This document shows positions 1 to 32,000 of a stretch of 32,000 bases of DNA, piece by piece. Numbering within the stretch: position 1 is the first letter of the stretch; every line of letters begins with the position of its first letter. The position numbers were made by a program, and so were the translations under genes. The stretch covers positions 32,057 to 64,056 of the forward strand of contig JAGBIO010000035.1 of assembly GCA_017934955.1 (NCBI GenBank), written 5' to 3'. The notes under the pieces are model-generated. The model made no database searches, was not told where the DNA came from, and worked only from the letters and a program-made list of their open reading frames with translations. This DNA is from Clostridia bacterium. Its GTDB lineage: Bacteria; Bacillota; Clostridia; TANB77; RGIG9151.

Positions 1-168
1 CCGCTTTATGGTTTATACCGCTTTAAAAAAGGATTTAACGGTGATTTTACCGAGTTTGTCGGTGAAATGGATTTGGTATTTAAACCGCTGATTCGTTTTG
101 CTTTCGATAAAGTGGAACCAATTTACAAATCACTTCGCAGAAAGCTCTTCAAAGCGAAAAATTCATAA
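1..168 (+). CDS. FemAB-family peptidoglycan peptidyltransferase, C-terminal fragment (5' end lies outside the window)
   Basis: Frame 1 is open from base 1 to TAA at 166-168. It reads PLYGLYRFKKGFNGDFTEFVGEMDLVFKPL..., which contains the GLYRFKKGF motif typical of FemA/FemB/FemX C-termini. It is absent from the ORF track because no start lies in the window. Confidence 0.65.
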   Translation, partial: PLYGLYRFKKGFNGDFTEFVGEMDLVFKPLIRFAFDKVEPIYKSLRRKLFKAKNS

Positions 169-193
169 GTTTGTCTTAAAGGAGACTTCATAT

Positions 194-1279
194 ATGAAGA
201 AATTAGTTATTGAAAAAGAAAAAATTGTGAGAAATATACAAAAATTAAAGTCCATCACCAATTCTACCATTATTGCGACGCTGAAAAATAACGGCTATGG
301 TCTTGGGCTGGACGAGTTTCCGAAACTTCTTGCAGAATGCGGTATTGACTACTTTGCGGTAGCTACCTTAAAAGAAGCGATTACCTTACGGGAAAACGGT
401 ATCACCAATAAAATTATGATGTTACACTCTACCGCGATTCGGGAGGAGCTTTTAGCGTTAATCGAATACAACATCCTCCCTGCTGTCGGTTCTTTTTCAG
501 CGTTAAATGCAATTTATGAAATTGCAAAAGCCAATAACATCATGCTGGAAATACAGCTTAAAATCGATACGGGATTCGGCAGATTCGGATTTCTTCCGGA
601 AGAAATTCCTCTACTGACACAACGATTAAAGGAAATGAATAACCTCCGCGTCGCCGGTACCTTCTCCCACTTCTCAATGGCGTTTAATCAATCCTCCGAT
701 TACACCGCAAAGCAATTCACAATCTTTAACAAATGCACCGCCGCCATAGAAGACGCCGGAATTGAGCCCGGTGTTCGTCATATTTGCAACTCTTCCGCCT
801 TTTTATTGTACCCGCATATGCACTTAGACGCTGTTCGAATCGGCTCCGCCTTGATCGGAAGAATTTTAACGGAAAATACCTTAAATTTAGAGAAAGTCGA
901 CTATTTAACCGAGCATATCGAAGATATAAAAACTCTTCCGAAAGACCATTATATCGGCTATTCCAATACCTATAAAACCACTCGTGAGACAAAAATCGGA
1001 ATCGTCCCGCTTGGATACTTAGACGGCTTCGGCTTGGAAAAAACACAAGATTGCTTCGGAATTTTAGATACTTTACGAGAAATTTACAACAAATTAAAGA
1101 ATTACAAAAAACAATTTTTCCTATCGGTTGGCGAAAAAAAAGTACCTGTTTTAGGAAAAATAGGTACCAATAACATTATTATTGACCTTACCGACACCAC
1201 CGCAGAAATCGGACAAGAAGTCCGCATCGAAGTCAACCCAATGTTAGTCAACCCAACCATTTCCCGTGTATTTATTTAA
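194..1279 (+). CDS. alr: Alanine racemase family protein (PLP-dependent)
   Basis: ATG at 194 is preceded by a GGAG Shine-Dalgarno. Motifs: ATLKNNGYGLG (PLP-lysine motif region), KIDTGFGRFG, GTFSHF, NSSA, VRIGSALIG, PLGYLDGF. The track ORF starts at an upstream TTG (98), which I consider an over-extension. Confidence 0.85.
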   Translation: MKKLVIEKEKIVRNIQKLKSITNSTIIATLKNNGYGLGLDEFPKLLAECGIDYFAVATLKEAITLRENGITNKIMMLHSTAIREELLALIEYNILPAVGSFSALNAIYEIAKANNIMLEIQLKIDTGFGRFGFLPEEIPLLTQRLKEMNNLRVAGTFSHFSMAFNQSSDYTAKQFTIFNKCTAAIEDAGIEPGVRHICNSSAFLLYPHMHLDAVRIGSALIGRILTENTLNLEKVDYLTEHIEDIKTLPKDHYIGYSNTYKTTRETKIGIVPLGYLDGFGLEKTQDCFGILDTLREIYNKLKNYKKQFFLSVGEKKVPVLGKIGTNNIIIDLTDTTAEIGQEVRIEVNPMLVNPTISRVFI

Positions 1280-1285
1280 GTCAAG

Positions 1286-1512
1286 GGGGCTGTAAAAAAA
1301 CTGCCTCAGAAAAATAAAATTTTCAAAACAGGGACTACAAACCGGAGTACAAAACGAAACGGAATGGGCCGCTTACATCTGCCGTCCAGGGCAGGGGTAA
1401 GCTAAACTCAGCCTCGTGTTGAGTTTACCCATTCCTTATCCGTTTGTACTTGCCGATTCTCCGTCATTGTTTTGAAAATTTTATTTTTCTGAGGCAGTTT
1501 TTTTACAGCCCC
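1286..1512. repeat. 227-bp extended hairpin element (repeat family 2) with perfect 45-bp terminal inverted repeats
   Basis: GGGGCTGTAAAAAAACTGCCTCAGAAAAATAAAATTTTCAAAACA at 1286-1330 is the exact reverse complement of 1468-1512. The interior is also largely self-complementary (GGAGTACAAAACG..ACGGAATGGG pairs with CCCATTCC..CGTTTGTACT). A T-run follows at 1513-1519, and the element sits just after the alr stop. Confidence 0.9.
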
Positions 1513-1628
1513 TTTTTTTCTTCATTCATACTCCCACTTATTGTAGGGGACGGCGTCCTCGACGTCCCGTTTTGCAACGTTTCAATTGAAACAAAAGTGT
1601 TTTGCGTAGGCAAAACACCTAAGGCAAT

Positions 1629-1720
1629 GCGGACGTAACACTGTGAACCGTAGGTGAACAGCTTGTACGTCCTATGCAAAGAAACCCCCAAGAACGTAGT
1701 GATTGGCTGGTTTCGACTGC
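1629..1720 (+). repeat. Repeat family 3 module, copy A (two hairpins with GAACGWAGTGA-type loops)
   Basis: GCGGACGTAACA..CTGT[GAACCGTAGGTGA]ACAG..TACGTCC..CCAA[GAACGTAGTGA]TTGG..CGACTGC. It is homologous to 9491-9582 (minus orientation) and 28977-29068. Confidence 0.75.
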
Positions 1721-1779
1721 GTCGCGAGTTGCGTAGCAACTTTCCTTGCGTACGAGTGTGCATCCTCGCGGAGCGTTTT

Positions 1780-1820
1780 TTGTTGTATAGGCAAAATCTT
1801 TGATTTTTCCTATACAACAA
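1780..1820. repeat. Repeat family 4 hairpin, copy 1
   Basis: TTGTTGTATAGG-caaaatctttgattttt-CCTATACAACAA. The core TTGTATAGGCAAAATCTTTGATTTTTCCTATACAACAAAA recurs identically at 19362-19402. Confidence 0.8.
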
Positions 1821-1846
1821 AAAAGAGACACTAACCTAAGTTAGTG
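1818..1846 (-). terminator. Rho-independent terminator of paralog A
   Basis: On the minus strand the sequence is CACTAAC-TTAG-GTTAGTG followed by TCTCTTTTTT. An identical copy lies at 2783-2811. Confidence 0.8.
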
Positions 1847-1864
1847 CCCCTCGTAGTTTGGTAT

Positions 1865-2650
1865 TCAGTGGGCAGTGCTACCCCTAAGCACGAGAACCCC
1901 CGAGCCTATGTTGCGAGTGCTGTCAGGAAAATTGCGGCAGTAAACATCCGCCACAGGACAGCGGTATCCAAGATTGTAGTAGCTACCACCGCACGCCGCG
2001 AAACCCGCGTTATGGGCAACTATTTTATAGGTGTTACCTACGCCATCGGCAAATCCTCCGACCTTCCGCTTACCGCTCACTTCAAAGTCACCCGAAGCAT
2101 CCGGCGAATTCCGGTAGTTACCGGCACTCGAGCTGTCAGCACAGACGTACTCGAGAGTCCAAAAACCCTTCGCAATCCGGTACGCGTACCAGAGGAAGAG
2201 TTCGTACAGGTTAGCAAGGTCAGAGCCCCACTCAGGAGCGAATTCCTTGCCCTTCGCTTTCCATCCATTGAATGTGAGTCCTCTTGCTACTTCCTCATCG
2301 TTCTTATAGAAAAGCCTTCCGCGGGCATCCATCGATGGCTCGATTGTCGCAATCCGATAGTCGTAGTCGATGACCGTAAGAGCCTCTTCCACAACTTTAA
2401 GAAAGTCCGCCTGTTTCTCCGTCTTAGAAACTACGCCGGGCAGCCATTTCCGGACAAGCTCACGCTCTTTCTTCCCCATCAAGAAAAAATACTTCATCCA
2501 CGACGGTTTTTCCGTCGTCACTTTCTTTTTGGAAAGCAGATTGCCGGATTCGTCAAAGCATACCAGCTTACCGGAAACGGAAATAACCCTGACGCCTTCT
2601 TCGGTAATTTCCACCATACCACCGTTAATCAGTTCGATAACATTTTTCAT
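1865..2650 (-). CDS. Hypothetical protein, paralog A (261 aa) with a possible C-type-lectin/FGE-sulfatase-like C-terminus and a hypervariable patch
   Basis: ATG at 2650 sits 7 nt after GGAGG, and the reading frame looks protein-like. It is a paralog of 2830-3501. The central region (PEWGSDLANLYEL.LWYAYRIAKG.WTLEY, GVGNTYKIVAHNAGFAACGG) is about 90 percent identical between the two. There is no signal peptide. Compared with paralog B it has an extra roughly 38-aa N-terminal insert. Confidence 0.8.
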   Translation of the reverse strand: MKNVIELINGGMVEITEEGVRVISVSGKLVCFDESGNLLSKKKVTTEKPSWMKYFFLMGKKERELVRKWLPGVVSKTEKQADFLKVVEEALTVIDYDYRIATIEPSMDARGRLFYKNDEEVARGLTFNGWKAKGKEFAPEWGSDLANLYELFLWYAYRIAKGFWTLEYVCADSSSAGNYRNSPDASGDFEVSGKRKVGGFADGVGNTYKIVAHNAGFAACGGSYYNLGYRCPVADVYCRNFPDSTRNIGSGVLVLRGSTAH

Positions 2651-2725
2651 TCTACTTCCTCCTTCTTCTTTTACGTCCCCTACTACTATTTTTCATAGGC
2701 TTTCCGTTAAATGCAGCGCTTAGCC

Positions 2726-2754
2726 ATTATATCTCTAAATTATGTAAATGTCAA
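2726..2754 (-). promoter_or_regulatory. Consensus sigma-A type promoter of paralog A
   Basis: On the minus strand: TTGACA (2754-2749), a 17-nt spacer, then TATAAT (2731-2726). A roughly 75-nt leader follows. Confidence 0.75.
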
Positions 2755-2782
2755 GCTAAGAAGGATAGGAATAATCATAAGG

Positions 2783-2811
2783 CAAAAAAGAGACACTAAC
2801 CTAAGTTAGTG
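2783..2811 (-). terminator. Rho-independent terminator of paralog B
   Basis: The same CACTAAC-TTAG-GTTAGTG hairpin plus T-run as at 1818-1846. Confidence 0.8.
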
Positions 2812-2829
2812 CCCCTCGTAGTTTGGTAT

Positions 2830-3501
2830 TCAGTGGTCAGTGCTACGCCTAAGCACGAGAACCCCAGAGCCGTAGAAGCAAGTGAGGTCCGGATAACGTT
2901 CGCGAACATCCGCCACAGGATAGTTGTCCCCATTATTGCTGCAGTTACCGCCGCACGCCGCGAAACCCGCGTTATGGGCAACTATTTTATAGGTGTTACC
3001 TACACCGTCATAAAATCCGCCAACTTTCCGCTTACCGCTCACTTCAAATCCCTGCGAAGCATCCGGCGAATTCCAGTAGTTACCGGCGCTCGAGCTGTCA
3101 TCACAGATGTACTCGAGAGTCCACAAACCCTTCGCAATCCGGTACGCGTACCAGAGGTAGAGTTCGTACAGGTTAGCAAGGTCAGAACCCCACTCAGGAA
3201 CAAATTCCTTGCCTTTGACTTTCCATTCATTACAACAAATTCCTCTTGCCACTTTATCGCCGGCATTGTAGAAAATCCTTCCGCTACCAGAGTACATCGA
3301 CGGCTCGATCACTGCAATCCGGTAATCGTAACCGACAGACTCAAGTGCCTCTTCCACGACCTCCAGAAATTCCTTCTCTCTCTTCGTCTCAGGAAACACG
3401 CCGGACAGCCATTCCCGGACAAGCTCACGCTCTTCCTTACCCATCAAGAAAAAATACTTCATCCACGACGGCTTTTCCAACGTTGCTACAACATTTTTCA
3501 T
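2830..3501 (-). CDS. Hypothetical protein, paralog B (223 aa) of the same family
   Basis: ATG at 3501 has the same GGAGG context. The C-terminus reads ...GVGNTYKIVAHNAGFAACGG-NCSNNGDNY-PVADV-RERYPDLTCFY-GSGVLVLRRSTDH. Confidence 0.8.
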   Translation of the reverse strand: MKNVVATLEKPSWMKYFFLMGKEERELVREWLSGVFPETKREKEFLEVVEEALESVGYDYRIAVIEPSMYSGSGRIFYNAGDKVARGICCNEWKVKGKEFVPEWGSDLANLYELYLWYAYRIAKGLWTLEYICDDSSSAGNYWNSPDASQGFEVSGKRKVGGFYDGVGNTYKIVAHNAGFAACGGNCSNNGDNYPVADVRERYPDLTCFYGSGVLVLRRSTDH

Positions 3502-3576
3502 TCTACTTCCTCCTTCTTCTTTTACGTCCCCTACTACTATTTTTCATAGGCTTTCCGTTAAATGCAGCACTTAGCC

Positions 3577-3605
3577 ATTATATATCAAAATTATGTAAAT
3601 GTCAA
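3577..3605 (-). promoter_or_regulatory. Consensus sigma-A type promoter of paralog B
   Basis: On the minus strand: TTGACA (3605-3600), a 17-nt spacer, then TATAAT (3582-3577). The leader differs from the paralog A leader at one position. Confidence 0.75.
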
Positions 3606-3634
3606 ATTTCACCGTTTTCATTCTCTCTCAATCG

Positions 3635-3787
3635 GTTACAGTTCAGATTCGAATTTATAGAGACAGCACAAACACTGTAGGGACAGCATTCATGCTGTCC
3701 ACAGAAAAGGCAGAAAGCAGGACAGCATAAATGCTGTCCCTACGATGATTGTGCCATCATTATAGAAGACATCGTCTGAACTGTAGC
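3635..3787. repeat. Two-hairpin REP/MITE-like element (repeat family 1), full-length copy
   Basis: Ends are GTTACAGTTCAGA...TCTGAACTGTAG. Internal palindromes are GGACAGCAT-TC-ATGCTGTCC (3681-3700) and GGACAGCAT-AA-ATGCTGTCC (3720-3739), separated by ACAGAAAAGGCAGAAAGCA. Confidence 0.88.
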
Positions 3788-3805
3788 CTCAATTGTTATT
3801 CAAAG

Positions 3806-4519
3806 TCAACACATTCCTCCGTTAACAGAAAGCACCTGACCGGTTATGTAATTCGACGCCTCTGACGCTAAAAAGAATACCGCTTCTGCAATATCTTCTA
3901 CTGTCCCGATTTGATTCATCGGCACTTCTTCTTTTAATTCCTCCAAATCAAACTGCCGATTCATCTCGGTATCAATAATCCCCGGAGCTACACAATTTAC
4001 TTCAATTCCCGACAACGCAAGCTCCTTGGCAAGTGCCTTTGTAAAACCGATTATGCCTGCTTTTGCGGCAGAATACGACACTTCGCAGGAAGCCCCTACT
4101 TCTCCCCAAATCGAAGAAACGTTAATCACTTTTCCTCTTTTTTCATGAATCATATAAGGAAGAACGCCCTTTGTGCAATTATATACGCCGGTTAAATTTA
4201 CCCGTATCATTTCATCCCAATCCTCATCCGTAATATCTGCAAACGGCTTAATCTGCGAAATTCCGGCATTATTTACCAAAATATCCACTCGTTTTAATTG
4301 TGTAAGCACAAAGTCCATCATCACTTTTACTTCCTGTCGATTTCCCACATCAGCTTTTACTAAAATCAGCTTATCCCCTAATTCTTCCCTCATTTTTAAC
4401 GCTTCTTGATAAGAATTCCGGTAATTCAACACAACCGTATCTCCCGCCGCAATAAATTTTCGGCAAATCGCCGCACCGATTCCCCGCGAACCGCCTGTCA
4501 CCAAAACAACTCTATTCAT
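3806..4519 (-). CDS. Short-chain dehydrogenase/reductase (3-oxoacyl-ACP reductase FabG-like)
   Basis: Motifs: VLVTGGSRGIG (Rossmann TGxxxGxG), NNAG, and a catalytic S...YSAAK (YxxxK). The start is chosen at the ATG giving MNRVVLVTGG. The upstream track start at 4552 adds 11 aa. Confidence 0.85.
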   Translation of the reverse strand: MNRVVLVTGGSRGIGAAICRKFIAAGDTVVLNYRNSYQEALKMREELGDKLILVKADVGNRQEVKVMMDFVLTQLKRVDILVNNAGISQIKPFADITDEDWDEMIRVNLTGVYNCTKGVLPYMIHEKRGKVINVSSIWGEVGASCEVSYSAAKAGIIGFTKALAKELALSGIEVNCVAPGIIDTEMNRQFDLEELKEEVPMNQIGTVEDIAEAVFFLASEASNYITGQVLSVNGGMC

Positions 4520-4563
4520 TTTCTCACAAACCTTTCTCACAATAATTTTCATCTTACCTATTT

Positions 4564-4651
4564 AGTCAAACTATATCACTACCATTGTACGGACAGCATT
4601 TATGCTGTCCTACTTTCTGCCTTTTCTATAAATTTGATTCTGAACTGTAAC
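4564..4651. repeat. Repeat family 1, single-hairpin deletion variant
   Basis: AGTCAAACTATAT...GTACGGACAGCATTTATGCTGTCC(4591-4610)TACTTTCTGCCTTTTCTATAAATTTGATTCTGAACTGTAAC. Relative to the copy at 30772-30924 it lacks the second hairpin, and the deletion lies between CTTTTCT direct repeats. Confidence 0.8.
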
Positions 4652-4777
4652 AAATTGTGTCCCTTCGATTGAAATATCGCTTGTAATATCTTACAAAATA
4701 TTGTATCATTATCTATGGATTACAGTATAACACAATCTAAAATACTGTTTCAATATTTACTTAATGGGGGTATACAA

Positions 4778-5752
4778 ATGAGAAAATATTCAGAACAAAC
4801 TTTTTCTGTCGGCTCGCCGATCTTCTTTATTTTATTGCTGTTAGTTACCGTAGCGGGATTTTCTATGAGAAAACCCATCGGCATGCCGGGATCGCTAAGT
4901 ACCGGAAACGCGTCGATACTTCACATGTTTGGATTTCCGCTTAACTTTCTGTATTCCAATCCGAACATTTTTCATTCGCTAAGCTTTATTCTAAACCTTG
5001 CTACAATTCCGGCTGTTTACTGTTTGGGAAAAGCTGCGATCGGAAGAGTCGCCGGTCTTACCGCTGCAACATTTGTTGCTTTTTACCCTTATTTTGCTGT
5101 TAACGTCTACTCCCCCAACACCTACTTTATCTTCTTTTTTACGCTTTATCTTACCTTTTTGTTTATCAGCTTAACGACCGGAAAAAGAAGATGGCACTAC
5201 GCGTCAGGTATTCTTTTTATGATTAGCGTCATGTTAGAACCAGCCGTATTAATTTTAGGACTGATTCCGTATATCTATAATTTAATTAAACAAAGACATA
5301 TCGCGTTGTTATATGCATTTTTGTTTTTCGTACTGGGACTCGTTACCACGCTTGGCTTATTTGTTTTAATTGCAGCCTTACAGTCAAGAAGCATCAACTT
5401 ACTTCCGCTTGGAAACGTATTTGGTGCATTTTGGAAAAATATTTTGTTATTCTGCAATAACCCTCTTAACTACATTACCAACGTCGTTTATCCATATCTA
5501 CAAAACAACTTCTTGCATCCTGTAACAAACGGGACACATGCTTATTTACACTATATCATTCTTACACTAACGGTTTTAGGGGCGCTTTATTCCTTCGTCA
5601 ACGAACATGTTCGCCTTCTCTCGATAATCTTGATTATTATGCTCTTAACCTTATGCTTTGTACCGTTTGAATACGCCGCCGTCCTTCTTATTTTAATCTT
5701 GTTGGCCGGCTATATGATAGATAAAGTAATTAACGATGTATTTATCCATTAA
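4778..5752 (+). CDS. Polytopic integral membrane protein (possibly GT-C/ArnT-PMT-like glycosyltransferase fold)
   Basis: ATG at 4778 follows GGGGG by 8 nt. There are about 9-10 hydrophobic segments. The function is a guess from overall appearance only. Confidence 0.55.
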   Translation: MRKYSEQTFSVGSPIFFILLLLVTVAGFSMRKPIGMPGSLSTGNASILHMFGFPLNFLYSNPNIFHSLSFILNLATIPAVYCLGKAAIGRVAGLTAATFVAFYPYFAVNVYSPNTYFIFFFTLYLTFLFISLTTGKRRWHYASGILFMISVMLEPAVLILGLIPYIYNLIKQRHIALLYAFLFFVLGLVTTLGLFVLIAALQSRSINLLPLGNVFGAFWKNILLFCNNPLNYITNVVYPYLQNNFLHPVTNGTHAYLHYIILTLTVLGALYSFVNEHVRLLSIILIIMLLTLCFVPFEYAAVLLILILLAGYMIDKVINDVFIH

Positions 5753-5766
5753 GAAAGGAATTTTCT

Positions 5767-6246
5767 ATGTTTCGCAAATTATTTGATAAAATCGATGAAC
5801 TAATTGAAAAATTTAATGAATTAACCAATTTAGATCAAATTGCTATCCAAATTCTTCATTTGATTGAAGAGGTTTTTACCGAAAACTTCTCGGAAGATAT
5901 GGCAGAAAATGAAAAACTCTTTGATGAAGTCATGCAACATTCCGGACTTTGGAAAACGATTGGCAAAAAGCTAAAAAAAGCCATTAAAGAAAAGGAAGAA
6001 TTCTTAAAACAACTCCTTTATATCGCCACCATCATGGCAGAATTCGAACGTCGTTACCGTCAAAAACAAAAAGGCTTAAAGAAAAGTAAAGAAATTGAAA
6101 AAATTATAAAAAAATATACCCGGTATATCCAAGAAGCCATCAAAAATAAAACCTTAGACAAAACTACCTTAGAGAAAACCATTAAAGAACTCCGCCGTTC
6201 CATGGAAAAGGAAATTAAATCGGTTTCCATGGAATTGGACCGATAA
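5767..6246 (+). CDS. Hypothetical K/E-rich coiled-coil protein (159 aa)
   Basis: ATG follows AAAGGAA. The composition is charged and heptad-like. A terminator follows. Confidence 0.6.
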   Translation: MFRKLFDKIDELIEKFNELTNLDQIAIQILHLIEEVFTENFSEDMAENEKLFDEVMQHSGLWKTIGKKLKKAIKEKEEFLKQLLYIATIMAEFERRYRQKQKGLKKSKEIEKIIKKYTRYIQEAIKNKTLDKTTLEKTIKELRRSMEKEIKSVSMELDR

Positions 6247-6271
6247 AAAAACGCCTAACCGGCGTTTTTTT
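6245..6271. terminator. Bidirectional rho-independent terminator between convergent genes
   Basis: AAAAAAACGCC-taacc-GGCGTTTTTTT. It overlaps the nadE stop codon. Confidence 0.8.
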
Positions 6272-8177
6272 AATTGTCTTCCAACTCCTCCATCCAAATG
6301 CGATAACAAGCATCACTCGGCATCCGCCAGTCTCCTCTTGGAGACAAGGAAACCGAACCCACTTTCGGACCATCCGGCACACAGCTTCTTTTAAACTGAC
6401 TGTTAAAGAATCTTCTGTAAAAATCTTTTAGCCACTTCCGAATTGTCTCTTCTTCATAAACACCTTCAAAAGCAATTTTGGCAATTCTTAAAACCTTCTT
6501 CGCCGAAAATCCAAACCGCACCACATAGTACAGGAAAAAGTCATGCAACTCATACGGTCCCACAATTTCCTCGGTTTTTTGCGAAATCGTCTCCCCCGGT
6601 AATAATTCCGGACTAATCGGAGTCGCTAAAATATCTGCCAAAACTGCCTTAACTGCCTCGTTTTCCGTTTCATGCTCCGCATAAAACTCTACCATATACC
6701 GAATCAACGTCTTCGGTACCGAGCAATTCACGCCATACATCGACATATGGTCTCCGTTATAAGTTGACCACCCAAGCGCCATCTCAGAAAGGTCTCCCGT
6801 ACCGATTACAATTCCACCTCTCTGATTCGCCAAATCCATCAAAACCTGCGTTCTCTCCCGCGCCTGTGCATTCTCATAGGTCACATCATAACAATCTTTT
6901 TTCTGCCCGATATCCTTAAAATGTGACAATACCGAATCTTTAATATCAATATTGCGGAAAGTCACACCCAATTCTGTCGCTAATTCTTCCGCATTTCTCC
7001 TTGTCCTGTCACTTGTCCCGAAGCACGGCATCGTCACTGCCAAAATATCCTGCGTATTCCGTCCCAAAAGTTTCATCGCCATCACCGAAACCAATAACGC
7101 CAAACAGGAATCCAAACCGCCGGATAAACCAATCACAAGCGATTTCGCCGAAATATGCTCAATCCGCTTCGTCAACGCATTTGACTGCATTGCAAGAATA
7201 TCCCGACAATGCAAATCTCTTTCTTCTTTTTCCGCCGGAAGAAACGGAAGCTTCGAAAAGGTTCTCGTCAATTCTGTCTCTTCCGCTTCCATATGAAACG
7301 AAATGACTTTATACTCACTCGATGACTTTGCCTCAAAACTGCTGTTTTTTCTACGTTCATTCTCTAACTTCTTCACATCTATCTCACTAATGATGTAGCT
7401 TTCGGAAAACAACTTACTCTCCGCCAAAATACCGCCATTCTCCGCAATCAAATTGTGTCCCGCAAACACCATATCCGTCGTCGATTCTCCCTTTCCGGCA
7501 TCCGCATAAATATATCCGCAATTTAACCGTCCGGAAGTAGCACTCACCAAAAGCCGCCTATAATCTGCCTTTCCCACCACTTCATTGCTCGCCGAAAGAT
7601 TTACAATTATCGTCGCACCGTTTAACGTATGCCCCACCGATGGCGAAATCGGTGCCCATAAATCTTCACAAATCTCTACCGCAAAACGAAATCCCGGTAC
7701 CTCTTCACACGCAAACAACAAATTCTTTCCAAAAGCAACTTTCTCACTTTGAAACATAATTTCTGAATTTTCCGAAAAAGCCGGAGTAAAATACCGCTTC
7801 TCATAAAACTCGTTATAATTCGGCAAATATGACTTAGGAATCAAACCTAATAATTTCCCGCCATAAATTACAGCTGCTGTATTATAAAGCTTACCTCTAT
7901 AAGAAAACGGAAGTCCCACAACCGCTATAACCTTTGTATCCGCCGTCATCTTTAACAACGCATCAAGTGCAGACATGCTCCTTTCGATCAACGCTTCTTG
8001 AAAAAACAAATCTCCACAAGTATAACCGGTAATCGTCAACTCAGGAAATACCGCTAACCTTACTCTCTTCTCATTCAATTCATGTATTAACTCATTTACT
8101 TTCAGAATATTAAACTCCACATCAGCCACTCTCACCTTCAGGGTAACAGCAGCTACCTTTATAAACCCATCTTTCAT
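6270..8177 (-). CDS. nadE: Glutamine-dependent NAD+ synthetase
   Basis: An N-terminal nitrilase/CN-hydrolase domain (FPELTITGY, EICEDLW) is followed by a C-terminal NAD synthetase domain (GLSGGLDS P-loop). ATG at 8177 follows AAGGAGAG. Confidence 0.9.
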   Translation of the reverse strand: MKDGFIKVAAVTLKVRVADVEFNILKVNELIHELNEKRVRLAVFPELTITGYTCGDLFFQEALIERSMSALDALLKMTADTKVIAVVGLPFSYRGKLYNTAAVIYGGKLLGLIPKSYLPNYNEFYEKRYFTPAFSENSEIMFQSEKVAFGKNLLFACEEVPGFRFAVEICEDLWAPISPSVGHTLNGATIIVNLSASNEVVGKADYRRLLVSATSGRLNCGYIYADAGKGESTTDMVFAGHNLIAENGGILAESKLFSESYIISEIDVKKLENERRKNSSFEAKSSSEYKVISFHMEAEETELTRTFSKLPFLPAEKEERDLHCRDILAMQSNALTKRIEHISAKSLVIGLSGGLDSCLALLVSVMAMKLLGRNTQDILAVTMPCFGTSDRTRRNAEELATELGVTFRNIDIKDSVLSHFKDIGQKKDCYDVTYENAQARERTQVLMDLANQRGGIVIGTGDLSEMALGWSTYNGDHMSMYGVNCSVPKTLIRYMVEFYAEHETENEAVKAVLADILATPISPELLPGETISQKTEEIVGPYELHDFFLYYVVRFGFSAKKVLRIAKIAFEGVYEEETIRKWLKDFYRRFFNSQFKRSCVPDGPKVGSVSLSPRGDWRMPSDACYRIWMEELEDN

Positions 8178-8242
8178 AATATCTCTCCTTAGCATACCCT
8201 CAATTATTCTGCCATAATCTCTTTATATTTTAACATAATATA

Positions 8243-8293
8243 TATAAAAATAAAAGAGAAAACTTCCCCGCTTTCACGAGGAAGTTTTCTCTT
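8243..8293 (-). terminator. Rho-independent terminator of the 9239-8292 operon
   Basis: On the minus strand: AGAGAAAACTTCC-loop-GGAAGTTTTCTCT followed by TTTATTTTTAT. Confidence 0.7.
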
Positions 8294-9002
8294 AAAGACT
8301 AATCTTCATCTTAAAGTGAATCAGCCCGTTTTCGTTTGGATGTACTACGGAAGTGCACCAATGAAAGAATCCGGTATTCTTTAAATTAGTGCAAATATTA
8401 TCGCCTACCGCTTTCAAAAGTTCCTCCGGCTGTGTAGAAACATTAACCGAAAACTTAAATACAACAGTTTTCTTCATCTCGATCTTCATCTCAGCAATCT
8501 TTTCATAAATCTTATCACAAACAGTACTCAAAACGTAGTCATACGTCCTTGCGAAATTCTCATCCATTCGTTCCTTAACAGCTCGACAAATCTCCGAATC
8601 CCATTCCGGCAAATCAGGTATCTCGAACGGTTTTCCAAAATACGGACAAATTTTATCATCCGTTTCGCACCACATAAGTCGTACTCCGGAAACATTAATA
8701 AACTTCGTCTTTGACTTATATTTCTTCCACCATTCTTGCAACAACGTATTCAATTCTACATCGTCAAGCCTTCGACCGCCAAATTCCGCAAAAAATCTTT
8801 GCGACGATTGCACGACTTCACGCTCTTTGCCGGAAGCATAATTTACCGCAATCGCTTCTTTCAATTCGGGAAAAATGCTATCCAGTTGCTTGTCAAACTG
8901 CTCCATCACACACTTTTTAAATTCCGGTTCTTTTTCCTCAAAAAACTTCACTGCCTCATTCATAAAGTTAAAAAGTTCCGAATACTTTTCAGTCTGCGAC
9001 AT
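8292..9002 (-). CDS. Hypothetical protein (236 aa), no recognisable domain
   Basis: ATG at 9002 sits 9 nt after AAGGAGG. The frame looks protein-like, and it is co-oriented with and tightly linked to the upstream small ORF. Confidence 0.7.
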   Translation of the reverse strand: MSQTEKYSELFNFMNEAVKFFEEKEPEFKKCVMEQFDKQLDSIFPELKEAIAVNYASGKEREVVQSSQRFFAEFGGRRLDDVELNTLLQEWWKKYKSKTKFINVSGVRLMWCETDDKICPYFGKPFEIPDLPEWDSEICRAVKERMDENFARTYDYVLSTVCDKIYEKIAEMKIEMKKTVVFKFSVNVSTQPEELLKAVGDNICTNLKNTGFFHWCTSVVHPNENGLIHFKMKISL

Positions 9003-9017
9003 TTTCAACGTCCTCCT

Positions 9018-9239
9018 TCACCAGCGAAGCCGAATTTCAAAGTCCAAGGCAAACCCGTCCTCTTTCCTCCTCAGTTCATACATCACAGAAAAAGGCTCCA
9101 ATTGTTTACTTACCTCGTCACCAACCGCATCGACAATATCAGATGAGCAGCGGAAAAAACCAACTTCCGTACAATACGTCTGAAAGGGATTAAGCGTTTT
9201 TGCCATCTTAATAATCTGTGGTTTAAGCTCCTCTGTCAA
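9018..9239 (-). CDS. Hypothetical small protein (73 aa from TTG, or 62 aa from ATG at 9206)
   Basis: Its TGA stop overlaps the Shine-Dalgarno of the next gene. It shares the short motifs GFF[RH][CW], AVGD[EN] and a terminal beta-like strand with the C-terminus of the 8292-9002 product. The start is uncertain. Confidence 0.5.
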   Translation of the reverse strand: MTEELKPQIIKMAKTLNPFQTYCTEVGFFRCSSDIVDAVGDEVSKQLEPFSVMYELRRKEDGFALDFEIRLRW

Positions 9240-9393
9240 ACGCTTCCGATTCTACTTTCATGTTACATCCTCACTTTCATCAACGTCCATAGCAAGAAGT
9301 TCTCTTACTATTCTTCCAAAATGCGACAACATTATTAATATATCACGTTCTATATATTATGTCAAACTTTGCATCACTCACACTTCACTTTCT

Positions 9394-9637
9394 GTTACTG
9401 CTCAGACTATATCCTCCTACAACGATGGTACAACCATTGTACGGACAGCATTTATGCTGTCCTGCTTTCTGCCTTTTCTGTGGACAGCATGGCAGTCAAA
9501 ACTTCCCAATCACTTCGTTCTTGGAGTTTCTTTGCACAGGACGTACAAGCCATTCACTTCGTTCATGGTGTTACGTCCGCGAATGCTGTCCCTACAGGGT
9601 TTGCGCCTTCTCTATAAATTTGATTCTGACCCGTAAC
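9394..9637. repeat. Repeat family 1 element carrying a nested family 3 module
   Basis: GTTACTGCTCAGACTATAT...GGACAGCAT-TT-ATGCTGTCC (9443-9462)...GGACAGCAT(9482-9490)[92-nt insert]ATGCTGTCC(9583-9591)...TCTATAAATTTGATTCTGACCCGTAAC. Confidence 0.88.
9491..9582 (-). repeat. Repeat family 3 module, copy B, inserted in the loop of a family 1 hairpin
   Basis: The reverse complement reads TCGCGGACGTAACACCAT[GAACGAAGTGA]ATGGCTTGTACGTCCTGTGCAAAGAAACTCCAA[GAACGAAGTGA]TTGGGAAGTTTTGACTGCC. Confidence 0.85.
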
Positions 9638-11537
9638 CACTTTCTACCTCTCTTTTGACACGGTTTCCTTTTTTCATCTCATCTGTCGGTGGTGTAAACT
9701 CACCATCTGGCGGTGTTTCTCTCATTCCTTTGTTTCCGCCAAAACCGCCTCCGCCAAAAGAACCTCTTCCGCTTTCGGCGCCTTCCTCATAAGCCTTTGT
9801 TATTCGACCGCTTATTGTAAATTCCATCACCTTGGTATCTCCTCGATAGAAGGAATATGTCTCACCTTCTTTTAATAATTCCGACGAAATTATCAAGGAC
9901 TGATACGCTTTTTTTGGTGAATAAGTTACCAAAATTCCACCTTCTGCATCTCGAATCGATGCTTCCCTTTCTGTCGCCTGTGAACCTGCTAAAAACAACA
10001 TGACAGAATTTTGTGAAGAACTTTCCGAAGGCGTTTGTGCCATTCCCGAACTTCCTGCTGCAATTAAAGTTCCGCCGGTAATTTCAAACACTCGATCATA
10101 ATCCAATGCCCCATTTCCGCTATTCGTCGGTCCATTCACCGTCACAAAACCACCCGACATATACGCCGAACCATTCACGTCAATTCCATCTCCCGACGCA
10201 TTAACGGAAATAATACCGCCACTAATCAATAATTTGTTTTCTCCTTCGGTATCGGTAAAACGATTCTGTCCCGGTCGTCCGTTAACAGAAGAAGCATCCA
10301 TACCGCCGGATACAATGATTCCGTCATCCGACGAAACCACTGTAATCTCTCCGCCGGAAATCGCAATGGAATTGCTCTCAATTCCTTCATAACTCTTATT
10401 TATCTGAATTTTCCCATCGGTAATCACAATCGCCGTATCCGCATGAATTCCGTCATCTCCCGAAGACGCAACAATCACGCCGTTATTGATAATCACCGTA
10501 TGATTACTATGAATCGAATCATCCAAAGAATCCAGTAAAAATGTTCCGCCGGTAATTAAAATGCTTTTTGATGCCTTTATCGCTTTATAGCTTCCTTCAT
10601 TCGTCTCTACCGCTTGTGTTTCTCTTCGTCCTGACATGCTATCCTGTTTCACAGCGGCTTTCTCACTGCCACCACCGGTTGTAACAGAAATTTCTCCTCC
10701 GGTAATAATTACATCGGTACTTGCTTGAATTCCATCGGATCCCGCTACAATCGAAATCTTTCCGCCATCAATTGCTATAAAACCTTTCTCTTCCGACTCG
10801 CTATTGGTAGATTTCATTCCGTCTCCGCCGGAAACGATTGAAATTGTCGCATCTTTTACCTGTAAATCATCTTTTCCCACAATTCCGTCATTCACTGCAT
10901 TTACCGAAATCTCTCCGCCGACAACTTTCAAAGAATCCTTTCCCTGAATTCCGTTATTGTACGTCGCATTTACCGCCAATTTTCCTGTACCGTTTATCGT
11001 AAAATCTGCTTTGCTGTAAATCGCCGCCGTCGTTTCATCACCTTCTGCTCTTGTTGCCGCATCGGTAATTATATTCGTCGTACCATCCGCTAACGAAAGA
11101 ATCACCTTTTCCGCCGACACAACTGAAATCGGTGCCGTTGAACCACTGCTAAGCGTTACTCCGTCAAGCAATAACGTCACAACATCATTTTCCTTCGCAT
11201 TTACAACAATCTGCCCATCTGTTAAACTGCCAATCACCCGATAAGTTCCTGCCGTTGTAATTTCCGCCGTATTTCCGTTCACTTTCACCTTACTGTCGGT
11301 AACCGATAGCGAAGTATTCTCCAAACGAATCTCGGTATATTCTTTTTCCTCCCAAGAAGAATCAAAGGTGTCATTCTCTTCAAAAGCAATCATATCCGTC
11401 GAAATAGAGGTATCTCCGTCAATCGACGCAAGCATATCTCCCGTAATATCTCCGGTTGCACTATCTTTCTTCTTACAAGCCGTCACAAAACAAATCAATA
11501 CCAGTAACGCCAAAATCAATCCCAATCTTTTTTTCAT
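9612..11537 (-). CDS. Lipoprotein with a parallel beta-helix-like repeat region (Cthe_2159-type carbohydrate-binding domain family)
   Basis: The signal peptide has a lipobox (LICFVTAC). Repetitive GG.I.V....DGI motifs are typical of right-handed beta-helices. ATG at 11537 is preferred because AGGTGA lies upstream. The last 8 codons and the stop lie inside the repeat at 9394-9637. Confidence 0.75.
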   Translation of the reverse strand: MKKRLGLILALLVLICFVTACKKKDSATGDITGDMLASIDGDTSISTDMIAFEENDTFDSSWEEKEYTEIRLENTSLSVTDSKVKVNGNTAEITTAGTYRVIGSLTDGQIVVNAKENDVVTLLLDGVTLSSGSTAPISVVSAEKVILSLADGTTNIITDAATRAEGDETTAAIYSKADFTINGTGKLAVNATYNNGIQGKDSLKVVGGEISVNAVNDGIVGKDDLQVKDATISIVSGGDGMKSTNSESEEKGFIAIDGGKISIVAGSDGIQASTDVIITGGEISVTTGGGSEKAAVKQDSMSGRRETQAVETNEGSYKAIKASKSILITGGTFLLDSLDDSIHSNHTVIINNGVIVASSGDDGIHADTAIVITDGKIQINKSYEGIESNSIAISGGEITVVSSDDGIIVSGGMDASSVNGRPGQNRFTDTEGENKLLISGGIISVNASGDGIDVNGSAYMSGGFVTVNGPTNSGNGALDYDRVFEITGGTLIAAGSSGMAQTPSESSSQNSVMLFLAGSQATEREASIRDAEGGILVTYSPKKAYQSLIISSELLKEGETYSFYRGDTKVMEFTISGRITKAYEEGAESGRGSFGGGGFGGNKGMRETPPDGEFTPPTDEMKKGNRVKREVESGYGSESNL

Positions 11538-11546
11538 TTTCTTCAC

Positions 11547-12215
11547 CTATAATTCCTCTCTTGAAGTCCGTTGTCTGCAACACATCACCGTCAAATTTCC
11601 ATTCCGACAACGAATTTCATCAATAAACTCTTTTTCCTTTTGTTCATCCAATAACTCAATTTCATAATAAAGTTCAAACATACTCCCCATGTTGGTTGTC
11701 TTCACCTTTAATAAAGTACTGCTCTTGGTAAATTTCTGAAAAATATCATCAAAAACATGCGTATAATTCAAATTTTCCGGAATCACAATTTTCAATTCCT
11801 TCTTACCAACCGTATCGCCGGCAAAATTTGTTTTCGCCAAAATCAATAAAACCACACAAATCAATAAAGTTACTACTGCTGCAAATCCGATATAACCTAC
11901 TCCACAAGCAAGCCCTACCGCCATCGCAAAAAATATGGAACAAATCTCCTTTGAACTTCCGGGAACCGAACGAAAGCGAACTAAGCTAAACGCACCCACA
12001 ACTGCCACACCGGTACCCAAATTTCCATTTACCATCATAATCACAATTCCTACCAATGCCGGAAGTAAAACCAAAGAAACCGCCATACTCTTCGTATGCT
12101 GCTCGCCGGAATTAATATACGTCAGCGAAATAATCAATCCTAACAACACCGCCGTACTGATACAAGCCAACACACCATATACATTCATTCCGTTTGTTAA
12201 CACATTATAAAACAT
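11547..12215 (-). CDS. DUF4956-type membrane protein
   Basis: It has about four N-terminal transmembrane segments plus a soluble C-terminal domain. Its position between the VTC-domain gene and the beta-helix lipoprotein matches a gene neighbourhood I recall for this family. The stop abuts the next gene. Confidence 0.7.
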   Translation of the reverse strand: MFYNVLTNGMNVYGVLACISTAVLLGLIISLTYINSGEQHTKSMAVSLVLLPALVGIVIMMVNGNLGTGVAVVGAFSLVRFRSVPGSSKEICSIFFAMAVGLACGVGYIGFAAVVTLLICVVLLILAKTNFAGDTVGKKELKIVIPENLNYTHVFDDIFQKFTKSSTLLKVKTTNMGSMFELYYEIELLDEQKEKEFIDEIRCRNGNLTVMCCRQRTSREEL

Positions 12216-12267
12216 CTTCTTCTCTCACCCTTCTTTTTAAGACACTATATTTCCCTCATCATATCAT

Positions 12268-12978
12268 TTATCCCACTACAGCCTCTGCTAAATCATTTGC
12301 ATATACTCTGCCATACTTTGAGAAAGAAATCGGATAAATCTGCAACTCGGATAAAATATGCACTAACCACAACGGCATCGCATCTCCCGACTTAATCTCC
12401 ATCAAATATTCTCCTTCCTTCAACAATGCTTCTCCATAATCTCCGTAAGCTAAATCCAAGTCATACTCCCGACTGCGAATATTCGAATCAAAAGTAATCC
12501 TTAAAGAATCTCCTTCTTTCTCTCGATACGCAATCCGATCATACGCCAAATACAACTTTTTCTCCGGTTGGTAATAATCTAAGAAATAGTCAATTTCCTT
12601 CAAAATCTGCGAATAACAAGCCGGTTTCTTTCTCGTCTCTAAATATTTTCCCGCTTCTTCTGCCGTCATTGCCACTCGTCGTTTATACACCGTACCGTAA
12701 CACTTCTTCTTCACTTCCAAAAAGACTGTCGAATCCTCCTTCGGAATCCCGTAACTACGTAACCGTAACTTTTCCTTGTAAGGAGGTTTATCTAATGAAT
12801 TTCGAATCAAATCATAATGTTCCGTATCAAAATAAATATTGCAAATCGTCGTCAATCCATAAGAATCCGTCTTCATATAAGGTTCAATCTCCTCCAAAAA
12901 CGCAAAATATTTGTCCTCACTCAAAAGATACTTCTTCTCAACCCTCTGAAAAATATAAGTCGTCTCAATTTTTTTCAT
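12268..12978 (-). CDS. VTC-domain (polyphosphate polymerase / CYTH-like tunnel) protein
   Basis: Motifs are characteristic of bacterial VTC-domain proteins: an N-terminal RVEKKYLL, ICNIYFDT, KLRLRSY, FLEVKKK and EIK. Confidence 0.8.
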   Translation of the reverse strand: MKKIETTYIFQRVEKKYLLSEDKYFAFLEEIEPYMKTDSYGLTTICNIYFDTEHYDLIRNSLDKPPYKEKLRLRSYGIPKEDSTVFLEVKKKCYGTVYKRRVAMTAEEAGKYLETRKKPACYSQILKEIDYFLDYYQPEKKLYLAYDRIAYREKEGDSLRITFDSNIRSREYDLDLAYGDYGEALLKEGEYLMEIKSGDAMPLWLVHILSELQIYPISFSKYGRVYANDLAEAVVG

Positions 12979-13053
12979 TTTCCTAACCTCCTTCTGTTTT
13001 TATCTTACAAGAGATAAATGAGTGCTATTTGATAAGTTTCTGAAAATTAGGTG

Positions 13054-13084
13054 AAAAAAAGAGTACTAAACCGAAGTTTAATAC
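13054..13084 (-). terminator. Rho-independent terminator of the repeat-protein operon
   Basis: On the minus strand: GTATTAAAC-TTCG-GTTTAGTAC followed by TCTTTTTTT. The G-U wobble forms only on the minus-strand transcript. Confidence 0.75.
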
Positions 13085-13125
13085 CCTTACTTAAATCACT
13101 TTTCCTGCCTATTATCACAGAATTC

Positions 13126-13332
13126 TTATTCTGCTAAAAACTCTTTCATCAACCCAATCTGCTTTTCTGTCGTTTCTATTTTCTGCTGAACCCGCTCTAA
13201 TTGTGCAGTACAAAGTTGTAAAATCAGTTTCTTTGTATCAACGTCAATCTCGCTTAAGTCTATTTCCCCTTTCATATACCCGTTCAACAAATCTAACGCC
13301 TTTTGTTTTTGAACATTTATATTTTCTTTCAC
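13126..13332 (-). CDS. Small coiled-coil protein (68 aa), partner of the repeat protein
   Basis: A GTG start sits 8 nt after GGAGGT, and that Shine-Dalgarno overlaps the stop of the upstream gene. It shares a KGEIDL motif with the upstream protein's C-terminal domain. Confidence 0.6.
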   Translation of the reverse strand: MKENINVQKQKALDLLNGYMKGEIDLSEIDVDTKKLILQLCTAQLERVQQKIETTEKQIGLMKEFLAE

Positions 13333-13350
13333 TGTTTTTTACCTCCACTA

Positions 13351-15678
13351 CTAATGCGTTATGCCAAGTTCACGATTTAATGCCTCACGTTTTCTTCTCA
13401 ATGTTTTTTCCTCTGTTATAACAGCCTGTTTCATTTTTCCCGTAACAGTCAATTTCAAATCCTGCAATTCTGCCAATCGCTTTTCTAAAACAGCATAAGC
13501 TTCCCTTAACTGCTGAACTTTTTCCTCTATTTGCATGTCTAAATTGTCTGCTTGTTTTGCCATTTCCGCTTGTTTCCCCTTATAACCGAAATCAATAGAA
13601 TGTTGCTGTTTTGCTTGCTGAATCACATCTAAGTCAATTTCTCCCTTCACTACTTTTGATAACGTTCTATTCACATTTGTATAACAACATTGATCCTGCA
13701 AAACATATTGGACGTAATCTTTTGCCAAATCCACATCACCTTGTGAAATCTCCTTTGTCACTGTTTTTCCGGTCTTTAAATCCACATAACCGATCCGAGC
13801 ATCGTCGCCAAATTTATACGGGCTTCTGTAACCTTTTACTCGACTCACTTCTTGGTACATCCCGCGAATAAACTTTGTTAATGATTTTTCATTTTTACAA
13901 ACTCTCTGAATCATCTCAATTTTCATAACAATGAGATCAATTTGTCTCGCAAGGGATCCCTCTTCTATTGTAAATAAGCGCACGTATTGGGGAAATGTTA
14001 ACTGCTGACTTACTATCCCTTCTGCAAATTTTTCAAATAAATGTTGTTTTTCTTGGGTAATACAATCTCTTACTAAAACATCAAAGTTTACGGTTTTTTT
14101 CAAATATTCCTCTAAGGATAATTCTCCGGAAATCAATCTTTTCCGGACATTTCTAACCTTTGCCAAATACTTTTCCGAATTTTTCTGCAATGTATCTTTT
14201 AACTTCTCCTCATCTATTTTATCACCGCAAGTCTCGCGAACAATGTGTAAAATCGTTTCAAACTCCTCCTGCGTCATTCCTTTTCTTTCTGCAAATGCCT
14301 TTTTACTTTCACTTCCCTGCGTAAATTCTCTCACTAAAGCAATTCCAAAATACTCTTCACCGGAATTCTTTATAATTCCTTGACAATCAAAACCCAGTTC
14401 ATTAACTCCTTCTCTATTTAAGCCTTTTCTATCATATCCGTCTTTATTATAACCGGCTTGGTCATAGCCTTCTTCATCATACCCCATTTCGTTATATCCT
14501 TCTCGATTATAACCGGCTTGATTATATCCTTTATCATCATAGAATGTTCCATTTCTATGCTTTCCGCACGCATTAAATCCGTTTCGATCAAATCCGCTTC
14601 GATCATAACCCGCTTCATTATAACCGGTGAAATCATAACCTTCTTCATCATATTTTGTGCCATTTTTATGTAATCTCGTTTTATGAAAGCCCCTTTTGTT
14701 GTAACCTTCTCTATCATAGCCATACCGATTATATCCTTCTCTGTTATATCGATCTCTATCATAACCGGCTTTATTGTACCCCTCTTTATCATAACCATAC
14801 CTATCATATCCGGCTGCATTATAACCACTTTTATCATATCCGAATGCATTATATTTCGTTCCATTTTTATGCAGCCCATCTTTGTTAAAGCCTGCCGCAT
14901 CGTACCCACTTCTATCATAACCGGCTTTATTATAGCCCTCTTTATTATAACCGGCTTTATCATAGCCGAACTTATCATAACCTGCTCTGTTATAGCCTTC
15001 TTGGTCATATCCTAAAATATCATAACCTTCTTCATCGTATTTTGTTCCGTTTTTATGCAACCCATCTCTGTTAAATCCTTTTTTATTAAAACCTTTTTTA
15101 TTATAGCCTTCTTGATCATATCCAAAATAATCGAAACCATGAGAATCGTATCTTGTTCCGTTTTTATGAAGATTGCCTCGACTAAATCCGTTTCGATCAA
15201 ACCCTCTTTTATCATATCCGTATTTATCGTATCCGTCTCGATCATATCCGAACTTATTATATCCGTTTTTTTTGTAACCATCCCTATCAAAACCTTCTCT
15301 GTTAAAACCTGCCCGATTATATCCATCTCTATCGTATCCACTTAAATTATATCTTGTTCCATTTTTATAAATTCCTTCACTGTTAAAACCTTCTCGGTCA
15401 TACCCCTCTCGATCGTAACCTTTCCGATTATAACCCTTTTTATCATACCCTTCTCGGTCGTAACCCTCTCGATCATACCCTCTTTTGTTATACCCCTCTC
15501 GGTCATATCCTTCTCGATCATAGCCCTCTCGGTCATATCCTTCTCGATCATAACCATGCCGATCGTAGCCAAAACTATCATAACCTTCTTCATCATACCA
15601 TGTACCATTTTGATGTTTTCCTCTACGCCCGGTCGGTGTAATTCTAAATCCTCTTTCGTCATACTGTATCTCTTTCAT
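13351..15678 (-). CDS. 775-aa protein with a roughly 400-aa N-terminal array of G-[YF]-[DN]-x-x pentapeptide repeats, a unique C-terminal domain and a coiled-coil tail
   Basis: ATG at 15678 sits 7 nt after GGAGG. The sequence GYDREGYDREGYDREGYDREGYNKRGYDREGYD... is punctuated seven times by [HK][KQR]NGT.Y. The non-repetitive C-terminal half ends in a heptad-rich segment. Confidence 0.85.
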   Translation of the reverse strand: MKEIQYDERGFRITPTGRRGKHQNGTWYDEEGYDSFGYDRHGYDREGYDREGYDREGYDREGYNKRGYDREGYDREGYDKKGYNRKGYDREGYDREGFNSEGIYKNGTRYNLSGYDRDGYNRAGFNREGFDRDGYKKNGYNKFGYDRDGYDKYGYDKRGFDRNGFSRGNLHKNGTRYDSHGFDYFGYDQEGYNKKGFNKKGFNRDGLHKNGTKYDEEGYDILGYDQEGYNRAGYDKFGYDKAGYNKEGYNKAGYDRSGYDAAGFNKDGLHKNGTKYNAFGYDKSGYNAAGYDRYGYDKEGYNKAGYDRDRYNREGYNRYGYDREGYNKRGFHKTRLHKNGTKYDEEGYDFTGYNEAGYDRSGFDRNGFNACGKHRNGTFYDDKGYNQAGYNREGYNEMGYDEEGYDQAGYNKDGYDRKGLNREGVNELGFDCQGIIKNSGEEYFGIALVREFTQGSESKKAFAERKGMTQEEFETILHIVRETCGDKIDEEKLKDTLQKNSEKYLAKVRNVRKRLISGELSLEEYLKKTVNFDVLVRDCITQEKQHLFEKFAEGIVSQQLTFPQYVRLFTIEEGSLARQIDLIVMKIEMIQRVCKNEKSLTKFIRGMYQEVSRVKGYRSPYKFGDDARIGYVDLKTGKTVTKEISQGDVDLAKDYVQYVLQDQCCYTNVNRTLSKVVKGEIDLDVIQQAKQQHSIDFGYKGKQAEMAKQADNLDMQIEEKVQQLREAYAVLEKRLAELQDLKLTVTGKMKQAVITEEKTLRRKREALNRELGITH

Positions 15679-15693
15679 TTTTTCGCCTCCGCA

Positions 15694-15732
15694 AACATTA
15701 TGTAAATATTATACTACGTTTTACATAATGTT
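15694..15732. promoter_or_regulatory. Perfect 13-bp inverted repeat bracketing the -10 box (candidate operator)
   Basis: AACATTATGTAAA (15694-15706) and TTTACATAATGTT (15720-15732) flank the TATAAT element. Confidence 0.5.
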
Positions 15733-15736
15733 GCAA
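15708..15736 (-). promoter_or_regulatory. Sigma-A type promoter of the repeat-protein operon
   Basis: On the minus strand: TTGCAA (15736-15731), a 17-nt spacer, then TATAAT (15713-15708). Confidence 0.7.
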
Positions 15737-15862
15737 GTAGTAACAGTGATTCGAAAAATCATTGTAATTCTTTCTCTTTTTTCTCACTTCTTCCATAATT
15801 TTTGCATTGCGACTGCTTCGAAAGGCATGTTACCATGAAAGTAAGACAAAGGAGCTGATGAC

Positions 15863-16831
15863 ATGAAACGGCTAAAAAACATATTTGCATTCATTCTGCT
15901 TACTTGCCTGTTTGTAAGCATATCGTTTGCGGAAAGTACTCTCAAAATAAAAGTGAATAATAAATACATCCAAACGGACGCCGATCCGTTTATCACAAAC
16001 GGAACAACTTACGTTCCGATTCGCTTCATCAGTGAAGGACTCAATATCCAAAACATAGCGTGGGATAGTAACTCCAAAACGGTTACCCTAAAAAGCGGCT
16101 CAGACACTTTAAGAATCTTGATCAATAAGAATTATGCTTATAAAAACGGTATTCTTATTACCGTACCCAATCCGGCAATCCTGGTAAACGGACGAACCTT
16201 CGTACCGTTACGATTCGTCTCGGAAAACTTTGATGCGGATGTAGAATGGCAAGAAAGCACCGACACTGTAATCATTACAACAGCTTCCGCCGCGCCGCCT
16301 TCTTCCGGTTCAGGTTCCTCCTCTTCCGGCTCAGGTTCCTCCTCTTCCGGTTCAGGTTCTTCCTCCGGCTCAAGCTCTTCCTCCGGTTCAGGTTCTTCCT
16401 CCGGCTCAAGTTCTCCTTCCACGCCAATCGCACCTTCCGGTTCTAACTCAGACCTCTATACAGACTATAACGATGCGGTATACTGGCTATCCCGCATCAT
16501 TGAAGCAGAAGCTGCCGGAGAATCCTTAAAGGGAAAAGTAGCCGTCGGAGAAGTTATCTTAAACCGGGTAAGAAGTGACGAATTTCCGAACACCATCTGG
16601 ACTGTTATCTTTGACACCAAATTCGGCATCCAATTCGAACCGGTCGCTAATGGAAGCATCTATAACACACCATCCGCCGAAAGTATCAAAGCCGCAAAAA
16701 TAGCATTAGACGGATCTAATTATGTTGGTAAATGTTTATACTTCTTAAATCCAAGAATCGCCCAAAGCAACTGGATTTCCAAAAATCGTGTATATTATAC
16801 AACCATCGGAAATCATGATTTTTATCTTTAA
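15863..16831 (+). CDS. Secreted cell-wall hydrolase: copper-amine-oxidase-N-like stalk domain, Ser/Gly linker and SleB/CwlJ (Hydrolase_2) domain
   Basis: It has a signal peptide (ILLTCLFVSISFA). GTTYVPIRFISEGL and GRTFVPLRFVSENF are Cu_amine_oxidN1-like. A 40+ aa SG-rich linker follows. The C-terminus reads YWLSRIIEAEAAGE...GEVILNRV...QFEP, as in SleB. Confidence 0.85.
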   Translation: MKRLKNIFAFILLTCLFVSISFAESTLKIKVNNKYIQTDADPFITNGTTYVPIRFISEGLNIQNIAWDSNSKTVTLKSGSDTLRILINKNYAYKNGILITVPNPAILVNGRTFVPLRFVSENFDADVEWQESTDTVIITTASAAPPSSGSGSSSSGSGSSSSGSGSSSGSSSSSGSGSSSGSSSPSTPIAPSGSNSDLYTDYNDAVYWLSRIIEAEAAGESLKGKVAVGEVILNRVRSDEFPNTIWTVIFDTKFGIQFEPVANGSIYNTPSAESIKAAKIALDGSNYVGKCLYFLNPRIAQSNWISKNRVYYTTIGNHDFYL

Positions 16832-16838
16832 AAAACAG

Positions 16839-16893
16839 AGCCGTAAAAAACTGTTTTGAAAATTTTATTTTTCCAAGGCAGTTTTTTACAGTC
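16839..16893. repeat. Repeat family 2, collapsed copy
   Basis: CCGTAAAAAACTG-TTTTGAAAATTTTATTTTTCCAAGG-CAGTTTTTTACAG. It matches the right arm, plus a stub of the left arm, of the 1286-1512 element. Confidence 0.75.
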
Positions 16894-16907
16894 TCTTCCT
16901 TTTGTAC

Positions 16908-16927
16908 GGACAGCATTTATGCTGTCC
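16908..16927. repeat. Solo family 1 palindrome between convergent genes (possible bidirectional terminator)
   Basis: GGACAGCAT-TT-ATGCTGTCC lies 4 nt beyond the stop of the RluA-family gene. Confidence 0.8.
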
Positions 16928-16931
16928 TAAA

Positions 16932-17585
16932 TTATCCCCACTCCGGCGACAGCCGAAATTCCATTTCTTCCTTTGTCGTCGGATGCTGAAAACAAATCAG
17001 ATGCGAAAACAGCATAATATCCGATTTTCCGTCTATTTTTCCATATTTTCCGTCTCCCACCAAAGGACAACCGATATTCGCAAATTGTACGCGAATCTGA
17101 TGCGGTCTTCCGGTATGCAATTCCACCCGCACAAGCGTTCTTTTTCCTTCTTTTCTCAACACTTTATAATCCAAAACCGCCTTCTTCGCCCCTTCATGAG
17201 ACTCCTCTACCACGTAAACCTGATTCTTCTTCTCGTCCTTCCAAAGATAATTCTCCAATCTTCCCTCATCTTTCTTCGGAACGCCATCCAACATCGCCAA
17301 ATAAACCTTTTTAAAACTTCGATTCCGAATCTGTTCCGACAATCTCGACGCCGCTTTTGAAGTACGTGCAAATACCATCACTCCACCAACCGGACGATCT
17401 AAGCGATGTACAATCCCGACAAACACATTCCCCGGTTTATTGTACTTCACTCGAATATACTCCTTCACAAGATTATACATATCCACGTCCCCGGTAGAAT
17501 CCTCCTGCGTCGGAATTCCCGAAGGCTTCTCTACCACAATAATATGATTATCTTCATAAAGTACCTTTAACAGATTCTCTTCCAT
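16932..17585 (-). CDS. RluA-family pseudouridine synthase
   Basis: The catalytic motif HRLDRPVGG and VVEKPSGIPTQ are present. The ATG at 17585 overlaps the upstream stop as TAATG, which suggests translational coupling. Confidence 0.85.
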   Translation of the reverse strand: MEENLLKVLYEDNHIIVVEKPSGIPTQEDSTGDVDMYNLVKEYIRVKYNKPGNVFVGIVHRLDRPVGGVMVFARTSKAASRLSEQIRNRSFKKVYLAMLDGVPKKDEGRLENYLWKDEKKNQVYVVEESHEGAKKAVLDYKVLRKEGKRTLVRVELHTGRPHQIRVQFANIGCPLVGDGKYGKIDGKSDIMLFSHLICFQHPTTKEEMEFRLSPEWG

Positions 17586-18439
17586 TACTTCTTCCACCAT
17601 CTTCCATAAATTCCGCAAGGCAACACCAATTTACTCGACGTCACCGGAAGTCCGATTTCTCCGCAGGAAACTTCACCCTTTTGCATCGTCAACTCCAAAA
17701 TATTTTTTAACACCGTCGGTGCAAGCCCCGCAGTATAAGAATTAATCAAATAAAATAACGGCTCCTCACTCAAAATTTCCTTTGTTTTCAAAATTAACGG
17801 ATATAAATCCTTTTCAATATCCCAAACTTCACCATTCGTACCTTTTCCATAACTCGGTGGATCCATCACAATCGCATCATACTTCTTTCCTCTGCGAATC
17901 TCCCGTTCCACAAATTTCACAACATCATCCACGATAAAACGCACCGGCTTATCTCCCAAACCCGAAAGAATTAAATTCTCCTTCGCCTGCGATACAATCC
18001 TCTTCGACGCATCCACATGACAAACCGACGCGCCTGCATACGCACACGCAACCGAAGCCCCTCCGGTATAAGCAAACAAATTCAACACCCGAATCGGACG
18101 ACCCGCATTCCGAATCATCTGAATCATCCAATCCCAATTCACCGCCTGTTCCGGAAACAATCCCGTATGCTTAAAATTCATCGGCTTAATTACAAACTTT
18201 AAGTCCTTATAAGAAATCGTCCAAGTCTCCGGCAGTTTCTTAAAAAACTCCCAACTACCGCCTCCTGAATTGCTTCTGTGATACCAACCATCCACTCGAT
18301 TCCATCTCTTATCCATCGGCGTATTCCAAACAATCTGAGGATCCGGTCTTCTTAAAATCACATCCCCCCAGCGTTCCAATTTTTCTCCCGAAGAAGTATC
18401 TATCAACTCATAATCCTTCCAATCATTCGCAATTATCAT
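17585..18439 (-). CDS. Class I SAM-dependent methyltransferase (RlmI/YwbD-like, PF10672-type)
   Basis: VLNLFAYTGGASVA and IVMDPPSYG are SAM-binding and catalytic motifs. The start is uncertain: I chose the ATG at 18439 (MIIANDWKDYELID), and the track begins at TTG 18499. Confidence 0.8.
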   Translation of the reverse strand: MIIANDWKDYELIDTSSGEKLERWGDVILRRPDPQIVWNTPMDKRWNRVDGWYHRSNSGGGSWEFFKKLPETWTISYKDLKFVIKPMNFKHTGLFPEQAVNWDWMIQMIRNAGRPIRVLNLFAYTGGASVACAYAGASVCHVDASKRIVSQAKENLILSGLGDKPVRFIVDDVVKFVEREIRRGKKYDAIVMDPPSYGKGTNGEVWDIEKDLYPLILKTKEILSEEPLFYLINSYTAGLAPTVLKNILELTMQKGEVSCGEIGLPVTSSKLVLPCGIYGRWWKK

Positions 18440-18566
18440 AAAAATCTTCCCTTCCATAACGTTATCTATCATTATAGTCTTTTCACTTTCATTTGTCAAA
18501 TTTTGGCTTTAGAAATATGTGAAAAGGAGGTTACTTTTCAGTAACCTCCCTATCTCTTTTCTTTTT

Positions 18567-19277
18567 TTACTTCATAGAAAGGTCCTCCATGGGCACATAG
18601 GCATGCCTATCATTTACCCAGATGATGTACCAACCTTCATTGTTATTAGAAACCACCTGTACCTTGTCTCCGGCACCATAAAGCGCCACTTTACAAGATG
18701 ACTCATTCGGCAAAGAATACGCAATCGTATTTACTTTCGCCGTAGCGGTTTTACGTGTCCCTCCGGAATAGTACTCCGCCTCTTCTTTTTTATAGACGTT
18801 TGCCTCCTTGCTGAGCCAAGCAGAACCGCCGTCTCTGAAAGAAATCACATAGAACTCATCAAACTCTTCCAGAATCAAATACTCATTACCAACCGTAAGC
18901 TTGTCTGTAAGAGGTTGACTCATAGTGAAGGAAGAGTAAACTCTCACGCCTTCCTCTGCGATTACCAGGTTTCGAGCCCAAGGCTTAATTAGGTCCGCGA
19001 CCACCCAACCTTCCTCCATCTTTTCAATGGAGAAAACATTGGCGAACCCATTCTTGTAAATGGGATTACCATGTGGATCCTGAAGAAGAATCAAATCTTC
19101 TTCATTTTTCAAAGTCGCAATTCTTCTCGCACCTTCATTTGGCTCTTCTCGAAGGCTAAGTTGCCTACAAACAACCGACGCTTCGATACCGTCAGGAACT
19201 TCGTACGCTTCCGCATAAGCGAAAGCAGTAAGAGACAGAAAAACGAGGATAACAAAAGCAACGACCAGCTTTTTCAT
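18567..19277 (-). CDS. Secreted protein with SH3b-like repeats
   Basis: ATG at 19277 follows AAGGAGG. It has a signal peptide (FLSLTAFAYA). Segments resembling bacterial SH3 domains include GDKVQVVSNNNEGWYIIWVNDRHAYVPMEDL. Confidence 0.65.
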   Translation of the reverse strand: MKKLVVAFVILVFLSLTAFAYAEAYEVPDGIEASVVCRQLSLREEPNEGARRIATLKNEEDLILLQDPHGNPIYKNGFANVFSIEKMEEGWVVADLIKPWARNLVIAEEGVRVYSSFTMSQPLTDKLTVGNEYLILEEFDEFYVISFRDGGSAWLSKEANVYKKEEAEYYSGGTRKTATAKVNTIAYSLPNESSCKVALYGAGDKVQVVSNNNEGWYIIWVNDRHAYVPMEDLSMK

Positions 19278-19311
19278 AAATAAAGCCTCCTTATATTTTG
19301 TTGGCATTTTG

Positions 19312-19340
19312 ATTATACATCATTTTAGAAATTATGTCAA
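19312..19340 (-). promoter_or_regulatory. Consensus sigma-A promoter for the 19277-18567 gene
   Basis: On the minus strand: TTGACA (19340-19335), a 17-nt spacer, then TATAAT (19317-19312). Confidence 0.7.
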
Positions 19341-19361
19341 TTTCTCTGGATATAGTTGAAT

Positions 19362-19400
19362 ATTGTATAGGCAAAATCTTTGATTTTTCCTATACAACAA
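19362..19400. repeat. Repeat family 4 hairpin, copy 2
   Basis: The sequence ATTGTATAGGCAAAATCTTTGATTTTTCCTATACAACAA matches the core at 1782-1820 exactly. Confidence 0.8.
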
Positions 19401-19404
19401 AACA

Positions 19405-19431
19405 GCGAGTAAAGTTTCTATCTTTACTCGC
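19405..19431. terminator. Terminator hairpin downstream of hpf
   Basis: GCGAGTAAAG-tttctat-CTTTACTCGC has T/A runs on both sides. Confidence 0.7.
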
Positions 19432-19446
19432 TTTTTAAACCACGTC

Positions 19447-19971
19447 TTACTTCTCCGGTTCCAAAATTCCATAATTTCCATTCTTCAACTTAAACAATAC
19501 ATTTGTTTCATTTGTATCGGAATTATTAAACACATAAAATGTCTTGTCGGAATCTTTTAATTCCAAGATAACATCTTCTACCGTCATCGGTTTTGTACTA
19601 AAGGTTTTTACCTTTGTCACTTCATTTTCCGCAACCGGCACGTTATCTATTCTCAAATATTTTGCGTCATACGCGGTATCTTTCATCATTTTTTCTTTTC
19701 TTGTCTTTACTTTTCTGATTTGACCTTCCAACAAGTCAATTCCTTTATCTATCGAAGCATATAAATCATCATTGGTTGCCTCTGCACGATAAGTATAGCC
19801 TTCAAAATGAATCGTAACACCTAAGATATGTCTCTTCTTTTCTACGCTGAATGTAACATTCGCTTCTGTGTCCGGATTAAAAAACTTTTCAATTCGAGAT
19901 AATTTCTTTTCTGCATATTCCTGCATTGCTTGCGTTACTTCAACATTTCTGCCTGTCATAATATACTTCAT
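19447..19971 (-). CDS. hpf: Ribosome hibernation promoting factor, long form
   Basis: MKYIMTGRNVEVTQAMQEYAEKKLSRIEKFF is an S30AE/HPF N-terminal domain, and a C-terminal dimerisation domain is also present. ATG at 19971 sits 8 nt after AAAGGAG. Confidence 0.9.
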   Translation of the reverse strand: MKYIMTGRNVEVTQAMQEYAEKKLSRIEKFFNPDTEANVTFSVEKKRHILGVTIHFEGYTYRAEATNDDLYASIDKGIDLLEGQIRKVKTRKEKMMKDTAYDAKYLRIDNVPVAENEVTKVKTFSTKPMTVEDVILELKDSDKTFYVFNNSDTNETNVLFKLKNGNYGILEPEK

Positions 19972-20061
19972 AATCATTTCTCCTTTCTGATTCTTACACC
20001 TTATATTTATCATAATTTTACAGTAAAAACAAGAGTTTATCATTAATTTATAGGTTTCATA

Positions 20062-20215
20062 GTTACTAATCAGACTTAAAATTATAAAAATGTTACGAAC
20101 ACTGTAGGGACAGCATTTATGCTGTCCACAGAAAAGGCGTAAAGCAGGACAGCATGAATGCTGTCCCTACAATGGTTGTAGCATCATTATAAAAAGCTAT
20201 AGTCTGACCTGTAAC
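20062..20215. repeat. Repeat family 1, full-length two-hairpin copy
   Basis: GTTACTAATCAGAC...GGACAGCAT-TT-ATGCTGTCC (20108-20127)...GGACAGCAT-GA-ATGCTGTCC (20147-20166)...AGTCTGACCTGTAAC. Confidence 0.88.
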
Positions 20216-21353
20216 GTTTCATAATTTCTTCATATAAATCTTTTAACGTTTGCACCGAAAACGACTCCGTCTTTTGAAGTGTATGCTTCTTGGCAAGTTC
20301 ATCGGTATAATCCGAAAGTTTATATGTCGAATAATATTTGCCGGAATAATGTGTCACTACAGGAATCATATCATATTCCTTTATTTTAACCTCACCGTTT
20401 TTCTCCCGCACCAATCGAATCTCCGCCATACCGCCCAAAATTCTCGGCACTGCTTTCTGATTCGACATAAAGTTTCCTAAAGAATAATAAACTAACCCCG
20501 TATTTCCATTTGTCGTCGTAACCATGCCATACGGCTCCAAAACATGTGGATGCGCGCAAAGAACAATATCCGCCCCGTTATCAATACAAAAATCCACATA
20601 TTTTTCGTGATATTTTGTCGGCTGATACACATATTCCGTCCCGATATGCAAAATCGGAATCAAAATATCGCTGTTTTCCTTCGCTTCTTTTAAGATTTTT
20701 GCAAGCTCCTCATCATCCCCCAAAACATCTACCATATATTCCTTATCCTTTGGAAGATTTAATCCGTTTAATCCAAAAGTATAATTCACAAACGCCATTT
20801 TAATGCCATTTTTCTCTAAATACATAATATCACTTTCTTCCGGCGTCTCATGAATCCCCAAAACTTTCATCTCCGGATAATGATTTTTCCAAAAACGCAA
20901 CGTATCTAAAATACCGCTTGTCCCCTTATCGTTGGTATGATTTGTCGCATGCGCCGTTACATCAAAACCCGCCTTTGCAATCGCATCTCCCACTTCCGTC
21001 GGACTGCCAAAGGTCGGATAAGAACTATATCTCGACTCATCCTCCACCAAAATCGTCTCCTGATTAATAATCGCCACATCCGCCGACTCAATCTCTTCCT
21101 TCACATTTTCAAACAACATATCAAAATTATAACCATTCTCGGTCTTTGCTGCAAAATATACCGAATTGTGAATTAAATTATCCCCCACCATCCGTATCAA
21201 TACTTCCTCCGGGACTTCTTCGACCAAAGGTGTATCATCACTCTGTGCATAGGCAGCCTTGTCCAATCTATCGGAAAAACAATAAAATGCAACAAACACA
21301 CCGACAATCACTAAAATTCCCAAAATAATCAATATTACTCTCTTTCGATTCAT
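20187..21353 (-). CDS. CapA-family (PGA_cap metallophosphatase-like) membrane-anchored protein
   Basis: It has an N-terminal transmembrane segment. MVGDNLIH, NQETIL, ATNHTND and CAHPHVLEP are typical CapA/YwtB motifs. The last 9 codons and the stop lie inside the repeat at 20062-20215. Confidence 0.85.
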   Translation of the reverse strand: MNRKRVILIILGILVIVGVFVAFYCFSDRLDKAAYAQSDDTPLVEEVPEEVLIRMVGDNLIHNSVYFAAKTENGYNFDMLFENVKEEIESADVAIINQETILVEDESRYSSYPTFGSPTEVGDAIAKAGFDVTAHATNHTNDKGTSGILDTLRFWKNHYPEMKVLGIHETPEESDIMYLEKNGIKMAFVNYTFGLNGLNLPKDKEYMVDVLGDDEELAKILKEAKENSDILIPILHIGTEYVYQPTKYHEKYVDFCIDNGADIVLCAHPHVLEPYGMVTTTNGNTGLVYYSLGNFMSNQKAVPRILGGMAEIRLVREKNGEVKIKEYDMIPVVTHYSGKYYSTYKLSDYTDELAKKHTLQKTESFSVQTLKDLYEEIMKRYRSDYSFL

Positions 21354-21410
21354 TTCTTCACGTCCTTAACTAAAGTTAAAATAAGACGGAAAATCAATCC
21401 GTCTTATCCA

Positions 21411-21725
21411 CTATTCTTCCTCTTTCGGCAATTCCTCTTTTTGAAATTCTTCAATTTCAGAAACAACCTCATTTTCCACTTTTTCGCCGGCTTTTTTCTC
21501 TAACTCCTCAATCAACGCAACCGCTTTAAAAAGCTGATCCGCCAAATTCAAAGAAGTCAAAACCGCCGCCATAGAAGCATCCAAACGCGGATTGGAATTC
21601 ATGATTTGATTTAACTTACGATCAATGTAATAAGCAACTCTCTGAATATACTCTTCCTCTTCTGTACAAGCGATATGGTACTCTCTTCCGTTAATTTTCA
21701 CCGGAACTTTCTTATAATCTCCCAT
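21411..21725 (-). CDS. zapA: Cell division protein ZapA
   Basis: VKINGREYHIACTEEEEYIQRVAYYIDRKL...AAVLTSLNLADQL matches the ZapA family pattern. Confidence 0.85.
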   Translation of the reverse strand: MGDYKKVPVKINGREYHIACTEEEEYIQRVAYYIDRKLNQIMNSNPRLDASMAAVLTSLNLADQLFKAVALIEELEKKAGEKVENEVVSEIEEFQKEELPKEEE

Positions 21726-21744
21726 TCGACCACTTCCCTTCGTA

Positions 21745-22056
21745 CTAAAACTTAAAACTGTTCTCTGCTACAATTTTCATCAATAAATCAAAATCATCGT
21801 CATTTGCCATTTTATTTTTTCGAATTGCCCCACATTTTTCGCACTGATAAATAATAGTATAACCCTTTTTTGCGTTATTTTCAAGTCCTATCGGCTTTAG
21901 GGCGCCGTGACACTCCTCTGCCCGATCCCCCGGATCCTTATCAACATGCTTCGAATATAAGCAATACGGACAATGATCCCGACTGGTATACCCTAACGGT
22001 TCTACACTCTTTCCGCACTTTTCACATATAAACGGTTCATCAATTTCAATAAACAT
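21745..22056 (-). CDS. RNHCP-domain zinc-ribbon protein
   Basis: Motifs: FICEKCGKSV...SRDHCPYCLYSKHVD...YQCEKCG. The start is chosen at MFIEIDEP because the longer track ORF runs into the family 1 palindrome. Confidence 0.75.
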   Translation of the reverse strand: MFIEIDEPFICEKCGKSVEPLGYTSRDHCPYCLYSKHVDKDPGDRAEECHGALKPIGLENNAKKGYTIIYQCEKCGAIRKNKMANDDDFDLLMKIVAENSFKF

Positions 22057-22083
22057 AAAAAGTCCTTTCATTTTTTTATGCAA

Positions 22084-22103
22084 GGACAGCATGAATGCTG
22101 TCC
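22084..22103. repeat. Solo family 1 palindrome
   Basis: GGACAGCAT-GA-ATGCTGTCC is followed by CTACAACAAAAGTTGT. Confidence 0.8.
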
Positions 22104-22130
22104 CTACAACAAAAGTTGTCTCAATTCAAA

Positions 22131-23654
22131 TTATTTAATCTCGGTCAAATTCGCATAAGTCGGTTCTATTTCTTTTCGCATCTCATCATAATTTCCCAAC
22201 AACTTTACAAAATTCTTTACCACGGTAGCATCAAACTGCGCTCCACTACCCTTTTCCAACTGTTCAATCGCCTGTGACAACTCCATTTTGCTCCTATATA
22301 CACGATCGGAAGTCATCGCATCAAATGCATCCGCAACCGAAATAATTCTCGCAAGAGGAGGAATTTCGTCTCCCTTTAAGCCATGCGGATAACCTCTTCC
22401 GTCGATTCTCTCATGATGATACTCTACCAACGGCACAATATCCTTAAACATTGACATTGCGGACAAAATGTTGGCACCTTTTAACGGATGTTTCTTAATT
22501 TCGTTATATTCGAAATCATCCAACTTCGCATTTTTTAGTAAAATATCGTCATTCGTTCCAATTTTTCCGATATCATGGAAAATTCCGCCGATTTTCAGTT
22601 TTTCCAAATCCGCCTCGCTCAATCCCATTTCTTCGCCGATTTTTACGGCATAATACGCAACACGATCGGAATGTCCCCTTGTATAATAATCCTTTGCATC
22701 AACCGTTAAGCGCAACGTTTCAATCGCATCCATATAGCGTTTTTTCAGTTCCGCATACGTCTCTACCAACTGTTCATTCTTCACATTTACCAAAGAATGC
22801 AAATGAGCATTATTAATTGCCGCCGCTGCCTGCTTTGCATAAATTTCAAGCAATTTTAACCCATTCATATAATTCGTACTCTCTATGTAGATCACACCGA
22901 TACTCTGTGCATTTCCCACATTTAGCGGAATAATTACGCCGGTGTTGCTTGGAATTGTCATATTGGTATTTCTCGCACAACCCAACTCTGTCAAAAAATC
23001 CGGCGACATAGAAGTCATAAAACTCGTAATATCGCAATCGTATTTCCCGATTCCTCTTAAAATACTCTTCTTCTCCTGCTGAAAATCATTATTAATATCA
23101 TCCGCTAAAATAAACGCATTCGAGCTGTTTACCAACGGCATCAACCGCGATAAAATTTCTTCCAAAATACTATCAATCGGCTGAAGCTGATAAATCTTCG
23201 GAACTGCCTCAATAATGTTATTCAGACCTTCACTGAATTTCGCAATCGTTCTCTTTTGAGCGATAGACTTAATCGCCGACTCAATCAATAAAATCAGCTG
23301 ATCAAACTTATCGCTCTTTTCACAATAACACTGAATATCAAAATTCTCCATCGCCTCAAGCGGTGGCGCTAAATCTTTATGACCGGTCAACAGCAGAATA
23401 TATAAATCGTCATTAAATTCACGGATTCTTTCTACTACTTCATCTCCGTTAATCGGATCCATAATATAATCCAAGATCATCAAATCAAAATGATCTTTTT
23501 TTACCGCTTCAATAGCATCCAACGGATTGGTTACACCCACATACTCATAATTTTTTCTACGCAAAATAATGGATATGGAATCCAAAACTCCAATATCGTC
23601 GTCAACCACAATCACTTTATATGTATCCTCACTGCGATTGCTACCTCTTCTCAT
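22131..23654 (-). CDS. Response regulator with REC, a middle sensory (GAF-like) region and an HD-GYP phosphodiesterase domain
   Basis: REC signature: VIVVDDD...LMILDY. HD-GYP signature: GHSDRV, FHDIGK, HHERIDGRGYP. No cognate kinase is adjacent. Confidence 0.9.
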   Translation of the reverse strand: MRRGSNRSEDTYKVIVVDDDIGVLDSISIILRRKNYEYVGVTNPLDAIEAVKKDHFDLMILDYIMDPINGDEVVERIREFNDDLYILLLTGHKDLAPPLEAMENFDIQCYCEKSDKFDQLILLIESAIKSIAQKRTIAKFSEGLNNIIEAVPKIYQLQPIDSILEEILSRLMPLVNSSNAFILADDINNDFQQEKKSILRGIGKYDCDITSFMTSMSPDFLTELGCARNTNMTIPSNTGVIIPLNVGNAQSIGVIYIESTNYMNGLKLLEIYAKQAAAAINNAHLHSLVNVKNEQLVETYAELKKRYMDAIETLRLTVDAKDYYTRGHSDRVAYYAVKIGEEMGLSEADLEKLKIGGIFHDIGKIGTNDDILLKNAKLDDFEYNEIKKHPLKGANILSAMSMFKDIVPLVEYHHERIDGRGYPHGLKGDEIPPLARIISVADAFDAMTSDRVYRSKMELSQAIEQLEKGSGAQFDATVVKNFVKLLGNYDEMRKEIEPTYANLTEIK

Positions 23655-23707
23655 GAAAGCCTCACCTCAGTTTTTATATCGGCAAATAATGGTAGAAAAT
23701 TAGAAAA

Positions 23708-24085
23708 TTACAAAATTAAATCGCTAATAATTTTGCATAATTCCTGAATATTATTCTTGCCGAAAAATTCAAATTTCACATTCATACCTCCGGCTAAATA
23801 CAATTCAAGCTCCGCGTCTAAATCCAATGTACCGGAAGTTTCTACCGAATAAAATTGTATCTTGTTATAAGGAATCGAAGTAAAGCACTTTTTCGTACCC
23901 GTCAGTCCCTGCACATTCACAGCAATAACTCTTTTATTGGTAAATACAACTCTATCCCGCATCGAAACATAACTGTCGATAACCATCTCGCCTTCCGTCA
24001 GCAATTTCGTCACCACCGGAAGCGCATTTTTCAATTCTTCACGATTCAGCTTAAAAATCTTCTTATTTGTAAAATCAATCCCCAT
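23708..24085 (-). CDS. Bacterial PH-domain (bPH/YokE-like) protein
   Basis: The segment DRVVFTNKRVIAVNVQG....IPYNKIQFYSVET resembles bacterial PH-domain proteins. It overlaps the lspA 3' end by 11 nt. Confidence 0.65.
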   Translation of the reverse strand: MGIDFTNKKIFKLNREELKNALPVVTKLLTEGEMVIDSYVSMRDRVVFTNKRVIAVNVQGLTGTKKCFTSIPYNKIQFYSVETSGTLDLDAELELYLAGGMNVKFEFFGKNNIQELCKIISDLIL

Positions 24086-24515
24086 CTTCTTCCTCCTTTC
24101 TAAATAAACCGATACACATCAAAATGCAACCAATCACAATCATCACATCCGCAAAATTAAATACCGGGCAAACTTTAAAATCCAAGAAATCCACAACATA
24201 CCCTCTTAATATGCGATCCATATAATTTCCAATTGCCCCTCCCAAAATAAAGGTGGAAAAAACAATATCGCTTTTCTTCTTCGACGTATAGGAAAAATAC
24301 ATTAATAACCCAATAATAACAATCGGAAGAATTACCCTAATGACCGCATTAAAACTTGCAAACAGCCCCCACGCCGTACCATAATTCTCTACATAAGTTA
24401 AACTGAAGATATTCGGAATAATATCGATTTGCCCCTGATAAAGATATTTTACCACAAAAAACTTCGAAATCTGATCGATCAAAATGACAGCGATTGTCAA
24501 TAACCATAAACTCAT
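24075..24515 (-). CDS. lspA: Signal peptidase II (lipoprotein signal peptidase)
   Basis: Motifs: DQISKFFV, NYGTAWG, GGAIGNYMDR, VDFLDF..FNFAD. AAGGAGAG lies upstream. Confidence 0.9.
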   Translation of the reverse strand: MSLWLLTIAVILIDQISKFFVVKYLYQGQIDIIPNIFSLTYVENYGTAWGLFASFNAVIRVILPIVIIGLLMYFSYTSKKKSDIVFSTFILGGAIGNYMDRILRGYVVDFLDFKVCPVFNFADVMIVIGCILMCIGLFRKEEEDGD

Positions 24516-24547
24516 ATAAACTCTCCTTAATCCATTGTAGCCATTGT

Positions 24548-24611
24548 GGACAGCATAAATGCTGTCACTACGAGAAAATGTTGATTTGTACGGACAGCAT
24601 TCATGCTGTCC
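24548..24611. repeat. Two family 1 palindromes without the usual element ends
   Basis: GGACAGCAT-AA-ATGCTGTCA (24548-24567) and GGACAGCAT-TC-ATGCTGTCC (24592-24611). Confidence 0.8.
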
Positions 24612-24616
24612 ATTTC

Positions 24617-24643
24617 AAAAAAAAGGGCTCTAATGGCCCTTTT

Positions 24644-24646
<3 letters not shown>
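24617..24646 (-). terminator. Rho-independent terminator of gyrB
   Basis: AAAAAAAAGGGC-tctaatg-GCCCTTTTTT lies immediately after the gyrB stop. Confidence 0.8.
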
Positions 24647-26632
<1,986 letters not shown>

Positions 26633-26680
26633 TCAATACGTTACGATTTTATATCTTTCTAAAAACAAATATACTCTACC

Positions 26681-26705
26681 GTACGGACATAATTTATTGC
26701 GTCAA
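26681..26705. repeat. Possible decayed family 1 palindrome
   Basis: GTACGGACATAATTTATTGCGTC resembles GTACGGACAGCATTTATGCTGTC with several changes that break the pairing. Confidence 0.35.
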
Positions 26706-26706
26706 A

Positions 26707-27030
26707 TCAGCTCAGTTCCAACCCACTTGACGAACGTTTTAAAAGTGTCGCCGACGATATATTGGTAAGATATATCTTGTCCTTATTGTTTTTTGAAGAT
26801 TTCTTTTTTTCCTTCGACTCCCTCAAACTGTTTTTTAACCCTTTTGTCCTCTTAGAAGTAAGCACAAAAGACTTGGGTATATCGGTACAAATCGTTTCAA
26901 TCAAACCTTTTTCCTCACACTTTTTCAGATAAATCTGCGTGTTCTTTGAAACGCTCGCCGTATCTAAATTACACATCATCACGATATCCTTTTGTTTGAC
27001 GTAAACGTCATTTCCCAAATGCAAAAACAT
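26707..27030 (-). CDS. DUF370 / RemB(YaaB)-like protein
   Basis: MFLHLGNDVYVKQKDIVMMCNLD...IYLTNISSATLLKR matches the DUF370 pattern. Its position immediately upstream of gyrB is as in Bacillus. ATG at 27030 sits 5 nt after GGAGGT. The C-terminus has an unusual K/S-rich insertion. Confidence 0.8.
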   Translation of the reverse strand: MFLHLGNDVYVKQKDIVMMCNLDTASVSKNTQIYLKKCEEKGLIETICTDIPKSFVLTSKRTKGLKNSLRESKEKKKSSKNNKDKIYLTNISSATLLKRSSSGLELS

Positions 27031-27095
27031 AGCTACCTCCAACGTCTTAGATAATATCATTTTTCTCACTATTCGTCAATCTTTCAAGCACATTT

Positions 27096-28673
27096 TTACT
27101 GTCGAGAAACCGTTAAATTTTCTAATCCGTAATAAATATTTTTCATATTTGAATCTAACTTTTCCTCAATCTTCTTCGCATAATACACCGTCGATGTTTC
27201 AAAATAAAGACCCATAATCGGGAGTTCCCGATAAAGGATTTCCTGCAATTTATCAAAATACTCCTTACTCTTCCCCTCCAAATACTCTCGCTGTGCAAGA
27301 TACACATAATAGTCATAGTCCTTATCACTAAACCCAAACACATTATTTACCGCATTCGTCTCAAAATGATACAAAAACTCCGGATAATCCGAAATTGACC
27401 AATCCGTTAATGCCAAATCATAGTTTTTCTTCGAAATCGCTTCATTAAAATCAAAAGAAGATTTTGTCTCAATTTGAATCTCGATCCCCAACGATTTTAA
27501 ATTTTCCTTGATAAACTCAGCCTTTTCCTTTGAAAGTTCCGTATCTGCATTAATCAGTAAACGAAATGCTAACTTTGCTTTCTCTTTTTCGCGAATTCCA
27601 TTCTTCATACTCCAATCCGCCGCATCCAACAAATCCTGTGCTCTTTCCGGATTATAAGCATATTTATTGAGATTCCGATTATTCAAATAAGAAGACGGAT
27701 TGATCGGCAAATCGGTAGAAACACCGTAACCATTTAAGTACTTTTCAATCATTTGATCTCGATTGATGCCCAACAAAATCGCCTGTCGAACATTTTCCTC
27801 CGCTAATGCCGTATTCGTTGGAGAAACTATAATTCCCTCAAAAATTCCCGTGGTATATTTGCTGTTATAATAGGCACTTCTTCCGTATGCCCCTACCTCC
27901 GTATTGGTGTCCGCAATATCAATTTCACCAAGTTTTAATAACTCAAATCCCGGTCTTGAAGTCGCCGCAATTTTCACAATAATCTTCGCAATATTTCCTT
28001 CTGTTTTCTGAAAATAACTTTGATTTTTGCCCAAAATCATTTCATTAGTACTCACTTTTGTCTGTTTATACGCGCCGGTCCCAACATATTCCTTCGAAAC
28101 CCGCAAATCCTTATTGCCGTAAAAAGACTTTGAGAGAATCGGGAAATCCAATTTATTCGGCAGGAAATTATCCGATTGTGCCAGCGTAATTTTAATCGTA
28201 TCTTCCGAGATTTTTTCATAAGCCGTAATATTCGCGATATGATAAGAAAAATACGACTCTGCACCTAAGTCTTTGATTTTATCCATCGTAAAAATAACAT
28301 CATCCGCCGTTAATTTCGTTCCGTTATGAAAATAAATCGAATCGTTCAACACAACTTCCCATACCGTCAGCGACGCATCCGGCGTAATTGTCTTCGCCAA
28401 ACAATTCTTCGCCTTTAATTCCGAATCAATCTCTGTAAGACCGTTAAACACCAAATTCGAAATATTTTGAATATATTTGTTCTGTGAAACCAACGGATTA
28501 AAATAATCCGGTGCAATCACCAACAAATTAAGCGTTTCTTCCGTATTATTGACGCCCATATTTTCAGAAATATTTTTCTCTTGTAACTTTTTATATTCCA
28601 AAGAAAAAAAGACTACGTTTATCATCACTGCCAAAAGAATCAGCAATAAAATAACCTTTACCTTTTGTTTCAT
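27096..28673 (-). CDS. Family 5 extracellular solute-binding protein (Opp/Dpp/Nik-like), membrane-anchored
   Basis: ATG at 28673 sits 7 nt after AAAGAGGA. An N-terminal transmembrane anchor is followed by an SBP_bac_5-like sequence. No permease or ATPase genes are adjacent. Confidence 0.8.
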   Translation of the reverse strand: MKQKVKVILLLILLAVMINVVFFSLEYKKLQEKNISENMGVNNTEETLNLLVIAPDYFNPLVSQNKYIQNISNLVFNGLTEIDSELKAKNCLAKTITPDASLTVWEVVLNDSIYFHNGTKLTADDVIFTMDKIKDLGAESYFSYHIANITAYEKISEDTIKITLAQSDNFLPNKLDFPILSKSFYGNKDLRVSKEYVGTGAYKQTKVSTNEMILGKNQSYFQKTEGNIAKIIVKIAATSRPGFELLKLGEIDIADTNTEVGAYGRSAYYNSKYTTGIFEGIIVSPTNTALAEENVRQAILLGINRDQMIEKYLNGYGVSTDLPINPSSYLNNRNLNKYAYNPERAQDLLDAADWSMKNGIREKEKAKLAFRLLINADTELSKEKAEFIKENLKSLGIEIQIETKSSFDFNEAISKKNYDLALTDWSISDYPEFLYHFETNAVNNVFGFSDKDYDYYVYLAQREYLEGKSKEYFDKLQEILYRELPIMGLYFETSTVYYAKKIEEKLDSNMKNIYYGLENLTVSRQ

Positions 28674-28797
28674 TTCGTTATCCTCTTTCAAATCAAATTT
28701 ATTTCTTCCCTATTGTATAAGAAAAAAAAACGAAATACAAGTTTTTTATCACATTTTACAAAATTTAACATTAAGGATCAGACTATAAATTTATAAC

Positions 28798-29155
28798 TTT
28801 CGAAAAATATCGGTAGAATGCGGTTTGTTCTTAAACTCTGTACGGACAGCATTTATGCTGCCCTGCTCTTCTGCCTATTCTGTAGACAGCATTGTGGACG
28901 TAGCACCGTAAGCGTACTTATTACAATTCAGACTATATCTCCTACAATAATGGTACAACTATTGTAGGGACACAATTCGCGGACATAACACCATGAACGA
29001 AGTGAATGGTTTGTATGTCCTGTGCAAAGAAACTACAAGAACGAAGTGCTTGGGAAGTTTCGACTGCTATTGTGTCCGCGAAATAGGCAGACAGTAGAAT
29101 TAGGACACAATGAATTGTGTCCCTACAAACCGCCTTCCGCCGATATTTTTCGAAA
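28798..29155. repeat. Compound repeat region bounded by a roughly 30-bp inverted repeat
   Basis: TTTCGAAAAATATCGGTAGAATGCGGTTTG (28798-28827) pairs with CAAACCGCCTTCCGCCGATATTTTTCGAAA (29126-29155). Inside are a family 1 palindrome (28844-28863), a truncated one, a second family 1 element with variant stems GGACACAAT/ATTGTGTCC, and a nested family 3 module. Confidence 0.8.
28977..29068 (+). repeat. Repeat family 3 module, copy C, nested in the loop of a variant family 1 hairpin
   Basis: GGACACAAT|TCGCGGACATAACACCAT[GAACGAAGTGA]ATGGTTTGTATGTCC...ACAA[GAACGAAGTGC]TTGGGAAGTTTCGACTGCT|ATTGTGTCC. Confidence 0.85.
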
Positions 29156-29237
29156 ATTACAAATCTATACGCTTTTCCTTTCTTTTATCATAAAACAAAA
29201 ACCTTGGAGTAATTATACTGCCAAGGCTTTCGCTATA

Positions 29238-29720
29238 CTACCACTCTTTCTTATAATTTACCAATTCCGAAATATATCCCGTTAAGCAATAAGGTGCCAA
29301 CATAAACGCATACAATAAAACGTAAAAAATAAACGCCAAGAAACTTCTTTTTTCTAATTTACATCCGATTTCTTTTAACATATTTTTTCTTTGGATTTCA
29401 ATAACTAAGCAAAGCAACATTCCAGCAAAAATAACCAGTAGCGACAACCATCCGATCAGTAAGGGATTTCCAAACGCCAATAAGATTAACCCAAGCGGTA
29501 CAAAAATCAGAAGCGCAAGGTCAATAAACGGGAAAAACACATTTAAGCACATTAAGAATTTAGACCTGCCGTTAAGTTTCTCGGAAGTTACGGTTTTTAC
29601 TCTCTTAAAAGCCTCCACCATACCTCTGGCCCATCTTTTTCTTTGACGACCTAAGTTGCCCAACGTCTCAGGAACCTCTGTAAACGCAATAGCATCCGTT
29701 TTTATAGTCACAGATAACAT
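29238..29720 (-). pseudogene. 3' remnant of a processive family-2 glycosyltransferase (PgaC/IcaA-like)
   Basis: Only the C-terminal roughly 155 aa are present. They contain AFTEVPETLGNLGRQRKRWARG (the Q-x-x-RW motif) and C-terminal transmembrane helices. The catalytic N-terminal roughly 250 aa with the D,D,D motifs are absent. Homology ends near 29700. Confidence 0.75.
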
Positions 29721-30114
29721 GGGAAAAGAAACAGATGAAAAAAAATATTTAGACTGGGAGCAATGTATCGAAATGCAAAACAGCGGACTTGTAGAAATTT
29801 TCAGCCACGGTAAACGGCACGTATTTTACGATGAGCTGCCTGCTCAAGCGATTCTTAACGATGTAAAGGAATCTTATGAAATGATAGAAAAAAATTTAGG
29901 AAGTAAAAACTTGAAAGTGTTCGCTTACCCTTACGGGGCATATACAAAAGAAACCGTATGGGTTCTAAAACGAAATGGAATCGATATGCAGGTTTACGAT
30001 ATCGGAATAAATTATTTTAACAGTTTTGACAAAAATTATGTAAAAAGAATCAATATGCCCTGTGAAATGACAGGAAAAGAAATTATAGAAGAAATCAATA
30101 ATCCCCAATTATAA
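29701..30114 (+). pseudogene. 3' remnant of a polysaccharide deacetylase (NodB-homology domain)
   Basis: FIVTDNMGKETDEKKYLDWEQCIEMQNSGLVEIFSHGKRH...FAYPYGAY is present. The N-terminal part, including the TFDDG-type metal motif, is missing. The first ATG is at 29719. Confidence 0.7.
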
Positions 30115-30134
30115 ACAGGGATTATTGATTTCTT

Positions 30135-30440
30135 CTATTCAAACAATATTTTCATATAATCTCTTTTTCCACTTAATACTCTATAAACAAATAAATATTC
30201 CGAATTAAGCTTATAAAATATTATGTATTCATCCACTATTAAATATCTATAATTCGTTTTTAATGCTATCTTTTTAGATAAATCCATACTTAGTTCCGGA
30301 AATTGTGCTAAATTTTCTATTGAGTCTGTGATTCTTTTTATAGAATGAGTAATAGCACTTGTATTTTCTTCTTTTATATATTCTTTAATCTCTTTAATAT
30401 CATTAATTGCAATCGGATTAATTTTTACCTTTCGTTCCAT
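30135..30440 (-). CDS. Type II toxin, ParE/RelE superfamily
   Basis: The gene encodes 101 aa and follows the Phd-like antitoxin after a 4-nt gap. The central and C-terminal segments YRYLIVDEYIIFYKL...YRVLSGKRDY resemble ParE/RelE-type toxins. Confidence 0.8.
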   Translation of the reverse strand: MERKVKINPIAINDIKEIKEYIKEENTSAITHSIKRITDSIENLAQFPELSMDLSKKIALKTNYRYLIVDEYIIFYKLNSEYLFVYRVLSGKRDYMKILFE

Positions 30441-30444
30441 ACTA

Positions 30445-30693
30445 TTAATCCTCCAGCGCCTCTTTTAATTCAGAAAACTCCAACCATTCTGCTTCCGATT
30501 TAACCGCATTTTCAGCCTCAGCAAGTTTTGATATAAGTTTTAAAGTTGCCTGTTGTTTTTCATATTCTTTTATATCTATAATTACATACTTTCCTCTACC
30601 ATTTTTTGTTAAAAATACAGGATTTCCATTCTCACATTCTACTAATACTTCATTATAATTTCTTAAATCCGATACCGGCTTTATATTTGGCAT
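30445..30693 (-). CDS. Type II antitoxin, Phd/YefM family
   Basis: MPNIKPVSDLRNYNEVLVECENGNPVFLTKNGRGKYVIIDIKEYE is a Phd/YefM N-terminal fold signature. ATG at 30693 follows GAGGTG. Confidence 0.85.
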   Translation of the reverse strand: MPNIKPVSDLRNYNEVLVECENGNPVFLTKNGRGKYVIIDIKEYEKQQATLKLISKLAEAENAVKSEAEWLEFSELKEALED

Positions 30694-30771
30694 ATTCACC
30701 ACCTCTACTAATAGTATACACAAATCAATCGTAAAATACAACTTAAAATATTAAGATTTTTTTATCAATAA

Positions 30772-30924
30772 GTTACAAGTCAGACTATATCGTCCTACAA
30801 TGATGCGCAGCCATTGTGCGGACAGCATTTATGCTGTCCTGCTTTCTGCCTTTTCTGTGGACAGCATAAATGCTGTCCCTACAGTGTTTGTGTCTTTTCT
30901 ATAAATTTGATTCTGAACTGTAAC
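30772..30924. repeat. Repeat family 1, best-preserved full-length copy (opposite orientation to 3635-3787)
   Basis: GTTACAAGTCAGACTATAT...GGACAGCAT-TT-ATGCTGTCC (30820-30839) TGCTTTCTGCCTTTTCTGT GGACAGCAT-AA-ATGCTGTCC (30859-30878)...TCTATAAATTTGATTCTGAACTGTAAC. Confidence 0.9.
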
Positions 30925-31006
30925 ATAAATAAAAAATTTTTGTACAATCTAAAATGATATTTCCTATTAAGAAAAACACTCACTTGAACTTAATCAAATG
31001 AGTGTT

Positions 31007-31082
<76 letters not shown>

Positions 31083-31162
31083 ATTACTTTAATAAGTTTA
31101 ACATTATGAAGAAAAAAAATCAATATCTTTTTTCAATTCTCTATAACTTTCTCTATAACTTT

Positions 31163-31204
31163 AAATAAAAATGCAGCCTTTGTTCCATACAAAACAAAGA
31201 CTGC
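31163..31204 (-). terminator. Rho-independent terminator of the sigma factor gene
   Basis: On the minus strand: GCAGTCTTTGTT-loop-AACAAAGGCTGC followed by ATTTTTATTT. Confidence 0.7.
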
Positions 31205-31209
31205 ATCTT

Positions 31210-31980
31210 TTAAATCACATACATTTTCAACTTCCGCAAAGCATTCCTCTCGTCCCGGCATACCTGAGGTTGAGACATCTCAAGTTCCTTCGCCGTTTCC
31301 TTTTGTGTTTTATCTCCCCAAAATCGTTTTTGTATCACATTTTTCTCTCTTTCGGTCAAATGCGCCATTCCATCCTTTAAAGCAATGCAAAAAATCCATT
31401 CATCTCCATTGCTTTTCGGATTTTCAATCAAATCCATAAGTTGTGCCTTGTCATCACATACATAAGCAGATTGATACAGTGACATCGGCTTCTTAAAGAT
31501 TCCCAACGCCAATCTCACTTCTCCTTCCGCTTCCTTGATCTCCACTGCAATCTCAGCAATCGTCGGCGTTCTCTGATAAAAATTTGTCAATCTGTCGGTC
31601 GCTTTTATCGCCTTATAAGCGATCACCCATAATAAACGGCTGACTCTCACATAGCTGTCCGACCGAAGATAGTTTTGAATTTCACCAAAAATCATCCTTG
31701 TCGCATAAGTAGAAAACACAACATTTTGCCTAAAATCATACCGATCTACTGCCTTTATCAAGCCAATACAACCGGTTTGAAACAAATCATCCGCGTTTTC
31801 CCTTCCGCGAAAATAGCGAGAAACAACACTCACTACCAACCTCAGACTTCCGGTTATAAGCTCCTCCCTTGCCTCCTTGTCGCCTTGGTGCACTCTCTTT
31901 AGCAGTTCTCTTTGCCTATCATTCCTTACCACAGGAAGAAAAGCAAAACTCTTCACGCCGCTAATTTTCATCTTGCTCAT
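31210..31980 (-). CDS. Sporulation-type group 3 sigma factor (SigF/SigG-like)
   Basis: The N-terminus KISGVKSFAFLPV resembles SigG (KVEICGV..LPVL). Other matches: DLFQTGCIGLIKAVDRYD, FSTYATRMIFGEIQNYLR, RVSR, LTEREKNVIQKRF and the region 4.2 helix-turn-helix TQKETAKELEMSQPQV. Confidence 0.8.
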   Translation of the reverse strand: MSKMKISGVKSFAFLPVVRNDRQRELLKRVHQGDKEAREELITGSLRLVVSVVSRYFRGRENADDLFQTGCIGLIKAVDRYDFRQNVVFSTYATRMIFGEIQNYLRSDSYVRVSRLLWVIAYKAIKATDRLTNFYQRTPTIAEIAVEIKEAEGEVRLALGIFKKPMSLYQSAYVCDDKAQLMDLIENPKSNGDEWIFCIALKDGMAHLTEREKNVIQKRFWGDKTQKETAKELEMSQPQVCRDERNALRKLKMYVI

Positions 31981-32000
31981 AACAAACGTCTTTCCTTTCG

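Follow-up and report, generated by a model that had tools for sequence, protein, structure and literature searches.

Three groups of described diversity-generating retroelements (DGRs) and one single variable protein come closest to the system reported here. In the Bordetella phage BPP-1 element (Mtd, Avd, TR, Brt), sequence is transferred from a template repeat (TR) to a variable region (VR) with changes specific to adenines, an Avd-family accessory protein takes part, and the VR lies at the C-terminus of the target in a C-type-lectin (CLec) fold and ends in a GC-rich 3' element which it has in common with the TR and which is followed by an inverted repeat. Treponema denticola carries a cellular, non-phage DGR (TvpA plus remote targets) in which one TR serves several targets scattered over the chromosome, with C-terminal VRs in an FGE/CLec fold, and TaqVP of Thermus aquaticus, a variable protein with a CLec fold, likewise belongs to a cellular DGR. 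Cellular DGRs are also reported from cyanobacteria and multicellular bacteria (PMC7517822, PMC10907252); these have several targets, part of them remote, and the targets carry no export signal. The largest number of non-adjacent targets in the survey of Wu et al. is seven (PMC5758913).

The two genes analysed here lie in a 32,000-nucleotide stretch of Clostridia DNA (the window), and the features listed above for each system recur in them or in the element to which we assign them: they are very probably trans targets of a chromosomal DGR that is located elsewhere in the same rumen Clostridia genome. The system is a new example of an already known mechanism and has its own architecture. It differs from T. 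denticola in its host (Clostridia, not a spirochaete), in its order of target, avd, RT, TR and target, in its tandem arrays of independently transcribed target genes, and in the small size of its targets (215-263 aa), which have no lipoprotein or signal sequence and no match to the FGE-sulfatase Pfam model. In contrast to BPP-1, it is a chromosomal element with multiple targets, some of them distant and none of them tail fibres, its TR is downstream of the reverse transcriptase (RT), and its hairpin sits 34 nt beyond the end of the homology, where it would double as a terminator. TaqVP is about 10% identical to the proteins described here, with no detectable sequence homology, and at 380 aa it has a different N-terminal region. 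In the two reports on cyanobacteria and multicellular bacteria, the targets are reported to be regulatory proteins or putative antigen sensors that belong to conflict systems; those described here are stand-alone CLec proteins, extended only by a small beta/helical part at the N-terminus, and have no PADLOC match.

Two tandem target genes in the window

The two genes are paralogs arranged head-to-tail, both on the minus strand: copy A (1865..2650, 261 aa, NCBI J6M02_07210) is an exact match to family member P0001, and copy B (2830..3501, 223 aa, NCBI J6M02_07215) is family member P0004. Each has its own TTGACA-17-TATAAT promoter on the minus strand (2726..2754, read 2754->2726, for copy A and 3577..3605, read 3605->3577, for copy B) which matches the sigma-70 consensus at 12/12 positions; the perfect -35 and -10 hexamers are common to both copies, and alignment shows related promoters at the corresponding position ahead of the other paralogs. 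Downstream of the copy A promoter is a 75-nt leader (2651..2725, minus strand) in which alignment shows a conserved ATAGTAGTAGGGGACGTAAAAGA block and a ribosome-binding site, and the copy B leader (3502..3576, minus strand) is different at 1 base. Examined as a candidate riboswitch or other RNA, the conserved leader matches nothing in Rfam and does not fold stably (z=+0.9). Both units end in a minus-strand hairpin: that of copy A (1823..1852, read 1852->1823) has a 13-bp stem, a 4-nt loop and a T run (dG -20.4 kcal/mol, z=-4.25), and the T-tailed 13-bp hairpin of copy B (2788..2817, read 2817->2788) has an identical stem-loop.

This arrangement had been proposed in a preliminary description, made from the letters of the window, as two tandem paralogous units with strongly mosaic conservation, and the open-reading frames, promoters and hairpins bear it out. 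Identity between the two copies is 89% in the central coding region and about 80% in the N-terminal coding part (estimated previously at about 90 and about 70), and their 3' flanks do not differ at all between the stop codon and the end of the hairpin, just as had been stated. Promoter and leader together are 97% identical over 116 nt; the single base by which they were said to differ is correct for the leader, but the promoter spacer adds 2 further differences, so the figure was slightly optimistic. Similarly, the stretch of roughly 38 amino acids that had been read as an insert in copy A does exist as 38 extra N-terminal residues, but since most family members have this segment it is ancestral and was lost by copy B, not gained by copy A. 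Identical flanks of this kind would follow from tandem duplication, possibly with gene conversion, and perhaps from a constraint imposed by target recognition.

The two variable blocks near the C-terminus lie exactly where they had been located (the first-to-last variable base of copy A spans 1907-1983), and the earlier count for the first block, 11 differences of which 10 have an A in one copy, is right. The window itself contains no RT, Avd or TR, and the two VRs are the sole sequences in it with a match to the TR or to one another.

The retroelement cassette and its template

The preliminary description had suggested that the variable patches are DGR VRs drawn from an AAC/AAT-rich template, and it named as the decisive test a search of the whole genome for a reverse transcriptase and for a matching repeat in which the variable positions are adenines. 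Both are present on another contig: an RVT_1 reverse transcriptase and a 122-nt TR that has adenines where the VRs vary are resolved in another assembly of the same organism (locus L001, ENA scaffold_364), where genes for a bAvd protein (PF22296) and the RT adjoin a further paralog (P0003). The gene order is target1, avd, RT, TR, target2, and the cassette is chromosomal, with clpX, hflX, frr and uppS as neighbours and no phage. The Avd protein scores 62.5 bits against PF22296 (cutoff 40) and 77.6 bits against NF033474 (DivGenRetAVD), just below the cutoff of 80 (E=7e-22), and its gene overlaps the start of the RT by 8 nt. The RT, 337 aa in length (RVT_1 E=3e-16), ends 8 nt ahead of the TR and carries the motifs LGNYTSQ and YMDD; [I/L]GxxxSQ is a motif specific to DGR reverse transcriptases. 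Its nearest model in NCBIfam is a group II intron RT, scoring well below the cutoff of that model.

The TR (L001:9600-9721) lies between the RT and target2 and is 85% and 87% identical to the flanking VRs. It includes the codons AAC TAC AAC AAT AAT GGA AAC AAC TAT CCT GTG GCG GAT GTA, of which the first nine are those of the first variable block, and continues with AAC TGC AAC AAT AAT CCT AAC AAC ACT AAC AAC AAC. It has 36 adenines, distributed 16/18/2 over codon positions 1/2/3, and 15 AAY codons; mutagenesis of these adenines can produce no stop codon and allows 1.1e20 protein variants.

The copy A VR (1887..2008, minus strand) aligns to the TR without gaps and shows 20 mismatches, 19 at TR adenines and one a C>A change (19/20 on the 36 adenines of 122 nt, hypergeometric P=1.8e-11), and it matches the TR at 85/86 non-adenine positions. 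The copy B VR (2852..2970, minus strand) has 16 mismatches at adenines, 6 elsewhere and a 3-nt deletion (16/22, P=4e-6). The second block had been called less clean than the first, which holds for copy B only; copy A is clean over both. Five further VRs match the same TR, making seven TR-matching VRs at three loci: in the cassette itself 18/18 (VR1) and 16/16 (VR2) mismatches are at TR adenines, and at a third locus the counts are 19/19 (L007_a), 14/15 (L007_b) and 22/32 with a 3-nt insertion (L007_c). P-values for the adenine bias range from 1e-12 to 4e-6 across the VRs. A second TR that might explain copy B was considered and, on the loci at hand, judged unlikely: of the two decayed VRs one is shorter (-3 nt) and the other longer (+3 nt), and a single RT was seen. 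Among 18 family members, 0/19 variable columns contain K, E, Q, M or W, as expected from NNY codons.

At its 3' end, the copy A VR carries a GC-rich element (1887..1906, minus strand; GGCTCGGGGGTTCTCGTGCT) identical to the 3' end of the TR, with TR and VR diverging right after it. In the 3'-flank alignment the TR and all VRs end in this element (with a G>T in copy B and L007_c), the sequences again diverging directly afterwards. Following the BPP-1 model as summarised in PMC5758913, this element may act as the IMH. The hairpin beyond it is kept in 7/7 TR-matching targets, with stem changes that preserve pairing, and is absent after the TR; in copy A we read it as an intrinsic terminator and a candidate DGR target-site hairpin, with a putative role in target recognition.

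By analogy with BPP-1, we infer that the TR would be transcribed and then reverse-transcribed by an RT-Avd complex which misincorporates opposite adenines only, and that the cDNA would replace the homologous VR in any gene with the GC-rich IMH-like end, a replacement which the downstream hairpin likely enhances. Up to 19 surface residues of a CLec-fold binding domain could be recoded by this route, giving about 1e20 proteins without stop codons. The patch would then be hypervariable because of VR homing, and the scaffold codons within it invariant because the TR has no adenines there.

Activity, target decay and linkage

No variation in the VRs was seen between assemblies. The cassette loci L001 and L009 differ at 2/3,901 nt, none in a VR or the TR, which are identical across assemblies of different samples, and near-identical database proteins show no VR variants: for each of the four remote targets (copy A, copy B, P0002 and P0005) the 90%-identity cluster contains just one member, although it occurs on 3-4 contigs. 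This leaves current activity unproven, and there is an appreciable, if lesser, chance that these are fossil targets whose VRs were written by past mutagenic retrohoming, the element now being quiescent or very rarely active. The visible decay of 2/7 VRs also fits such a history. However, RT, Avd and TR are all intact, the five other VRs have 93-100% adenine-only differences, which leaves little time since the last writing, and the uniformity of the assemblies may itself mislead, as consensus assemblies hide minority variants and the samples, all taken in a single study, may represent the same clonal population. The lack of VR turnover weakens the case for present activity but does not bear on the conclusion that a DGR wrote the VRs.

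On this reading, the VR of copy A has been rewritten via TR cDNA. Copy B, most likely a retired, decaying target by now, was rewritten too, but it has since gathered point substitutions and lost a codon, and its IMH-like element has been altered. This element (2852..2871, minus strand; GGCTCTGGGG) has a G>T at window position 2866, and the same substitution occurs in L007_c, the other decayed VR, and in 0/5 clean VRs (Fisher P=0.048). It is unlikely that copy B is still active and owes its indel and its changes at other bases than adenine to non-canonical DGR mutagenesis instead of decay. A precedent for mixed clean and non-A-to-N targets does exist: in some DGRs studied by Wu et al., one target shows an indel together with several non-A-to-N differences and another only A-to-N differences, and these authors suggest that the former may reflect a mutagenic capability of the element (PMC5758913). 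Yet one non-adenine change in copy B is upstream of the first variable codon and one is inside the adenine-free IMH-like element, at the very base altered in the sole other decayed VR and in none of the clean ones, and fresh homing would overwrite all such differences.

Window and cassette are linked by binning, co-assembly and shared repeats rather than by a closed genome, and the RT, Avd and TR were not found in the NCBI MAG to which the window belongs. It is nevertheless very unlikely that the cassette comes from a different organism in the metagenome and that the window genes merely resemble its targets. The MAG holds the N-terminus of target1 (P0013, J6M02_06595) and the C-terminus of target2 with an identical VR (P0097, J6M02_04830), both partial genes truncated as expected at contig ends, and the assembly break falls inside both of these cassette-flanking targets. 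The assembly that contains the cassette also has copy A, on scaffold_3190, and copy A agrees with the TR at all but one of the non-adenine positions. A REP-like palindrome (GGACAGCATNNATGCTGTCC) is present in the window and in 7/7 longer loci of this organism, and in 0/8 loci from other species. The targets also have homologous promoters, leaders and hairpins, and all loci probably share one chromosome.

The preliminary description had kept diversifying selection or recombination of cassettes as a live alternative. An origin of the patch by such selection, or by paralogs exchanging cassettes or converting one another, with no part for reverse transcription, is now extremely improbable, and refuted for copy A: gene conversion is indeed seen (a stretch of at least 300 nt is 100% identical in target1 and target2, and in L009 both carry the same C>A change) and copy B has third-position changes and an indel, but 19 of the 20 differences in copy A are on adenines of a non-coding repeat adjoining the RT, four other VRs range from 14/15 to 19/19, and dependence on the base in a separate template cannot arise by selection or recombination.

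Fold, family and reach of the targets

The AlphaFold2 model of copy A (pLDDT 92.8, pTM 0.82), compared by Foldseek, shows a small beta domain at the N-terminus, a CLec/FGE-like domain at the C-terminus and a helical region in between; copy B is without the N-terminal beta domain. The top 22 Foldseek matches in the PDB (prob up to 0.96) are TaqVP, EgtB, Mtd (1yu0-1yu4, prob 0.92-0.96), TvpA (2y3c), PvdO and CalU17, the best being TaqVP 5vf4 (E=0.013, prob 0.90-0.95), and in the viral library a Microcystis phage FGE-like domain is matched with prob 1.00 and TM 0.45-0.47; E-values in the PDB are at least 0.013 and TM-scores 0.3-0.47, all below 0.5. At these modest scores the matches support a CLec/FGE fold for the VR-bearing domain, which had been anticipated from the spacing of its conserved residues.

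By sequence, the target proteins have no family match in Pfam (FGE-sulfatase, PF03781, included), NCBIfam or PHROG; the sole weak one is mtd_2nd (PF21916) at E=0.098 and 13.4 bits against a cutoff of 24.6. The target profile gave 0 matches among PDB sequences, and the proteins gave none in PADLOC. No signal peptide, lipoprotein signal or membrane segment was found in the targets; with neither signal peptide nor membrane segment, they are probably cytoplasmic. The family comprises ~590 clusters at 50% identity, so far from Clostridia MAGs of animal guts (goat rumen, rabbit, chicken). A search with P0001 found no relative in GTDB representative genomes, a set that does not include this species, and a narrower family alignment found three loci there, from other species, with no RT within 10 kb. 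The distant members P0041, P0065, P0048 and P0076 are all surrounded by housekeeping genes and likewise have no RT within 10 kb, and RT adjacency is therefore the exception in this family.

A more speculative reading, to which we give only a small chance, is that one DGR maintains at least seven separately transcribed CLec proteins that might be intracellular antibody-like binders, for example in sensing phage or foreign molecules, and that targets are retired when one base of the IMH-like element is substituted, as by the G>T common to both decayed copies. Clean and decayed VRs side by side, with a shared IMH-like substitution, make target retirement a testable hypothesis. The seven TR-matching VRs at three loci document a large multi-target system, and the ~590 clusters add a new target family without a Pfam model or export signal. 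Large metagenome surveys state that remote targets are missed because a VR is required next to the RT (PMC8144416); here, a remote DGR target was recognisable from sequence alone in a window without the retroelement. The MAG assembly is broken exactly at the DGR because the target genes are repeated, and DGRs of such architecture can therefore be expected to be under-called in MAG catalogues.

Two tandem paralogs and the template of their variable patch

Copy A (261 aa, 1865-2650) and copy B (223 aa, 2830-3501) lie head-to-tail on the minus strand, each with a perfect TTGACA-17-TATAAT promoter (2754 to 2726 and 3605 to 3577, minus strand), a 75 nt leader and a hairpin with a 13-bp stem, 4-nt loop and T tail (1852 to 1823 and 2817 to 2788, minus strand). 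The preliminary description had read their conservation as mosaic, and DNA and protein alignments bear this out: promoter and leader are 97% identical, the coding centre 89% and the N-terminal part ~80%, the stretch from stop codon through hairpin is identical, yet near the C-terminus two short blocks are nearly wholly different within the framework GG-x5-G-x3-PVADV-x(6-7)-P-x6-GSGVLVL; its coordinates, and its base counts for the first block, were also correct. Most relatives share the 38 extra residues of copy A, so that their absence from copy B is a loss. Both genes exactly match J6M02_07210 and J6M02_07215 of the NCBI MAG "Clostridia bacterium", and the contigs carrying them belong to metagenome assembly set XIEF21-1. 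Three more family members occur in this MAG: a diverged paralog (J6M02_07110, P0041) and two partial genes (J6M02_06595, P0013; J6M02_04830, P0097).

From the first block an AAC/AAT-rich template had been predicted, to be sought with a reverse transcriptase (RT) elsewhere in the genome, and both were found in one cassette. The close paralog P0003 lies on the 123,842 bp ENA scaffold_364 (L001), directly downstream of bAvd and RVT_1 genes, in the order target1 (7075-7863, variable region VR1 at 7720-7841), avd (8223-8585), RT (8578-9591), template repeat (TR, 9600-9721) and target2 (P0003, 10001-10792, VR2 at 10649-10770). At 62.5 bits the Avd clears the Pfam bAvd cut-off of 40, and at 77.6 bits it falls just below that of the NCBIfam DGR-Avd model (80); the RT carries LGNYTSQ and YMDD motifs. 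In the frame of the targets the TR translates as AGFAACGG-NYNNNGNNY-PVADV-NCNNNPNNTNNN-GSGVLV, its 36 adenines fall 16/18/2 at codon positions 1/2/3, and it has 15 AAY codons, can yield no stop codon and can encode ~1.1e20 proteins. Around the cassette lie tig, clpP, clpX, hflX, frr, uppS and cdsA, which are housekeeping rather than phage genes; genes for a ParE toxin and a patatin are also nearby (L001 3998-4276 and 5628-6944).

The TR was aligned to each VR and mismatches at TR adenines were scored against all mismatches (hypergeometric P). Five VRs align without gaps: copy A (window 1887-2008; 19/20 at adenines, the exception one C>A; P = 1.8e-11), VR1 (18/18; P = 6.1e-12), VR2 (16/16; P = 1.8e-10) and two genes of the triple target array L007, L007_a (P0002; 19/19; P = 1.1e-12) and L007_b (P0005; 14/15; P = 5.4e-08). 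Copy B (window 2852-2970) has 16 of 22 mismatches at adenines and a 3-nt deletion (P = 4.0e-06), and L007_c 22 of 32 with a 3-nt insertion (P = 5.8e-08). This identifies the hypervariable patch as a DGR variable region; the original observation is confirmed and its DGR interpretation supported. The system belongs to a mechanism class already known, that of cellular DGRs whose CLec targets lie partly beside the cassette and partly away from it, and is closest in organisation to that of Treponema denticola (PMC5758913, PMC4891356).

Probable linkage of window and cassette

No RT was found in the 29 kb of the window to one side of copies A and B, nor in 10 kb of locus L005 on the other. Two fragments in the window's MAG match the cassette: P0013 corresponds to the first 166 aa of target1, and P0097 to the last 85 aa of target2, whose VR it carries unchanged. 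Target1 and target2 are 100% identical over at least 300 nt, because of which the MAG assembly breaks at the cassette and its RT and Avd are absent from NCBI, yet present in ENA and Logan assemblies. Scaffold_3190, from the same assembly as the cassette, holds copy A. The palindromic intergenic repeat GGACAGCATNNATGCTGTCC, frequent in the window, occurs in 7/7 longer loci of this organism and 0/8 loci of other species. By binning, co-assembly and shared repeats, window genes and cassette thus very probably belong to one genome.

REP/MITE-like intergenic palindromes with core GGACAGCATTTATGCTGTCC lie at window 3676-3704, 4586-4614, 9438-9466, 16903-16931, 20103-20131, 22079-22107, 24587-24615, 28839-28867, 30815-30843 and 30854-30882, often paired within ~120-135-nt units in both orientations (composites at 3635-3767, 20062-20194, 9394-9596, 28963-29097 and 30805-30924). 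The core is in every longer locus of the organism and in none of other species, so it was used as a genome signature. On the same MAG contig as the window, L002 holds the tandem diverged pair that includes P0041 (9190-9852, 10001-10669), whose C-terminal patches contain K, M and W residues and have no DNA-level match to the TR; these are old or never-targeted family members of the same genome.

Target 3' ends and copy B

The TR and all seven VRs end on the 3' side in the adenine-free GGCTCGGGGGTTCTCGTGCT and diverge immediately beyond it, where every target continues with T(A/C)GG(G/C)GTAGCACTG(A/C)CCACTGA, a short spacer and the hairpin, which looks to double as an intrinsic terminator. The same arrangement of IMH/IMH* and inverted repeat has been described for DGRs (PMC5758913). 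At window position 2866, within the GC-rich element, copy B carries a G>T that recurs in the other decayed VR, L007_c, and in 0/5 clean VRs (Fisher P = 0.048). We infer that this change in the IMH-like element, or a linked feature, may have stopped homing, after which ordinary mutations would have piled up. Alternatively, the non-A changes in these two VRs may reflect non-canonical mutagenesis rather than decay, a capability suggested for other DGRs by Wu et al. (PMC5758913).

Other elements lie at or near the targets. Another short palindrome rich in GC, the repeat TAGGGGACGGCGTCCTCGAC, is found at window 1540-1570 and after each of the three L007 paralogs, adjoining target genes at two different loci. 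The 40-nt AT-rich hairpin TTGTATAGGCAAAATCTTTGATTTTTCCTATACAA has two copies 17.5 kb apart (window 1778-1828 and 19363-19408), one abutting the copy A terminator. Between alr and copy A (1332-1466, minus strand) is a full-length, sub-threshold Rfam match to the TwoAYGGAY RNA (RF01731; 37.2 bits vs. gathering score 43, E = 0.0013), flanked by a 53-nt inverted repeat (1283-1335/1463-1515). The L007 array is directly followed by a 185-aa ORF (L007 12757-13314) that weakly matches an IS200-like Y1 transposase (E = 3.7e-4).

Fold, family and activity

The target protein has no family match in Pfam, NCBIfam, PHROG or PADLOC; the sole trace of a named family is mtd_2nd (E = 0.098). AlphaFold2, run on a 38-sequence alignment, gave a confident model (pLDDT 92.8, pTM 0.82) that agrees with the CLec/FGE fold proposed earlier: in the PDB it is best matched by TaqVP, EgtB, Mtd, TvpA and PvdO, which are DGR variable proteins or FGE-like domains, with probability up to 0.96 but E ≥ 0.013 and TM-scores of 0.3-0.47, whilst viral structure library matches are FGE-like and tail-fibre proteins. 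A crude Kyte-Doolittle hydropathy scan found no signal-like or membrane-like segment in 93/95 family members, unlike most cellular DGR targets of Roux et al. (PMC8144416).

At E ≤ 1e-3 an exhaustive profile search recovered 590 clusters of 50% identity, 145 of them at E ≤ 1e-30, family-wide variation being concentrated in the two blocks variable between copies A and B. Eighteen of 94 members have K, E, Q, M or W at none of 19 TR-adenine-templated residues, as expected from NNY codons; at a whole-protein frequency of ~0.2 the chance is ~0.014 per protein. Other members, with several such residues at templated sites, look fixed or decayed. In other species the genes stand among housekeeping genes in tandem arrays of 1-5, and the 10 kb around the members examined contains no RT. 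On L013 (10001-12256), the distant member P0065 lies directly upstream of Thoeris-like ThsA_Macro and ThsB_TIR genes with a PemK toxin near; such toxin and Thoeris-like neighbours of family and cassette may reflect defence-island association or chance.

Between L001 and L009, the cassette from another sample, there are 2 differences in 3,901 nt, and TR and VRs are identical. They sit at equivalent sites of target1 and target2 (L001 7315 and 10244) and consist of one and the same C>A (Q>K) change, which points to gene conversion between the two targets. At 90% identity, copy A, copy B, P0002 and P0005 each form a cluster with a single member, on 3-4 contigs each; the assembled sequences, as two samples' cassettes and four targets' clusters, therefore give no sign of VR turnover. 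The interest of the system lies in an unannotated target family without signal peptide, in seven TR-matching VRs in tandem, independently transcribed genes, in targets that look live beside others that look retired and share a change in the IMH-like element, and in a DGR hidden by a gap in a MAG assembly.

Elsewhere in the window, a 775-aa ORF (13351-15678, minus strand) opens with ~450 residues made of dozens of 5-aa (15-nt) G-[YF]-[DN]-[RK]-x repeats (GYDREGYDREGY...), and its C-terminal half is non-repetitive.

What the first reader, a model, noticed from the sequence alone, without database searches (positions are those of the whole stretch)
3635..30924. A two-hairpin palindromic repeat family (GGACAGCAT-N2-ATGCTGTCC) fills nearly every sizeable intergenic region
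I count at least 16 copies of the 9+2+9 palindrome at 9 loci in 32 kb.

- Palindrome positions: 3681, 3720, 4591, 9443, the split copy at 9482/9583, 16908, 20108, 20147, 22084, 24548, 24592, 28844, 30820 and 30859. There are also variant-stem copies at 28968/29071 (split) and 29103, and a possible decayed copy at 26681.
- Full elements are about 153 bp (3635-3787, 20062-20215, 30772-30924). They end in GTTACAGTTCAGA / TCTGAACTGTAAC-like terminal inverted repeats and have a fixed spacer (ACAGAAAAGGCAGAAAGCA) between the two hairpins. They occur in both orientations.
- Variants include a one-hairpin deletion derivative (4564-4651), solo hairpins (16908, 22084), hairpin pairs without element ends (24548-24611) and nested composites (9394-9637, 28798-29155).
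- Every copy is intergenic or clips a gene's 3' end. No transposase or RAYT-like gene is in the window.

This copy density is unusual. The elements could be REP- or MITE-like non-autonomous mobile DNA, terminators or mRNA stabilisers, or binding sites for a dimeric protein.
Basis: seen in the sequence. Interest (0 to 1): 0.65.

Follow-up and report, generated by a model that had tools for sequence, protein, structure and literature searches.

The report
REP-hairpin pair inside a miniature transposon
The repeat is real: it is a small non-coding jumping element of about 153 bp, with inverted ends and 8-bp insertion footprints, whose core is a pair of the GTAG-tagged "REP" hairpins known from other bacteria; this joins two known kinds of bacterial junk DNA in an uncultured gut Clostridia bacterium.

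Summary
GGACAGCAT-NN-ATGCTGTCC occurs 13 times in 32 kb (0 expected by chance). With two split copies and one variant-stem copy that makes 16 hairpins at 9 loci.

New findings:
1. Every hairpin carries a GTAG/GTAC foot on the 5' side or CTAC on the 3' side. This is the signature of GTAG-type REP sequences. The identical 20-mer is repeated in Chloroflexota, Clostridia and Bacteroidota genomes, and in two of them it lies next to a RAYT (Y1 HUH transposase) gene.
2. The 153-bp units are inverted REP pairs (REPIN-like) enclosed in 13-nt terminal inverted repeats (GTTACnnnTCAGA).
3. All five complete copies are flanked by an 8-bp direct repeat in exact register. HUH/RAYT transposition is not known to leave such a footprint; DDE-type MITEs do.
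4. A close relative (GyrB 95% identical) has empty sites, a 63-nt version with the same ends but no hairpins, and a bare hairpin pair elsewhere. More distant relatives have none.

Best reading: a chimeric MITE carrying a REP pair, moved in trans, alongside bare REPs in the same genome. No transposase or RAYT was found in the 52 kb I could reach, so the mobilising enzyme is inferred. This is a new variant of known kinds, of moderate interest.

The parts
3635..3787 (-). Complete 153-bp element (R-arm to L-arm on the + strand). It has TIRs GTTACAGTTCAGA / TCTGAACTGTAGC and two REP hairpins at 3681-3700 and 3720-3739 with outer GTAG and CTAC feet. The 8-bp flanking repeat is CTCAATCG (3627-3634) / CTCAATTG (3788-3795).
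4564..4651 (+). One-hairpin derivative: a truncated L-arm, GTAC plus the hairpin at 4591-4610, the spacer, then the R-arm end. The second hairpin was lost between CTTTTCT direct repeats. It lies between divergent genes.
9394..9637 (+). Complete element with a 92-nt unrelated repeat (9491-9582) inserted in the loop of its second hairpin. It has a perfect 8-bp flanking repeat, CACTTTCT (9386-9393 / 9638-9645). Its R-arm supplies the last 8 codons and the TAG stop of gene 9612-11546.
16904..16927 (+). Solo REP: GTAC foot plus the GGACAGCATTTATGCTGTCC hairpin, between convergent genes.
20062..20215 (-). Complete 154-bp element with a perfect 8-bp flanking repeat, GTTTCATA (20054-20061 / 20216-20223). 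Its L-arm supplies the last 11 codons (RYRSDYSFL and stop) of the PGA_cap gene 20187-21353.
22084..22107 (-). Solo REP (hairpin plus CTAC foot). The insert is absent from the orthologous intergenic region of relative L095.
24548..24611 (.). Two REPs with their feet facing each other (hairpin-CTAC, 16 nt, GTAC-hairpin) and no element ends. They are inserted between the gyrB terminator and the lspA ribosome-binding site. About 100 nt is absent in relatives L095-L097.
26677..26704 (+). Possible decayed variant-stem REP (GTAC GGACATAATTTATTGCGTC). The resemblance is weak.
28798..29155 (.). Mosaic of a type-1 REP (28844), a half hairpin (28884), an L-arm (28920), a type-2 REP split by the 92-nt repeat (28968/29071; insert 28977-29067) and a type-2 REP (29103). 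It is enclosed by different outer arms (TTTCGAAAAATATCGG...).
30772..30924 (+). Complete 153-bp element (L-arm to R-arm) with hairpins at 30820 and 30859. The 8-bp flanking repeat is ATCAATAA / ATAAATAA. As a single strand it folds into one long hairpin.

Best explanation
The family is non-autonomous mobile DNA built from two layers.

**Inner layer.** This is an inverted pair of GTAG-type REP hairpins: 5' GTAG-GGACAGCAT-NN-ATGCTGTCC, a 19-nt spacer, then GGACAGCAT-NN-ATGCTGTCC-CTAC 3'. That is a REPIN-like doublet of the kind associated with RAYT (TnpA-REP, Y1 HUH) transposases of subclass 2.4.

**Outer layer.** This is a pair of about 45-nt arms ending in 13-nt terminal inverted repeats (GTTACnnnTCAGA). 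It makes the 153-bp unit a MITE.

**Shown.**
- Complete units are inserted with an 8-bp target-site duplication.
- They occur in both orientations.
- They land in intergenic DNA or in the last codons of genes.
- They decay by deletion between short direct repeats.

**Inferred.**
- Complete units are moved in trans by a DDE-type transposase of an insertion sequence encoded elsewhere in the genome, because staggered-cut integration is what gives 8-bp duplications.
- A REP pair became part of a small TIR element once, and the chimera then multiplied.
- The bare single and paired REPs in the same genome and in its close relative belong to a RAYT-driven REP population.

Any effect on neighbouring genes (mRNA 3'-end stabilisation, altered C-termini, promoter-like GTTACA-18-TATAAT in one arm) would be a by-product.
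For: **The repeat is real.** There are 13 matches against 0 expected. Complete copies are 83-89% alike over 153 bp.

**REP identity.**
- Each of 15 hairpins has a GTAG, GTAC or GTGC foot on the 5' side or CTAC on the 3' side, always on one side only. In doublets the feet are on the outer sides.
- The exact 20-mer is repeated in Chloroflexota, Clostridia, Muribaculum and Poribacteria genomes with the same feet.
- In L081 it and a sister hairpin flank a Y1 HUH gene (PNHFHAIV...SRYYDHAIR). In L084 it lies 30 nt from another such gene.
- Homologues of these proteins are named 'REP element-mobilizing transposase RayT' and carry PF01797.
- In 37 of 46 metagenomic loci of this protein family, a GTAG-stem-loop-CTAC hairpin of the same design lies inside the gene. 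The same hairpin often flanks the gene too. This is the feature Quentin et al. describe for subclass 2.4 (PMC6006769).
- The two stem variants, GGACAGCAT/ATGCTGTCC and GGACACAAT/ATTGTGTCC, differ by compensating changes.

**MITE identity.**
- All 5 complete copies have TIRs.
- All 5 have an 8-bp flanking direct repeat with 0 or 1 mismatch, only at the exact register. The empirical chance is 7e-4 per element.

**Mobility.**
- Relatives with GyrB 85-89% identical have no such hairpin in 17-22 kb each.
- The relative with GyrB 95% identical lacks the inserts downstream of gyrB and of the response-regulator gene. It has a 63-nt element with the same termini but no hairpins, about 16 nt from the window's insertion. 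It also has a bare type-2 doublet where the window has none.

**Structure.** The single strand folds as one long hairpin, with z = -6.3 as DNA and -7.3 as RNA.
Against: - No transposase of any kind and no RAYT gene was found in the 52 kb of this organism that I could read. Both proposed enzymes are therefore inferred.
- No insertion sequence with matching ends was found in plasmid, phage or viral collections.
- The 63-nt hairpin-less element in the relative could be a central deletion of the chimera rather than its ancestor.
- The bare REPs could be decay products of complete elements rather than an independent RAYT-driven population.
- The L081 protein scores below the Pfam cut-off for Y1_Tnp (15 bits against 23). 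Its family assignment rests on motifs and on its homologues.
- Genome-wide copy number could not be measured.
Confidence: 0.6

Rival explanations
1. A pure REPIN-RAYT system. The whole 153-bp unit, arms included, is cut and pasted as single-stranded DNA by a RAYT encoded elsewhere. No DDE transposase is involved, and the 8-bp duplications arise from how this RAYT lineage or host repair integrates the element.
For: - The hairpins have GTAG feet in REPIN arrangement.
- The same hairpin lies next to RAYT genes elsewhere.
- The unit folds as one long hairpin.
- Y1 enzymes of the IS200/IS605 family cut at a distance from their hairpins, so conserved arms are not excluded (established knowledge of IS608).
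- How REPs spread is still stated to be unknown (PMC8266576).
Against: - Y1 HUH transposition (IS200/IS605) makes no target-site duplication, and none is reported for REPs or REPINs in the papers read.
- All 5 complete copies here have one.
- The relative has an element with the same ends and no hairpins.
- Bare REP pairs have neither the ends nor a duplication.

The last two points suggest that ends and hairpins are separable modules.
Confidence: 0.15
2. An ordinary MITE whose internal hairpins come from the subterminal structure of its parent insertion sequence. The likeness to GTAG REPs would be coincidental, and no RAYT is involved at any stage.
For: - TIRs and 8-bp duplications are present.
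- No RAYT was found in 52 kb.
- With only about 3 free stem positions in the GGAC-NNN-AT design, identical stems in unrelated lineages can arise by chance (inference).
Against: - The foot, stem length, loop length and GGAC start all match the hairpins of RAYT loci.
- The very same 20-mer flanks RAYT genes in L081 and L084.
- Bare single and paired hairpins occur without the MITE arms in the window and in the relative. They keep only the GTAG/GTAC foot.
- Two stem variants coexist and are mixed within one TIR pair.
Confidence: 0.15
3. A host regulatory element (transcription terminator, mRNA stabiliser, or site for a DNA-binding protein) kept in place by selection. Its spread would be secondary.
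For: - Most copies lie between genes on the same strand, just downstream of a coding region.
- GTAG REPs elsewhere are proposed to act as RNA elements (PMC3733652).
- The stable fold holds as RNA.
Against: - The hairpins have no T-run. Only one was picked up by the terminator scan, and on the strand opposite to the genes.
- A separate, conserved terminator precedes the pair downstream of gyrB.
- The elements are absent from orthologous sites in relatives.
- They occur in both orientations and carry target-site duplications.
Confidence: 0.1

Closest known systems
GTAG-type REP sequences and REPINs with their RAYT / TnpA-REP transposases (Nunvar 2010; Bertels and Rainey 2011, PMC3116915; Di Nocera 2013, PMC3733652; subclass 2.4 of Quentin 2018, PMC6006769)
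   Same: - A short perfect palindrome with a GTAG foot.
- Extragenic and multi-copy.
- Inverted doublets with a conserved spacer that fold into a larger hairpin.
- Several stem variants in one genome.
- Singlets and dimers of both polarities.
- The identical hairpin next to RAYT genes in other genomes.
- The same hairpin design inside and around subclass-2.4 RAYT genes.
   Different: - Complete units carry extra arms of about 45 nt ending in TIRs and are flanked by 8-bp target-site duplications, which is not described for REPs or REPINs.
- The host is a Clostridia bacterium. Firmicutes are not mentioned in the 2013 survey of GTAG REPs.
- The cognate RAYT of this genome was not found.
Bacterial MITEs such as Correia/NEMIS, RUP, ERIC and MITEAba12
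   Same: - 100-300 bp and non-coding.
- Terminal inverted repeats and a target-site duplication of fixed length.
- Many copies in intergenic DNA.
- Occasional fusion to gene ends.
- A long-hairpin fold.
- Mobilisation in trans.
   Different: - The core is a pair of REP hairpins that also exist on their own in the genome.
- No parent insertion sequence is known.
- The ends (GTTAC...) match no family I could test. IS66-type elements have GTAA ends and 8-bp duplications, but that is recalled from memory, not tested.
BIMEs of E. coli and the REP-plus-unrelated-stem-loop 'TIR' structures of Pseudomonas (Di Nocera 2013)
   Same: Mosaics in which REP units are joined to other conserved motifs and then repeated many times.
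   Different: Those mosaics are not reported with terminal inverted repeats plus target-site duplications. Here, nesting also involves a third, unrelated 92-nt repeat inserted in the hairpin loop.

Membership tests
GTAG REP / REPIN-RAYT system | Short palindromic stem-loop tagged on one side by GTAG (or a close variant) | tested here: met
   All 15 scored hairpins have GTAG, GTAC or GTGC on the 5' side or CTAC on the 3' side.
GTAG REP / REPIN-RAYT system | Many extragenic copies across the genome | tested here: inconclusive
   There are 11 loci in the 52 kb reachable, and contigs of other assemblies break at the repeats. The whole genome was not available.
GTAG REP / REPIN-RAYT system | Inverted REP doublet with a conserved spacer that folds into a larger hairpin (REPIN) | tested here: met
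   A 19-nt spacer is shared by the copies. The two hairpins pair with each other in the minimum-energy fold, with z = -6.3 and -7.3.
GTAG REP / REPIN-RAYT system | A cognate RAYT gene in the same genome, flanked by the same REP | not testable with these tools
   None was found in the window or in 20 kb of flanks. The lineage-specific motif was absent from the JGI metagenome collection. In other genomes the same 20-mer does lie beside RAYT genes (L081, L084).
GTAG REP / REPIN-RAYT system | Insertion without target-site duplication, as expected for Y1 HUH single-strand transposition | tested here: not met
   All 5 complete 153-bp units have 8-bp duplications. The bare doublet in L096 shows none.
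MITE (non-autonomous TIR transposon) | Terminal inverted repeats | tested here: met
   GTTACnnnTCAGA is present at both ends of every complete copy.
MITE (non-autonomous TIR transposon) | Target-site duplication of fixed length | tested here: met
   It is 8 bp with 0-1 mismatch in 5 of 5 copies, only at the exact register. The chance is 7e-4 per element.
MITE (non-autonomous TIR transposon) | Small, no coding capacity, multiple dispersed copies, presence/absence differences between relatives | tested here: met
   The units are 153 bp. There are 5 complete and several partial copies, and relatives have empty or differently occupied sites.
MITE (non-autonomous TIR transposon) | A parent insertion sequence with the same ends | not testable with these tools
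   No transposase was found in 52 kb. There was no match in plasmids or phages, and the viral-contig matches to the end motif are unrelated.
Intrinsic transcription terminator | GC-rich hairpin followed by a T-run on the transcribed strand | tested here: not met
   No T-run follows the hairpins. One of about 10 in the scanned part was flagged, on the strand opposite to the genes. A separate terminator precedes the pair downstream of gyrB.
Rfam RNA families | Match to a curated covariance model | tested here: not met
   The only hit on an element is mir-144 at 29 bits against a gathering score of 60, which is noise.

The most novel reading that the evidence does not exclude
The 8-bp duplications are the integration footprint of the REPIN itself. 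On this reading, subclass-2.4 RAYT systems, or a host pathway they recruit, insert REP doublets by a route that duplicates the target. Alternatively, a REPIN has been captured by a DDE-type MITE, so that one small element can be moved by two unrelated transposition machineries. Either reading would give a sequence-level handle on how REPs spread, which the literature still calls unresolved.
Probability: 0.15. Interest if true: 0.75.

Novelty: new variant of a known kind. Interest (0 to 1): 0.5.

Why it matters
REPs and REPINs are among the commonest bacterial repeats, yet how they spread is still not established (PMC8266576). This case offers three things:
- The REP doublet sits inside a unit with clean ends and clean 8-bp footprints.
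- A close relative carries the same ends without the hairpins, and the hairpins without the ends.
- A third repeat targets the hairpin loop.

That makes the lineage a natural test of whether REP pairs move by themselves, hitch-hike on other transposons, or both. It also extends GTAG-type REPs to gut Clostridia. Finally, these elements rewrite the C-termini of at least two host proteins and fragment metagenome assemblies.

Tried and rejected
**Rfam.** A scan of the whole window at E<=1 found nothing credible on the elements.

**Search for the RAYT of this organism.**
- phmmer with E. coli RayT and with the Muribaculum RAYT against all six-frame ORFs of the window and loci found only L081 and L084.
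- Extending the window by 10 kb on each side found none. One look-up was wasted on a wrong start codon.
- Scanning RAYT homologues for peptides that an in-frame GGACAGCAT or GGACACAAT hairpin would encode found none among 238.
- A metagenome scan with the lineage-specific hairpin-plus-spacer motif returned nothing.

**Search for a parent insertion sequence.**
- blastn of the element against plasmids and phages gave no match.
- A viral-contig scan with the end motif gave 31 hits. Most are coding-sequence coincidences. Three are AT-rich phage contigs where the motif follows TATATA; it is not an element end there.

**Interpretations rejected.**
- Terminator.
- CRISPR. The spacing is irregular, both orientations occur, and the one CRISPR-DR50 hit at 16843-16889 is far below threshold and lies on a different repeat.

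**A point of caution.** I first took the identical 20-mer in distant phyla as a sign of horizontal transfer. Only the hairpin is shared, not the arms, and the design leaves few free positions, so recurrence is not compelling evidence of transfer.

Full report
**1. The observation**

GGACAGCATNNATGCTGTCC, searched with up to 2 mismatches, matches 13 times in the 32-kb window.

Reading the sequence confirms the other copies:
- the split copy at 9482/9583;
- a split copy with a variant stem at 28968/29071;
- an intact variant, GGACACAATGAATTGTGTCC, at 29103.

The repeat finder and an alignment show complete units at 3635-3787, 20062-20215 and 30772-30924. With a 92-nt insert removed, 9394-9637 is a fourth. 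Mean column identity is 87% over about 153 bp.

The copy at 4564-4651 has lost its second hairpin between two CTTTTCT repeats.

Nine of the 15 intergenic regions of at least 100 bp hold a member. That is a majority, not 'nearly every' one.

**2. The organism**

- G+C is about 39%, with strongly negative GC skew and most genes on the minus strand.
- The window is identical to gut-type metagenome contigs.
- Its GyrB is 73-74% identical to Petroclostridium and 71% to Hungateiclostridium. Uncultured relatives reach 85-95%.
- It is therefore an uncultured Clostridia bacterium.
- No ORF in the window resembles a Y1 transposase. Pfam finds no transposase among the unassigned ORFs.

**3. The hairpins are GTAG-type REPs**

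*Feet.* Every hairpin has a four-base foot on one side only: GTAG, GTAC or GTGC on the 5' side, or CTAC on the 3' side. In the doublets the feet are on the outer sides, in the form GTAG-hairpin, spacer, hairpin-CTAC.

In them the exact 20-mer is repeated in Chloroflexota/Anaerolineae, Clostridia, Muribaculum, Poribacteria and other MAGs. It almost always has GTAG or CTAC at its foot. It is often 15-25 nt from a sister hairpin of the same design, such as GGACGCCATnnATGGCGTCC or GGACGGGATATATCCCGTCC.

*RAYT neighbours.*
- In L081 (Muribaculum), arrays of these hairpins flank an ORF with the HUH motif PNHFHAIV and the tyrosine motif SRYYDHAIR. The ORF was found with E. coli RayT as seed. Pfam gives only a sub-threshold Y1_Tnp match.
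- In L084 (a Clostridia MAG), GTAGGGACAGCATATATGCTGTCC lies 30 nt from a homologous gene.
- Homologues number in the thousands. Many carry PF01797 and the source name 'REP element-mobilizing transposase RayT'.
- Their motifs (NH[IVF]H, WQ, YIxNNP) match subclass 2.4 of Quentin et al. 2018. That paper singles the subclass out for REP insertions inside the transposase gene (PMC6006769).

*Metagenomic loci.* I see the same feature. In 37 of 46 metagenomic loci, a GTAG-stem-loop-CTAC hairpin lies about 250 nt into the gene. The same hairpin often lies within 130 nt on either side.

*Conclusion.* The window's hairpin fits this design exactly. The two stem variants in this genome differ by compensating changes (GC to CA, paired with GC to TG). 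These keep the hairpin rather than the sequence.

*Literature.* Di Nocera et al. list GTAG REPs in Proteobacteria, Cyanobacteria, Chloroflexi and the PVC group. The paper does not mention Firmicutes (PMC3733652).

**4. The 153-bp unit is also a TIR element with target-site duplications**

- Beyond the GTAG and CTAC feet, conservation continues for about 45 nt on each side. It ends in GTTACnnnTCAGA at both ends.
- I added 10 kb on each side of the window. This gave a fifth complete unit, 256 bp long, holding a type-2 and a type-1 doublet within one pair of ends.
- All five complete units are flanked by 8-bp direct repeats: CTCAATCG/CTCAATTG, CACTTTCT/CACTTTCT, GTTTCATA/GTTTCATA, ATCAATAA/ATAAATAA and TTGTGATT/TTGTAATT.
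- The match exists only at the exact register and vanishes at offsets of 1 to 6 bases.
- The empirical chance of at most one mismatch is 7e-4 per element.
- Y1 HUH transposition of the IS200/IS605 type makes no duplication (established knowledge of that family). None of the REP/REPIN papers I searched reports one.
- Eight-base duplications point to staggered-cut integration by a DDE-type transposase.

**5. Relatives show gain and loss**

- Six loci from relatives with GyrB 85-89% identical (G+C 32-33%) have no GGAC...GTCC hairpin in 17-22 kb each.
- The relative with GyrB 95% identical (L095-L097, 82-90% nucleotide identity) keeps gene order. It lacks the roughly 100-nt insert with two REPs between the gyrB terminator and lspA. 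It also lacks the roughly 60-nt insert with the solo REP downstream of the response-regulator gene.
- Between SBP and remA, this relative has a bare type-2 doublet with GTAG and GTAC feet, no GTTAC ends and no duplication. The window has nothing at that site.
- Next to the PGA_cap gene it has a 63-nt palindromic element, GTTACAAGTCAGACT...AGTCTGATTTGTAAT. This has the same termini as the window's unit and no hairpins. It is inserted about 16 nt from the window's insertion point, with its own approximate 8-bp repeat.
- Ends and hairpins are therefore separable modules. All the window's complete units share the same junctions, so they descend from one chimera.
- Whether the 63-nt form is the ancestor or a central deletion is open.

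**6. Structure and side effects**

- As a single strand, the unit folds into one long hairpin in which the two REPs pair with each other. The energy is -28.7 kcal/mol as DNA (z = -6.3) and -55.3 kcal/mol as RNA (z = -7.3).
- The hairpins lack T-runs. Only one was flagged by the terminator scan, on the non-coding strand.
- Two insertions hit the ends of genes. The element supplies GYGSESNL-stop to gene 9612-11546 and RYRSDYSFL-stop to the PGA_cap gene. The relative's PGA_cap protein ends differently.
- One arm contains GTTACA-18-TATAAT, a promoter-like match of unknown significance.

**7. Verdict**

The family is real, is mobile DNA, and is best described as a chimeric MITE carrying a REPIN-like pair of GTAG REPs, alongside bare REPs.

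- Shown: the repeat, its architecture, the feet, the TIRs, the duplications, the differences among relatives, and the association of this hairpin design with RAYT genes elsewhere.
- Inferred: the enzymes that move it in this genome.

It is a new variant of known kinds. It is interesting mainly because the duplications and the separable modules bear on the unresolved question of how REPs spread.

Noticed in passing
window 9491-9582 (-), 28977-29067 (+), 1629-1720 (+); partial copy in L180 7406-7465: A third repeat of about 92 nt. Two copies are inserted exactly in the apical loop of a REP hairpin, splitting it. It forms two stem-loops whose loops share GAACGAAGTGA, and four pairs show compensating changes among three copies. 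It has no terminal inverted repeats, no Rfam match, and was seen only in this organism's contigs. It could be a hairpin-loop-targeting single-strand transposon remnant or a structured RNA.
   Followed up: partly
window 1332-1466 (-), flanked by 1283-1335 and 1463-1515; half copy at 16851-16887: A sub-threshold match to the TwoAYGGAY RNA family (37.2 bits against a gathering score of 43, E = 0.015). It is enclosed by a 53-nt inverted repeat that is 94% complementary. One arm of that repeat recurs 15 kb away beside a solo REP. Contigs of other assemblies end here.
   Followed up: partly
window 1776-1824 and 19363-19408: Another two-copy palindromic repeat (TTGTATAGGCAAAATCTTTGATTTTTCCTATACAA), 96% identical, in two intergenic regions. 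Each copy is followed by an A/T-rich run.
   Followed up: no
L100-L179 (RAYT loci), e.g. L165 4264, L156 4269, L112 4260; proteins P0123, P0130, P0083: In 37 of 46 metagenomic RAYT loci, a GTAG-hairpin-CTAC lies in frame inside the transposase gene just after the HUH motif. It encodes peptides such as VGNAYMRSL. Some genes carry two, a whole doublet, as in VGDAYMRPHQGNAFMHSL. Quentin et al. 2018 already noted this for subclass 2.4. The co-variation of the internal and flanking hairpins is striking.
   Followed up: partly
window 9612-9637 and 20187-20215: Two host genes (Cthe_2159-domain protein and PGA_cap) take their last 8-11 codons and their stop codon from the arm of an inserted element. 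Both tails begin (G/R)Y(G/R)S(E/D).
   Followed up: yes
window 1865-2650 (-) and 2830-3501 (-): Tandem paralogous genes of 261 and 223 aa, about 89% identical at the DNA level over 300 nt, with identical upstream regions (2639-2754 against 3490-3605, 97%). They have no Pfam match.
   Followed up: no
window 13351-15678 (-): A 775-aa protein whose N-terminal 450 residues are dozens of degenerate five-residue repeats (GYDRE, GYNKA and similar; 15-nt period). It has no Pfam match.
   Followed up: no
window 29238-29720 (-) and 29656-30114 (+): Overlapping fragments on opposite strands: a glycosyltransferase-2 C-terminal part and a polysaccharide deacetylase. They lie next to the mosaic element at 28798-29155 and a ParE/Phd toxin-antitoxin pair. 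This looks like a rearranged or decaying region.
   Followed up: no
L195 812-829, L205 201-218, L197 4430-4447 (viral contigs, G+C 24-29%): The element's end motif GTTACAG(T/A)TCAGACTATA occurs in AT-rich phage contigs directly after TATATA-type sequence. Related copies lie in the same orientation upstream of genes. No inverted partner or transposase was seen, and the relation to the window's element is unexplained.
   Followed up: partly
window 20186-20215 (-), 30772-30801 (+), 28920-28948 (+): The L-arm of the element contains a promoter-like GTTACA, 17-18 nt, TA(T/C)AAT directed into the element. It is a consensus match only.
   Followed up: no

What the first reader, a model, noticed from the sequence alone, without database searches (positions are those of the whole stretch)
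28977..29068. A roughly 92-nt structured module with two hairpins presenting the same 11-nt loop, two of its three copies nested in the loop of the other repeat
There are three copies: 1629-1720 (+), 9491-9582 (-) and 28977-29068 (+).

- The consensus is TCGCGGACGTAACA-CCAT[GAACGAAGTGA]ATGG-cTTGTACGTCC-TGTGCAAAGAAACT-CCAA[GAACGAAGTGA]TTGG-GAAGTTTTGACTGCC.
- Two short hairpins display the same loop, GAACG(A/T)AGTGA, while their stems vary with compensation (CCAT/ATGG becomes CTGT/ACAG in copy A).
- The enclosing stem also covaries (GGACGTA/TACGTCC becomes GGACATA/TATGTCC in copy C).
- In copies B and C the module sits at the same point, in the same relative orientation, inside the loop of the first family 1 hairpin (CAT|TCGCGG...GACTGC(C/T)|AT). 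Those host hairpins have different stems. Copy A lies in a different, hairpin-rich context.

Conserved loops on covarying stems are typical of a protein- or RNA-recognition element. I do not recognise this as any named ncRNA or repeat family.
Basis: seen in the sequence. Interest (0 to 1): 0.7.

Follow-up and report, generated by a model that had tools for sequence, protein, structure and literature searches.

The report
Two-hairpin mini-repeat nested in REP loops
A roughly 90-base DNA repeat made of two look-alike hairpins sits at the tip of another small palindromic repeat in an uncultured gut Clostridia genome; it is most likely a small piece of selfish, hairpin-forming DNA, not a new RNA gene.

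Summary
Three copies, about 90% alike per alignment column, lie at the stated coordinates. They fold into two hairpins, and 4 of 28 base pairs change on both sides with pairing kept.

The "11-nt loop" is not an open loop. It is a structured cap: tandem G·A mismatches, two base pairs, then a C(GNA)G triloop.

"Family 1" is a REP/REPIN-type repeat: GTAG followed by a 9-bp palindrome, in inverted doublets. Copies B and C sit at the centre of the 2-nt loop of the first REP, in two different REPIN subfamilies. Both subfamilies also have empty members, so the module is a discrete insert. Copy A lies in unique DNA. A fourth copy has decayed.

I found the module only in this lineage: not in Rfam, species-representative genomes, JGI metagenomes, plasmids, phages or relatives. 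Orientation relative to genes is mixed, and no shared promoter or terminator turned up.

The same cap on unrelated stems recurs in diverse metagenomes. A near-identical tip occurs on published transposase-associated REPs of Marinomonas and Pseudomonas stutzeri.

Best reading: a non-autonomous repeat that folds as single-stranded DNA, probably moved in trans by a tyrosine HUH transposase. Mobilisation is inferred, not shown. It is a new variant of a known kind, of modest interest.

The parts
28977..29068 (+). Module copy C. The core GCGGAC...GACTGC spans 28979-29067.
   Evidence: 115 bits. Identical in two independent assemblies, L021 and L046.
28981..29020 (+). Copy C, hairpin 1: outer stem GGACATA/TATGTCC, inner stem CCAT/ATGG, cap GAACGAAGTGA at 28995-29005.
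29024..29067 (+). Copy C, hairpin 2: GCA/TGC, GAAACT/AGTTTC, CAAG/CTTG, cap GAACGAAGTGC at 29039-29049.
9491..9582 (-). Module copy B. The core spans 9580-9492 on the minus strand.
   Evidence: 118 bits
1629..1720 (+). Module copy A, in unique DNA outside any family 1 repeat. Its first cap has an extra C-G pair and both triloops read GTA.
   Evidence: (98 bits). Also present in the independent assembly L048.
28964..28976 (+). Left arm of the host REP of copy C: GTAG plus GGACACAAT.
29069..29077 (+). Right arm of the host REP of copy C: ATTGTGTCC.
29103..29126 (+). Second, empty REP of copy C's REPIN doublet: GGACACAAT-GA-ATTGTGTCC-CTAC.
9583..9595 (-). Left arm of the host REP of copy B: GTAG plus GGACAGCAT.
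9482..9490 (-). Right arm of the host REP of copy B: ATGCTGTCC.
9439..9462 (-). Second, empty REP of copy B's REPIN doublet.
3677..3743 (+). Empty REPIN of the same subfamily and spacer type as copy B's host. It serves as a paralogous empty site.
28890..28916 (+). Possible truncated module fragment following a REP arm: CATTGTGGACGTAGCACCGTAAGCGTA. Marginal.
   Evidence: local score 29, against a shuffle 95th percentile of 22 and a maximum of 36.

Best explanation
The module is a small non-coding DNA repeat of about 90 nt that cannot move on its own. It belongs to the REP / IS200-IS605-miniature (PATE) kind.

On the strand given, each half folds as single-stranded DNA into an imperfect hairpin. 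From the base upward it has an outer stem, an inner 4-bp stem, a tandem G·A/A·G mismatch, two base pairs and a C(GNA)G mini-hairpin tip.

**Shown.**
- The fold is kept by compensatory changes.
- The unit is a discrete insert at the centre of the 2-nt loop of a GTAG-type REP hairpin, in two different REPIN subfamilies, and it also occurs in unrelated DNA.
- Copies decay.
- Both the module and its host REPs are confined to a narrow lineage.

**Inferred.**
- It is, or was, copied through a single-stranded DNA intermediate by a tyrosine HUH (Y1) enzyme encoded elsewhere in the genome. That enzyme could be a REP-associated transposase (RAYT) or an IS200/IS605 TnpA.
- The enzyme binds the two near-identical hairpins, with the mid-stem G·A mismatch as its recognition feature. 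The GNA tip serves only to nucleate folding.
- The exposed loop of an extruded REP hairpin offers a single-stranded target.
For: **Structure.** Three copies show 98.8% pairing and 4 double-sided compensations. In addition:
- A compensatory one-pair insertion occurs in a cap (ACC-GTA-GGT against AC-GAA-GT).
- A G·A to G-C change occurs in copy C.
- The middle triloop base varies between A and T.

**Discrete insert.**
- Filled and empty paralogous REPINs match in stems and spacer, for both the GGACAGCAT and the GGACACAAT subfamilies.
- An empty REPIN lies upstream of the orthologous binding-protein gene in a relative.
- Copy A has unique flanks.

**No sign of RNA or protein coding.**
- Orientation relative to genes is mixed, and no shared promoter or terminator is present.
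- A 2-nt indel breaks any common reading frame.
- There is no Rfam match.

**Dispensable and lineage-limited.**
- Copy D is decayed.
- The REPs are absent from relatives at 88-89% GyrB identity, and the module is absent from every relative's locus fetched.
- No true match exists in 185,579 species-representative genomes or in JGI metagenomes.

**Link to Y1 transposases.**
- REPs flanking RAYT genes carry a near-identical tip in place of my cap. Marinomonas has GTAGGGCATCATGAACGAAGTGTAATGTGCC and a covarying variant with ATGAGCGGAGCGTAAT. P. stutzeri has GATTAGCGAAGCGTAATC and a 3-bp variant GCCGAAGGC (PMC6006769, supplementary file 2).
- E. coli TnpA-REP needs the mid-stem purine mismatch for binding and does not touch the tip (PMC3479197).
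- d(GCGNAGC) is extraordinarily stable as DNA and much less so as RNA (PMC13037366).
Against: - No transposase gene lies in the roughly 62 kb of this genome that I could read, so the mobilising enzyme is hypothetical.
- The module hairpins lack the GT[AG]G foot that defines canonical REPs.
- No full-length parent insertion sequence with these ends was found.
- With 3 intact copies and 1-2 decayed ones, insertion preference rests largely on one kind of target.
- B and C sharing orientation and REP position has a chance probability of about 1 in 4.
- Three of four copies have the cap strand on the + strand. By GC skew that is not the lagging-strand template, the strand IS200/IS605 elements favour.
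- Nearest-neighbour energies do not favour the cap strong over its complement.
Confidence: 0.5

Rival explanations
1. The module is a structured RNA: a small RNA gene, or an element acting in cis within transcripts. Its two capped hairpins would be bound by a protein or another RNA.
For: - Stems covary and the apical motif is conserved.
- One G·U pair is tolerated only on the given strand.
- Copies A and B lie in sense, downstream of a gene.
- The cap recurs on variable stems in many intergenic regions of other bacteria.
Against: - Copies C and D are antisense to the surrounding co-directional genes.
- No shared promoter or terminator is present.
- There is no Rfam match even at E up to 10.
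- A GNA triloop on a C-G pair is a stability motif of DNA, not of RNA.
- Copy D lost the cap.
- The module is absent from close relatives that keep the same flanking genes.
Confidence: 0.2
2. The module is a long-loop subfamily of the family 1 REPIN with no mobility of its own. It arose once in a REP loop and has spread only by hitch-hiking when the REPIN is copied.
For: - Three of four copies (B, C, D) are inside REP arms, at the same loop position and in the same orientation.
- REP families with long, self-complementary loops are known (PMC3733652).
Against: - Copy A has no family 1 sequence on either side.
- The hosts of B and C belong to two REPIN subfamilies that differ in all four arms and in the spacer. 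Each subfamily has empty members. A single origin would therefore need wholesale conversion of the host.
Confidence: 0.15
3. The module is a DNA structural signal that the host uses. Examples would be a single-strand priming or replication-restart site, or a cruciform or topoisomerase site like those proposed for BIMEs. It would be kept for that role and not as selfish DNA.
For: - Mini-hairpins of the C(GNA)G type mark primase and single-strand initiation sites, and they resist SSB binding (PMC13037366).
- The cap is widespread across phyla.
Against: - The module is absent from relatives that have the same gene order.
- One copy is decayed.
- Copy number is low, and positions are not conserved.
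Confidence: 0.1

Closest known systems
REP / REPIN / BIME elements with their REP-associated tyrosine transposases (RAYT, TnpA-REP)
   Same: - Short, intergenic, lineage-specific imperfect hairpins with a mid-stem purine mismatch.
- A near-identical tip (GA-AC-GAA-GT followed by G(T)A in place of GA) occurs on RAYT-flanking REPs of Marinomonas, and a related one on those of P. stutzeri.
- The module lives among, and inside, canonical GTAG REPs.
   Different: - The module hairpins have no GT[AG]G foot.
- The two hairpins are direct repeats, not an inverted doublet.
- The unit is 90 nt.
- Copy number is low.
- No cognate RAYT gene has been seen.
Miniature derivatives of IS200/IS605 (palindrome-associated transposable elements, PATEs)
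   Same: - No clear terminal inverted repeats.
- No target duplication longer than 1 nt.
- A near-identical hairpin close to each end, as for the left and right ends bound by a TnpA dimer.
- Insertion into a single-stranded target.
   Different: - No parent element with tnpA or tnpB was found.
- A conserved 4-5-nt target could not be established.
- Strand bias relative to replication is not as expected (one of four copies).
Insertion sequences that target REPs (IS1397 and ISKpn1 in the loop; IS110-family elements such as IS621 and ISPpu9/10). Named from my own knowledge. PMC3733652 says only that REPs serve as insertion targets for IS elements.
   Same: Site-specific insertion into a REP palindrome. 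Here it is at the dyad centre of the loop.
   Different: - Those elements are 1-1.5 kb and encode their own enzymes.
- IS1397 makes a 3-4-bp duplication.
- The module is 90 nt, non-coding, and shows no duplication.
Two-hairpin RNA motifs with identical terminal loops, such as TwoAYGGAY in Rfam (recalled from memory)
   Same: The concept is the same: two adjacent hairpins presenting the same loop sequence on variable stems.
   Different: - No Rfam model matches.
- The loop sequence and its internal pairing differ.
- Orientation relative to genes is inconsistent.

Membership tests
Canonical REP (RAYT-associated) | A GT[AG]G tetranucleotide 0-2 nt 5' of the hairpin foot | tested here: not met
   Hairpin 1 is preceded by TTCGC and hairpin 2 by CTGTGCAAA. 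Only the host family 1 hairpin carries GTAG.
Canonical REP (RAYT-associated) | An imperfect hairpin of 20-40 nt with a mid-stem mismatch | tested here: met
   Each arm is about 40 nt, with a tandem G·A mismatch and an internal loop.
Canonical REP (RAYT-associated) | A cognate RAYT gene flanked by the repeats (a REPtron) | not testable with these tools
   No Y1 transposase lies in the roughly 62 kb available.
Canonical REP (RAYT-associated) | Many dispersed intergenic copies, restricted to a lineage | tested here: inconclusive
   All copies are intergenic, and the module is confined to this lineage. Only 3 intact copies and 1-2 decayed ones were found in about 62 kb.
IS200/IS605-derived miniature element (PATE) | Similar subterminal hairpins at both ends, no terminal inverted repeats, no target duplication | tested here: met
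   - The apical 19 nt of the two hairpins differ only by one flipped pair.
- The ends GCGGAC and GACTGC are not inverted repeats.
- Comparing filled with empty sites leaves at most 1 nt of possible duplication.
IS200/IS605-derived miniature element (PATE) | A conserved 4-5-nt target immediately 5' of the left end | tested here: inconclusive
   The left flanks read GCAAT, GCATT, CAATT and TCATT. Three of the four are the same REP loop.
IS200/IS605-derived miniature element (PATE) | A full-length parent element with tnpA or tnpB that shares the ends | tested here: not met
   None was found in the window or the fetched loci, plasmids or phages, species-representative genomes, or metagenome and viral scans. 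These searches were narrow.
Classical MITE | Terminal inverted repeats of 15-30 bp, plus a target site duplication | tested here: not met
   No terminal inverted repeats and no duplication are present.
Curated RNA family (Rfam 15) | A covariance-model match at or near the gathering score | tested here: not met
   In the window only a tRNA reaches threshold. The best hit near the module is CRISPR-DR27 at 15.7 bits, E = 9.7.
Independent small RNA gene | Own promoter and terminator in a constant position, and a discrete transcript | tested here: not met
   No promoter or terminator is shared between the copies. Expression cannot be tested here.

The most novel reading that the evidence does not exclude
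The module is a previously undescribed class of miniature element: a parasite of a parasite. It would integrate specifically, as single-stranded DNA, into the apical loop of REP hairpins and borrow the REPs' own tyrosine transposase. Its GA / 2 bp / GNA / 2 bp / GA cap would be a cross-phylum recognition or folding signal, shared by a large and so far unnamed superfamily of intergenic hairpin repeats.
Probability: 0.15. Interest if true: 0.6.

Novelty: new variant of a known kind. Interest (0 to 1): 0.35.

Why it matters
**If the reading is right.**
- GTAG-type REP/REPIN systems, described mostly in Proteobacteria, also flourish in uncultured gut Clostridia.
- REP hairpin loops can themselves be colonised by a second, smaller hairpin element.
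- That gives a natural test case for how tyrosine HUH transposases choose single-stranded targets.

**The cap.** The tandem G·A plus C(GNA)G cap recurs on unrelated stems in many metagenomes and on published RAYT-associated REPs. It may be a general design rule for DNA hairpins that must fold quickly when single-stranded.

**Practical consequence.** These repeats break short-read assemblies exactly at their edges. Several contigs end at the module or its REP.

Tried and rejected
**Searches that found nothing useful.**
- Species-representative genomes, with a linker-based pattern: 20 hits, all chance matches in unrelated taxa and mostly in coding sequence.
- JGI metagenomes, with a second linker-based pattern: 0 hits. 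Viral contigs: 0 hits.
- Protein search with the module's three open reverse-strand frames joined end to end, hoping to catch spurious gene calls over other copies: nothing.
- blastn of the module plus its REP arms against plasmids and phages: no match.
- Rfam at gathering and at E up to 10, for the module and for the capped hairpin arrays from metagenomes: nothing relevant.
- Literature searches for the cap sequences and for peptides they would encode: only primer coincidences, or nothing.
- Pfam scan of genes next to ten capped hairpin loci in metagenomes: unrelated housekeeping genes and no transposase.

**Readings considered and rejected.**
- A small protein gene: the indel in copy A shifts the frame, and the substitutions are compensatory in the stems.
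- A kink-turn: there is no 3-nt bulge next to the G·A pairs.
- An integron attC site: the R'/R'' consensus is absent, and the module is not a single long hairpin.
- A CRISPR repeat or type III antitoxin array: the module is not tandemly arrayed here.

**Unverified recollection.** I recalled that the cap matches the "CnGA-foot" structures of class 3 Y1 proteins described in PMC6006769. I could not confirm this in that paper's supplement.

Full report
**1. The observation**

Over the core, mean column identity is 90%. A covariance model built from them scores the copies at 98-118 bits and finds nothing else in the window.

Every copy folds into two adjacent hairpins. On my 28-pair structure, 98.8% of the 84 sequence-by-pair cells form standard pairs. 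Four pairs change on both sides. Column shuffles give a mean of 1.4 (8 of 500 reach the observed value). Sliding the partners by one or two columns gives none; a slide of +3 gives one pair.

I add three:
- A T-A to C-G swap in outer stem 2.
- An inserted C-G pair inside the first cap of copy A (ACC-GTA-GGT against AC-GAA-GT).
- An A-to-C change in copy C that turns a G·A mismatch into a G-C pair.

Predicted folding energy is only modestly better than shuffles (z from -1.3 to -4.2) and is similar on both strands. The case for structure therefore rests on covariation.

**2. The "loop" is a structured cap**

Read as GA / AC / GAA / GT / GA, the 11 bases form three stacked parts:
- a tandem G·A-A·G mismatch;
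- two Watson-Crick pairs;
- a GNA triloop closed by C-G.

The variation fits this reading. The middle triloop base changes between A and T, while the G and A do not. The paired bases change only in step with each other. The two hairpins share an almost identical apical 19 nt (CCATGAACGAAGTGAATGG and CCAAGAACGAAGTGATTGG), which suggests an internal duplication.

d(GCGNAGC) mini-hairpins are extraordinarily stable as DNA and markedly less so as RNA (PMC13037366).

**3. The host and the neighbourhood**

The window is chromosomal DNA of an uncultured Clostridia bacterium.
- Its GyrB is 100% identical to an NCBI "MAG: Clostridia bacterium" protein. It is 73-74% identical to Petroclostridium and 71% to Acetivibrio thermocellum.
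- The matching ENA contigs carry names of the XIEF21-1 series. I take these to be a ruminant-gut metagenome study, but that is from memory and unverified.
- The genes are housekeeping genes, mostly on the minus strand, and GC skew is strongly negative on the plus strand.
- No transposase lies in the roughly 62 kb of this genome that I could read.

**4. What "family 1" is**

It meets the published operational definition of a REP (PMC6006769):
- GTAG (sometimes GTAC or GTGC) lies directly 5' of a perfect 9-bp stem.
- The loop is 2 nt, T followed by a pyrimidine.
- The hairpins are arranged as inverted doublets around an asymmetric spacer, i.e. REPINs.

Two subfamilies coexist, each with its own spacer:
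- GGACAGCAT, with spacer ACAGAAAAGGCAGAAAGCA.
- GGACACAAT, with spacer GCGRAATAGGCAGAYRGTAGAATTA.

These REPs are dense in this genome. They also occur in a relative at 95% GyrB identity (L052) and in one whose binding protein is 85% identical (L062). They are absent from about 95 kb of syntenic DNA in relatives at 88-89% GyrB identity. That is the patchy, fast-moving distribution expected of REPINs.

**5. The module is a discrete insert**

Aligning filled and empty REPINs gives this picture:

| State | Sequence at the first REP |
|---|---|
| Empty | ...GTAGGGACAGCAT-TC-ATGCTGTCC... |
| Filled, copy B | ...GTAGGGACAGCAT-T[CGCGGAC...GACTGC]C-ATGCTGTCC... |
| Filled, copy C | ...GTAGGGACACAAT-T[CGCGGAC...GACTGC]T-ATTGTGTCC... 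|

- The module lies at the dyad centre of the 2-nt loop of the first REP, in the same orientation in both subfamilies.
- Each subfamily also has empty members: window 3677-3743 and 20104-20170, and L048 7131-7203.
- At most one base could be duplicated at the insertion site.
- The ends are not inverted repeats.

Further points bear on independence:
- Upstream of the orthologous binding-protein gene, L062 has one intact, empty REPIN in a 312-nt spacer. The window has 565 nt there, holding a REPIN, a possible truncated module fragment (28890-28916; marginal) and the filled REPIN C.
- Copy A has no family 1 sequence on either side, and its flanks are unique in the available DNA.
- A fourth copy lies about 2.4 kb left of the window (L048 7402-7477, also present in an independent assembly, L049). 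It keeps the stems of hairpin 1, but its cap has decayed to AAACAAAATGA, hairpin 2 is truncated, and its REP arm has mutated. Individual copies are therefore not under strong selection.

**6. Distribution**

- A linker-based pattern found only chance matches in 185,579 species-representative genomes. A second linker-based pattern found nothing in JGI metagenomes, and the first found nothing in viral contigs.
- Plasmids, phages and Rfam gave nothing.
- The model found no copy in any relative's locus.
- The module is present and identical in independent assemblies from different samples (L021, L046 and L048). It is not an assembly artefact.

**7. The cap is far more widespread than the module**

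A pattern asking only for two caps 20-45 nt apart returned 20 metagenome loci and one viral locus. I estimated that about 3-4 would be expected by chance.

In most of these loci each cap is flanked by complementary stems of unrelated sequence. Examples are GTTACTGT/ACAGTAAC, CCCCCT/AGGGGG and ATCCCGA/TTCGGGAT.

A scan of those loci found 27 capped hairpins, against 0.35 in shuffles. It also turned up covarying cap variants that the search did not ask for: GAGCGTAGCGA and GAATGCAATGA. The hairpins are intergenic, are often in tandem or inverted arrays, lie next to unrelated genes, and match no Rfam family.

**8. Link to known biology**

The supplementary table of PMC6006769 lists REPs that flank RAYT genes. 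Two sets have tips close to my cap:
- Marinomonas (ABR69730.1): GTAGGGCATCATGAACGAAGTGTAATGTGCC, and the covarying variant with ATGAGCGGAGCGTAAT.
- P. stutzeri: GTAGGATGGATTAGCGAAGCGTAATCCGTC, and a 3-bp variant GCCGAAGGC. This 2-bp against 3-bp variation is the same as I see between copies B and A.

In the E. coli TnpA-REP/REP crystal structure, the mid-stem purine mismatch is essential for binding. The five pairs nearest the tip and the loop are not contacted (PMC3479197). REP families with long, self-complementary loops, and REPs used as insertion targets, are both on record (PMC3733652).

**9. Mechanism**

Shown:
- A structure-constrained two-hairpin unit.
- A precise insert at REP loop centres and elsewhere.
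- Decay of copies and restriction to a narrow lineage.
- No coding frame, no fixed relation to transcription, and no known RNA family.

Inferred:
- The unit works at the level of single-stranded DNA.
- Its two near-identical hairpins are the binding sites for a Y1 HUH enzyme supplied in trans (a RAYT or an IS200/IS605 TnpA).
- The G·A mismatch is the recognition feature and the GNA tip is a folding nucleus.
- The loop of an extruded REP hairpin is the single-stranded target.

Against this reading:
- No such enzyme was seen.
- The hairpins lack a GTAG foot.
- No parent element was found.
- Strand orientation relative to replication is not as IS200/IS605 would predict.
- The sample is small.

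I put this reading at about 0.5. The rivals are a structured RNA (0.2), a hitch-hiking long-loop REPIN subfamily (0.15) and a host-used DNA signal (0.1).

**10. Verdict**

This is a new variant of a known kind: small hairpin repeats of the REP / miniature IS200-IS605 type. It is notable for nesting in REP loops and for a cap shared across phyla. Interest is modest at 0.35.

Noticed in passing
window 3677-3743, 4587-4613, 9439-9462, 16904-16931, 20104-20170, 22081-22107, 24546-24615, 28839-28867, 29103-29126, 30816-30882; L048 7131-7288 and 8685-8781; L052 769-841; L062 338-413: "Family 1" is a GTAG-tagged REP/REPIN system in an uncultured Clostridia genome.
- It has two coexisting subfamilies with stems GGACAGCAT and GGACACAAT, each with its own spacer.
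- It is present in close relatives and absent from relatives at 88-89% GyrB identity.
- In the papers I read, such systems are described mainly in Proteobacteria, Cyanobacteria and Bacteroidetes.
   Followed up: partly
L026 1466-1580; L033 7860-7960; L034 12300-13080; L039 3270-3480; L040 190-470; L041 873-923; L030 5556-5628; L036 4522-4612; L038 5092-5177: Hairpins capped by GA / 2 bp / GNA / 2 bp / GA on unrelated stems occur in many metagenome contigs, with GC content from 28% to 60%.
- They are often arranged in tandem arrays of 42-57-nt units, for example GTCATTCTGAACGNAGTGAAGAATC.
- They are intergenic and absent from Rfam.
- They may be an unnamed superfamily of REP-like repeats.
   Followed up: partly
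window 28890-28916: After a REP arm (AGACAGCAT) comes a 27-nt stretch resembling the module's 5' end (GTGGACGTAGCACCGTAAGCGTA). It may be a truncated fifth copy, in the opposite orientation relative to its host REP. The score is marginal.
   Followed up: partly
window 13351-15678 (-): A 775-aa ORF with no Pfam match is built largely of 15-nt (5-aa) periodic repeats, in blocks spaced about 111 nt apart (repeat families D1 and D2).
   Followed up: no
window 1818-2754 and 2783-3605: A tandem duplication of about 965 nt at 80-97% identity. Each copy carries an ORF of about 220-260 aa on the minus strand with no Pfam match. It lies right next to module copy A.
   Followed up: no
window 1283-1335 / 1463-1515; also 16851-16887: A 53-nt inverted repeat, 94% complementary, with arms 127 nt apart, lies downstream of the alanine racemase gene. 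A 37-nt copy of one arm occurs at 16851-16887. This is another dispersed repeat family.
   Followed up: no
window 1783-1828 and 19363-19408: A 46-nt hairpin with A/T runs on both sides (TTGTATAGGCAAAATCTTTGATTTTTCCTATACAA) is repeated at 96% identity. It looks like a bidirectional terminator that is itself a dispersed repeat.
   Followed up: no
window 1541-1568, 1598-1615 and 1729-1741: Around copy A lie other small hairpins carrying GTAG or a C-GTA-G tip: GTAG+GGGACG...CGTCCC, GTTTTGC-GTAG-GCAAAAC and GTTGC-GTA-GCAAC. This hints at further families of mini-hairpin repeats.
   Followed up: no
L022 start, L045 end, L047 end, L049 and L050 ends: Short-read contigs from other samples stop exactly at the edges of the module or its REPs. 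For example, L022 starts at about window position 28975 and L045 ends at about 29104. These repeats fragment assemblies and are likely under-represented in MAGs.
   Followed up: partly
L063 3-2902: In a more distant relative (binding protein 78% identical), the region a few kb upstream of the orthologous gene carries cas1, cas2 and csn2, which suggests a type II-A CRISPR-Cas locus. The window has no such locus.
   Followed up: no
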